64,000 bases of DNA from Macrostomum lignano. Its lineage: Eukaryota. The position numbers and the translations under genes are program-made. The notes under the pieces were generated by a model. That model was not told the DNA's origin. It worked only from the letters and a program-made list of their open reading frames with translations, and ran no database searches. Positions 1 to 64,000 of the stretch are shown piece by piece. The stretch lies in contig NIVC01000056.1 of the NCBI GenBank assembly GCA_002269645.1, positions 372,001-436,000 of the forward strand, read 5' to 3'. Positions within the stretch are counted from its first letter, which is position 1. Each line of letters starts with the position of its first letter.

Positions 1-284
1 AACTAATCGTCTATGGTTCAAACGCCTGCTAAAGCTGAACTAATGGCCAGTTGAGTTTGTCATTGTCAAAAATCAGCCTTTAGGATAATGCAATCGTCTA
101 TGGTTAAACCATGAGCACATTTATTTATTTTTTCACTTAAACTTCAGGATAATGATTTCAAACTCGGGATAATGGACACCTATTTTTAGAACAAAACAGC
201 AAACACCAACAACAAAAGATTAGCGCTATGGAAAGTTAATTGTGCAGTATCAATATGGCGCAATTGTCATAGTGCCGAAGACCA

Positions 285-760
285 TTACAGATTGCAATTG
301 TTGAAAGTGCAGTTGTTCATAATAAAGATATTCCGACCGTTCATCTGACGACCATCAGACACGCTCACTGCTTCTTGCACGATGGAACTTTGGATGCTGA
401 TGTCAGCAGGCATTGTTACTTGACCGGGGGCGCGGCGCTTTGTCTCATGTTCAACGCACGCGACACTGCATCGCTGCATTGTTGCAGGGACTTGTCCCGT
501 TTAACTGCCAGGTAGCGCCGGACCGTGCTCTCGGACTTTTGACCCGTGATAGCCATGATCTCGCTCATCGAATGCCCAGCCGATTCCAGGTCTCAAGAAA
601 GTGCAAGAAGTTCAAAAAGTCTTCGTTATCCTTCATGTCCTTCTGAGATGTGGAAAGTCTTGAGATCCAATTGAGTTCGCTGCTAGATACGTTGGCTAAA
701 CTTTCGACAGGCAGATTGCCCCAGTTGATCGGATATGACGTCTGGTTCTTCATGGCCAAG
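285..760 (-). pseudogene. Degenerate C-terminal fragment of a Crypton-like tyrosine recombinase
   Basis: Manual minus-strand translation of 592-416 gives DLESAGHSMSEIMAITGQKSESTVRRYLAVKRDKSLQQCSDAVSRAL, resembling the YR box II pattern L..aG....Im.iTGHks...l..Y (Tyr codon 514-512; GH read as GQ). A shifted frame ends NIFIMNNCTFNNCNL, similar to Crypton/DUF3504-type tails. Stops and frameshifts are present; no N-terminal half is visible. Confidence 0.55.
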
Positions 761-1403
761 CGAATGTAGCTATTTACGTTTTATTCTCTCTTTCTCTCCA
801 CACCTCCTTCCTTTCCACCCTCTTAACCCCCAGCCTGTTTGCAACTTCGTTGTCTATGGCCCAAACTCCAGTAAACCACCTCAGTCTTTATGTCTCTCTC
901 TCCTCGGTAACCCCTCTCTCCTTTCGATGCCCTTTTTGTCTATGGCCCCACTGAAATTCGACAATGCGGTTATTCGTAAGTGAGACTTTAGGATAATAGT
1001 CCGGCTCATGAGTGCGCACACTTACGAATAACCAACCATTACACCAGGCTGTGTCTTATGGACAATGGCGGAGTGGGGAAATGCCTGCGCCGATTATTGG
1101 ACAACAGGAAATGTTTTTTATTGCTGGGGGAATTGTGACTGACTTGGGACTGTTATTTCCCTTGTAAATAACAACTCAATAAGTAACTTCCTTGTAACGT
1201 GCATGAAATCCAGCAAGGTCTTCGCTAAGTCTATTTTGGCTCATTTCAAGCTGCGATTTGCAACCACTCCGGGCCAAAAATCGCTGTATTCATCTATTTT
1301 TCAGGCTTTTTAAAGCGAGGAAAATAGCTCAGATCTCAGGTCTCTGGCAACCATGATTCCAGATTTTTCTGTAAGACCAATTCCCTATTTCTCGTTTCTC
1401 CAC

Positions 1404-1872
1404 TCCCCATTCCCCGATTCCCCATTTCCCATTCCCCGATTCCCCATTTCCCATTCCCCATTCCCCGATTCCCCATTTCCCATTCCCCATTCCCCGATTC
1501 CCCATTCCCCGATTCCCCATTTCCCGATTCCCCATTCCTCGATTCCCCGATTCCCCGATTCCCCATTCCCCGATTCCCCATTCCTCAATTCCCCATTCCC
1601 CGATTCCCCATTCCCCGATTCCCCATTCCCCGATTCCCCATTCCTCGATTCCCCGATTCCCCGATTCCCCATTCCCCGATTCCCCATTCCCCGATTCCCC
1701 ATTCCTCGATTCCCCGATTCCCCGATTCCCCATTCCCCGATTCCCCATTCCCCGATTCCCCATTCCCCGATTCCCCATTCCCCGATTCCCCATTCCTCGA
1801 TTCCCCGATTCCCCGATTCCCCATTCCCCGATTCCCCATTCCCCGATTCCCCATTTCCCGATTCCCCATTCC
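1404..1872. repeat. Minisatellite built from CCCCATT / CCCCGATT subunits (~15-bp unit)
   Basis: Directly visible tandem array; produces spurious low-complexity ORFs on both strands. Confidence 0.95.
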
Positions 1873-3182
1873 GCAATACCGCATACCGCAACCGCTACAG
1901 TCAGTTAATAATAATTATTTTTCTGGAGTCTGCTGTCTCGTAGACAATAAAATATGCCTAAAAAAACATATTTTCTCCCTGCACCTGGCCGCGTCTTGCG
2001 CGGGCAAACTGCCTCTACTTCTTTAGGGAAAAAAACAAACTTGCTCTCTGGCCCTGCGAACAGAAAGAAATTGAGAAGAGGCGAACGGTCCTGGAGTAAT
2101 TTGGTAGCGGAGATCACGGAATCCCAGCGACCTCAGGCTCAGGGCGCTTTGGGGGCCAGCGTTATTGTTATATTCTATATCTGGAATAAATCTGGGAGGG
2201 AAAAAGCTTTTATTCAGATCGAGTTGGATTTCTCCCATCCCCTCTCTGCCCTCCCAGCGCCATGCGGCAGTCAAATCAGGCTGTTTTGCAAATGGGTTCT
2301 GTACGGAAGTAGAAGCAAAGAGAAGTAATGAAATGAATGCACCTTTATCGTCTCTAGCTCGTATACCTGATCAAAATAGTGCATTGTTTGCTTTCCAAGA
2401 TTTAGAAATTGAAGTGGTTTCTTTTGCGAGCATCTAGAAAAATTTAAGTGTATATACGAGTGACGTCACGCACTGCCCTCAGCCGGTGCAGGAAGTGCGT
2501 GAGCTGATGCCGCAGCCACCCTACCAGCAGGGACAGTCTAGCTCTCAGCCTCTTTTCGATTTCCCGCATAAGAATCCTCAACTATTTAAATTATTTTATT
2601 CCAATTCCTCCAACTGGAGAAGCGCCAGTGAATGATTGACGACTTTCTGAGTCAGTACGGATCGGAGTACTTGCGCCAACCAGCCGCAGAAGTAAATCTT
2701 CAACTATCTTTGCATCGACTTAAATCGCGCCCACTGATTAATCGTTTACGCTGGAGCCGCAAGTTACACTGCCGGCAGCAACTGAATGCAATAAACAATT
2801 CAGCGGCCGACATTTAACTCTGATGCAAATCGACCGATAAAGCTGTGGTGCGCCATAAACTGTGAACTTTCGCTGGCTTCCAGCCAAAAGGTCAGTTCGC
2901 TAAAAGCCGCGATTTCTATTGACTTGACATCTCTGTGGCGGGAGCTCGATTGGATTTTGGGACAATTTTTTTTCACCTGTCCCGTTGGGATCGATTGGAT
3001 TTGCTACTATCATGGGCTTCGAACGCACTGGCACAGCGAACACTCGTTGAGGGCCTTTAAAGTGTTTTTTGCTATTGTAAGCAGAGTTTGATCTGCAAGG
3101 AAAATAGTTTTGATCAAATTGGATAAGTATGACGCTTAGGACACTTAGACACGAGATGATGTAACTATTTAAGACACTATTG

Positions 3183-3545
3183 AAGGCGTGTTAGACACTA
3201 GTTAAGGCGTGTTAGACACTAGTTAAGGCGTGTTAGACACTAGTTAAGGCGTGTTAGACACTAGTTAAGGCGTGTTAGACACTAGTTAAGGCGTGTTAGA
3301 CACTAGTTAAGGCGTGTTAGACACTAGTTAAGGCGCGTATTAGACACTAGTTACGAGTAAGGCGTGTTAGACACTAGTTAAGGCGTGTTAGACACTAGTT
3401 AAGGCGTGTTAGACACTAGTTAAGGCGTGTTAGACACTAGTTAAGGCGCGTATTAGACACTAGTTAAGGCGTGTTAGACACTAGTTAAGGCGTGTTAGAC
3501 ACTAGTTAAGGCGCGTATTAGACACTAGTTAAGGCGTGTTAGGCA
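3183..3545. repeat. 21-bp minisatellite (AAGGCGTGTTAGACACTAGTT)n
   Basis: About 17 copies; one unit carries a 6-bp insertion around 3352-3359. Confidence 0.95.
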
Positions 3546-3637
3546 CTTTAAATGTTCAAGCGTCTCACAAGGACCACAAGATATTTTTGTTCGCACTTTT
3601 CCCTAGAAACTGAGTTAGATTAACGATCCCAGCTCAC

Positions 3638-4474
3638 CGCAGGGTGGCTTCCCGGCTCGTGCACAGCCACACGCAGTCCGTAGGCCTGCTCGAATATGTC
3701 GAAAAGGAAGCCCTGCTTGTGCTGGACTCCGTAACTCTCCACGGGACCCAGCCAGATAATGAGCGCCAGGCTGAACACGTCCTGAATGACATCCGGGTTG
3801 AACTGCAGCGTGTAGCAGTTGAAATAGTTCGGGTGGCTGAACGTCGTCACATCTAGCAGCCTGTCGTAGCAGCCCTTCGTGCCCTGCACCTGCGCAGAGG
3901 AGAACTTGAAAATGCAGTCGACGAATGAGTCGTTCCTGGAGTGGCCCAGCATCGCAGCTTGGGACGCCTTCAAGTTTTGAAAGTAGAGCCTGGATGAGTC
4001 CATAGGGAGGGTCAGCTGAAGCGCTTTCATGCTGGCGGACAAGACCTCCTTGTACTCTTGGTCGGTGGCGTCGCTCTGCGGTTCGGTCACTTTCTTCTCG
4101 TACGCGCCTTCGATGTCCAGCTCCGAGAGCAGCCGAAGACCATGCTGGCGCAGCTGCCAGTTGAAGTCAGTCGGTGATGGCACGGTTTTGTCCGTCCAGA
4201 GTCGGAAAGCGTTCTTCGAGAACGGCTGGTTGTTGCAGATGCTCACCGCCGGGAACGGGCTGACGTCGTCCAGATCGAGCCGGGTCTGGATGTTCACGTC
4301 GTACTGCAGGTAGTCGAGGGTGACGTTCACGGCGCTGTAGAACAGCAGGGAGGTGGAGCCGAGCACGAACAGGACCCACAGGTGGCTGAGAAAGCGGCTC
4401 GGACTCTTGAAAATTCGACCGACACCGCGAATGCTGGTGCTCTCGAGGAAGGCTCTGGTCTCTTCTGAGATCAT
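3638..4474 (-). CDS. DEG/ENaC (amiloride-sensitive sodium channel family) subunit, first coding exon
   Basis: ORF 4474-3620 has pre-TM1 STSIRGVGRI (HG motif position), hydrophobic TM1 LWVLFVLGSTSLLFYS, FPAVSICN, YFNCYT and GLRVAVHEP, all family hallmarks. Probable donor GCG/GTGAGC at 3637; downstream exons not recognised in the window. Confidence 0.85.
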
Positions 4475-4524
4475 CGTTCGGTGTGCGACTGCCGCAGGTG
4501 AGGAAGTTGTGGGCGCTTAGTTTA

Positions 4525-4922
4525 GGGTGGTCCAGAAAGGTATAACAAACTGAGTTTTCCTCTAGAGCTGCATGGATACTTTTTAATCCATTGTAATCTA
4601 AAAAATATTGGTACTTGCTTCAAAAAACATGAGGACACAGCATGAAATCGGCAGTGCAGTTTTTTAGGCACTGCTCAAAGTCATCGTCAGCTGCGTGATG
4701 AATGCCTTCAGCTGTAGATACTTCAGTTATTGAAACGGGTGTTCTTTAAGAAAACTGCTGCACCTTCCTAGTTTTCAAGGCAAATAGCAAGATTTTTCAA
4801 GTAAAAATATCATCAGAACAAGGTCCATAAGCATGCATGTATCAAGTTTCAACCCAATCCACCAACCCAGTGCATAGAAAACTCAGTTTGTCATCCGGGA
4901 GACCTTTCGGGACCATCAGCTG
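4525..4922. mobile_element. Degenerate MITE-like element (possibly Tc1-type) just upstream of the ENaC start
   Basis: Imperfect inverted ends sharing TGGTCC.GAAAGGT and ACAAACTGAGTTTTC; TA at the right end (4923-4924). Confidence 0.35.
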
Positions 4923-5838
4923 TAATCGCTATAGTCAGGGAAGAAATTCTTCACGACTTATAAAGGTTTAAGGAGGCTGCCGAAGATACGCAACAAATTA
5001 TGGCCTCGCAATCATGAAAAAATTCAAATAAAATACAGCTCCTGCTCCGTCGTTTCCCCGCCTACATAAAAACTCACTCAGTGACTCCCGAATTTGATAA
5101 ACAACTCAAGCGCTTTTCCAAATGCAATTAAATAAATTAATTTTCAAACCCAATTCAAGTTATGATTTGCTTAATCAACACAAAATTTCTCCAATAGATT
5201 ACTCACACTATAATTGTTGCGAATGCGCTGCACCTGCGGTTTAAGCTGAAAGATAGTTTCAAAGCTCAAGGTGGATTCCAGAAGTCAGCTAGCAATGGAA
5301 TGCTGGGCGGATGCCAATAAGGCCGTTGGAATTGGTTGGAGGGAGATATCCTCGATTTGAGATCCTCGGCTCTGGCTCTGCCATTGGCTGGGGATTTTGC
5401 CAGTCCACGCTGGGCGCTGCAAGTCCGGCAAAGCCCCAGCCTTCTCCCCTGAGCAGGCGGAGAAGTGCTCCCGGATTGACAAAATCTGTAATCAGCATTC
5501 TGAGTAAACAGCGGGGGCTGCGGCCCCCTGCTCCCGGATTTGTGTACTCATTTTCAGCCAGGCCGACTCAGGTTAGGGCAGCCCGGTCGCTTAGCAACCA
5601 AAACTGGAGATGTCATTCTCGGGGTGAAATGAAAAGCCTGAAAAGTTGGGGATAAGTTATACAAGCGTGTAACGACTGTCAGATGCGATGGCAATTTGCA
5701 GGGGACTACGAGGTCAATCCAGAGTGAAATGATGAATTTCTAGATGCAAAAGAACGGTTCAAATAGGATCCTCCAAATGAGAAATTCAGTGCCAATGTAA
5801 AACCCTGTATGAGTGCGTGCCTTCGCTCGTACCAGTGA

Positions 5839-6445
5839 GTATTGCTGGCACAATCACCATTCAGGATGCAACAGTTGCTGGCACAATCGCCATTCAGGAT
5901 GCAACAGTTGCTGGCACAATCACCATTCAGGATGCAACAGTTGCTGGCGCAATCGCCATTCAGGATGCAACAGTTGCTGGCACAATCGCCATTCAGGATG
6001 CAACAGTTGCTGGCACAATCGCCATTCAGGATGCAACGGTTGCTGGCACAATCGCCATTCAGGATGCAACAGTTGCTGGCGCAATCGCCATTCAGGATGC
6101 AACAGTTGCTGGCACAATCGCCATTCAGGATGCAACAGTTGCTGGCACAATCGCCATTCAGGATGCAACAGTTGCTGGCACAATCGCCATTCAGGATGCA
6201 ACAGTTGCTGGCACAATCGCCATTCAGGATGCAACAGTTGCTGGCACAATCGCCATTCAGGATGCAACAGTTGCTGGCACAATCGCCATTCAGGATGCAA
6301 CAGTTGCTGGCACAATCGCCATTCAGGATGCAACAGTTGCTGGCACAATCGCCATTCAGGATGCAACAGTTGCTGGCACAATTGCAATTCAGGATGCAAC
6401 AGTTGCTGGCACAATTGCAATTCAGGATGCAACAGTTGCTGGCGC
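5839..6445 (+). repeat. 33-bp minisatellite, possibly coding (IQDATVAGTIA)n
   Basis: About 18 copies of ATTCAGGATGCAACAGTTGCTGGCACAATCGCC; open in all three plus frames. Confidence 0.9.
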
Positions 6446-6866
6446 AAGTGTGACGTCAATGCAAATTGCGGCTGAATCACGCCAGCCCGCCGTCATGAAC
6501 TGACGAATGTCTGTCGCACTGGCAAGGTGGCAATGAATAATCATTGTATTTGTAGTCCCATGTAAATTTCTGCTCCAGCTGTAGACTGCTGTGCCCTCGG
6601 CCTGTTAGCGTGAAATTGCTTTTGGCATCGACACGCCAGGGCAGGGCAGCTCTGGGAGTTGCGCCGGGAGTGAAACCCGTCGGATCATTCTAAGAAAATA
6701 GCTAGAGCCGATCGAAAATATTGCAATTTTGTATGCGGCTGACGGATCCCGCTGCGGATTGACTGGGCTCGTTCTGAATTTTAGAATGCTGGAGTAATGT
6801 GATGCTCGGATTCCAGCTGATCTCTTCAAATATACTATTGAAATTAGTTAAACATTACTTTATCGA

Positions 6867-7249
<383 letters not shown>

Positions 7250-7685
7250 ATATTAAAGAACAAAAAAATTGTTTTTTGCCCATATTTACTTGAATCAACA
7301 ACTTTAATATGCATTTAGCCATTTGCTTTACTGCTAATCAATTATTGTAATCAATTATCAATAATCAATCAATTATTGTAACCAATAAAAATATGATTCG
7401 TAGGGATCATTTTTAAAGATGAAAATTTCATAACTTAAAGTAAAACAGACTGCCGAGATTAAGCATGATATTAAATGTAGCGGATAATTTTCATCCCAGT
7501 CGCGGCTGAGTGACTAATTTGATCGCACACCTGAAGTTGCTTTAACCTGCCGGATTGAAAGCTCCGATTTATTGCTAATTAGACATGAACTGGCCCGCAT
7601 GGCAACTCGTTCTAATTAGTTCTGAGCTCAACCCAAGCTTGGGGGCATAGCGATCCGTCACAACGTGCTCAATTTGTCGGTAAAG

Positions 7686-10600
7686 TCACACAGATGTAAC
7701 AGCCCCGTTGTGATGGCGCTCATCACAGCCTCCTTGCGGATGCGAGCGACGCTTCTCCAGCAGCTGACTCGACAGTCGGCGCTCAGTCTTGTAGTAGCGG
7801 TAGACTGGCCTCATCGGGCCCTGGGCCTGCTCCAGCTCCATCAGCGAGTGCTCAATGATGTCGCCAGTGTGAAAGTCGAAGTGAGCAAAGCACGATGCAA
7901 CTGAAAATGAGTAGAGTATTGTAGACCAGCTTGTAGTAAACTCTAAGAAGAAATAACTCTCCAAACCCTGCCGATCCTACTGGCAGTAGCACTGAAAAAG
8001 CATTTAAATTTGATGGAAGTTGAAAAATTTTGCAGCCAGTTTTTGTGAGCCCTCTTTGATCCCTATTAATTATGCAGCCGAAACCTGCGTGTTTGATACA
8101 GAAGCAACACAGACACAGACTGCTTACCGAGATTAGCGCTGGACAAGGCTGAGTTCTCAAACGGAACCGTTCCGATCACGACTGGCACGGAGAGCTGAAG
8201 AGATTCGCTGTGCCCGAGCACGCCAGAGGCTTCAATCTTGACCTGCCGAAAATTAAAATTGCAAATACACGAAGGTTCATATTGGAGTAAATAAGAAAAT
8301 GCTGATATTTTACAATGGCAAGAAAATTGAAAACATGAAAACTAAATACATGGCTGAGTTACACACATTACTTCTTTAGGTGAGTTCATGTAAAAGTTGG
8401 CTGACTGAAAAAATTAACTGTTTATTAAAAATTGATTGCATCATCATAACTAATTGCGATATCGAATTCTCCAGCTTACTTAGTTGAAATGCTATCTAGC
8501 ATAGACAGATGCCAAGACTCACTGGGGAGTTGCTGAGATGCCATGGCTCATGGGGGAGTTGCTGAGATGCCATGGCTCATGGGGGAGTTGCTGAGATGCC
8601 AAGGCTCATTGGGGAGTTTCTGAGATGCCATGGCTCATTGGGGAGTTTCTGAGATGCCATGGCTCACTGGGGAGTTGCTGAGATGCCATGGCTCATTGGG
8701 GAGTTGCTGAGATGCCATGGCTTCCGGGGGAGTTGCTTAGATGACAAGGCTCAGTAGGGGGACGCTGATGTCCTAGGCTTGAAGGGGGTAAGACACTTAC
8801 ATGTACCACATAAGTACATTTACTAATTGTGAAGCGTGCTGCCTTTGTCTAAATTACAGTCGTGCTTCTTCTTCTTTTCTTCAAGCAACCCATTGTAACT
8901 GGATGCTTAGTCGTTTATCGACCATTTTTACTGCAATATTTAGCGTGCACTTACAAGCTTCACTACGAGCGTATCTAAAGGAGGGTTGACAAAATTTGTT
9001 AAAATTTAATAAAGATAAGAAGAGATTTTCGGTGTTCTTTCCATGTAAGCAGCGCCTCGGTTGGTTCCGCATTCGCTCGAGCGAGGGTGGGGGGGGGTGC
9101 GGTCACGCCATTTCGAGTTCGCAGCCTAGAAGCATCAATAAACTGACTTTTTATGCCTAAATGGATTGTAGAGCTCGGAAAAAAAGAGACTAGCCTGGAT
9201 CAGTTCCATTCTCTATGCTTCCCACGACCCACATCATCGATCGCTGGATCGCCAGAGGTCAGCATTGCTTTTTCATTCCCAGCATCATTTTGCCCAGCGC
9301 TAATGGCTTTCGCCAGGCTCGTATTTGTTTGCACAGGGTAAATTTATGCGGCCACTCACTCACCTGCACTACGTACTCAATGCTGAGCACTTGGCAGCAG
9401 TGTCGGCCTGTCGGCGGCAGCGGCGGCACGTGAATGACGTCGTGATAAAACCCGGACGCACCTGGCCGCACGCGCTGCCCGGAGATGCTGAAGATCAGGG
9501 CGCTAGCAGTGTGAGAACGCTGGCCGGCTTTGAGAACCAGTCGCTGCTGGAACGTGATATGCGTGCTGTCGACGCAGGCGGAGGAGCCGTTGACCACCTG
9601 CATGCCGATGTCCATGGTCTCGCCCGGCACATAGCCAGACCTCGGCAGGGACAGCTCGCAGCGAATTCGGCCCTTGCTGATGCAGCAACAGCAAGTCACG
9701 ATCGCGTCCTTTTTCAGGCTAACGCCCTCCTTTTGAATAGAAGCAACGGCATTTTATTAAGATCGTGCTGTACTCATTGACCGGAGGTAATTACATTCTG
9801 AACATTTTTCTGTGTCTGAATTGGGCTGAATTATATCCTGCTTATGATCTCTTTTGCGTCCTTTGTGCTGAGAAAAATTCAATTTTTCCCCAAAGCCGAA
9901 ATTTTCATTTTGCTGACATCGACAACCAGATTCATTCATCAACTCGATAGTCTGTACTTTTCCAACATGCACAGCCCCGCCTGTCAGATTCATTCATCAA
10001 CTCGACAGTCTGTACTTTTCCAACATGCACAGCCCCGCCTGTCAGATTCATTCATCAACTCGATAGTCTGTACTTTTCCAACATGCACAGCCCCGCCTGT
10101 CAGATTCATTCATCAACTCGATAGTCTGTACTTTCCCAACATGCACAACCCCGCCTGTCAGATTCATTCATCAACTCGATAGTCTGTACTTTTCCAACAT
10201 GCACAGCCCCGCCTGTCAGATTCATTCATCAACTCGACAGTCTGTACTTTTTAACATGCACAGCCCCGCCTGTCAGATTCATTCATCAACTCGATAGTCT
10301 GTACTTTTCCAACATGCACAGCCCCGCCTGTCAGATTCATTCATCAACTCGATAGTCTGTACTTTTCCAACATGCACAGCCCCGCCTGTCAGATTCATTC
10401 ATCAACTCGATAGTCTGTACTTTTCCAACATGCACAGCCCCGCCTGTCAGATTCATTCATCAACTCGATAGTCTGTACTTTTCCAACATGCACAGCCCCG
10501 CCTGTGAAACACGCGGGCAACTCACAGTCAGACTCTTGCAGCGGTTCAGGTCGCGGGATCGCAGAACCAGGATGCGTCGCTCCCGGCTGTGTCCCGCAGT

Positions 10601-13600
10601 TCGCCAGGAATTCTCCAGATCAACGCGTAGACAGTAGGCAACTCTGGCCTTCACCCGGCCAGTGTCGGAGAAGTGCTCAAATGACGAAGGCAGTCTCTCC
10701 GGCAGTTGGAAGTGAAACCGGAACTGGTGAAATCCGGCTCGGATCAGGTGGCCTGGCTGGGATGCCTTCTCGTCCGGGCCTTGGAAATGGGAGACGGGAG
10801 ATTGGGGAATTTCTCTACGCTAGCTCTGATGACGAACGAGGATCCCATTTTGTTCCAGGGGCCACGCACAGTAAGGAGAGTCGCCTGGCTTTTAGCTCCT
10901 GCATTTTCTATCTGGTCTGGCGGTGCAGTGTTGTCAGTCTCGGGGGAAGCCACATGGAGCAAAAAAGAGTTTCATGCGCTTCAAGCTGAAGCACTTAACA
11001 CGACGATTGAGTAGAAAGTGTTCCATGCTCGCATATTCTGCACTTTGAAAGTGGCGTTGAGTCAGGATCCTTGTGCAGCATCTCGGTGGGTTTTAATTCA
11101 TACTAGAAGTTGTATTGCTCAAACTGGAGCTTGAGGACAGAACTACGCTTGTACGATATAGAATTTATGCACTGCGCATGGAAGTCATCAAAGTGGAACT
11201 CAGAAGAGGCTAAGATGGTCTTCTAACTTGAGTTGGGGCCGCCGGCCTTCTCCGATAAGCAGATATGGTGATAATCAGCCATCGAGGAAAGTTATGCTTC
11301 AATGCGGATTTTCCGCTTCGCTAGAGAGTGGCCTTCTGTGGGCGGGGCCGGGCGCGATGGAGTAAAAGTGCAGAGCAGGCTAAGGGAGTGAAAGTCTCTC
11401 CAATGCTCACCGCTAAGAACTCAGCCACTGAGTAGAAGTTTTCTTCAATTTTGCTCAGGTTCCTGTTCAGTTTAAATCGCATTAAAACTGACAGTCGGTG
11501 TTGCTGAACAGACGGGGTTGTAGCCTAGTGGTTAGAGCTTCTGACTCACGACTTGAAGGTCGGGGGTTCGATTCCCGATCCCGCTGGAACAATTTGTGTC
11601 CTTGAGCAAGACACTTAACTCTGCATTGCTTCAGTTCACCCAGCTGTAAAATGGGTGCCAGCATTAGCTGGGGTAATTGAGGGTGTGTGTGGCGACCCCC
11701 CCCCAGTCCTTGGACTGAACAGCCGTAAGCAGCCTTCAGATGCGCCGCGCAATAGCTGCGGCTGAGCTGTCGGTTGCACATCTGGCCCAATTAAGGCAGG
11801 TGTAATCAGTTATTACTATTATTATGAACGGTTTAAAAGTGCTTTTTACCTTTCCCAAACAGCTGGCTGCAGCACTGGAACAGGGTCTGCCGCCCGACCA
11901 CTGTCTCGGGTTGCGAGGCGTCCTTCTGCCGGGCCTCAACCCAGGAGACCTCGGCCTGCCCGGTGAATACAATGCGACAGCCTGCGGGTCGGGGGGGGGG
12001 TCGGCTAGTGGCTCCCAGAGATTGAATTCGTGCATCGCTTCATCTGCTCTCACGCCAATATTGGCGCCGCAATTGTTCGGCCCCACAATGCGTTCTAGAT
12101 GCGAATACAATGGATACCCAGTGAGCCGTGCAGTCTTCAGTCCCACCTCAGGCTGGGCCTCCCTTCAATTATCGTGAGCAATCAGTTGCTAAATAATGCA
12201 CAGCTCAGACCACAGTCAGTGTGCCCATCAAGGTCAGAAATTTTCTTCAAGCTGGTTTCGATCAAAGAGGCCCTTGAATCAGAATTTGATTTACAAGAAG
12301 GCTAACTGACGTGGGGGGCATCACAAACTCGAAAAATCACAACTCCGAAAAGCTCTTTCCATCACAAACCCGAAATATCACAAAAACCCGAAATATCACA
12401 ATACCCAAAATATCACAATACCCAAGATATCATAAACCCGAAATATCACAAACCCGAAATATCACAATACCCAAGATATCATAAACCCGAAATATCACAA
12501 ACCCGAAATATCACAAACCCGAAATACCATAAACCCGAAATATCAAAAAACCGAAATATCACAAACCCGAAATATCATAAACCCGAAATATCACAAACAC
12601 GAAATATCATAAACCCGAAATATCACAAACACGAAATATCATAAACCCGAAATATCACAAACCCGAAATATCACAAACACGAAATATCATAAACCCGAAA
12701 TATCACAAACACGAAATATCACAAACCCGAAATATCACAAACCCGAAATATCACAAACCCGAAATATCACAAACCCGAAATATCACAAACCCGAAATATC
12801 ACAAACCCAAAATATCATAAACCCGAAATATCACAAACACGAAATATCATAAACCCGAAAATAGCATTGGACACTGCTAGAACTTTCGGGGTTATGATAT
12901 TTAGGGTTTACGATGGGTGTTGCTATTTTGGTTTTCGGAGTTGTGATTGTTTGAGTTTGTGATGGCGACCCACCGGTTGGTTCGTTGCACACACAGCACA
13001 CAGGAAATGTCTTTTATCAGTTTTCTGTTGTTTATAATTTTAGTCTCATTTAAACTTCCATTCCTAGCCGATTTTATACGAACTATTTTTGTTCCAAACA
13101 GGCGGCTCTGTGAAATTTCATCTGTAGAAACGAACATAAATGGGAATCACGCGGTAGCTATTGAAGTGAATTTTACAGCAAAGCATTTCTTACTGCAACA
13201 AATATTTATACCTTCCAGTTGCTCCATCTGCTCCCTTCTTTTCCAGTTGCATCTTCGTTCAACCTCTTCACTCCCCCCCCCCCCCCTAATGGCCTAATGG
13301 CCGCTATAGGGGGAATTTTTGGCAACAAGCACCTCCTTTCTTTCCCAATCTCTCCCTGTGTTCTCTTTCCCTCATTAACTATTCAAGCCGGGCCTAATGA
13401 GAGCGCACAGCGGCTCTTTCTCCCTGTCCCGGCAGGTGCAGCAAGATATCGATTCTCTCCTGCAGATTCAAGCAAAGCCGGTCCCCAGTACCTGGGAGAC
13501 TCAGACACTGAGACTGAGACTGACGAGTTCTCTCCAGAGCCTAGCGAATCCCAGGAAGCTTTGCTTTCCTTGAGAAACACGGTGCATTGTCCGCAAGAAC

Positions 13601-15079
13601 ACTCTGCGTAAGGGCTCAAGAAAAATGCCCCTAGAAAAAACCAAGCGCTTTCCATCGCAAGCAGCCAAATCCTTAGGGAAATTCCGACCAAAATAACTCA
13701 TTGCCTGCCGGCCCAGCTGGTGACTCGGGCGGGCCTCGCGTAAATCATTTTTACAGAGCCATGCAGACGCGCAGTTCGGCCCTGCAAACTGCGTGTCCGA
13801 AATTGTGTTTGCCAACCCTGCAATGGTTTTCACTTACTTTATAGCTTTACTTATATGTAAATCTGATACTACTGGCGCAGCTTCCCCTGCCTGCTAGAGC
13901 AACTGCAGCCACAAGAAGCCCAGGTCCACACCGAATCGAGACAACTTTCTTAAAGCTCAGCCGAGAATAAAGCTCTATTTGGCTTGGCGAGAGGAGAATA
14001 TTCCGGGAAGTGTTAACTATTTTGGAAATTAGAGTTTAGTGATTTTGAAGGGAGGTCAGGGAAGCTGCAGAGAATTGGGAAGCCAGGGAAACTACAGGGG
14101 ATCTTTAAGGTCAGGGAAGCTGCAGAGAATTGGGAAGCCAGGGAAACTACAGGGGATCTTTAAAGTCAGGGAAGCTGCAGAGAATTGGGAAGCCAGGGAA
14201 ACTACAGGGGATCTTTAAGGTCAGGGAAGCTGCAGAGAATTGGGAAGCCAGGGAAACTACAGGGGATCTTTAAGGTCAGGGAAGCTGCAGAGAATTGGGA
14301 AGCCAGGGAAACTACAGGGGATCTTTAAGGTCAGGGAAGCTGCAGAGAATTGGGAAGCCAGGGAAACTACAGGGGATCTTTAAGGTCAGGGAAGCTGCAG
14401 AGAATTGGGAAGCCAGGGAAACTACAGGGGATCTTTGAGGTCAGGGAAGCTGCAGAGAATTGGGAAGCCAGGGAAACTACAGGGGATCTTTGAGGTCAGG
14501 GAAGCTGCAGAGAATTGGGAAGCCAGGGAAACTACAGGGGATCTTTGAGGTCAGGGAAGCTACAGAGAATTGGGAAGCCAGGGAAACTACAGGGGATCTT
14601 TGAGGTCAGGGAAGCTGCAGAGAATTGGGAAGCCAGGGAAACTACAGGGGATCTTTGAGGTCAGGGAAGCTGCAGAGAATTGGGAAGCCAGGGAAACTAC
14701 AGGGGATCTTTGAGGTCAGGGAAGCTACAGAGAATTGGGAAGCCAGGGAAACTACAGGGGATCTTTAAGGTCAGGGAAGCTACAGAGAATTGGGAAGCCA
14801 GGGAAACTACAGGGGATCTTTAAGGTCAGGGAAGCTACAGAGAATTGGGAAGCCAGGGAAACTACAGGGGATCTTTAAGGTCAGGGATTAGGAAGAAGGC
14901 AGAACAGAGAGGGACACACCGTGAACCCTCGCATCTTCTACGAAGTCGCAGCAGACGTGGCCGGCCACCGAGTCTCCCGGAGAGAACAGACCGGCTGCGT
15001 TGTCAAGGGCGACGTCAAGGCGACGTAGTCGAGCCGTGGCTGCCGTAGCTCCGGACACAGGGGTGCCTGGGACGCCCAT
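7686..15079 (-). CDS. Alpha-arrestin (arrestin domain-containing protein), multi-exon, ~417 aa
   Basis: Well-supported exons: 15079-14920 (LDVALDNAAGLFSPGDSVAGHV), 10819-10526 (GFHQFRFHFQLPERLPSSFE...VAYCLRV), 9729-9364 (GYVPGETM...PPLPPT...IEYVVQ), 8242-8128 (LSVPVVIGTVP) and 7900-7686. Two 52-bp exons (13902-13851, 11462-11411) are tentative but phase-compatible. All junctions are GT-AG. Confidence 0.85.
8523..8750. repeat. 29-bp minisatellite in an arrestin intron
   Basis: About 8 copies of GGGGAGTTGCTGAGATGCCATGGCTCA(T/C)N. Confidence 0.9.
9929..10505. repeat. 58-bp minisatellite in an arrestin intron
   Basis: About 10 copies of GATTCATTCATCAACTCGATAGTCTGTACTTTTCCAACATGCACAGCCCCGCCTGTCA. 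Confidence 0.95.
11514..11825 (+). mobile_element. tRNA-derived SINE with CORE-like domain (copy 1)
   Basis: Box A TAGCCTAGTGG (11521) and box B GGTTCGATTCC (11565). CORE-like TGTGTCCTTGAGCAAGACACTTAAC...CTGTAAAATGGG follows; (TAT)n tail. Near-identical to the copy at 60636-61057. Confidence 0.9.
12313..12971. mobile_element. Foldback/MITE element enclosing a 16-bp tandem array (ACAAACCCGAAATATC)n
   Basis: Left end GGGGGGCATCACAAACTCGAAAAATCACAACTCCGAAAA is inverted at the right end (...TTTTCGGAGTTGTGATTGTTTGAGTTTGTGATGGCGACCC). Termini match the element at 27733-28207. No TSD seen. Confidence 0.75.
14055..14886. repeat. 55-bp minisatellite in arrestin intron 1
   Basis: About 15 near-identical copies of GTCAGGGAAGCTGCAGAGAATTGGGAAGCCAGGGAAACTACAGGGGATCTTTAAG. 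Confidence 0.95.
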
Positions 15080-15629
15080 GGGAGGCGGCTGCTGCGGCTG
15101 CTGCTGTTGCTGAGCCAACTTGCCGTCAGCTCAAATCGAACTCTGTTCTTTAAAACACCGCAGAGAAAGTGAACTCTGCCTTTTTTGAGACTTAATTCAA
15201 GGAGGAGGCGGAAATGCCATTGCTGTTTGAAAAACGTAGGAGCAACCGCAGAAGAGCTGATTAAGTTACTCCAGGCTGAAGTTGATTGGTCAAGGCGTTT
15301 TCAGGAGGGCGGATGCGCCTCTGAAAGCCGGGATTCGCCAAGCTGTTGTTGATCGATCAGGAGGGGAGAGAGAAGCTGCAGGAAAGAATATCAGTTTTGA
15401 GACCGACCGACCGACACGGAGCTGCAAGTCGGTGTCCAACGTGACCTTCAATGCTATCAAAGTAGCCGTGAATTGCAGTGCGCGGTGTCTGTGTAAATGG
15501 ATACATCTTGATAGGGATTAATCGGGAAATATCTTTCCCATGCAATTTCACTTTTCGTGCATTATGTCTATGAGCAGCATAATAATTTGATCTTTTGGTC
15601 TAAATCGCTATCTTGAGAACTATAGACAT

Positions 15630-16507
15630 CCCAACCGAGAATTAGGCGTCTGTATTGAATTAGGCGCGTCATCTGAGAATTAGGCGTCTGTATTGAATTA
15701 GGCACGTCATCTGAGAATTAGGCGTCTGTATTGAATTAGGCACGTCATCTGAGAATTAGGCGTCTGTATTGAATTAGGCACGTCATCTGAGAATTAGGCG
15801 TCTGTATTGAATTAGGCGCGTCATCTGAGAATTGGGCACGTCATCTGAGAATTGGGCACGTCATCTGAGAATTAGGCATCTCTATTGAATTAGGCACGTC
15901 ATCTGAGAATTAGGTGTCTCTATTGAATTAGGCGCGTCATCTGAGAATTAGGCGTCTCTATTGAATTAGGCGCGTCATCTGAGAATTAGGCGTCTGTATT
16001 GAATTAGGCGCGTCATCTGAGAATTGGGCACGTCATCTGAGAATTGGGCACGTCATCTGAGAATTGGGCACGTCATCTGAGAATTGGGCACGTCATCTGA
16101 GAATTAGGCATCTCTATTGAATTAGGCACGTCATCTGAGAATTAGGCGTCTCTATTGAATTAGGCGCGTCATCTGAGAATTAGGCGTCTCTATTGAATTA
16201 GGCGCGTCATCTGAGAATAAGGCGTCTCTATTGAATTAGGCGCGTCATCTGAGAATTAGGTGTCTGTATTGAATTAGGCACGTCATCTGAGAATTAGGCA
16301 TCTCTATTGAATTAGGCACGTCATCTGAGAATTAGGCGTCTGTATTGAATTAGGCACGTCATCTGAGAATTAGGCGTCTGTATTGAAATAGGCGCGTCAT
16401 CTGAGAATTAGGCGTCTGTATTGAAATAGGCGCGTCATCTGAGAATTAGGCACGTCATTTGAGAATTGGGCATCTCTATTTAATTAGGCACTTCATCTGA
16501 GAATTAA
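15630..16507. repeat. Compound 38-bp / 20-bp minisatellite
   Basis: CTGAGAATTAGGCGTCTGTATTGAATTAGGCACGTCAT units interspersed with runs of CTGAGAATTGGGCACGTCAT. Confidence 0.95.
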
Positions 16508-17078
16508 CAATTAGGCTACGACCCAGACACTTCAAATAGGGCGTCGATTGCACCTCAGTCAAATACTTGCAGAATGAGGCCCCTCATATAAAACGAATCA
16601 GTGGTCTAAACTCAGTAGACGCTCATTTTTAGTACCTTTTATTGATTTAATAAATTTGATTGAGCTTCAAATACCTTCAACGGGGTATTCGGGTGCCAGA
16701 GCATTCGTATTGAAATCGTAAGAAGAAGATTAAAAATTGAAACAGAGAGTCACTCCCAACAGTAGGGAATAATTGTATGTATCAAATGAATAGACTTTGT
16801 GCTCAGTGCAGACAGAGTAGTATGCATGCTGTGTCTTGGGGTAAAGAAATGGCCTCCATGCCAATCGCAGCAATTTTATTCTTGGTACAGTTGAAAGAAA
16901 TGAATTCGGAACTTTTCGCATTTTTCTGTTAGGCTTCAAGGCAATTAACTGTTTACGGCAAAATAATTTAACGCCGTTTTTTCCTATTCAGTCAATACTA
17001 CTAATAGTAGAGTGAATCGCTTTTAGCTGGGATTAAACTGATGTCGCTAATTCCCGGGATGCCAGCATGGAATACTTC

Positions 17079-17582
<504 letters not shown>

Positions 17583-19197
17583 TCTTCATTCAGCCAGTCG
17601 CTCAATCGATAACAGTGTATTTTCGCTCTCGTCAATCATCTTGAGGATTGGCTGGAGTTTGCAAAACTTCTAACAGGCAGCTCACACAATATTAGTTGGC
17701 TTCTATGTTGGCAAAAATTTTCTAGTTGCCTACCATAAAGTTTAGGTTTCAATCTTCGCATACACGTAGATACGTACACTAGGGAGACAGAGAAAACTGA
17801 ACTTTTAGTTGTCCATGAATTCGACAAGCAGCCATGAGGTCTAGCCCTCATTGGAAGTGAGCATACCTACTGAGCCGCTGTACAGTCTAATGCCTTGCCT
17901 CCATGAATCGACTGGGAAATGCTATTCTAAATTTTACTGTGTAGACTCTCTACCCGGCTCAAATAATTGCTGATTGCTCAGCTACCGAGTCCTGCTTCTT
18001 CTAGTGCGCTGGGTGGGTGGCTGGTTAGATCCGGCAGGGAGACGGGGAGGGGATAGACGATTTGGGAACGAAGCAGCTGCCGGAGTGTCAGGTGATTTCA
18101 GGACAAAAAGCTTTTTCAGTTTCCAGCCTGTCGCCAGCTAAAACCCACTGCAGGCTTTTATCAATTTGCCAGAGGCCGAGAGGGAGCTGCAATGCCGTTT
18201 GAAAGCTGGCTGTGTAGCCCGGATATGAAACAGACGATTGCTCCAGTGTAGAAACGTGCGAAAAATCCCATTGAAAATAATGAATGTTGAGATAGACAGG
18301 GCGCTGCTGTCAACATTTCACTGAGTGCATGGATGAATTTTCCCGAAGCAAAACAGGAGGCGTCAGCTGCAGCGGGTGGGTGTTTTTCCCCAGCCAAATC
18401 TGCAACACAGTCGCCGATTTTGGGGAAAAAATTAAATTTCGCCAATAAAAGAAGTTTGAGTACCCGCTTACCTGTTTTGGCTTCATTTTGAGTTTACAGC
18501 CTGGGCAAAATTACATTTCCGCTGGGTCCCCTGCTTACCAGCAAAAAAATAGAGAATCCATTTCACGGATTTTTTACGAGGGAGACGACATCTCAGTGAA
18601 ATCTCAGTTAAAGGGAAACCAGCCAGACAGGCAACTTTCAGGAAGTCAAAAAAGTCTGGCTAACTACTGCATGAAACTCGCAAACCCCCGTCCCAGTTCC
18701 GCAAGCAGTTTGTTTCACAGAAAAGACAATTTTTGTTGCAATCTATTCCCACAGATCATCGCTCAGGGCAAATACAGGACCTCTTCCTCGCTTGCTTGAG
18801 AGTAGAGAGCGCTCGGTTTCTGTCTCAGCTTCCTTTGGTGCCTAGCAACATCGAAAGCAGAACTGCGGGGCGATGTTAGGGGTGGGAGAGGATCCGTTGC
18901 AGGCCAAAATTTGACTCTGAGCAAACAATGCCACCCCGGAGCTGAATGGATTGCAGTTTCAGACTCGCAGTCTCATCTCCGCTTTCGCTAAGAGCTGATG
19001 GAGGCCAGAATCGCCGTGTTGGAACCGCCCCAAACCCTGGCCTATAGGCGACGGTGCGCTGAAAGCTTTAAAAAGCGGATCGCAGGCGACGCACCTCGCT
19101 TTTCGCTTCCCAACTCACCTGAAAAGCTTAGCTGGCCTACCAGTTGACATAAAACTTTTGCTGTCGATTGTCCAAATTGTCTAAATTCGATCAGGCA

Positions 19198-22100
19198 ATG
19201 TCGCAGCCAGGGGCATTGCTGCTGCTGCTGCTTCTCGCCTCGGCCTCGGTTTTCTACGTGGCTGAAGGTAGTTGCAGTCAGACCGTCTGTCCTAGCAACA
19301 CCGACTGGTGCCACCGGTTCCACCTGGTCTCCACGACACCTGGCGGTTGTAGCACGCCGCCTACAGCTTGCCAGTTCCTCAACCTGACCACGCTCCAGCT
19401 CTATCGGAGCCACATCAACGAGCTAATGACGTCCGAAAGCGGGTTGGTGACTTCCACTCACTGCTCTTAGAGTCTAGACTAGCCCTCGAAAGATTTTGGG
19501 GTCCATTGGACCCCAACGGTATCTTTAGTTAGAACAAAATCATACTAAATGTTATGTTAAAACAACCAGATGTTAGGAAAATTATTATTTTGAAGGTATT
19601 CAACCGTATAAGTCTCGTAGTTCTTATTTTTTATAAGCCGAGTTCACCAAGAGAACTTATTATATTGGGGATTCTTGGGGTCTAGTGGACCCCGTAACAA
19701 ATTTTCTATATTTATATAGTTGAAACACATAAGGTCGGTTGGGGCGGTGCAATATTTTCTAAACTTTCTAATATTTTCTATTTCTAGAATATTCCAATAT
19801 ATAGCTGATGGGTATATAAGGAGCACTTCTTGCCCTAATCTTGTGAAAATAGCTACTCTACAACAAAAGATTTCCAGCTGATTCATAGAGAAAACTACTA
19901 TACCAAGCATTTACTCAGCAAGTATTTGCGAAAATTTGCAAAATGGCTTCTTCTAGACCGATGATCGTAAGAGCTGCTAAGTCTAGAGCTCTTGAAGTGA
20001 TTGTGAACCAACTGGTTGCTCACCCAGAAGCCCATATTGACGCTGAAGTATCGGACGAAGACGAGGCTCTTTCGGATATTGCTGAAGCCGAACAAGATAT
20101 TGATTTGCCCGATGTTGAAGACGCATCTATAGTGATTCATTAAGGCCAGCATCACCTGTTGCTGCCGCAGCTGCTGCTGGTGATGTAGAAAGAGGTTATC
20201 ACAGTCCTAGTGGTCAAGTATGGCACCATGAAACTTCACGTCCTGGACAGAAGCCAGCCTGTAACATCTTGCGCAATAGACCTGGAATCACAGCTTACGC
20301 TGCAGCCGCATTCACGATGAAGAGTCGGCTTTCCACGTCATCTTTGACAATGACATGGTTGACACAATTGTGATAGAGACCAACCGCGAAGCTAGGAGAG
20401 TTCTTCGAAATGCTTGGAATCCAACTACCAGAGAGGAAATCAATGCCTTCATTGGCCTAAACATTCTTCGCGGAGTATTCAAAGGAAGCATGGAGAGCAT
20501 CGATGAGCTCTGGAGTGAGGAATTCGGAAGAAAGGTTTTCAAGAACTCCATGTCTTTGACGCGCTTCAAGACTAATTCGCCAATTTCTGCGATTTGACAA
20601 CCGCGAAACTCGAAATGCGCGACTGCAAAGAGCTAGATAAGCTTGCCGCTGTGAGGTTGCTGCTTGTCGGACTTGTCCAGAACTCACAGAAGAGTTACTT
20701 TCCCAATGAAGCTGTTACTGTAGACGAACAGCTGTTTCCCTATAGAGGAAGATGCAGCTACATGTACATAATTAGTACTAATCAGTACTCTCAGCTTCAT
20801 TGCCTAATTTCATTTAGAAAGTACAAGAATCAGTTGCTATGATCTTGATAATATGCGACTAATGTATTATGTTCGCCATTGTATTGGTAGTTTCTTTGCT
20901 TTGAACAATAAATAATCAATAAAGCATTGTTAACATGCATCAACTCAGAGGGGTCCATTGGACCCCAAATATAATAAACCGACAATTGTTTTCCGTAACG
21001 TTCGAGGCTAGAAGATAATAAAGTATCGAAAAATGTCAAAATATCTTTCTTTTTTGTTTTCAGATCTTTCTGGGTCGGAGCCACGTCCGCACCGAGCCCT
21101 GCGACACTCGGCGCCTGCTGGTCGCACAGCCTGAGCCAAGTTGCTTCGATTCCGGTCACTGGCGGCGCTACCGGCACGCTTGTGACGGTGAAGCGGGGCA
21201 CAAGCGGAGAAGTGACGTACTCGTTCGCCAACCACGGAGATTCCAACAATGCGATCTGCGAAGTCCCCATCGAGAAGAGTAACGCTATTACCACTGGCGA
21301 TAGTAAGTACTCAAGTCTAATCAAGGCCATGGCTGTGTCAGTTTCAAACAAATTCCTATTGATACAGTTGCTTTAGATAGCTTCAAAGGCAAGCCAATTC
21401 ACAAGCTATCTGCTTCACAGCCAAACTTCACAGCAGAATCGAGAAAAAAGAACCAAAACGTTTACCTTCAGAAAACAGAAAGACAATACTGACAAGAATT
21501 GTTTACCAACTATTTCTGATCATCGTAAACCGATTAGTTATCTCATACAGGAGAGTTGTTTTAACGCTTTTCACAGAGCTCTGCTACGCGGAAGTCAACA
21601 AGTGCTTCTTCCTAAATGTGACCCCCGCTCCCATGAGCACGCACTTCACGAACTGCGGAGGAATCGCCATGGCGAAGGTCGCCACCGCAGCCAACGCTAC
21701 GGAGGAAGCGGCGCTGCTGTAATCTCATCTGATGTTTAAACACACTTTCTAAGCTACTCTCTACCAGTGACGGATACAGTCAGATAGAATTCAGACTGAT
21801 CTAGCTGGTCCTCGCATCAGATACAAGTTTTCCTCAGCAATATATTCGTGTGCACATGGATAGTCCATATAAAAAACTAATACAAACTTCAAGCACTTTA
21901 TCACTGAAACCCTAAAAGTTTAGTTTTTAAACTCTGTCATTATCTCAAGGAAGGCCTTTCCTCTTCCTCTTATGGTCCAGATTTAGCTCCATCGATAGTA
22001 ATTATTGTTTCGCAGTTACGTCCGTTAAAATGTCATGCCAATGTTACACTCGATCGCAGAGACTATTTTAACTATCTGCCGAAGTCCGACACCACCAATT

Positions 22101-25000
22101 ACTTTATCAACGCTGCCGTCTGTTCTCTGCCTTACACCTTCAACTCGACTGGAGAAGTACTTCCCATGACGGAGTCTTGGAGTTACTCTCCAACAACGAA
22201 AATCAGAGACTTGAGTCAGCTCGCCTGCGCCATGATCAACGCTAGTAATGCCTTGAACTGGGAGCAGTGCCCCGCCAGCCCAACAAGCTACATCTGCTAC
22301 GAAGAAATCCGTGAGTGACGCCAGTCTTGAAACTGACTACACGTTTTTACTTCCCCAGTAACTGATAAAACTGAACTCGGTGCAATTTCAGCTCCAGCCG
22401 TGAGCGACCAGATATGTCAGAACGGCTACTGCCACAGCTTCTGGCCCATGGCTCCAAACCCAGGCATCTCGTACGAAAAGGCCAAGCAGAAGTGCAACTC
22501 GTCAATGCCGATGCGAAACGGCTTGTTGGAGCTACTGGGCGAGAGCTCGCTGCTTCCGTTCCGAGTTGTGAACGCCTCAAGGTGAGTACAGGCGTTATTT
22601 AAATGCCCCCATGGATAGAAAGTTCCATGGATATTTTATTATAAGTTCACTCTCATTTCAGCACGTCAAAGTATTTCACTGGAATTAAGAAGTCAGCTTT
22701 GAGCGCGCGACAGTTCATGTGGAATGCAAGCACATTTTCGAGTTTAAGTGTTTCTAGCGGAGCTTCTGATGACGCCGAACACTGCATAATTGCCACAAAA
22801 TCAGCATCTGCATTATCATACAGCGTCGCTGACTGCAATGTCCAACAATCCACTAAAGTAGCTTGTGGAAGCCCCGCGACTTTCGAAGCAGCGACTTCTG
22901 CCGCCAGGACATTCAAGGAAGCTGCAGCTGTGTGCAAAGGTGTTTTGAAAGAGCTACCATTCAGTGAAACAGATGTTACGAATGTGCTTACTAGTGACGG
23001 CTCCATCTGGGTGAACGCGTTTGAGTACCAGCCTTGGAACTGGTCGGACGGACAGTCCATATTCAATGAGAAAAGTCCGATCGGAGACGCCCTCGCAGTG
23101 CAGCTGCTTCAATCACCGAACGTGCGCTATAACCAAGAGCAATGCGCATATATTCAAGTGGACTCGACGAACAATGTCGCTACTCTATCTCTGGTTGTCG
23201 ATAGCTGCAACATGAATGAATCAGTAGTCTGTCAGTTCAGTAAGTACCTGATGACCATGCTTTGTGCGAAAGTGATTGTATCAGTAAATTTACACTGTTT
23301 TCTGAATTACTTTGCAGACTCTACAAAGTGCAGCGGAGTTCCGAGATACGATTACGGCTACATCAGTGGTACAGTGAGCAACAACCAGACTGATTCCTCA
23401 TTCAGCGTCGATGTTCTGAACGGAAGCTGCCCGATGGATTTGGGCACGGAGTTCGCCACACAGTCGGCCGTATTCTTTTCTTGCATCAACTACAACACTA
23501 CATACGAGGGAAACGAGACTACTATGGTGCAGTCGCAGTGCTCTATGAGCGGTCACGGACCTGATTGGTCTCCAATAATGAACTCGAACCTGTGCGTGAG
23601 CAACTTCTGTGACACGAGACAAGTAGTGGATTACTCATATCCGAACAACATTGTTTACCTGAACGCTTCTGCTGCGGATGGTTCTTCTCTCGGCAACGAT
23701 AAGCCGTACATCGAGAACGGCACAAAGATGACTCTATCCTGCAAGCCTGGAGCAAGGCTTGTCAAAGTCGATGACAACTTTGAAAAGGGCAACGCCATCT
23801 CTAACGAAGTCACGTGTCTTCAGTCGAGCTGGACTTACTCGGTTGCAAGCTTTTCCAACAGCACCACTATTCAGGTGTGCGACAAGACGACATCCTACAC
23901 TAAGCTGCTCAAATGTGAGCCAATCAGGTGCAACACGAGCGACTTCAAGTACCTGAAGTCGATTGACGATCGCATCGGAAAGCTTTTCCTAGACCAGAAC
24001 GAAATGCTGACGGTAAATTGTACAACAAACGCTAGTGCAGTGTTCAACCTCCACCCCAGCCTAAACATTAAGTGCATTCTCACCGGAGACTACACCTATG
24101 GCTACGCCATTTCCAATGTGTTTATGGGCACAAATGTAACCCAAATTTGGGACAACAGCAACATCACTCTACTCGACGAGACCATTGACGCTGTGTGTCG
24201 GTCCACTGAATTTCTGGCTTGTCCGCGAAACCACACTTGGTTGTCTGAATCGGCTCTCGAGATCACGTCTCTGAGCACAAGCTGGCCTGGGTACACTTCG
24301 AGCAGCTCAGCTTTTCCTCCGAACTCTACCTTGACACTTCGCTGCATCGAGCCGCGAGTCAGCGATCGCCTGTGGACAAGCATTGGAGAAACGAGCACGA
24401 TGCGGTGTCCAATGACCAAAGCCGACGCGAGTCTTCAATGGGAAGGTCCGAGCCTCGGTTGCAACTATGAGACTTGTCCATCGCCAGAAAGCCTCTTCCC
24501 ACCAATGTCGATGGCTACGGGGTTAAAGAGCAACCTCTCAGACGCATGGATCGCCTACTACAACTCAAGCAAATTCCCGCCTGCCAGCCAGATCTTGATT
24601 AACTGCTCGCTCGACGTGAGCGTCTTCCAAATCCTCTACTGCAACGACAGCGGCCAGTGGGTGCCTGTTCAGTACAGCTACGTGAACGACACTCTGGATC
24701 TCTGCATCGGGTCTTACATCAACTGTTCGATGGCTACGACTCCGACTCCAGTGCCGACAACGACGCTTGTAGTTGAGACCACGACTGAAACACCAACGGA
24801 AACCACCGAGGATACAACCACGGTTACGTCGAATGCGACCACAGTAACAGTACATATAACCAGCTCGACAACACCCATCACAACAACGAGTGTTGAGACA
24901 ACAGACACCACTACCGTCGAAGCATCTACTGCTGTAGAAATCACTACAGCAGAATCCATAGTCACTTCTAGCGCCGCTACCACCGCTGCAAGCACAGCCT
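19198..25000 (+). CDS. Secreted/cell-surface glycoprotein, copy 1: signal peptide, degenerate C-type-lectin-like and Cys-rich modules, Thr-rich stalk
   Basis: Phase-consistent GT-AG exons 19198-19442, 21064-21302, 21577-21718, 22060-22310, 22392-22581, 22662-23239 and 23318-25000 (~1109 aa). Signal peptide MSQPGALLLLLLLASASV; CTL-like WVNA..WNWSDG...CAYIQ...VVCQ. The 3' exons after 25000 are unresolved. Confidence 0.8.
19483..21007 (+). mobile_element. Internally deleted, frameshifted piggyBac-like transposon with CTAG target-site duplication
   Basis: Ends CCCTCGAA...TTCGAGG flanked by CTAG (19479-82, 21008-11). Transposase fragments IVIETNREA...EINAFIGLNILRGV...LWS...MSLTRF and DKLAAVR...VTVDEQLFPYRGRC (first catalytic Asp near 20723); the rest is absent. 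The paralogous intron has a single CTAG (30339-42). Confidence 0.9.
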
Positions 25001-25971
25001 GTAAGCATACGTTTTGGTTGTAATATTTTCAATGAACTCATGCCTTTTAGATCGAGAAAAAGCAGTCTAGATAATGATGGACAATGCGTCAGATTCCCTG
25101 GCAAAATCTTCAAACCCGAAATGGTAAGTTGGAAAGTTACTTTTCTTGTGTTTTTGTATCATTTGTAAATTGAAAGTTTCTTAAGAGAATAATTGGGGTA
25201 AGTAAAGGTTTATGGCAACGGTTCCATGCATTTGTTTTTGCACTTGATATGAAATACTGTCTGCAAAGGATGTCGAGCTTTTCTTCCGTGGCTCGTACGA
25301 ATCGTTTTGTTTTTTTGCTAATAATTGAGCAAGTGAACTGTGTGAATTTGGCGGAAATCAACTGAAATTACTTTCTTTACAAACTTTATACAAGTTATTG
25401 CGCATATTTTTGTATTTTTTACTTTGAATTGAGCAGAATTGTATTTATCTACAATTTACCATTTTTCCTGTACGAGCGTACAGACGATGTGCATTAATTG
25501 GAACCCATAACTGAGTTTGAGTTGTAGCAGGTTACACTTGGTTAGAAGTTTAATCTGTACTTTTTACTTCTTCTCTTCTCCACTTTAAGCTTTTGTCTGA
25601 ATATCCAGTGGGTTTCTTATTATTTCGGAAACCTGTGATTGATAATTTGAATTTATGACAAATAGAAAAAGTTTTCCAGGTGACAGACTGTTCGGTTCTT
25701 TAAAGCATGCAGCTGAAGCAGCTATAGTCGTTATTCAGTTAAGTCGAAAACTTATTTTATATTCTTAATTATTTGCAGACGGCTGTGGGCTCCCTAGCAC
25801 CCCCGGGTCTCCTCTGTCGATACCACCACCTCAGGGACGGTGATAGAGCGTGGCTCGCACAAGACCAATGAGCATGAGAAGAGCATGCACATGTACAGGT
25901 TTCAGTCCCTTAAACGTTGGCTTTCGTGTGCTTTATTAGTTACGCAATGGATAGCATGTTTCATATATAGG

Positions 25972-27021
25972 TGTTGTGGCCTGCGCCACAATGACCTTCT
26001 CCTCAACCTTTTTTGGTGCATGCGAACCGCCCGGTCTGCCGCCCTAGCCGGTTCTGTCTGGTTTGAGCTGGTTCAGCCTGGTTTTGGTTTTGGGCAGCCG
26101 GCGTGTGCGCTGATTGGCTGGCTGGGCCGGCAGACCCTCTCTTTTCTACCCCCCCCTCGTGGAGCCTTACCCAGCGCGTGTTTTGATTGGCTGGGCTGGG
26201 GTGGGGTGCTCGCGGGGTTCGGTTTGTGTGCGTTTGCGCTCAGGCCGGTTTGGCCCACTCCCCCATTTTTCTGCATACTACGCTCGTATTTATTAGCTAA
26301 CTTGGAGCCGGCAGGTGGCACGCGTGTTGGTGTGGTTAGGGCTAAACCAGCTACTGAGTAGTAAAACTACTGTAAAAGTACAATAAACTGCACGAGCCCA
26401 GTGAATCATCGAACAGTGCATTACAAGCTAATCTGTTCCACTCGCCGTCTTCGAGCTGCCAGTCCAGTTATCACGGCAAAATAGACTGCGCTATATGAGT
26501 CGATTCGACCCCGCCCGGTGAGCTAAAATTACGTTTGTTCGGGTTGCGTTCGCGTTTTTTGGGACTCTCTGCACGTGTCTCCCATCTAGCCTCGCCGCTT
26601 CACCTACTCACCTCCTCGCTCACCTGCACTCTTCGATTGGCTTGGAGTGTCTGTACGCCCCAGCCAATCCATCACCTCGTATCTCTTGATTGGTCCGGAG
26701 TGTCTGTACGCCCCGGCCAATCCCTCACATTCACCTCGCTTTCTCATTCACCTCGGTGACTCCCGGGCCAGCTCTGAGTGGCTATCCGCTCCGCTGACTG
26801 CAGCAGTACCCCGAGCCTTCCGTGACCGAGGAGTGTCTGTACGCCCCCGAGTCGCATCTCTCCCTCTTCCCCTCGGAGTGGCCACCCGCCTCGAGGAGCG
26901 CCGGCCGTTCGCCTTCTGTCTATCCCTCCGCCGCGCACCCGGGGCAGTCCCGCACCGAACCCGCTACCCGGGGAAAACAAAATGACCGGGCTAGACGAGA
27001 TCGCAGCCCGCAAGTTCAACA
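25972..27021. mobile_element. Solo LTR
   Basis: TGTTG...CAACA termini, 4-bp TSD TAGG (25968-71, 27022-25), internal AATAAA; interrupts the 16-bp satellite. Confidence 0.75.
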
Positions 27022-27390
27022 TAGGATGTTTCATATATAGCATGTTTCAAATATAGCATGCCTCATATATAGCATGTCTCATATATAGCATGTTTCATAT
27101 ATAGCGTGTTTCATATATAGCATGTTTCATAGATAGCATGTTTCATGTATAGCATGTTTCATATATAGCATGTCTCATAGATAGAATGTTTCATATATAG
27201 CATGTTTCATATATAGCGTGTTTCATATATAGCATGTTTCATAGATAGCATGTTTCATGTATAGCATGTTTCATATATAGCATGTCTCATAGATAGCATG
27301 TTTCATATATAGCATGTTTCATATACTCGTATAGCATGTTTCATATATAGCATGTTTCATAGATAGCATGTTTCATAGATAACATGTTTC
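27022..27390. repeat. 16-bp minisatellite (TAGCATGTTTCATATA)n
   Basis: About 23 copies; one more unit lies left of the LTR (25951-25970); one unit has a 6-bp insertion around 27324-27331. Confidence 0.95.
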
Positions 27391-27732
27391 AAAACGTACG
27401 AAAGTAGATGGAAAAGTTTTTCGGGGAGAATACTAAATATTTTTGAGAAAAATCCGTATATGTACATTAAACAATGACAATCTCACTATTGGAGGGGGGC
27501 GGTTCACAATTGTCGGAGATCAAAGAGCAGCACTTAAAAACACTAAGAAGATGGCCCACGCCACTTTATGTACAGTCGTATGCTGAGTGTTCAAATTAGA
27601 GTTAGGTTTTACATAATGTGCTCCTTGCGCTCCTTGCTCACCCGAGTCAGGACGCGAGTGTTTCAGCTTCCCGAAATCTGGGGGCGTCAGGACGCTCTCA
27701 CTTAACTGTTGCCCACGTCAGGACGCTGGGGC

Positions 27733-28207
27733 GGGTCGCCATCATAAGCTCGAAAAATCACATCGTCGAAAACAAGGCTCCATCACAAGCTCGAAAAGTC
27801 ACAAGCTCGAAAAATCATATCGTCGAAAACTGATTTAGCAACCACCATCACAATCTTGAAAATATTTAAGCTCGAAAAATCACATCGTCGAAAAGTTTAG
27901 CAAACATCACCAGCTCGAAAAGTCACAAGCTCTAACCCTAACCCTAAGGCACCAGTACCCTAGCCTAACCCTGAACCATAACCCTAACCCCAACCCTAAC
28001 CTAACCCTAAACCCTAACTTAAAGGCACAAGTTCTAACCCCAACCCTCAACTTAACCCTAAGCCCTAATCCTAAGGCACAAGCTGTAACCCTAACCCTAT
28101 TCGAGCTTGTGATAGTGTTTGCTAATCTTTTCGACGATGTGACTTTTCGAGCTTGTGATGGTGGATGCTTTTCGACGATGTGATTTTTCGAGCCTGTGAT
28201 GGGCCCC
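27733..28207. mobile_element. Foldback/MITE element with telomere-like (TAACCC) interior and 9-bp TSD
   Basis: TIR CCATCA.A.GCTCGAAAAATCACATCGTCGAAAA at both ends; flanking direct repeat CGCTGGGGC (27724-32, 28208-16); degenerate CCCTAA repeats at ~27930-28100. Confidence 0.8.
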
Positions 28208-28459
28208 CGCTGGGGCACCAGCCACCTGCACCTAAGCGTCAGGACGCACAGGCTGACACGGCATCTGAAGCGGCATCAGGACACACTCTTAACTGTCCCT
28301 TTGACAACCGAGAGAACAAAGGCAGAGAGCGAAGTCACTACTTGGCGGCAGTAACGGGATGAGCGGGCCAATTATGAATCTTTGTAGGTCTTCCATCTCA
28401 GTACATTTTGGCTTCATATTTTCACTAGTTAACGCAGATCCAGGGTGCGACGAGACTAA

Positions 28460-28980
28460 GGACCACCGACCAGGATGACAGGACGTAAACCTCAAAGATC
28501 GTGTAATTTTTGGAGGCCAATTCCCCCTGGAAAGAAATTGCAATACAAGCCCAAAGTTGTAAATACTCACAACTGGCATTAGCTAAGCTTTTTGTTCTTT
28601 TTTTACATTAATAAAGTCTATCTGTGATAAAAAATATTGAATACATATACTCCTAAGCCATTATGGTAGGTATAATTCCATTTCAATGCATATTAGTTCC
28701 TACAGGCATACCCAGTTGGTGCATACAATTTTGGGCTTATGAAATAAAATAACATGAAAACGAAAATTTCACTACAGAGCTATATAAAATATAAAGGACT
28801 AACATGCTGTCCATGCTAAATTAAAAGAATGGGTAATCTTCGCAGCCCCAGATTAAATAAAATTATGGATTATTTGAACATATATTTTTTTCTTATCTCC
28901 CTTTTGTATTTTTTGTCCTAGAAATTCTCCAAAAATTACACGATCTTTGAAGTTTACGTCCTGTTATACTACAGTGGTCC
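28460..28980. mobile_element. MITE with ~55-bp terminal inverted repeats
   Basis: GGACCAC...ACAGGACGTAAAC.TCAAAGATCGTGTAATTTTTGGAG is inverted at the right end; AT-rich non-coding interior; no clear TSD. Confidence 0.75.
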
Positions 28981-30057
28981 ATGGGCTAAATACTCGCCGC
29001 CCTCCCGCGGCCAGGAGAGAAGGCCATAAGCCTTCCAGCCCACCACCCCACCACAAACCCTCCTGACCGGCCACTACTCCACGCCGGCCAATCACAATGC
29101 GGGGGAGAGAGGGAGGAAACTGAGAAAGCTCCCTGGCTCAACCAATCAGCTCTCAGAGGCAGAACAAGTGCTATCGTTTGATTGAAAGTGATAAAAGTAA
29201 TATAATTAACGTTAATAGCCAATTTCTATTTAAGCAATCGCTTTACCACGATAACCAATATTTACATGTATGTTCCTTTTCGACTTGTAGCTGTAACACT
29301 TACCTGTCTTAGCTTGACTTCTTGAGCCTAAATTTGAACTTTAAAACATTATGTCAGGAGAGGCAAACACTCCGTTAGATAGTGCTCACATTAGTTATCT
29401 AAACAGTGAGGTGCATTCTCTAAAATTTTCGTAGGTTTCCCGAAAAAAAATGTCAGTTAGATAATGCGTTAAGCGCTCAGTGGATACACCCCCTCCCCAA
29501 GTCCCAACCCATAAATCAACTCATGCAACTGAACGGGTGTGCATTTCACAACCCACGCTCACACCATTCAGAAGGCCTCCACACGGACAGAGAGTTAAAA
29601 GCAGCAACAGTCGCTACGGCTGTCCAAGCCTCACTATTGCCCCTAGCAACGCAACGGGAAAAACAAAATTCTAATGACGGATGTCTCCTCTCTACCCCAA
29701 TCCTCTTTCTTCCTTAATGCAAGGCCGGACGCACAGAATCTCAATAACAAGATCCCCCTCTGAGGCCGGGCATCCGCTATTCTACACTGTCTCCCTTTCT
29801 GCTTTTCAACAATCGCCAATAAGCCGCGACTGTAACCAACAGAGCGCATCGGCAAAGTCAGACCACCCCATCATTCCCGTGGCCTATGAGGCGGCGCCAC
29901 TCTACAGAGTTAAAAAGCCGCCTACTGGCAAATTTTCGAGACTTTGCTTCTCAGTCCGGCGGTAACGCAACTTCCTGCCTGCCTGCCATTGTTCCAATCT
30001 CCGACTTTACGGCTACTCTGGAATTTCTTGATTCAATTTCTTGAAGCTAATCAGGCA

Positions 30058-33000
30058 ATGTCGCAGCCAGGGGCATTACTGCTGCTGCTGCTTCTCGCCT
30101 CGGCCTCGGTTGTCTCGGTGGCTGAAGGTAGTTGCAGTCAGACCGTCTGTCCTAGCAACACTGACTTGTGCCACCGGTTCCACCTGGTCTCCACGACACC
30201 TGCCGCCTGTAGCACGCCGCCTACAGCTTGCCAGTTCCTCAACCTGACCACGCTCCAGATTCTTCGAAGCCACATCAACGAGCTAATGACGTCCGAAAGC
30301 GGGTTGGTGACTTCCACTCACTGCTCTTAGAGTCTAGACTAGAAGATGATAGAGTATCGATAAATGTCAAAAGATCTTTCTTTTTTGTTTTCAGATCTTT
30401 CTGGGTCGGAGCCACGTCCGCACCGAGCCCTGCGACACTCGGCGCCTGCTGGTCGCACAGCCTGAGCCAAGTGGCTTCGATTCCAGTCACTGGCGGCGCT
30501 ACCGGCATGCTTGTGACGGTGAAGCGGGGCGCAAGCGGAGAAGTGACGTACTCGTTCGCCAATCACGGCGATTCCAACAATGCGATCTGCGAAGTCCCCA
30601 TCGCGAATAGCGACGCTATTACCACTGGCGACAGTAAGTCTGTCTGGCTTTACTGAACAGTTTTTTTACAAAACCCTTCCATTTAACAAATCAGAGTCCG
30701 AGGTTTCTGAATTTTAACATAATTCGTTTAGAGGGTTTAAAAGCTATCAGGCTTCTTTTACAGTTGTATTCACTAGCAAACTGATTCAAAGACTCAATCT
30801 TAAATCAAAACAGTCATCGTATGTGGATTTTGTTCACAATCATAAGAATTAAGCAATCTTCCGATTACATTAACCTAAGCTAGTACTATTGACAATAGTT
30901 TCAGTACAAACGTTGCAACTATTTTTTCTTTTAAAATATACATGCTCAAAAAGAAAGTTATTTTTAATAAATTTTAGAGCTCTGCTACCCGGAAGTCAAC
31001 AAGTGCTTCTTCCCAAATGTGACCGCCGCTCCCATGAGCACGCACTTCACCAACTGTGGAGGAATCGCCATGGCGAAGGTCGCCACCGCAGCCAACGCTA
31101 CGGAGGAAGCAGCGCTGCTGTGAGCTCATCTGATGTGTTGACTGCTTTGTCTAGAATCCTTCGTGGAAGGTGGTTGCGAATTTAAACTTTAGACAGCAGT
31201 TTATTCCTGAGTCCCGGGGCAACTCCGCAGTTTGAAAACAAGTTGCTGCACAGTTAGCCATCGAAAACCTTTGCTTAAAGTAATCCCGAATATTGGGGGG
31301 CTGTGGCCCAGCAGTAGCGCAGCTGCTCTGGTGTGCCAGCGACCCAGGCTCGATTCCAAGTGATGTCACATTAATGTGGGGCTGAATTGGAATCTCGGCT
31401 TGGCTCTGCTCGTGCAATTAACGGCCTTGAGAGCCAACCCCCCAAGGCGCAGTGAAGTGTACATGCCTAACGATAATATAAAGTTAGGGCCGCTGTACAC
31501 TCCTGTGTGATTGTGTGCCTGCGTACGTATCCGCGCGCTTGTATGACTGCTCAGGAGAGTCGGTGGAATGGGCAGTAATGCCTCTCGCCGGTTGTGTGCC
31601 TATGTCGATTAAAGTGCGCCAGGGTGCACACAACCCCCCTGCCTCTAACAATAAAAAAATCCTGAATATTGCACCGCCTAGTCTTCCTGGATATTGCGCT
31701 GGGACCAAGAGGTACCTCCATTCCAAAAAAATGAATCCGTAACTTTTCCGCTATGCTACTTCTACTACGTATGTTATATGTTACATGTATATGTACGTAG
31801 TATGTTCTACTACGTATGTTAACTTTCTACGGCCACTTTGCACCCTTTACTCAATCGCAGAGACTATTTTAACTACCTGCCAAAGTCCGACACCACCAAT
31901 TACTTTATCAACGCGGCCGTCTGTTCTCTGCCTTACACCTTCAACTCGACTGGAGAAGTACTTCCCATGACGGAGTCTTGGAGTTACGCTTCAACAACGA
32001 AAATCAGAGACTTGAGTCAGATCGCCTGCGCCATGATCAACGCTAGTAATGCCTTGAACTGGGAGCAGTGCCCCGCCAGCCCAACAAGCTACATCTGCTA
32101 CGAAGAAATCCGTGAGTGACGCCAGTCTTGAAACTGACTACACGTTTTTACTTCCCCAGTAACTGATAAAACTGAACTCGGTGCAATTTCAGCTCCAGCC
32201 GTGAGCGACCAGATATGTCAGAACGGCTACTGCCACAGCTTCTGGCCCATGGCTCCAAGTCCAGGCATCTCGTACGAAAAGGCCAAGCAGAAGTGCAACT
32301 CGTCAATGCCGATGCGAAACGGCTTGTTGGAGCTGCTGGGCGAGAGCTCGCTGCTTCCGTTCCGAGTTGTGAACGCCTCAAGGTGAGTACAGGCGTTATT
32401 TAAATGCCTCCATGGATAGAAAGTTCCATGGATATTTTATTATAAGTTCACTCTCATTTCAGCACGTCAAAGTATTTCACTGGAATTAAGAAGTCAGCTT
32501 TGAGCGCTCGACAGTTCATGTGGAATGCAAGCACATTTTCGAGTTTAAGTGTTTCTAGCGGAGCTTCTGATGACGCCGAACACTGCATAATTGCCACAAA
32601 ATCAGCATCTGCATTATCATACAGCGTCGCTGACTGCAATGTCCAACAATCCACTAAAGTAGCATGTGGAAGCCCCGCGACTTTCGAAGCAGCGACTGTA
32701 GCCGGCAGGACATTCAAGGAAGCTGCAGCTGTGTGCAAAGGTGTTTCGAAAGAGCTACCATTCAATGAAACAGATGTTACGAATGTGCTTACTAGTGACG
32801 GCTCCATCTGGGTGAACGCATTCGAGTACCAGCCTTGGAACTGGTCGGACGGACAGTCCATATTCAATGAGAAAAGTCCGATCGGCGACGCTCTCGCAGT
32901 ACAACTGCTTCAATCACCGAACGTGACCTATAACCAAGAGCAATGCGCATATATTCAAGTGGACTCGACGAACAATGTAGCTACTCTATCTCTGGTTGTC

Positions 33001-35112
33001 GATGGCTGCAACATGAATGAATCAGTAGTCTGTCAATTCAGTAAGTACCTGATGACCATGCTTTTGCAAAAGTGATTGTATCAGTAAATTTACACTGTTT
33101 TCTGAATTACTTTGCAGACTCTACAAAGTGCAGCGGAGTTCCGAGATACGATTACGGCTACATCAGTGGTACAGTGAGCAACAACCAGACTGATTCCTCA
33201 TTCAGCGTCGACGTTCTGAACGGAAGCTGCCCGATGGATTTGGGCACGGAGTTCGCCACACAGTCGGCCGTATTCTTTTCTTGCATCAACTACAACACTA
33301 CATACGTGGGAAACGAGACTACTATGGTGCAGTCGCAGTGCTCTATGAGCGGTCACGGACCTGATTGGTCTCCAATAATGAACTCGAACCTGTGCGTGAG
33401 CAACTTCTGTGACACGAGACAAGTAGTGGATTACTCATATCCGAACAACATTGTTTACCTGAACGCTTCTGCTGCGGATGGTTCTTCTCTCGGCAACGAT
33501 AAGCCGTACATCGAGAACGGCACAAAGATGACTCTATCCTGCAAGCCTGGAGCAAGGCTGGTCAAAGTCGATGACAACTTTGAAAAGGGCAACGCCATCT
33601 CCAACGAAGTCACGTGTCTTCAGTCGAGCTGGACTTACTCGGTTGCAAGCTTTTCCAACAGCACCACTATTCAGGTGTGCGACAAGACGACATCCGACAC
33701 TAAGCTGCTCAAATGTGAGCCAATCAGGTGCAACACGAGCGACTTCAAGTACCTGAAGTCGATTGACGATCGCATCGGAAAGCTTTTCCTAGACCAGAAC
33801 GAAATGCTGACGGTAAATTGTACAACAAACGCTAGTGCAGTGTTCAACCTCCACCCCAGCCTAAACATTAAGTGCATTCTCACCGGAGACTACACCTATG
33901 GCTACGCCATTTCCAATGTGTTTATGGGCACAAATGTAACCCAAATTTGGGACAACAGCAACATCACTCTACTCGACGAGACCATTGATGCTGTGTGTCG
34001 GTCCACTGAATTTCTGGCTTGTCCGCGAAACCACACTTGGTTGTCTGAATCGGCTCTCGAGATCACGTCTCTGAGCACAAGCTGGCCTGGGTACACTTCG
34101 AGCAGCTCAGCTTTTCCTCCGAACTCTACCTTGACACTTCGCTGCATCGAGCCGCGAGTCAGCGATCGCCTGTGGACAAGCATTGGAGAAACGAGCACGA
34201 TGTGGTGTCCAATGACCAAAGCCGACGCGAGTCTTCAATGGGAAGGTCCGAGCCTCAGTTGCAACTATGAGACTTGTCCATCGCCAGAAAGCCTCTTCCC
34301 ACCAATGTCGATGGCTACGGGGTTAAAGAGCAACCTCTCAGACGCATGGATCGCCTACTACAACTCAAGCAAATTCCCGCCTGCCAGCCAGATCTTGATT
34401 AACTGCTCGCTCGACGTGAGCGTCTTCCAAATCCTCTACTGCAACGACAGCGGCCAGTGGGTGCCTGTTCAGTACAGCTACGTGAACGACACTCTGGATC
34501 TCTGCATCGGGTCTTACATCAACTGTTCGATGGCTACGACTCCGACTCCAGTGCCGACAACGACGCTTGTAGTTGAGACCACGACTGAAACACCAACGGA
34601 AACCACCGAGGATACAACCACGGTTACGTCGAATGCGACCACAGTAACAGTAGATATAACCAGCTCGACAACGCCCGTCACGACAACATCGACAACAGAA
34701 TCTACCACAAGTACATCTACTTCGACAACTGCCACAAACTCTGCCGCTACTACTGAAACCACTACTACTACTGAAACCACTGCCTCAACAACCGAAACTA
34801 CTGCTGCTGCGGCTGGACCCACAACCTCAACAACCGAAACTGCTGCTTCTGAAGGCACTACCACAACAACCGAAACTACTGCTGCTGCTGCTGGAGGCAC
34901 TACCATAACAACCGAAACTACTGCTGCTGCTGCTGGAGGCACTGCCACAACAACCGAAACTACTACTGCTGCTGCTGGAGGCACTGCCACAACAACCGAA
35001 ACTACTGCTGCTGCTGCTGCTGGAGGCACTACCATAACAACCGAAACTACTACTGCTGCTGGCGGAACCACCACCACTACAGCCGGCGCTTCAACTGGAA
35101 CTACTACTACCT
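30058..35112 (+). CDS. Secreted/cell-surface glycoprotein, copy 2 (tandem paralogue, longer Thr/Ala/Gly stalk)
   Basis: Exons 30058-30302, 30395-30633, 30978-31119, 31861-32111, 32193-32382, 32463-33040 and 33118-35112 (~1213 aa). Exons 1-6 are identical in length to copy 1. A possible next exon lies near 35165-35210. Confidence 0.8.
31295..31360 (+). mobile_element. Degenerate tRNA-like SINE head of a second family (intron 3 of copy 2)
   Basis: Box A-like TGGCCCAGCAG and box B-like GGCTCGATTCC; no counterpart in the copy 1 intron. Confidence 0.3.
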
Positions 35113-36129
35113 GTAAGTTATTTCTTTCTCTATAAAATTTTGCTTCCATTTCTGACCGTCAGAGTGTACATTGCTGAAGAGGATGACGACTACTCGGCCG
35201 TAAAATTGAGGTAAGTTTGGGTTCTTTTCATGATTTTGGACAAATTTCAATATTGCGAGTTTTACACATCGATTTCGGGTAAAATAGGTAAGCTTGCTCC
35301 TTAAAAGTCTGTTCGATTTTTCTGCGGTAATTGAATGATGTTATTTTTCGAATTTATGTTCAGAAGTGACAGTCCTTAATCTATAAATTATTTTCTGAGA
35401 TAGTTTACCCATCTTTGATTCTTTTCATTTATGGACACCTGAACATATTTGCTCGCTTATTTGTAGCATTTCATTTTGCTTTTTCAGCTTTGAAACTTGT
35501 AAAGCTTGTAAAACTAATTATACCGTAAATTTTGTGCCAATAAATTTGTCATTTGCTGACTAAATTTCTTGAAAAAATGGCATTTTTACGTTCGTAAATA
35601 CTTGAAATTCTACGATCTTTTGTAGATCGAACACTAACGAGCTGATACTGATATTCGGTTAATAATCAATTATTGGTAGTGTAATGTGTAGAGACTTGTT
35701 GATCGTCATTTTTAAAAAAATAAAAACCGTACTGAGTAAATAAACCTTTTTTGGTACTTTTATGGTACTTCATGTCAATATTGATAATTAAAAGTGTAAA
35801 GTCCGGCGCGGTGATTCGAGTTGTTTCTTGCAGCTTTGGACACACATACATGCATGTTGCTCATAATCAACTTGGCTTGTCAGCATCATAGTGGATAGTA
35901 CTTTTTGCTTGCAATAACATTCAGAAATACCAATTAGTCAGCTGAAGACGGTTGGAACATATCAGCAACTGCTCGGTGAAAAATGAGTAAAATTTGAAAA
36001 TACGCTCGAAGAAATAATTTTCTCATTCCAAGTCTTAAATTACAATTTACAATTAAATTACAATTGACAATACTCCTGAAAACTGTTTTTGGGTAGTCGT
36101 TATTATACGCTTATGTATGCGTATGCCGC

Positions 36130-36400
36130 AGCTCGCGGCATCCTGAGGTCCGACTTCCCTGCCTGGCCTACGCTGACGACATGCCCTTGTCTGCAAAAAA
36201 GAGTCGGCACAGAGAGCAACAAAGCGTCTCTTCAAATAGGAAGCCCACGTAGGTCTGCAGATCAGCGCCAAGAAGACCGAGATGCTTCCTGTGGGCACCG
36301 AGACTGCCCCGCCTCTGACGCTGCCCGATGGGGAGACAATTAATAGCCGTCTATCAGGGCTTTAAATACCCTCGGCATCCGGGTCATGGGACCCAATGTC
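36130..36400 (+). mobile_element. Non-LTR retrotransposon reverse transcriptase fragment
   Basis: LAYADD at 36163-36180, then frameshifted GLQISAKKTEML and FKY(L)G-like segments (RT domains 5-7). Confidence 0.8.
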
Positions 36401-36542
36401 ATCATTCAAGATCGGTTGCAGCAGGCTTGACAACAACAAATTTTTTGTTCCACGTTTCTTTAAGAGAAAGGGCCTGTCAATTTATGCTCATAAAGTGAAG
36501 CCCGAGTAACCTATGTACACAAATGATATGTCATTCTGCTCA

Positions 36543-36754
36543 CAGTGACACCAGGAAGCTGGATTCGTCAAAAAAATACAAAAATTTGACCTGGGATAGG
36601 AGAGAACAAGCAAGGGGATAATTAGGGACTCCAACTTACAAGCTGAAGTTTACATACGAGCGTAGTAGTCCCTAATTATCCCCTTGCTTGTTCTCTCATA
36701 TCCCAAGTCCAATTTTGGTCACTTTTTTGCAAATCCAATTTCCTAGTGTCACTG
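36543..36754. mobile_element. Foldback MITE with 88-bp arms
   Basis: Arms 36543-36630 and 36667-36754 are inverted (CAGTGACAC...GAGAGAACAAGCAAGGGGATAATTAGGGACT); no TSD found. Confidence 0.75.
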
Positions 36755-38338
36755 TCACTGTCACTGAATGACCTATCATTTGTGTACAAAGGTTACTCGG
36801 GCTCCACTATGAGCATAAGTTGACAGGCCCTCTGCGCACATTGTACTTTTTGGCATGGAAGATAAATTTATAACCTTCACTTTAACACCCAGTTCGGGGT
36901 TCTTGGCATTCTCAGTAGTCATTTTCAAGTTATTCTCCTTATCTGATACATTGTTTTCCTGTACGGTGTGAAACTCAAAAGACCCCATGACCATCGTAGA
37001 TTCATGTATCTATCAAGCAGAGAGCGGCTACAAGGCAGAAATGAAAAACAGGCAAGAACTCCCATGAATTTTTTGCCAAGCTCTCATCCCGCCCGCTTCT
37101 AGTTTGCTTGGTTGTCATGGCGATGGACGGGTAAACACCCGCTTTGGGTAGGAAAAGATGCGGGAAGGATGCCTTGCACCACCCCCCCCCCATTTTTATT
37201 CTGTAGTTCCGGCTCCATCTGCTGTACAGCGCTTTTAGTAACCATGTGCAGTGTTACAGGCTGATGGCGGCTACAGAATGCAACTGCAGCGGAGAGACTT
37301 TGCTGAGGAGACAAATGGAGGCGCTGGGGAGAGAGGTGGCCGCAATGGGAAGAACAGCTTTGCAGGGGAAGAGAAGCCAGCTGCCTCTCTGTCTCGCAGC
37401 GCTGTTCGTCAGACCAAGCCCAGAGAGTAGAGCCTAGGACTCTGGTGTTTGAATGCATTTGCTAGAAATAATGAAACAAGACGGTAAAGTGAGCTGTACG
37501 GAGCCGGATATCGACCGGTAGGCAGCATCCGCAAAGCCTCTGGCAGAACGTAGGGGGGTGGCAGCGGTTTGCAACTGTTCAAAATTTCATCCCATTCTTT
37601 GCATTGTGTCTGCAGCGACTTCAATATGCATGCAGTAGGAGAGCCAGTGTCTCTTTCAATGCGACTGCCTCAATGCTGTGTGTTGCTATGGGCAGCCGGC
37701 TCGGATTTTTTGGGAAAAAATATCCAGCACTGTCAATTTTTTATGCGCCCACGGAAAAAGAGCTTATCCGGCATGCTTTTCAGCTTTTCAAGGTTCTGTT
37801 TAACCGTGAAGCATTGTAAAAATCCTGACTCCTCCAAGTTGATGTCTGTCATTCAGTCGGGCCAATTTACACGAAATAGCGTTCGAGCTGTGCATACCGA
37901 TTGTGCAAGCTGACATTCGCATCTTACTATGGAAATTGTTGACTTGGTTTCAGCTTTGCCTATCGTGTCTAATTAATTCTGTACAGGTCTAGATACTACG
38001 TAGGTTTACTAATTGTAGCCTGGCTTTAAGCTCCAACCGTGTCAGCAGTTTGTTCTGCTTCTGTTTTCTCGGCTTCGTCGCAAGTAGGCATGCCTGCAGT
38101 CTGGCTCTAATTTAGTAGCAAACTCTGACTTCACGCGCCCCCTCTCCTTCCCCTCTCTAGGGTTTTAATGTAAATAATTGATTCACCCATGCAGAGTCCT
38201 TAGCTAAAACGACGAGTATTTTTAACTCGTACTCAGCCGTGAGATGTTTCTCTTAGAGCTTTTCTGGAACCCGTAACACAGAATGACGGGATCCTTCACA
38301 TGGAAACAGTCTGAGCGTAATTACAAAAAGTGTATCTA

Positions 38339-39003
38339 CGAGGGGCATTCAAAAAGTTTTGGCAACTGCATATGCAGATATACTTTGGCTCAAGCAAAAC
38401 ACACTATATATTTTAGGAATATTTTTAGTAACATGCCTGAGACCACCATATAAATTTTCAGCTCAATAGCTTCACCCATTATTGCACAATTCACACCTAA
38501 CCATACGAGCGTACCTACGTTTCAGCTTCTGACAAAATATGGAAAATATCAGCTCAGAAAACACGCGCTTCTTCATCTTCATACGCGCACAACTTGGAGA
38601 AAATGCCACCAAAATCCATGCCGACTTAGCACAGGTGATAGGGGATCAAGCTCCATCTTATCGCACCGTTGCGCGATGGATTGAGGCTTTTGGCGCCGGT
38701 AGGAGCAGCCTCTGTGACGACCCTCGATCTGGGAGGCTGGCTGGGCGCCAATTTCAAAGGCCGCAAGACCTGGTGCGCGCTATCAATTCAGAGTTGAGGG
38801 CATTCACTGAATCGGAGTACCGCGACGCCTTTGATTCGTGGCTACGGAGGCATCAGAAGTGCACAGAGCGGAGACTAATGACCTTCCCTTTAGAACCTTA
38901 CTTCTGTAAGGTTTACAGAAGGACTGTAAGCCCTTACTTTTAGAATAATGAGCTTGCACTAGATTTCAGTAGCCTGTTGCCAAAATTTTTTGAATAGCCC
39001 TCG
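38339..39003 (+). mobile_element. Internally deleted mariner transposon
   Basis: TA|CGAGGGGCATTCAAAAAGTTTTGGCAAC ... GTTGCCAAAATTTTTTGAATAGCCCTCG|TA. ORF 38539-38943 joins the mariner N-terminal HTH (APSYRTVARW...F..GRSSLCDDPRSGR) to the C-terminal tail (LAGRQF...DLVRAI...AFDSWLRRHQKC); the catalytic DDD core is missing. Confidence 0.92.
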
Positions 39004-39538
39004 TAATTTAAGCTGCCACCTGTTCGTGACAGATGAGCCACTGCCAGAATTTGCTTGAAGTAGCTTTCTCTGGTCTTCAATTCTGTTCAGTTGTCTGGCT
39101 AACTAAAAGTACAATTGGCAATTTTTTTTCGATAAAAATATGTTTAATCGAATTTGAAGCTGATACGCCTTCTCAATGCCAACTAGTTGAAGTAGTATTG
39201 AAGGAATATCTTGACTGAAAAAATATTACTTCAGAATTTGGAATCCCGAGAGAAAAACATGTATTAGCTCGTAACAATAGCAAAACCGTTTTTATAGAGT
39301 TCTGAATAGGAGAAAATCAATAACACAATACATGTACACAGAGGCGGATTTAAAAATATAAAATACGAGCGTAAGGAGGGGGGTTAACCATTAGAGTGGG
39401 GGCGCCATAATACACTAGAGGGGTGGCCACACTGAGCAATCTGATGGCGGTGAGGCTCTTTTATAGGGCAAAGGAAAAGGGACGCCATCATAACCAGCCA
39501 CAAGGGGCGGCCGCCCTCCCCTCGGCCGAACACCTAAC

Positions 39539-39633
39539 GGCCCGCCGCTAGCGGAGTCCATCCCACGCTAAAAATAGCCCGTTAACAGGACCCAGCCCAC
39601 GGTGGGATGGACTCCCTTAGCGGGGGCCAGCCC
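39539..39633 (+). mobile_element. ~95-bp palindromic element (left copy of an inverted pair)
   Basis: Internal stem GCGGAGTCCATCCCAC / GTGGGATGGACTCC; a reverse-complement copy lies at 41461-41550. Confidence 0.6.
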
Positions 39634-39757
39634 GCCAGGGGTGAGTGTGGAACGCTAGTGAGCACTAGCGTACTAGCACTGCAAGGACTTCTAGACTAAC
39701 AGGACGCACCACTCCAAATTTGTGCAAAAAGTTTAGAAGGCCAGTTTTTCTGATTCC

Positions 39758-40575
39758 GATTCCAGCATGAGGAATCAGGGATAGGGGATTAGGAATAGTG
39801 GATTCGGATTCCAGCATGAGGAATCAGGGATAGGGGATTAGGAATAGTGGATTCGGATTCCAGCATGAGGAATCAGGGATAGGGGATTAAGAATCGGGGA
39901 TTCGGATTCCAACATTAGGAATCAGGGATAGGGAATTAAGAATCGGGGATTGAGTTTAAAAAAAATGAGCTTCTCTCGGTTCTATGAAAGCTGGCAGTCT
40001 TTCAAAAATTTAGAAAAAGGTGCCATAAGCTCCTCTCTGCCTTATGAATTATGATAGCCGACCCAGTCTTTCAAGTTTCTCGCAGAAGGCGCCATATGCC
40101 CTATCTGGGAAAGGGAATTAAGAATCGGGGATTCGGATTCCAACATGAGGAATCTGGGAAAGGGAATTAAGAATCGGGGATTCGGATTCCAAAATGAGGA
40201 ATCTGGGAAAGGGAATTAAGAATCGGGGATTCGGATTCCAACATGAGGAATCTGGGAAAGGGAATTAAGAATCGGGGATTCGGATTCCAACATGAGGAAT
40301 CTGGGATAGGGAATTAAGAATCGGGGATTCGGATTCCAAAATGAGGAATCTGGGAAAGGGAATTAAGAATCGGGGATTCGGATTCCAACATGAGGAATCT
40401 GGGAAAGGGAATTAAGAATCGGGGATTCGGATTCCAACATGAGGAATCTGGGATAGGGAATTAAGAATCGGGGATTCGGATTCCAGCATGAGGAATCAGG
40501 GATAGGGAATTAAGAATCAGGGATTCGGATTCCACATGAGGAATCAGAGATCGGGCATTAAGAATCGGGGATTGA
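39758..40575. repeat. 49-bp minisatellite in two blocks
   Basis: GATTCGGATTCCAACATGAGGAATCTGGGAAAGGGAATTAAGAATCGGG units; both blocks end in the same ~50-bp non-repeat tail. Confidence 0.9.
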
Positions 40576-40614
40576 GATTAAAAATGAGCTTCTCTCGGTT
40601 CTATGATAGCTGGC

Positions 40615-41065
40615 CTAAATCAGCGCCAGGATCCCTAAATCAGCGCCAGGATCCCTAAATCAGCGCCAGGATCCCTAAATCAGCGCCAGGATCCCTAAAT
40701 CAGCGCCAGGATCCCTAAATCAGCGCCAGGATCCCTAAATCAGCGCCAGGATCCCTAAATCAGCGCCAGGATCCCTAAATCAGCGCCAGGATCCCTAAAT
40801 CAGCGCCAGGATCCCTAAATCAGCGCCAGGATCCCTAAATCAGCGCCAGGATCCCTAAATCAGCGCCAGGATCCCTAAATCAGCGCCAGGATCCCTAAAT
40901 CAGCGCCAGGATCCCTAAATCAGCGCCAGGATCCCTAAATCAGCGCCAGGATCCCTAAATCAGCGCCAGGATCCCTAAATCAGCGCCAGGATCCCTAAAT
41001 CAGCGCCAGGATCCCTAAATCAGCGCCAGGATCCCTAAATCAGCGCCAGGATCCCTAAATCAACG
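40615..41065. repeat. 20-bp minisatellite (CTAAATCAGCGCCAGGATCC)n
   Basis: About 22 perfect copies followed by degenerate units. Confidence 0.97.
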
Positions 41066-41460
41066 CCAAAGGGGCCAAACCAGCGCTGGAAAGCTGAAAT
41101 CGGCGCTGAAAAGCTCAAATTGGCGCGGGAAGGCTTGAATTGGCGCCGGAAGCCAAATTTGGCGCCAGGATCCCCAAATCAGCGCTGGAATGTGCCAATG
41201 GGCGCAGAAGTGGCAGCATACATCAGCCTGCTACTTTCTGGCGCCAATTTCAATATTGCTGCGCCAATTTCAGCCTTTGGGCATGGGCACATTTTAGCGC
41301 CCTGGCAAGGCCAATGCAATTAGCGCTCACGCAATGCCAATGGAGCCGAAAATGTTTTTTTCTTTTTTTGAATTAGTGCAATCTATCTTGCCAACCAATG
41401 CGAGTCAAGTTCTGGCGTCTGCTTCTCCACAGCCCCACAATGGCATATCCCAAACATTGT

Positions 41461-41550
41461 GGGCTGGCCCGCGCTAAGGAAGCCCACCCCACCGTGGGGC
41501 GGGCTAACGGGCTATTTTTAGCGTGGGATGGGCTCCGCTAACGGGCGGCC
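41461..41550 (-). mobile_element. ~90-bp palindromic element (right copy of the inverted pair)
   Basis: Reverse complement aligns with 39539-39633 (shared CCATCCCACGCTAAAAATAGCCCGTTA). Confidence 0.6.
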
Positions 41551-41799
41551 ATAAACTGAGAGAAAGAACACTCTCATAACCGCGTACTCTCAGAACCCGC
41601 ATTGCTGGGGCAAGAAAATGTACAGCTGTCCGTGAGTGTATAATGTATGACTGAAGAAGACAAGTGTTCGGAACCTCTTTCCCCCCGCTACTATCGATTC
41701 CCTCCCTTCTCTTGTCCTCTCTTTTTCGTCTCGCTACCCCACCCCGTCTCCTGTGCATTTAACAACAGACCGTACTTGCTCCATAATCCATAGAAGTGT

Positions 41800-43506
41800 A
41801 TGCTTTCAACGCAGACGAAGTTAAAACAGAACGCGTATCAAACAGTAAGAACACACGGTCTCGTCATGGCGTTGGCCTTTCATCTCGCTTTTCTGCTCGT
41901 CTTCTCAACGGGTCCTCTTACTGAAGCGTTCAACTGTCCCAGTGAACAAGGCAAGTACAAATGCCGGTGCGTCAACGCTACAAAACTGGTTGACTGTGCC
42001 AATCTGAAGTTAAATGGCACACCTTCTGACCTGCCAGTCGATGTAGTTTATCTCGACCTGAGCAACAACTTAATAAGTGACCTTGGTGGCTTAGTGGATC
42101 TGACGAATCTGAAGACTTTGCAGCTGAGTAACAATCATATTAGCACCTGGAACAGCTCATGGCTAACCGGTATGCCGTTGCTAGAAGAGCTCACGTTATC
42201 GCAGAACCAACTGAAGAAGCCTCCGGACCTGCTCTGCAGCCAGCTGCCTGCTTTGAAGCATCTGCATCTGGGCAGTAACCAGCTATCCAGCAAATTTCCG
42301 GAAGACTACAGTCACTGTCTAAAGCTCAGCCGACTGACCCTGTCGAATAATCCGTACGAATCGATCGATAACTCAACCCTATGCAGCCTCGCCGGTCTAC
42401 CTGAGCATGAAGTTGCAAAACCGCCACATCCGCAGCTGCTTTCGCTCAAACTAAACCAACTAAAGCTGAAAAGTGCTCAGCCCGGATCTTTGGCCTGCTT
42501 GTCCCACCGTCTGCAGTCGCTGGACCTGGGCCAGAACTCGCTGCCGCAGCCCGTTCTGGAGGGTCTCGTCGGCGGCTCGTGTCTATCGCTGCTGGCAACG
42601 CTGAATCTGCGACACTCCCGCCAGCTGGGGGCGGTTAGCACAGCTCTTTTAAACTGCTCCAAATCACTGCAGGTTCTCATGCTGGATGCAAGTTCAAATT
42701 TCATCGAGCTGCACACGGAAGCCTTGGCTCTGGCTCCGAATTTGCGCCTTCTTTACCTGAATAGAACGGGAATTCGGGGCTGGACTGGAAACTGTCTCAA
42801 CCAGCTGCGGCAACTGCACGCGCTGGACCTCAGCTTCACCCCGATTACCACGGTTGGCGGTCGCAATGGCTCAGACACTAATCCGTTGCGTCTATTGACT
42901 GACAGCAAGAACTTCAAACAACTCAGCCTGACAAACGCTTCGCTTGAATGCGACTGCTCACTCTATTGGCTTTGGCAGCTGCTGCGCGACAGCCCGGCAG
43001 TCCGGGCGAAAATCGTTGGCGGAGCCGACAGCTTGACTTGCACTGGTCCGCCACTCGCCCTTGGCGCCCGCCTGACTCAGTTCGATGGCCTCTCTGAATG
43101 TGTCGGATTTTTCACTCGCCGGAATGTGATCATCTTGGCCAGCTGCGGCGCCGGCTTAGTATTGATTTCTGTCGTGTTTGGCATCGCCGTCGCTTTTGTT
43201 AAAAGACGCCGTCGTCAGGCATCGGCACTCAGCGCCGGGGCGCCATCGCAGGAGCCTCCTCAGCTGGTATTCTCCGGCGCCAGCAGTGCGGCTAGCAGCG
43301 TCGACGATCTGCGCGACCCGCTGGTGTCTCCAAATATTGGAAGACGCGGCGGCGCCCGGCAAGAGTCGATTTGGATTCGGCTGAGGCGGTTTCTGCGCGA
43401 GAGACGCGACGCATCTTCCCTGCCTGGGGAGGTTCGCAGGCCGCCAATTTTCGACCCACGCCCGCCACCAGAGGACTACCTGAACGCTGATGGCGAGGAC
43501 GCCTGA
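41800..43506 (+). CDS. Leucine-rich-repeat single-pass transmembrane protein (LRRNT-LRRs-LRRCT-TM), intronless
   Basis: 568-aa ORF (alternative start Met at 41866). Signal-like hydrophobic stretch; CPS..CRC...VDC LRRNT; repeated LxLxxNxI/L; LECDCSLYWL...C..P...C LRRCT; TM VIILASCGAGLVLISVVFGIAVAFV followed by KRRRR. Confidence 0.92.
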   Translation: MLSTQTKLKQNAYQTVRTHGLVMALAFHLAFLLVFSTGPLTEAFNCPSEQGKYKCRCVNATKLVDCANLKLNGTPSDLPVDVVYLDLSNNLISDLGGLVDLTNLKTLQLSNNHISTWNSSWLTGMPLLEELTLSQNQLKKPPDLLCSQLPALKHLHLGSNQLSSKFPEDYSHCLKLSRLTLSNNPYESIDNSTLCSLAGLPEHEVAKPPHPQLLSLKLNQLKLKSAQPGSLACLSHRLQSLDLGQNSLPQPVLEGLVGGSCLSLLATLNLRHSRQLGAVSTALLNCSKSLQVLMLDASSNFIELHTEALALAPNLRLLYLNRTGIRGWTGNCLNQLRQLHALDLSFTPITTVGGRNGSDTNPLRLLTDSKNFKQLSLTNASLECDCSLYWLWQLLRDSPAVRAKIVGGADSLTCTGPPLALGARLTQFDGLSECVGFFTRRNVIILASCGAGLVLISVVFGIAVAFVKRRRRQASALSAGAPSQEPPQLVFSGASSAASSVDDLRDPLVSPNIGRRGGARQESIWIRLRRFLRERRDASSLPGEVRRPPIFDPRPPPEDYLNADGEDA

Positions 43507-43816
43507 GCGAATCCGATCGACCGAATTCAGAGATACGATGTATTAAACGTTCGCGCGTTACTACTGACTTAGGAGTACTTGTAGTGGCAGTTGAAAGTAT
43601 GAAAATCTTGCTATTTTGTGCATGACCAATTTATTCCTTTTTTCGGGGAGTTCCTGTTGATTTTTGGTACTGGTGAGCCTTTGTTAAACCTTTACTGTGT
43701 AACAAATTCAAAGAAAAATGTTTTTATGAAAAAAAGCTTCACAATTGTCTGTCTTTTGTGATTTTTTTTACTACTTTTCAATCTTCTTTAGCAATGGTAC
43801 TAGGTTAGGAGTTTTG

Positions 43817-43967
43817 GTCAGTCAGTCAGTCAGTCAGTCAGTCAGTCAGTCAGTCAGTCAGTCAGTCAGTCAGTCAGTCAGTCAGTCAGTCAGTCAGTCA
43901 GTCAGTCAGTCAGTCAGTCAGTCAGTCAGTCAGTCAGTCAGTCAGTCAGTCAGTCAGTCAGTCAGTC
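43817..43967. repeat. (GTCA)n microsatellite
   Basis: Perfect tetranucleotide run. Confidence 0.99.
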
Positions 43968-44269
43968 TATTCACCTTCTATCACCTTCTTCTATTCACCT
44001 CATCATATTTTGCCACACCGGAGAAACCTGTCGGCCCTGCAGGCGACTCCCCAGAGTGTCTGAATAATTTTAAATAGCCAGCCCTGGGCTAGAGGGAAGA
44101 GTTCGCGATCGGCATTAATCATGAAACGGTTATTGGTACCGGCAGAATGAGGCGTGACAGCTCATTGTAACCCATACGCTGCATGTATTTAAACAAGCTT
44201 TTATGCGGATGATTCTTCCATGCAAATTGTGGCCTGGAAAATTAATGTAGTGTTTTTTATAAATACCAC

Positions 44270-44822
44270 CGCTTGGATCATTTACCGGCCTAAGAGACAG
44301 GGGCGCTCACCAAGACACAGGAGCGCTTACCAAGACACAGGAGCGCTTACCAAGACACAGGGACGCTCACCAAGACACAGTGGCGCTTACCAAGACACAG
44401 GGACGCTCACCAAGACACAGTGGCGCTTACCAAGACACAGGGGCGCTCACCAAGACACAGGGGCGCTCACCAAGACACAGGGGCGCTCACAAAGACACTG
44501 TGGCGCTTACCAAGACACAGGGGCGCTCACCAAGACACTGTGGTGCTTACCAAGACACAGGGGCGCTCACCAAGACACAGGGGCGCTCACCAAGACACAG
44601 GGGCGCTTACCAAGACACAGGGGCGCTTACCAAGACACAGGGACGCTCACCAAGACACTGTGGTGCTTACCAAGACACTGTGGTGCTTACCAAGACACAG
44701 GGGCGCTCACCAAGACACAGGGGCGCTCACCAAGACACAGGGGCGCTTACCAAGACACAGGGACGCTCACCAAGACACTGTGGCGCTTACCAAGACACAG
44801 GAGCGCTCACCAAGACAACAGG
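44270..44822. repeat. 20-bp minisatellite (GGGCGCTCACCAAGACACAG)n
   Basis: About 27 variant copies. Confidence 0.95.
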
Positions 44823-44949
44823 GGCGCCGCTCACCAAAACTCACCAGGGCGCTCTCTTCTTCGACACTCTGGGCTAAAAATATTCATTATATCTACACAT
44901 GTACGAGCGTATAAAAAACCAAAACTTTGTGTGTGTTTGTGTCGAAAGT

Positions 44950-45068
44950 TAAGTTGTGCAGAGTTAAGTGTCTTGCTCAAGGACACAAATTGTTCCGGTG
45001 GGATCGGGAATCGAACCCCACCCTTTAAGTTGTGAGTCCGACGCTCTAACCACTATGCTGCAACCCCC
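44950..45068 (-). mobile_element. Truncated CORE-like SINE (copy 2)
   Basis: Reverse strand reads GGGGTTGCAGCATAGTGGTTAGAGCG...GGTTCGATTCCCGATCCC...TGTGTCCTTGAGCAAGACACTTAAC, then diverges. Confidence 0.85.
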
Positions 45069-46039
45069 TTCCTAGAATCACTTAGAATGGCTTCAAATGA
45101 AGAAATTGAAGTTAAGCTTGAACGGACAAGGAATTTAAGCCCACCTCGGGCATCTGAATAGCGATCGGTGAAATTCTATTTGAAAATTGTTATAATTAGT
45201 TTTACTGACTGACGCCTTGTGATGTCGATATTCACAGAGGTTTAATAGTTCGCTTATTGTGTAAAAGTTCATGTACGTAGAATAAATATACAGTTAAGAT
45301 ATGCATAAAGCAGATTACAATAAAATTTCATAAAAATCGATTTTAGGAATTTAGGATTGAATGGTGCAAGTTTGAAGAATAACGGTTGAGCGGCTTTTTC
45401 TGAAATCTACATGTATCACATATACGAATATATAGACTGACAACTCATTTTTAGTGTATAGAAATTCATGCATCGATAAAAATAGTGACTTAGCATACAG
45501 CAACAATACTGTTATAAATATTGAATTCAGAATTGGCCTGAGCAGCGGCCACTTGCCTAAACAGGAATCCTTTATACTAAAAAATGACTATTAGAATCAA
45601 CAAAATCCAAAAGCAATTGCTCAATAAAAAGCGTATCATCCTCCAGACTTCAAGATTACTCGTGACCGTAGGTGCAGCCGTTGTACCACCAACAAGCGCC
45701 GCTCCTTAGTTGCGAGCAAGCAGTACGAGCGTATTCAATCCAAGTCAAACGTCGAGAACTGACGATTATTATTTTAGCTCAATGAGTCACCGGAGGTGTT
45801 GGAGCTGCTAGCCAGGTAGCTACCGACGCTCAGCTGGAGTACTCGAACACGTACAGGTAGCCGTCGTGATGGTTCCAGGCCTCCATGCGGAACAGGCGGG
45901 GAGTGGCGCCAGTTATGCTGTTAAACGAATTCAGACCTAAAATTTTTCAGCAATTTCATGTGTCAGACGTAAAAAAGGTCTCTTACTGCGAAGACTCAAT
46001 TTATTACATGTATATTTAAACGCCCCGGCGTTTAAATAT

Positions 46040-46345
46040 TGCCGTCGCCTCCCGGCCTCGCAGTCAGCTCTACTGGCTGTGCAGGCCAAAGCAATTCAAC
46101 GGAGGGCCGCGCGAGAGCTGCGGCTGCCAGGTGCGGCACACTGGAGACGAAGCGAAGAAGGCCCCAGCTCCAGCGAGCTCCAGCGCAGGGACCGCCCCTC
46201 CCCCTCGCCCACCGTCCGGGTGGCGCCGGGGACCGTGAGGCCCAGCAAAACCGGGCCCCAGCCCTACCAAAGTGCGCGCAACAGCTCAGGGTCGTGACTT
46301 CGAACTGTCGGACCCTGCTGGCCAAGTGGAGGCGACACCTGCTGG
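46040..46345 (+). mobile_element. Possible 5' fragment of a LINE (start of the AP-endonuclease domain)
   Basis: LRVVTSNCRTLLAKWRRHLLV resembles the l.i.t.N.rtL start of APE domains; truncated immediately after. Confidence 0.35.
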
Positions 46346-47689
46346 TGCAGCCCGCAGACGGCCTGCAGCCGTTGAAGTTGACGGTTGAAGTAGCTAAATA
46401 TACGACCGTCTGTAGAATGATGAAACTGAATGTCAGCTTGCCGAAATAGTTTTATTAAAATTATAGGTTGCGCGCCTGTCGAGTTAAGCGGCTAAATATG
46501 TTTGCTTGCGCCTCCTTTTGATTTCAATTAGCCTTTCAACTTCACTGGCTTTACTGTTCAATCGAAAGTTTAGAACACAAGTTTTTGTTCGAACGATAGT
46601 TGTTAGGCAGCCAGTTTGCTCGCTCGCAAGTTGGCCCATTTCTACTTTTCCGCACTTATATTTATACAACAAAATTTGCCTCAGTCAGCGTTATTTCAAA
46701 CCAATAGCAATTGTAGCAAAAGAGTTCTAGATCAACGCAATTGCAAGAAAGTCTGGGAATTATTTTTTTGGTGCGAAAGTTTGGATGCCTGCGTGCCAGT
46801 TTCATGTGAACAGCGAAATCGGACACCGCCGTTGTGCGTCATTCGGCGGCTCCACCAGTGTTGCAGCTGTATCGATGTCGCAGATCTTGGGCGCTGATCT
46901 CAGCAGTTTTCGTGAGAACCAGACGTTCAGGCGTTCTTAGTGCAAGCCAAGTTCAGCCGGCTAAACTTTTCTAACTTTCACTTGTGCAAACAATTGAGCG
47001 TTGGGAAGCACAATGAACTCCTGCTGAACTGGTCTTGCTGTCCTGAGCCGATCGGCTGATTGTTGCGTACTGCTGAGATCGCTGATGCTGCTGCTGCTGA
47101 TGGTGCGAGCCGAGCTACGTTGGGTGTCTTAGACAAAGGCTAGCGTCCGCAACGTTGGGGCCCACTTCATAACTTTGGTCCCCTCGCTCCAGGCTCACAT
47201 TGGGTCCTCTCGTTGCCGTCCAGCCTCGCCAGGTGACTCGACCAGGTGACACGACCAGGTGACCTAGCCTATCTCCGTTCCTAGACTTATGAGCATTTTC
47301 TTATGGCTCATAAAAATTGCCGTTCTGGAACTTCCTGCCGTACTAGCGCCATTGGCGGTTGCAATCCTTGTAATTCCTTCATCCATGGCTCTACATTTCT
47401 CCTTCACTTGGCCGCTCCATAGACACTGGGCGACATTTAAAAAGTTTCAAAGGATTTATTTAAATTTCTTTGCAAGTTTTAACCGATTAATTTAACGATT
47501 TAAAGTCAAGCAAGCAAGCAAAGTCACTGGAAACAGGAAGCGTGACGTCCGCAAACTTGGGGCATCAGCAGGCAACACACGAGCTGAGCGAGCAGATGAT
47601 AAGAGAAACTCCAACTCTATGCCAGCCACTTTACTGAGTCTTTCTCTTTCTGTCTGTTTCCCATGGATGAATAATGGCATGAAAGTACG

Positions 47690-48690
47690 AGTATTGTGAT
47701 CCCGTCCGTCGCGACCTTATCAACGTCCACAGCGACACGGGCGATGAGGATAGTCGCCCCTCCACTTTCAACATCAGGAGGGGCTTCCAGGCCGCCATCC
47801 CTGGTCGTGACAGCATTCCGCGGGATTTCGGTGTGAACCACTGCTTCACTGACGGCTCGCTATTTAACGGCCACGCTGGAGCAGGTATTGCTAGCTTCCA
47901 AGAAGGTAAGATGCTCTTTCCGGAAAGTCTGCACCTCGGTGAGAATACCTCGGTTTTCCAAGCCGAAATCTGCGCCATTGAGCAGTGTGCCCAGCACCTG
48001 TCCAGGCGAAAGTTGGGAATTTCAATATCCATTTTTACACTGATAGCCAAACCACTGTCAAGGCTTTAACCACCGAAAAAGTTCCTCTGCCGCAGTGTGC
48101 GATCTCTCTGTTTTTAATAGGATTAGAATCGCCTGACACCCGGTCACAGCAACATCCTGGGTAACGAACTCGCGGATTCTCTCGCCAAGGAGGGGCAGCA
48201 ACCCAGACGGCAACCACCGTCTGATGAGGCCTAGACCTAGGTTGAAAATAACCTGAAAATCAATTACAGGTGGCTTCACTAGCAGCACCAGCTCCACTGG
48301 AAAATTTGCACCGACTACAGGTACACAGGAGCTCACTTAAAATAATCGACCTCAGGGAGCTGTGCATGGTCATAACCGGCCATGTATTCTTCCAGAGACA
48401 TATCTCGTTGCAAACCGATTGCCATAGGAGAGCATAGAAGAGGAGACTGCAGAGCATCGCGTCACCTTCTGCCCGTTACTTCAATAAGGCACGGCACAAA
48501 CATTCGTGCGAGCTGACCAGCCCGGAAAACATCCTTGACCTTCGCGTTTTCATTCGAGATACCGACTGGATGAGGGTCGCCGACGCCTCCTCTGCGAACC
48601 TGCCCACTACGGGTTAATCCTTGCTCTCTTTTACTTTGGGGTTGCGATAAGGGCCTCGCGACCTGGCCTAATCGCTGTGCTTGCGTCCCC
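47690..48690 (+). mobile_element. 3' part of an RNase H-bearing non-LTR retrotransposon (I/R1/Loa group), decayed
   Basis: CFTDGS (47842-47859), [39 protein letters not shown], then ITGH and an ET.EH...CP zinc-knuckle remnant across frameshifts. Confidence 0.9.
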
Positions 48691-48998
48691 GCCAGTAGTA
48701 ATGTCGTGCCGTGAAGTTGGCATAAAGAAATTCAAGGTTTATTTTAACTGGCAAGTAGCCTATTTAATAATGACACGAGCAGGGGCTGAGAGAACACCGA
48801 AATAGAATCACGTGATCATAATTAACTACGTACAAGTGCATGGAAGCTTAGGCCAGGGGTATGGCCAGTCAGCGCAAACGGAGAGGAATGGCGTGCACGT
48901 ACGATGCACGTACATAACATAAGTTAGTCAGTGCCTAGAGCTCAGCGCTCCGGCACCACAAGTAAGTGAGTGTTGGGATCTAGTTTATTGGCTCGTAC

Positions 48999-49298
48999 TG
49001 TACTTTAGCCGCCCCCAATGATGGTTTTTCTTCCCCCAATGATGGTCACCTATCCCCCTGGGCTTCTACCTTTTGTGTTCAGCGTGGCTGCAGTCAATCT
49101 CTTTCTCTCTCTCTTCTCTCTCTTCTTTCCTTTCCTCACTGCTCTCTCATTTCTCTTATCATTTCTCTTAGCTTGTCTCCCTTTGCTCTCTTAGCTTGTA
49201 TTTAAGCTTCTTCTCCTTCTTCTTCTTACTCCCCCCGCTCCTGCCACTCCAAGCCGAATAAACTGAAATCCGTAAGTTTGAGGCCGTTTTGAGCTACA
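48999..49298 (+). mobile_element. Possible short solo LTR
   Basis: TGTA...TACA ends, AATAAA at 49257, CT-rich interior; flanks CGTAC / AGTAC match at 4 of 5 positions only. Confidence 0.3.
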
Positions 49299-50219
49299 AG
49301 TACAGAGTGTTAGTGCAAGTGTCAAGTGTAGGGCCTCCCTTTTCCTTTGGATAGGATCTGTGGACCGATTCCGATACCCATAAAGGATTATCGATTGATT
49401 AATTTTGGTATCCTAGAGTAACCGATAGAGGCGTACGACTCCGATTCCGTCATTTCTAGAATAAGACGCCCTTTCTGGAGCACTTCATTATTGTTATGTA
49501 GAGTTGACTTTGTTATTAGGGCGCATCTCTGATTTCTGCACTCGAGGAATACTTCGACGTCGATGGATTAAATTGTTAACGCTCTCACATTCGGCCGATT
49601 TTAGAATTCGAGAAGACTACTCCGGAGGAAGACTCCATAGAAGACTACTAGCTCTACGAACCTGCCCGACTAAGAAGAGGAGCCCGCACCAGTAAGTGAT
49701 TACTGAATTTTGTTCCCAGGCTTGAGGTCCGGAAGTGGAAGTTCAAGCGTTTAGATACTAAAATTAATTCTCTCTCTCTTCTCTTTCTCTCTCTCTTTCC
49801 TCCTCTCTCTCTCTAGTGTGCTAAAGCGAACTCTTCACATGTGCGTTTGATGCGACCCTGGTTGCCGGCCTACTGCCAACGCGTTAGTGCGACAGTGCTC
49901 ATATAGACACAAGAGCGCCATAGAAATTTCTCTCTCTCTCTCTCTCTGCTTGTGGCCAAGCCTGCCCCGATGAGCGTAGATCGGCTTGCACTAAGGAGGA
50001 TGAGGGTGTGCTGGTGCTGGTTAGTCCTGCAATTTGTGTACGCAAATACGCAGCTTTCCGGAAATAGGAGAGAAAATTGGCCACCCAGCTTGTACTCGAG
50101 GCTGAGTATTAATTACTCCAAAGTATTCAAAAGTAGCAAGGCTAAAAAATTTGCAGACGAATCGACCAGCCAACTCGTACTGCAGACTAAAAGGTGCACT
50201 TCAAACGAGACTGCGCTCC

Positions 50220-53200
50220 ATGGCCTCCGCGGAGCATTTGGAGGGCTTGGAACTCTGCGGTCAGTCCGAGTCGTTGACTCAGCGCTTGCGCAACATTCTC
50301 AAAGACTACTCAGATGGTTTAGCCATCCCGAAGGAGATCATTCAGAATGCTGACGATGCCGGGGCCACCAAGGTGACGCTGATCTACGACAGCAGGAGCA
50401 ACCGGCAGTGGCAGAAATCGGTTCTCAGTGGCCGCATGGCAGACTGTCAGGTACAAGGAATTTATTTTTCATGGTAGCATGTGTATTGCAGTTTGTTCGT
50501 AATTAATAGCTGCTAAATTGGAGGGCACTCGAGACTTGCTATGGGGAGAAAGTAGGAATTTATTCCAGTAATTCTTGTATCCATACCAACAGCACTCCGC
50601 CTGGCTTTTTTTACTTGTAGCTTCATTCCTACCATGCGGCATACGTCTTTTTTTCCCTTGTCTTCGTAACAATAAAATATAAAAATGTTTCTGGTTTCAT
50701 AAAGTTTCTTAGTTTCTTATTTTTTATTAATTACAGGGCCCGAGTCTGTGGGCGCACAATAACTCCGAGTTTACTCCTGAAGACTTCACGAACTTACTGA
50801 ACCTTGGCGGTGCCACAAAGCGAAGCCAGTCGACCAAGGTGGGAAGGTTTGGCCTCGGGTTTAACTCTGTCTACAACCTGACTGACGTACCCTCGGTGTT
50901 TAGTGGCTGGCGTCTGCAATTTTTGGACCCGCACGGCGAGACTCGGGGGCGTGGCTTTCTGGAGGATGTGAGTTGGTTTAATAATATTTTTCCGAGCCTT
51001 ATTTACGCTCGTACATTGATTGATAGGCCACCGACTTTTGCAGGTATACCGCAGGCAGGGTGGGAACAGCACCGGTGTCAAGTTAAACTTTGCCACAAAG
51101 GCAGGTCAGCAGGTCCTGGCGGATTTCCCGCACCAGTTCGCGCCCTATGCCGGCGTCATGGGCTGCGCCAGCGACTTAAGCGCCCAGCCGTACCGGGGCA
51201 CGCTTATCCGCCTGCCGCTTCGAACGCCTCAGCAGGCCAAAGAGTCGAAAATCTGCCAGCAGGTTTATGGAGAGATGGAGATGCGCGATTTGCTGGGCAA
51301 GACTGCTGAAGTTGCTCACCTGCTGCTGTTGTTCACGCAGTCTGTATCAGCCCTTCGATTGCTGCATCTTCGGGATGGACCAAAGACAGCGATGCTACTT
51401 GAGGTGAAACGCAGTCTAATTGAGTGCCTCCGACCACTCCCAGTTACCTCCGACAGCGGCAAGCTGTGCGATCAGACTCAAGTGTTAACCGCTGCCGTGC
51501 ATAAGATGCAACAAGAAAGCGCTGAAAAACTAATAGGACAGTTGCGGCTGCGCATTGAAACGTGGTATAGCGTTAAAGTGGCTAAGAGACTTGGCATTGA
51601 CGCGCTGACTGTGGATACTAACCGCAAAGATGATTGGCTACAAAGCACTGCAATAGGCTTCAGTGACTCGCTTGAAATGTCGCAGCACAATGAAGTTTTT
51701 CGGCCGCCGCTAGCTAGCGTTGCAGTTCGAATAAAGACAAGTCAGGATGTCAGTGCAGCCGATGTAGTTAAACCTGGTGTCGCCTTCAGCTTTCTACCAC
51801 TACCGGTTGAGACGCCACTACTATTTCATGTCAATGCAACATTTGCCGTGACGTCAAGCCGCAGGCATTTAGAGGAGACAACCATGGATGAATCCAACGG
51901 TCGCTGGCACCCGGGCCGCTGGAATGCAGCTCTGCTCCGTGAGGCAGCTTGTACCGCCCTTGTTGCTGCAATTCAGCGAATGACTAGTGACGGGATCGTC
52001 GGGACACCCGATCTCTGGCCGCTTCCGGAAGCCGCATCCGGTAGTATTTGGTGCCATCTTGTAGACAGCTTTTACCAAACAGTTTTCTCGGCGGATCCCG
52101 AAGCGCCGTGCGTTTTTCCTACTAACGCAGGCTGGAAAAACCTGTCCAAAGCTGTATTCTTGGATGAATTGAGTCTGGGTTCGTCTGCCCTCGGCTCCGC
52201 AGCAGAAACCGTCCGTCGAATCGCTCAGTCAATGGTGCCTGAAAGCTGGGGTGTGGCGGAGGGGCTCGCACCAGGCGTTCAACGATCAGCCGTCCAGCTT
52301 GACCTGCTCGGCACAAGGTTGTGGGAAGGCGAATATTTTGTGGCGACTTTTCTTCGGAATCTTTCGAGATTGTGGAATTTTTCGGACGTCGACCGAAAGC
52401 ACTGTTGTGAGTTGCTGCACCTTTTGCTACGAAGTCTCAGCCAGACAGCTGTATCAACAGAAGATCCCTTTCGTTTTCTGAGATATCTGTCAGTCCAAAG
52501 GCTACTGAACTCGTGTAGCTTCGTTCCAAATCAGCTGGGTCAACTTTGCCCTGCAAAAGAGCTGCTGGACCCATGCTGCTCTGCAGCAGCTCTGTATGAT
52601 CAAAATGATTCAATTTTTCCACGGAATGACTTCCAGATAGCTGATATTCGACGAGCGCTGTTGAAATTCGGATTGAAGTCCCAGATTGACTTTGACGAGT
52701 TATTGAAGCGAGCAGAGTCAATTTATACACTTGACAATGATTTGCGTAAGGAGAGAGTGCGATCACTGATGAGGTGCATTTGTGAAAGCAAGCAGTTGAT
52801 GACACCATGTGATGATCGGCTGGCCAAGCTCAGACTTGTCGAATTTCTGCCAGCACTGCAAAAGCCCAAGGATTGCAAACTGCTTTGGTACTCAGAGAGT
52901 AATGCTCAGGGCAAACTGTTTTCACCTAGAGCTCTGTATGATTCGAGCTTGGAAAAGCTGGTCTCGCTGTGCCAACCAGTTTTTGATAAATCGCTGTTAC
53001 AAGACGTACCTCAGGACTACAAGGAGCCGTTGCTCCGCATGATCGGAGTGCAGAAAACTGTGACATGGGATGTTGCCTGGACTCAACTTTGCCGTGCTGC
53101 AGAAGTCTTTCATGAAGACAGCCGCCTAATATGCTTGGCTGTTTATCAGCACCTGTCCAAGCTCATTGATGAGGACCCAACGATTGCTTCTAAGGTGAGA

Positions 53201-56200
53201 TCAGCCTTTAAAACTTGTGAATCGCCTGCAATTCTGTTTTCCGATCACGGATTTTTGAACCCTCAGAAGGTGTCCCTCAACCTAGCAGATAAAGAGTGCC
53301 AGCCGTATCTTTTTCACTTACTGACGGATATACGTCGAAGCCTTTCTAACTATCGTTCCTTTCTTAAGGCTGTGGGTGTCTTGGAGCAGTTTGGTGCCGC
53401 TACCTACTGCCAAGTTCTAAAAGAGATGCAAGCAAAGTACAATGGTTCTGAACTGACGGATGCAGACAGAAAGTGCAGTATTGACTTGCTTACTCGGCTC
53501 AGCGAACTCAGTTCAGAAAAAATCCCTGAACGATCTGAGATTTTTGCTCCGGACAACAAAGGTGTCCTTACTCAATGTTCGGATCTATGTTTTGGAAGCA
53601 TAAAGTGGCTGCCAAATAGCAAAAGTTTGCACTTTGTTCACAAGGACGTGGCTTATGGTGTCTGTGAGAAGCTGAGAATACCCGACAAGAGAGAGCAAGC
53701 ACTGAAAATGCATCACACGCCGTTGCCGTTTGGTCAGAAAGAAGAACTAACGACCAGGATTAAAGGCATTCTTAAAAGCTACCCACTGGGCATTGAGATC
53801 TTCAAGGAGCTGGTGCAAAATGCAGATGACGCCGGCGCTACAAGAATTCATTTAATCAACGATCGCCGGAGCTTCTTACAGGAAAGAGTATTGGGAGAAG
53901 AATGGAAGAGCCTTCAAGGACCAGCTCTTCTAGTCGTCAATGACACGACTTTCTCTGATGATGACATTGAAGGAATCCAAAATCTAGGCGTCGGCTCAAA
54001 GGGAAGCCATCCATGGAAAACTGGGCAGTATGGCATTGGATTTAACTGTGTATATCACGTGACAGACGTTCCGATGTTCCTCTCCGACAATCGGGTTCTG
54101 TGTGTGATGGACCCGCACTGCAGATACATGCCCAACGCTACCATCGAAAGCCCAGGTGGAATGTACAAAGATGAAAGTCTGAAAGCGATCATGACTGACT
54201 TTCCCTCATTTTTTCGAAGTTTTCGAGTTGAAGTTCGAATCTTTACTCGGCTCTACTGTCTTTAGGCTGCCTCTTCGTACTCAGGATATGGCTCGAAAAT
54301 CCAAGATATGCTCCAACTCTGGATCAGTGAATTCAGAAAGGATTAGCGCTCTATTCGAAGAATTAAAGTCCGATTTAACTGATATTCTGCTATTTTTGAC
54401 CAACGTTAGAACCATCACTCTCTCAGAACTTGCACCAGATGGAAAGCTAACCAAAGTAGCTGAAGTTACATCGGAAATTTCTGGAGAAGACTCAGCTTAC
54501 AGCAGTTTAAGCAAGAGTGCAAGAAGTTAGGCACAGTGCTTCAGCAACGTCAAGGTTTCGACAGAATTTTCATGGGTGGCAGCAGTTTTGTTACACATGA
54601 AACTACCGTTACTGTATCTGAGACAAAACCGCTATCCAAATTCGCGTCGCTGAGGAAGTGCACTTGGATGGTAGCCCAGCAACTTGGATTTTCAAGTGCT
54701 GCATCCAGGGAACTTCAAAGTAAAAGCTTAGCTAATTTGCGCTCTACGATAGCATCTGGCATGTGGAAGGCGCTACCAAAGTCGGGGTAGCTGCTCGGAT
54801 TGATAAGTCGCCTGATTCAGGACGTCAGCGTCATCGAGCTTTCAATCTACTTCCACTGCCTCTGATCACCAGCTTGCCTGTTCACGTGAACGGCCACTTT
54901 GCGCTGGATCCGTCGCGTCGAAATCTGTGGGAGGCTCACTCAAACGACGCTGCTTCCGAGTGGAACGACGTGCTTGTAACGACTGCTCTGCCTGAGTGCT
55001 ATGTGAAATTGCTTGATTCTTTGAGAAAGCGAATAAAGGCAGTGACTGACGACAGTCAAGATCTATCACTTCCACTATTTTATAAACTTTTCCCCCGTGC
55101 AAATGAGGCAGACAAGTCTCCTTGGGGCAATCTAACTACAAAGTTTTACAATGAAGTTCTTACTAAACAGTGGAAGCTGTTTCCTGTAATGGTTCGCCAG
55201 CAGATTGAGTGGCTGCCTCTGGCTTTGAGCTCCGATTCAGTCGATGGAAAAGCCGCATTTCTCCAGGAAGGCGCTCCTGGTGAGGTTTGCGATGTTCTGG
55301 TTAAAATAAACTTGCCGCTAGTGCTCAAAGGACGAGATTTTTTTCCGTGTCTCCGACAGAGTGATATCAAATACATCCCCGTTCTGGAGCAATGTGTGAT
55401 AGTAAACTTTTTGAAGGGAAATTGTTGCAAAAATCTGCTTAAATCGCTGCCAATGCACGTTGAACACAGCGTTTTTGCTTCCGAATCGGCAGTGATAACG
55501 TTGTTAAAATATTTGCTCAGAGACGCTTTAACAGAAAAGGCTGATAGCTTATTCAATCTCTTCGAGGCACCAATAAATCTGACGGCTGATGGCAAACTTC
55601 GTCTTTTCGATCGGGACCAGCCGGTGTTCCTGACGGAGTACGTTCGTCTTTTTCCCGAACAAAATTCAATTCTACTTCGTCGATTTGCTCACAAAAAAGT
55701 ACTTGAGATTTTCCACCCGCAGCTTTTGTACGGGAAATTCGGGTCAGATCACAGCCCCGTTGCGTACGAGACCGGTATCTATAAGAAATTCAGTCTTGAG
55801 GACTTTTGTCGATGTCTGGAGGAGTTCCTGCCAAACTGCGTGTCACCACGGAGCGCCTTCATCTCACTGAGCAGTATTGAGTCTCGCATGGGGGACTTAA
55901 AGCCAATCGACTGGCTTCGGGATGTTTGGTGCTTTATTGAAGATGCTTGTCGGCAAGCAAGTAGCAGCAGACAAAGTACGGGCGCAGATGATGTACTTGA
56001 GCCTGTTTGGGACTTTGCCTTAGTTCCGACATGTTTAAGCTGGGGGAATGAAATGGCCAGTGAGAAGTGTGACAGCCTTTTCCAGGTGTCAAAGTTGTCT
56101 TGCGTTTATCTTAAATCAGGCCGCTGTTTAAGCGATACTGGGAGGAGCATCGAGGAGTCACTGCAGCAGCTAAAGGCGCCGGCTCTGGCAGTTCATAACA

Positions 56201-59200
56201 AGTTTTTGAAAGATTTAGCCAGCCAATTAAAAAAACCCGACACAATGCTCTCCGTGATTCGCTTCGCTCTGACCGAGAACGCAGCCAAGCCATCCAACCT
56301 TCCGTCAGCCGACATGGCCACGAGCATCTGTCGCTTTATTCAGGACAATCAATCTGCAATTATTCAGGTGTTGAAGCAACAGGGTTTTGTAAAGGCGACT
56401 CGAAATTTACCTATATTTGTTTCTTTGAGCGGTAATTGCACTAAAATTGGAGGACTGAGGGCCATAGTCATTCCAGCCAGCTTTGAGGCAGCTGAAATTC
56501 AGCTGAAATTCATTTGTGGAGTTGCTCTGAGAAGTGTGTCTTTATAAAAGAGAACCCAGAACTGGAGAAGCTGTACGAGTCCGTCCGCTGCAAGAAATTA
56601 AGCGATTATGCAGTCTACGCCGAATTCGTTCTGCCGGTATTTGATTCCTTTTCAGACCGGACGAAGCGCCTGCATCTTGAGAAGCTGAAAATTCTTAGTT
56701 GGAGTTTCCTAGGCTTAAGTCGCCGTAATCCCAATGAGAGCAAGATTTTTCTCAACGCACTCCAGCGCGCTAAAATTGTTCCCAACCGCAATTCGTGGGA
56801 ACGAGCCGCCAATATTTATCACAAGGGTGTTGCTATTTTCTCTCAATTTATTCCAGAAGATGGGTTTCTGCCTAAAGAATTTTGCAATGAAGAATGGCTT
56901 GATCTGATGAAATTGGCAGGACTTGTGACCGAGTGTACGGTGGAGCTGGTGCTGAAGTTTGCGAACTCTACAGCAAGCCTTCCTGTTGAGGATGCCAAAG
57001 AAAAGGCCGACTCCATTCTGAAAGTTGTCGCAAAGGCAGATTTCGGACCTCGAAAGGAGGAGTTTCTTAAATACCTGTCTAAAATTCCGTTCATAGTGCC
57101 AGATTTTGAGCCTGACCTCAACCAGCTTTTTCCCTATGCAAACCCAACAGTTTGTTCTATTGAGAATATGGTAGCAAGACAGGCCCGGTTTATTTGTTGG
57201 TCAGCGACTCCTACTTCACCAGCCATTATTACTGAGCTGAAATGCTTCGATAAGTACTTGAAAAAGTCCCCGAGCAGTGCAGAATTTTGGTCGCATGTCA
57301 AGAACATCCTTAGAAGCAGTCAATTCCTCGACAAATTTGCGCCCCACTCCAGCTTGAATAAAACCAGAACCAAGGTGATGGACAAGGTGTACGCATTCAT
57401 GAAGTCGCTTCTCCATTTGGAAGAGAGCAGGAGGCATTTCACTGAATTAAAGGATATTCCATGTATTCTTGCTGATGAATTTCAAAGATTAGTTAAGCCA
57501 ATGCAAATTACGCTGGCTGAGAGCAGCGACGCAATCCCGCCGTTTCTTTTTGCTTGTCCATCTCGATTCCGAAAGCATGGAGAGGTCTTTAGCCGACTTG
57601 GGGTATCGCATCAGCTGACTGTCCAGCATGTGGCCATGGTGCTTGAACAGATTAAGCTTGAACAGACAAAAAGTTGCTATCCCGCAAAGCTCAATCTAGA
57701 ATTGACCACCCGAGGTATTCACTTGTTGCTAAAGATGCTTGAGCAGTCGCACACCCTACCCGCTGCAATTAGCTTATATCTTCCCACATCAGCGGCTGAT
57801 TCCAGAGGCTACCAGCTTGTTGACGCTCGCAATTTGGTAATCAATGATGTGGAGGAATATTTTAAACGCTTGAAGGATTCAAAGACGATGAACGTACAAT
57901 TCCTCGATCTAGAATTCTGTAAGATCAGTTCCGACCAGCGGAAACTGTTGGAGAAACGTCTAAGCGAGGATTTAAAAGTCCCTAAGCTTTCTTTGTTGGT
58001 CAGCGAGGAAATGGAAGAAAGTCCAAAGTGTTTACACAGTAAGAATGGATGCTTCACTTGTACCTACATATCTGACAAGTTCGGCAGCAGCGAGTTTCGC
58101 AAAGGATTAACCAGTGTTATAGTGCATGGAATGACAACAAGGGAAGATGAAAAGACGTTTGCCACCATCGGTAGCCTGTTTGATACGTTGCAAATTGACT
58201 GCAGGCAACAGCTGCACACGGTGCTGCTCATACAAGGGAAACGGATTAGCGAATCTAAAAGAGAAAAGAGTTTTGTTTTCAAAGGAGATGTCCTTTACGC
58301 GAAATATTTCAATGAGCTGCCAGTTTCTGACGACCTGGATTTTAAGAACTGTGAGTTGTCGGGAGCGGCTCTGAGTCTTCTGAGACCCAAGTTTCACATT
58401 GATGCATGCCATTATAACGCAATTGAAGATTTAGTACGTCTTAAAAGCTACGATAACGTTGCTAAAATATTAGAGAAGCACAACATTCGCGCCGTTAGCT
58501 TTCATGTCACCGCTGAAGCATGCGATGTGCAAAGAGAAGACAGTCACAGGCAATCAGAAACAACTGTGCTGAGTAAAAAACTTGCGAACTCAATAGTAGC
58601 TTCCACTGAACTGGCCGTGTCAATTGACAGCCGAGATCTGGAATCTCAGTCACTCAGTGCCTGTAGCCAGGAACCTTCATACTCCCATTTGGGTTCACGC
58701 CACAACCTGCGGCGTCGAACACGAGACGTCAAAGAGTCGGAAATGCTGAGTAACGAGTTGAGTACGCAATGCGACGCTTCAAATGAATTTCTCTCACCTC
58801 GACAACGGACTGGACAACAAAAAGCAAGGCGTGGTCGAAGTCGAACTGCTGGTAGTTCTACTGGCGCTGAGCTGGAAGACTGGTCCGGCCTTCAACTTCA
58901 ACAGCTGAACAGTCTCCCTTCGGATGACGAATGGGAGAAACTCAGCCGTAGCACTTCAAAAACTCGGCGCAGCAGGCGCTCTCTGCGTTCCAGCAGTCGA
59001 GGGCGCGAGAATTACGGCGTCTTTGGCGGTGCCGTGTTCGGCGGCAGCACTGCTGATCTTTCCGATCACATTGCTCCCTCACCCGGCGCAGCTCGGCGCT
59101 ATCTGCAAACGGCCCAGCTCGACGCTGAGGTTTCAGCGGCGGCAGCCACCAGAGACTACTGTGACTGCTGGGCCTGCTACCAGAGCTGGCAGGCGGCGGA

Positions 59201-59474
59201 GAAGGCGCTGACTGCCATTCTGCTGGCCCACGGCAGGCCGGCCGCCCGCAGTCACAGTCTTGTCAGTCACCTGGAGCTGATTGACGAGCCTCTGCATGAA
59301 AGCCTGAAGCCGTTGGTTGACAGGCTGTGCAGAGTGCTGAACCGCGACCCGAGGTATCCACAGAACGGCATGACGCCGTATGAAGCGTTCAAGCAAAACG
59401 ACGCCCAAGAGGCAAGCAAAGCAGCTGCAAGCATTGTAAGATTGGCCGAAACAGAGATAAGGAAGCTATTATAG
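50220..59474 (+). CDS. Sacsin-like protein (two sacsin repeat regions, C-terminal HEPN), ~2960 aa if four 1-nt indels are corrected
   Basis: Exons 50220-50450, 50737-50967 and 51044-59474. Two SRR heads: GQSESLTQRLRNILKDY...EIIQNADDAGA...GRFGLGFNSVYNLTDVP and GQKEELTTRIKGILKSY...ELVQNADDAGA...GQYGIGFNCVYHVTDVP, each followed by I/F-RLPLRT and HVN..FA. C-terminal HEPN: ARRYLQTA...CYQSWQAAEKAL...HSL...RYP. Confidence 0.9.
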
Positions 59475-60635
59475 ATTTAGACTCTTTAAATTATTTTTTT
59501 CATAGAACTTTTTCATAGCTTTGCTTGTGGGCTAATTGGTAAATCATCTTTTGAATTTTTAGAGGTAGTATCAATATTGTTGGGAATGAAAACGGAAATA
59601 TTATAGTAATCTTAAATTTATGTTCATTTGAGAAAGTAGCAACAAATTTTATAGCAGAAGTGGCTAAAATATAACGCAATTCATACTGCTTTAAGTAGTG
59701 ATTTTCTAACAAAGTAGTAACAACAGTTTACACTGGTGCATTGTTGGTTATCGATTTGCCATTTTCTTGTTCAAAAAACAAGTCAACCCAAATTTCTTAC
59801 TCATGTTTTGCTCATTCAACCCAGAGGTCGTGTTTTTTTCTCATCGCTTTATCGATTTTTTTCGGTCCCATCACGTGTGGCTTTTTAAGTACGGTTCGTG
59901 GTGAATGAAAATTGCGGTTCCGGTTGCACCAACTCATGAAAATTTAAATCCCTAGAAGCTCTAGTTTTTCACCTAAGAGAGTAATAGAAATAGGTGAGTT
60001 ATTTTTGTTTATTTAACCATTTTTTGTGTAGTAAAGTGCGGTTGATTGAAGTTTTTAATTCTTATTCACCTGTTTTTCATTCATAATCAATTTTTTAACC
60101 CAGACCTAGGAGCTTGAGGCGGCTCATTTTTTCACAGTTCATGGTATAAAATTTACAAATTTGTCCTAATCAGTCCTTTGGTTCCTTACTTCTTCCTCTA
60201 TAATCGTTACTTTAAGCTTTTATTTGAAGTAACCTGTTGTCGGATTTTCATCCTCCAAATATTTGTACTTTCTATTACCTTGTACTTTTCAGTTAGCCGT
60301 CTCCCTTTGTCTAACTTGCCTTTTCCACAGACTATCGTAACCGTTCATTTACCACAGGCAATTTGGCTGGCCTGTTCATGATTGTTAGTATAAATACAAC
60401 TTCAATCCGCGGCTTGGCCCCTCACTTCTTTCCCCTCTCTTCCTTTCTGCACCACTTATATCTCGTTCTATTAGTTTATTGTCTATTCGACACCTGTGCT
60501 GTCTCAGTCCAAAGCCTGGTTAAGTTAAAAAAATTATACCAGCGTACATAGTCGCAGTAAATGACAATCATTCCGGAAATTTTATTTTCTATAGGTTTCG
60601 GAAAAGTTACTATCTGTATGGATGAGTTACCCCAG

Positions 60636-61057
60636 TAGGGGGTTGTAGCCTAGTAGGGGGTTGTAGCCTAGTAGGGGGTTGTAGCCTAGTAGGGGGTTGT
60701 AGCCTAGTAGGGGGTTGTAGCCTAGTAGGGGGTTGTAGCCTAGTAGAGCCTAGTGGTTAGAGCCTAGTGGTTAGAGCGTCGGACTTACGACTTGAAGGTC
60801 GGGAGTTCGATTCCCGATCCCACTGAAACTGTCCTTGAGCAAGAAACTTAACACTGCATTGCTTCAGTTCACCCAGCTGTAAAATGGGTGTCAGCATTAG
60901 CTGGGGTAATTGAGGGCGTGTGTGGCGACCCCCCCCCCAGTCCTTGGACTGAACAGCCGTACGCAGCCTTCAGATGCGCCGCGCAATAGCTGCGGCTGAG
61001 CTGTCGGTTGCGCATCTGCCCAATTGGGGCGGGTGTAAGCAATTGTTATTATTATTT
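60636..61057 (+). mobile_element. CORE-like SINE (copy 3) with tandemly amplified 5' end
   Basis: About six copies of the 18-bp GGGGGTTGTAGCCTAGTA precede a full SINE body. Candidate TSD TATGGATGA at 60617-25 and 61058-66. Confidence 0.9.
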
Positions 61058-61476
61058 TATGGATGAAGGTACTTCGTATATGCATGCTTTTACTGTATTT
61101 TTCAACGCAGGAAAGCTGAAGTTTTTCTTCTGTATTTTCATAGTTACTCACATAAATAATCCTGAAGAAGTCGCCAATGTAATCGGTTTTATTTGTGTTC
61201 TCGATCAATTCGAACCTTGGGGATTTGCTGTTACAGAGAATTATTTTCTTTTTATTAATCTTTTAATCTCCTACTACAAAAAATGTTCGGTTTGTTGAGT
61301 GTGTCGAATTATCAATGCGTGTGCTTTGAGTCTATAACACACGGATCCACGAAGCTCTACTCTTGATTTCGTTCAAGTTTCTTGACTGAATAGAGTAGGA
61401 GCAACCACTCAGAGATATTCTTCAAATTGCCTCACCTCACAAAACACGGAAGCCTAATGGCGTGTATATTTCGTAT

Positions 61477-61760
61477 TTAATTATAAGCCGCCACTAAGTG
61501 TAAAACTTTGCCTCCCAGTTTGAGCTTTTCGGCAAAGTCCTTGAACAGCTTCACGATCTCTGACTGCAGATCAAGCTTTTCAAAATTGAAATCGTGACTA
61601 TTGTAGCCTCTGAGTTCAATGGAGTACACTTTCTTGCAACTTCTCACAACCCAGGCGATCTTCTCGCGTGCTTTCTGCACAATGCGTCCATTGGGGGCTG
61701 CAACAAAGCGAAGACATCGGCGAACATGATTACCAGCAAATTTTTCTATCTACTGCAATG
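61477..61760 (-). other. Unidentified coding-like segment
   Basis: Open frame IEKFAGNHVRRCLRFV...IAWVVRSCKKVYSIEL...SEIVKLFKDFAEKLKLGGK, preceded by an AG acceptor-like site; no family recognised. Confidence 0.25.
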
Positions 61761-64000
61761 AAGAACTGGTTTTAGGCACGGGCATGCGACTCTGATTATT
61801 TAAATCTATCTGTGCTTTTCACCTTCAAACGTTCCTTGTGGCGCTGCAGCCAAAATTAAATTGCTTTCTGTTTTCAGCTGGCGTGGCGTAATAGCTCGTA
61901 TATGTAGTTGAAATTTATCTCTTTTGCATGCTCGAGGATTGCTGGCCCAGCTGCTGCTGCTGCTGCTGCTGTATATAGCAACTCAGCTACAAAGTGTTAG
62001 CAGAGCGTGGGCCAGAGCCCCATGCTCTGGTTTGTGGGGCATCATGTCAGCACGACACGGCTTTGCACAGTCAGCCGTCTAGCCATAGGCGACATCGCGA
62101 TCGCAGGCTGGATCAACAGCCGGTTCAACTAGCCGTCAAATTCGGCTTTTGAACAGCACCACATCGCACAGCTGCATCCTTCCAGCTGAACACTCATCGT
62201 TGACGATGCGCCTTTCAGTTCATCTTTCCATCTTCATATACCATTAGATGCACGTTCTTCACAATTTTCCTTTGCGGTTTCGCACCAGCACAACTGGTTG
62301 CCACCCCGCCAACCGATCCCGGACTCGTGATTAACCCGCTCACCGCTGCCGCACGCCCAACACCACCACCGCTGGAGCCGACTTCCTACGAGGTATAAGT
62401 ACGCTGTCTCCTGACCTGGTTGCATGACACCCGGCTCTGGCACCGACGCGTCACATCGGCCCAGCTTTGTGCAGCGTACACCGCTCTATCGAAGCCATTA
62501 TACATCATGACACGTAATTCACCTGGTGAAGAAGCGCGAACTGATGCGAGCTCCTCATAATATTGCAATTCATTTAGCGATTCAATTTACTAACTTAGAC
62601 AGGCTCTTTGAACCTTTATCGTTTTTATACAGTTTACAATCTTAAAAAAACAAAGCACGATCTGTCAATTCGTTTCTGGAAGGGGAGTATCTTGTAGCAG
62701 TTAGTACATGTACATTCGTTGTCGTTGTACTTTTCCCTTTGTTGACTTCCCCATCAACCATAGACAACACTGTTGGCTGCGGAGGAAGCCCTAAGCACAA
62801 GATGAGAAATATACTCGCCCAGAGGTGGCTGCTACACATTTAGAGATGTTACATGTAGAGCTTTTTAGAGCCGGTCCCACGTCTGGGCGCGACATCCGGA
62901 TGGTCCCCGATCAGACTGACAGATCTGTCTGGATCTCCGTAAATCATCTTTGATCGCACACAGTGGTTGCACAAAACCTACGAGTCTGGCAGCATCTCAC
63001 CTTGAGCCTCTCAATGTAGTTTAACAGCAGTTTGCGGACTGTGTCTAACACTGACAGAGCAGCCATCACACCTTATATCTAATCTGCATTAGACAGATAG
63101 ACAGACCCATTCTTTCTCGCATAGAGATCATCTGGTCCAGATTCCGATAGTTTCGAATCCCCCGGATCCTAATGGGTCTTTAATCCTAAAGCCACTCCCT
63201 CCAACCATTGATGACATTCTTATTAGTTCTTGTGGTTTCAAATTCGTTAAGCCGTTTAATTTTTCCACCTTAAATTTAACCTCGACTGAGTTTGCGGAAA
63301 GGATTCATACTACTGTAAAACTAGCAGGTGCGTACTACTTAGAGTAGCATTTTCGCTGGGTCGTGGCACAGACTGGTGGTCGGTGAAAAATATTCGGAGG
63401 GCGACATCGTGCGACAACCAGCGCTGATGCGATTCTGCCCCATTCCGCCGACTTTTGAGAGCATGCAAAAACGCTCGAATGCTGTAAGTGCAGTCACGCA
63501 CACATACACGAGCTCATACAGTGTGTTCAGCGGCCTTGATTTCGAATTTTAAGACATGTACTTGCCCGACATTCTCTCTGTGCCTTGGGTGTTGGCCCTC
63601 ATAGGTGTAAATCGCAAGGACCGCTAGAAGAACTTATCTAGTGGTCCTTGGTAAATCGCATGATAACTCTCGGCCAATTCTTGTGCAAACAAGCCCGAAT
63701 TGCTCATAGATTAATGTGGCACAGAATCGAGCCAAGGACTACTAGACTAGAAGTGTTCCTAGTGGTCCTTAAATCGAACCAGGAGTCACGTTTACCGCTA
63801 AGCTGCCCTGCCCTTCTCCCGGATAGGCGGTTGATATTTCCCATTCATTTCTTTCGGCAATGTCAAGTTGTAGCGAAAAGTCACATGCTCGAAAGCCCAG
63901 CGTGATTCATCGTTGGCACCATTAGCATACAGGGCGGGCGCTGCAATGCCCAGAGTGTTAGTGCTCTACGGGCTGTGGTGCCTTTGGTGCTGATTTCTAT

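Follow-up and report, generated by a model that had tools for sequence, protein, structure and literature searches.

Short insertions of the form TA-CGAG-TA and TA-CGAGCG-TA in the genome of the flatworm Macrostomum lignano are very probably donor-site footprints, left behind by Tc1/mariner cut-and-paste transposons with 5'-CGAG...CTCG-3' ends. The analysis covered one 64-kb window of the Mlig_3_7 assembly (the whole stretch of DNA under study) and its paralogous contigs, in which the insertions, the duplicated TA, the corresponding empty sites, the match to the termini of a resident element and the enrichment of one 10-mer were all directly observed. Excision scars as such are a known phenomenon; their density here is unusual.

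Identical 6-bp insertions in two unrelated tandem arrays

Alignment of satellite units and paralogues for TA indels, as suggested in the initial annotation of this sequence, located insertions at single-TA empty sites, both in tandem arrays and at a paralogous site described below (51004). The coordinates and sequences given there for two array scars were exact, and the third occurrence of the motif that it reported also exists:

3172..3547, no strand: 21-bp minisatellite, unit TAGACACTAGTTAAGGCGTGT, ~17 units
3352..3359, + strand: +6 scar TA-CGAG-TA; sister units AGT-TA-AGG are the empty sites
27021..27391, no strand: 16-bp minisatellite, unit ATGTTTCATATATAGC, ~23 units
27324..27331, - strand: +6 scar TA-CTCG-TA, in one 22-bp unit of the 16-bp array
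47686..47693, + strand: TACGAGTA in unique DNA, candidate scar, present in all three paralogous copies

In the 21-bp array, TAGACACTAGTTAAGGCGTGT occurs as 13 units, alongside three variants of 23 bp and a single 27-bp unit that reads TAGACACTAGT-TA-CGAG-TA-AGGCGTGT, and the 22-bp unit of the 16-bp array reads ATGTTTCATA-TA-CTCG-TA-TAGC. Both scars represent the same +6 change (TA to TA-CGAG-TA), as reverse complements, and in both arrays the sister units carry a single TA, so that neighbouring units do serve as empty sites, as had been claimed. The occurrence of an identical event at a duplicated TA in two unrelated arrays, with unchanged sister units, argues for excision footprints, as does a homologue of the 16-bp array located on contig NIVC01003206.1 (L007, 7370-7785), which is scar-free, all 25 of its units being 16 bp long. 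Across 18 arrays (7.9 kb), wrap-around alignment detected no net insertions >3 bp other than the two +6 scars; the +6 event thus accounts for 2/2 large array insertions. If TA duplication is taken as given, both 4-mers would match a resident terminal inverted repeat (TIR) end in either orientation by chance with a probability of ~(2/256)^2 = 6e-5.

From the unit list, we read a higher-order pattern of 7 units (112 bp) in the 16-bp array. An ASC/ENaC-like ORF (3620-4474, - strand) has the 21-bp array downstream of its stop codon. No close paralog of this ORF was found, the closest having 55% identity, which leaves the 21-bp array without an external empty-site control; TACGAGTA at 47686 lacks one too, because all three paralogous copies carry it. 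A segmental duplication (19-25 kb versus 30-35 kb) excludes the 16-bp array, and no TA-type indel was seen in it. As an 8-mer, TACGAGTA is weakly enriched (3 observed vs 0.75 expected, with 4/100 shuffles reaching 3), and the weight of the +6 case rests on the sister units as empty sites, not on this count. Both complementary versions were found: CGAG at 3352 and 47686, and CTCG at 27324.

A commoner 8-bp form of the scar

The initial annotation took TA-CGAG-TA to be the scar. That motif is real, but the commoner TA-CGAGCG-TA (n = 9) had been missed. This 10-mer, TACGAGCGTA (reverse complement TACGCTCGTA), was observed 9 times in the window compared with 0.046 expected under a first-order Markov model, and shuffles gave 1.86 for the exact motif and its one-mismatch forms combined. 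It is the top 10-mer by frequency once low-complexity sequence is excluded, and no frequent 11-mer extends it. With 9 sites of the +8 type against 3 of the +6 type, the latter is the minority form in the window. The +8 sites, and one possible variant, are as follows:

8964..8973, + strand: +8 motif TACGAGCGTA
25471..25480, + strand: +8 motif TACGAGCGTA, also in L007
26279..26288, - strand: +8 motif (TACGCTCGTA on the + strand), within a ~1-kb window-specific segment
36655..36664, + strand: +8 motif within a foldback element (36469-36831), in its 26-nt loop, common to all paralogs
38504..38513, + strand: +8 motif within the mariner copy (5' part), common to all paralogs
39364..39373, + strand: +8 motif, common to all paralogs
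44902..44911, + strand: +8 motif, also in L005
45724..45733, + strand: +8 motif, also in L005
51004..51013, - strand: +8 scar (TACGCTCGTA on the + strand), filled in the window and in L006
62387..62395, + strand: TACGAGGTA, possible +7 scar (TA + CGAGG + TA), one copy, not above chance

Mean identity between the flanks of the +8 sites was 26%, which equals that of random sequence. A hidden repeat around the 10-mer was considered and rejected given this flank identity and the finding that an 11-mer common to two sites has only two occurrences in the window. The nine-fold presence of the 10-mer in unrelated flanks supports the footprint reading, as does the site at 51004, where a single TA (...CCTTATT-TA-CAC...) in the paralog L005 stands against TA-CGCTCG-TA in the window and in a second paralog (L006). 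Together with the scar-free L007 array and the nine +8 motifs, this empty site provides good support for excision footprints as originally proposed. By our reading, the 51004 scar lies within a predicted short GT..AG intron of a sacsin-like gene.

A resident mariner with matching termini

The window also contains a mariner, and a pair of sequences that might be the ends of a second TA-flanked, CGAG-ended element:

38337..39005, + strand: internally deleted, non-autonomous mariner (38339-39003, 665 bp) and the TA target duplications around it
2455..2474, + strand: candidate left end of the second element, TA followed by CGAGTGACGTCACGCACT, uncertain
5812..5831, - strand: candidate right end of the same putative element, TA followed by CGAGCGAAGGCACGCACT, 15/18 match to the left end, uncertain

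The mariner is bounded by TA-CGAG...CTCG-TA, as the initial annotation had described, and this match further argues for the footprint reading: CGAG and CTCG are its first and last 4 nt, and CGAGCG is composed of 4 nt from one end and 2 nt from the other. Its TA-flanked, 28-bp TIRs (38339-38366 and 38976-39003) start with CGAGGGGCATTC and match at 25/28 positions. A 134-codon ORF joins an HTH_48 N-terminus (E 1.7e-7) to a C-terminal tail, the catalytic core having been deleted, and the copy is present in all three paralogs. A protein search with this ORF fragment returned three distant matches only (L002-L004), none of them from M. lignano. Relatives of the local mariner encode a D,D34D transposase, for which the nearest solved structures are Mos1 and SETMAR; one of them (L002) has the arrangement HDN...(34)...PCD and matches Mos1 at E 7e-25, another is full-length (L003 2000-3320, 1321 bp), and related elements elsewhere retain TA-YGAGGG ends. 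For the putative second element, the first six bases of the right end are identical to the 6-nt core of the +8 scar.

Proposed mechanism of excision and repair

From the scars we infer where the element was cut, in which register the break was repaired and which element family was responsible. An element would insert at a TA, which is duplicated. On excision, transposase cleavage of the transferred strand would fall precisely at the terminus of the element and that of the non-transferred strand ~4 nt further in, leaving each flank as TA with a 3' CGAG overhang, and the break would then be sealed by host end-joining. Overhangs annealed in full register (C:G, G.A, A.G, G:C) would be directly ligatable on both strands, giving the +6 form, and resolution of the 2-bp mismatch would produce CGAG or CTCG, for which reason both orientations are expected. 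The +8 form (CGAGCG or CGCTCG) would combine 4 nt from one end with 2 nt from the other, through a 2-nt overlap followed by 2-nt fill-in. At least CGAG of one transposon end is retained in 12/12 scars (+6 and +8), and this retention of at least four terminal bases fits 4-nt 3' overhangs. Judged from the sequence, an overhang of this kind, with C:G pairs around a tandem G.A mismatch, is plausible, although not new. It had initially been considered non-canonical for a mariner. Footprints of the Tc1/mariner superfamily comprise 2-4 terminal nucleotides (PMC6943129), and a 4-nt overhang is therefore not outside the superfamily range, being unusual only for a D,D34D mariner.

Several observations count against this account. 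No filled allele was found, as none of the three homologous contigs has an element at a scar site, and only one copy of a CGAG-ended family was in reach, a non-autonomous relic that is fixed across the three paralogs. The +8 form outnumbers the +6 form threefold, yet would form in a 2-nt register without Watson-Crick pairing, and a 4-nt overhang in full register alone neither explains the +8 form nor predicts its dominance. Computed heteroduplex energies did not separate the models. Mos1 and Himar1 leave 3-nt footprints. The same applies to Hsmar1, a D,D34D mariner with the footprint T(T/A)A (PMC3878927). The more specific proposal, namely that the M. lignano genome is pervasively marked with TACGAGCGTA by a D,D34D mariner lineage with CGAGGG ends whose cut in the non-transferred strand lies 4 nt or more within the element, is put forward tentatively, as a possibility that we somewhat doubt. 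A Minos-like family may also be present elsewhere in the M. lignano genome.

Alternative explanations

The scars could instead reflect two families: a TA-targeting one with CGAGCG ends as the source of the +8 scars, and mariners ending in CGAGGG, which would cut with a 4-nt stagger, as the source of the +6 scars. The overhangs of the former, 5-6 nt long, would pair in full register (C:G, G:C, A.G, G.A, C:G, G:C), accounting for the uniformity and dominance of the +8 form. The TA-flanked candidate TIR pair at 2455/5831 (CGAG[T/C]GA..CACGCACT, 15/18 matches, 0.01 expected), one end of which begins CGAGCG, is also consistent with this. To our knowledge, however, no Tc1/mariner element has a stagger >4 nt, which counts against a second family of this type. 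The candidate element lacks a transposase ORF, has a host-like ASC exon between its ends and is without a further copy in the window, and its TIR pair may be spurious. The published stagger range is likewise 2-4 nt (PMC6943129), and we consider two families rather unlikely. Slightly less probable again are excision footprints made by the canonical 3-nt mariner stagger (overhang CGA), with the fourth base contributed by the other end or by repair synthesis. CGAG would then be CGA plus G, and by our own derivation CGA overhangs with a 2-nt overlap (G.A/A.G) also give TACGAGTA when filled. This explanation agrees with the D,D34D transposases of the local element's relatives, nearest to the Mos1 and SETMAR structures, and with the 3-nt footprints of the mariner family (PMC3878927). 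However, CGA + TCG cannot yield CGAGCG; had both 3-nt overhangs been fully retained, the product would be CGATCG, which has 0 occurrences (TACGATCGTA likewise 0 in the window), and an identical untemplated G would be required at 9 independent sites. Retention of at least CGAG in all 12 scars also stands against it. The predicted +5 motif, TACGATA/TATCGTA, is at background level in the window (4 observed vs 3.4 expected), with none in the arrays and none at inter-paralog indels, and the 2-nt scar motif TACGTA is not enriched (9 vs 5.8 expected). That neither the 2-nt nor the 3-nt scar motif is enriched argues for footprints that retain longer termini. A TACGTA cluster at 31.5-31.8 kb, considered as a set of +4 scars, was rejected as a local repeat.

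Explanations that do not involve excision fare worse. It is highly improbable that the 10-mer is a functional near-palindrome (TACG-AG-CGTA), such as a dimeric-factor site under selection, and that the array events are coincidental. The near-palindromic sequence, the absence of mutations in 9/9 copies and their paralogous counterparts, and the location of every copy in non-coding DNA would suit such a site. Nevertheless, comparison of 51004 with L005 shows the 10-mer arising where 8 bp were inserted at a single TA, its +6 relatives are insertions in array units, one copy lies in a dead transposon and another in a foldback loop, and the mutation-free state is only mildly unexpected, with ~2-3 differences expected in the ~100 bases compared. 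Identical short oligomers at many places can also be technical in origin, but homologous positions are shared by three independently assembled contigs that are 1.5-5% divergent, and one site is polymorphic just as a TA target site should be, making assembly, polishing or adapter artefacts barely credible.

Fossil scars as a probable record of past excision

Excision footprints are usually seen in induced events only, since scars that have become fixed are short enough to escape recognition. Fossil scars are recognisable here through array units and recently duplicated contigs, which act as empty sites, and through the +8 form, which is a distinctive 10-mer. This would make it simple to survey the whole genome for past cut-and-paste activity and for the end-joining spectrum. 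M. lignano is a regenerating flatworm model with transgenesis in place. If the genome-wide reading is true, the 764-Mb assembly would hold ~10^5 copies (at 9 per 64 kb), and the scars would document, legibly across the genome, both earlier excisions and the way ends were joined in the germline or neoblasts of the flatworm. Scars of this kind put small indels (+6 or +8) into introns and satellites, and should be recognised as such in paralog and haplotype comparisons. If a CGAGGG-ended mariner was responsible, the 4-nt stagger would extend from the Tc1-like Minos to a D,D34D mariner.

Comparison with known transposon footprints

A literature search on the scar sequences themselves returned nothing relevant. 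Like the footprints of Mos1, Himar1, Hsmar1 and Sleeping Beauty (SB), the scars combine a duplicated TA with bases from the terminus of the element, as produced by end-joining of 3' overhangs; the difference is that scars of those elements hold 3 terminal nt (+5) and those reported here at least 4 nt (+6 or +8). Heteroduplex resolution yields two complementary variants in SB (TAC(A/T)GTA, PMC6943129) and in Hsmar1 (T(T/A)A, PMC3878927). The human mariner Hsmar2 has 5'-CGAGGG-3' in its ITRs (PMC3770610), resembling CGAGGGGCATTC of the local mariner. For reconstructed Hsmar2, the reported footprints are non-canonical and heterogeneous, the cuts falling outside its ITRs, and they offer no reference stagger.

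Minos, a Tc1-like element (DD34E) from Drosophila hydei, is ~1.8 kb long, carries 255-bp inverted repeats and has the termini CGAG...CTCG; a heteroduplex repair model with 4-nt 3' overhangs was reportedly proposed for it by Arca et al. in 1997. Its footprint is 6 bp (PMC10992017), and its excision alleles are +4, +6 and +8 bp, the +6 allele adding Thr-Arg (PMC6980720), a precedent that favours the footprint reading of the flatworm scars. The Thr-Arg gain fits ACT-CGT within TACTCGTA. The local mariner differs from Minos in its 28-bp TIRs, HTH_48 N-terminus and D,D34D relatives, so the sole CGAG-ended element in reach is not a source element of the Minos type (DD34E, long inverted repeats). The scars here are also fixed flatworm fossils rather than induced events, with +8 outnumbering +6 by 9 to 3. 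Nonetheless, they share with Minos the TA target, the terminal CGAG, a 6-bp footprint (4 terminal nt + TA) and the occurrence of both CGAG and CTCG orientations, and the experimental +6 and +8 Minos alleles are of the same sizes as the scars in M. lignano.

Six-base insertions at TA in two unrelated arrays

The window has long non-coding stretches and about 20 minisatellite arrays. Two of these, a 21-bp array (3172-3547) and an unrelated 16-bp array (27021-27391), were each said in the initial annotation to contain one unit in which TA had become TA-CGAG-TA or its reverse complement (the +6 scar), and all three copies of the motif that it listed are present.

3352-3359, + strand: +6 scar motif TACGAGTA, 21-bp array
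27324-27331, - strand: +6 scar motif TACGAGTA, 16-bp array
47686-47693, + strand: TACGAGTA, possible +6 scar, present in all paralogous copies

Unit splitting recovered a single 27-bp unit among clean 21-bp units (TAGACACTAGT-TA-CGAG-TA-AGGCGTGT versus TAGACACTAGT-TA-AGGCGTGT) and a single 22-bp unit among clean 16-bp units (ATGTTTCATA-TA-CTCG-TA-TAGC versus ATGTTTCATA-TA-TAGC), confirming the same event in both arrays. Wrap-around alignment of 18 arrays (7.9 kb) to their own consensus units scored 27 insertions and 13 deletions, all of 1-3 bp apart from the two +6 events. Both duplicate TA, and their 4-mers are identical once strand is allowed for and match the terminal bases of the resident mariner; the arrays are unrelated and the events independent, and the chance of the 4-mer coincidence, given TA duplication, is about (2/256)^2. 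The bare 8-mer count in the window is weak evidence (3 observed versus 0.75 expected, with at least 3 reached in 4 of 100 shuffles); the array context is not weak. Reading of the unit list indicated that the 16-bp array repeats its pattern every 7 units (112 bp). Units equivalent to the scarred one are clean in the two preceding repeats, and the scar therefore postdates the latest expansion of the array. In the 21-bp array, three units (3318-3340, 3431-3453, 3496-3518) share a 23-bp variant (GGCGTGT to GGCGCGTAT), which is not a TA-type scar and spread by array dynamics.

A commoner eight-base form

A window scan for the TA-X-TA type seen at 51004 returned nine occurrences of the 10-mer TACGAGCGTA or its reverse complement TACGCTCGTA (the +8 scar, TA-CGAGCG-TA).

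8964: +8 scar
25471: +8 scar
26279: +8 scar
36655: +8 scar
38504: +8 scar
39364: +8 scar
44902: +8 scar
45724: +8 scar
51004: +8 scar

A first-order Markov model predicts 0.046 copies, and exact and one-mismatch forms together number 14, versus 1.86 in dinucleotide shuffles. Once arrays are masked, this is the commonest non-low-complexity 10-mer in the window, with no frequent 11-mer extending it. Flanks of the sites are unrelated (mean identity 26%); one site falls inside the mariner, another in a foldback-element loop, and that at 51004 in what we read as a short intron of a sacsin-like gene. The paralogs share six of the sites, and one site varies between copies, its empty form having a single TA. 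This is what a stereotyped 8-bp insertion at TA sites leaves, with 6 nt added together with the duplicated TA, and it forms a second, commoner type of footprint from CGAG-ended elements. The initial annotation was right about the +6 events and missed this dominant form, which, with its nine occurrences and one demonstrated empty site, is the most useful new fact here.

The foldback-type element (36469-36831, 363 bp) has nested inverted repeats with arms of 24, 43 and 94 nt, and the +8 motif lies in its 26-nt central loop. The sacsin-like gene is large (50839-59474), with a SACS Pfam match on the L006 homolog and ORFs that include the ATPase-like motif ELVQNADDAGA.

Empty sites in homologous contigs

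Paralogs in Mlig_3_7 (NIVC00000000), an assembly of the flatworm Macrostomum lignano, were reached through the 90% cluster of an LRR protein, which has two M. lignano members.

41800-43506: LRR ORF, 568 aa

The fetched loci (L005 and L007 from NIVC01003206.1; L006 from NIVC01005153.1) are colinear with 19.3-55.8 kb of the window at 95-99% identity. In L007, all 25 units of the homologous 16-bp array are 16 bp long and TACTCGTA is absent from them. Orthology with the window array is clear for its final two units and its 3' flank, and the scar-free array indicates that the +6 scar at 27324 is a derived state confined to the window copy. Among 128 indel records between homologous contigs, many of them shared, exactly one fits TA-X-TA, that at 51004, where TT-TA-CGCTCG-TA-CAT in the window and L006 corresponds to TT-TA-CAC in L005. 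No filled allele was seen in the window or paralogs. Sister units, the scar-free array and the single-TA empty site uphold the footprint reading, and the insertions are very probably Tc1/mariner excision footprints; this covers the window and its paralogs, and any genome-wide abundance is an extrapolation.

Two longer segments also differ between copies. One of ~1,045 bp (25973-27014), with ATAG at both junctions, is not in L007; it comes between unit 1 of the 16-bp array and the remaining units and holds the +8 scar at 26279. Another of 2.5 kb (44811-47317), present in the window and L005 and missing from L006 (about 13189), begins within a 20-bp array and contains two +8 scars.

Resident mariner and candidate sources

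38339-39003: mariner, TA-CGAG...CTCG-TA

The element has the ends initially described, with 28-bp TIRs (CGAGGGGCATTCAAAAAGTTTTGGCAAC, 25/28 positions matching) and TA on each side. It and TACGAGTA at 47686 are in all homologous copies, so the mariner insertion is old. Its 134-codon ORF passes from an N-terminal Mos1-type HTH_48 domain (E 1.7e-7) directly into the C-terminal tail; when aligned to a relative, the copy lacks ~740 bp encoding the catalytic core. Among relatives from other samples, one (L002) ends ...CCCCTCG-TA, and a full-length 1,321-bp copy (L003 2000-3320, ENA ERZ25072293) is bounded by TA-TGAGGG... and ...CCCCTCG-TA, with TIRs TGAGGGTTGTTCAGAAAGTTTTGGCAAC and CGAGGGGCATCCAAAAAGTTTTGGCAAC and TA on both flanks. 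Their transposase has the HDN-34-D arrangement, and among solved structures Mos1 and SETMAR match it best (E about 1e-24). Retained ends, HTH_48 and the relatives' transposase would place the local element, as a non-autonomous copy, in a true mariner lineage whose ends are CGAG. It is a possible source of the scars. A small palindrome about 100 bp to its left (ACGAGTAtttttaACTCGT, 38213-38231) contains CGAGTA and CTCGTA half-motifs and could have arisen by chance or as a degenerate double scar.

2455-2474 and 5812-5831: TA-flanked inverted pair TACGAG[T/C]GA[C/A]G[T/G]CACGCACT, 15/18 matches

This pair (0.01 expected by chance) surrounds the 21-bp array and an ASC-like ORF, and may represent a second CGAG-ended family, or chance.

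Overhang length and repair register

On Tc1/mariner excision, the 5'-terminal element bases stay on the donor flanks as 3' overhangs, and repair by end-joining leaves TA, terminal bases and TA. Footprints span 2-4 nt (PMC6943129), such as C(A/T)G for SB (PMC6943129) and T(T/A)A for Hsmar1 (PMC3878927). Joined in full register, 4-nt CGAG overhangs would form C:G, G.A, A.G and G:C pairs, ligatable without synthesis, and mismatch resolution would give CGAG or CTCG, the +6 scar; a 2-nt overlap with 2-nt fill-in would produce the +8 scar, as CGAGCG or CGCTCG. We derived these products for CGAG ends, with the cut position taken from repair products, and both orientations predicted for each register are observed.

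Overhangs of 3 nt (CGA) can yield TACGAGTA via a mismatched 2-nt overlap but cannot yield CGAGCG. CGATCG, the product of two fully retained 3-nt overhangs, has 0 occurrences in the window, and TACGATA, the canonical 3-nt product, stays at background there (4 versus 3.4). Since all 12 scars keep at least CGAG of one end, we moderately favor a non-transferred-strand stagger of at least 4 nt, and the 4-nt overhangs initially proposed are plausible. The +8 register outnumbers the ligatable +6 register threefold, although it lacks Watson-Crick pairs. One alternative is that a second family with CGAGCG ends made the +8 scars through 5-6 nt overhangs annealing by four Watson-Crick pairs. The 2455 / 5831 pair, with CGAGCG at the start of one end, could belong to such a family, but the sequence between its ends is host-like and lacks a transposase, and we therefore treat the pair as uncertain.

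Other features of the window

A tandem segmental duplication (19190-24887 / 30050-34687, 95-98% identity), both copies of which are likewise in L007, includes a large Thr-rich ORF of secreted or mucin-like type (22699-25023; 32500-35135). Only copy 1 has a 1,519-bp insertion (19483-21001), whose CTAG flanks and short inverted ends (CCCTCGAA... / ...TTCGAGG) mark it as a probable DNA transposon from a different superfamily. Degenerate interstitial telomere-like repeats, (CCCTAA/CCTAA)n, lie just downstream of the 16-bp array (27932-28099). Minisatellites (periods 15-58 bp) and long microsatellites are unusually dense at 1380-17582, 39752-44827 and 60634-60777.

6867-7249: (TAG)127
17079-17582: (GATA)126
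43817-43967: (GTCA)38

Comparison with Minos and other elements

Minos is a Tc1-like element with ends CGAG...CTCG. Its typical footprint, as Arca et al. reportedly described in 1997, is the four terminal nucleotides plus TA, with 4-nt overhangs forming a heteroduplex; the overhang model of the initial annotation is said to be the one they published, so that it has a precedent and is not new. The Minos footprint is 6 bp (PMC10992017), and three sequenced excision alleles are +4, +6 and +8 bp (PMC6980720), two of them the sizes of the window scars. The +6 allele adds Thr-Arg (PMC6980720); ACT-CGT, which encodes it, is one reading frame of TACTCGTA. The footprint, the alleles and the reported overhang model would make scar type and model already known for the superfamily. 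Hsmar2 ITRs likewise contain 5'-CGAGGG-3' (PMC3770610), resembling the CGAG ends of the local mariner lineage. The 8-mer and 10-mer scar sequences had no mention in this context in the literature searched. Beyond these known systems, the predominance of the +8 form and the density of fixed scars in the M. lignano genome would be new, as would, if the mariner is the source, a D,D34D mariner with a stagger of at least 4 nt.
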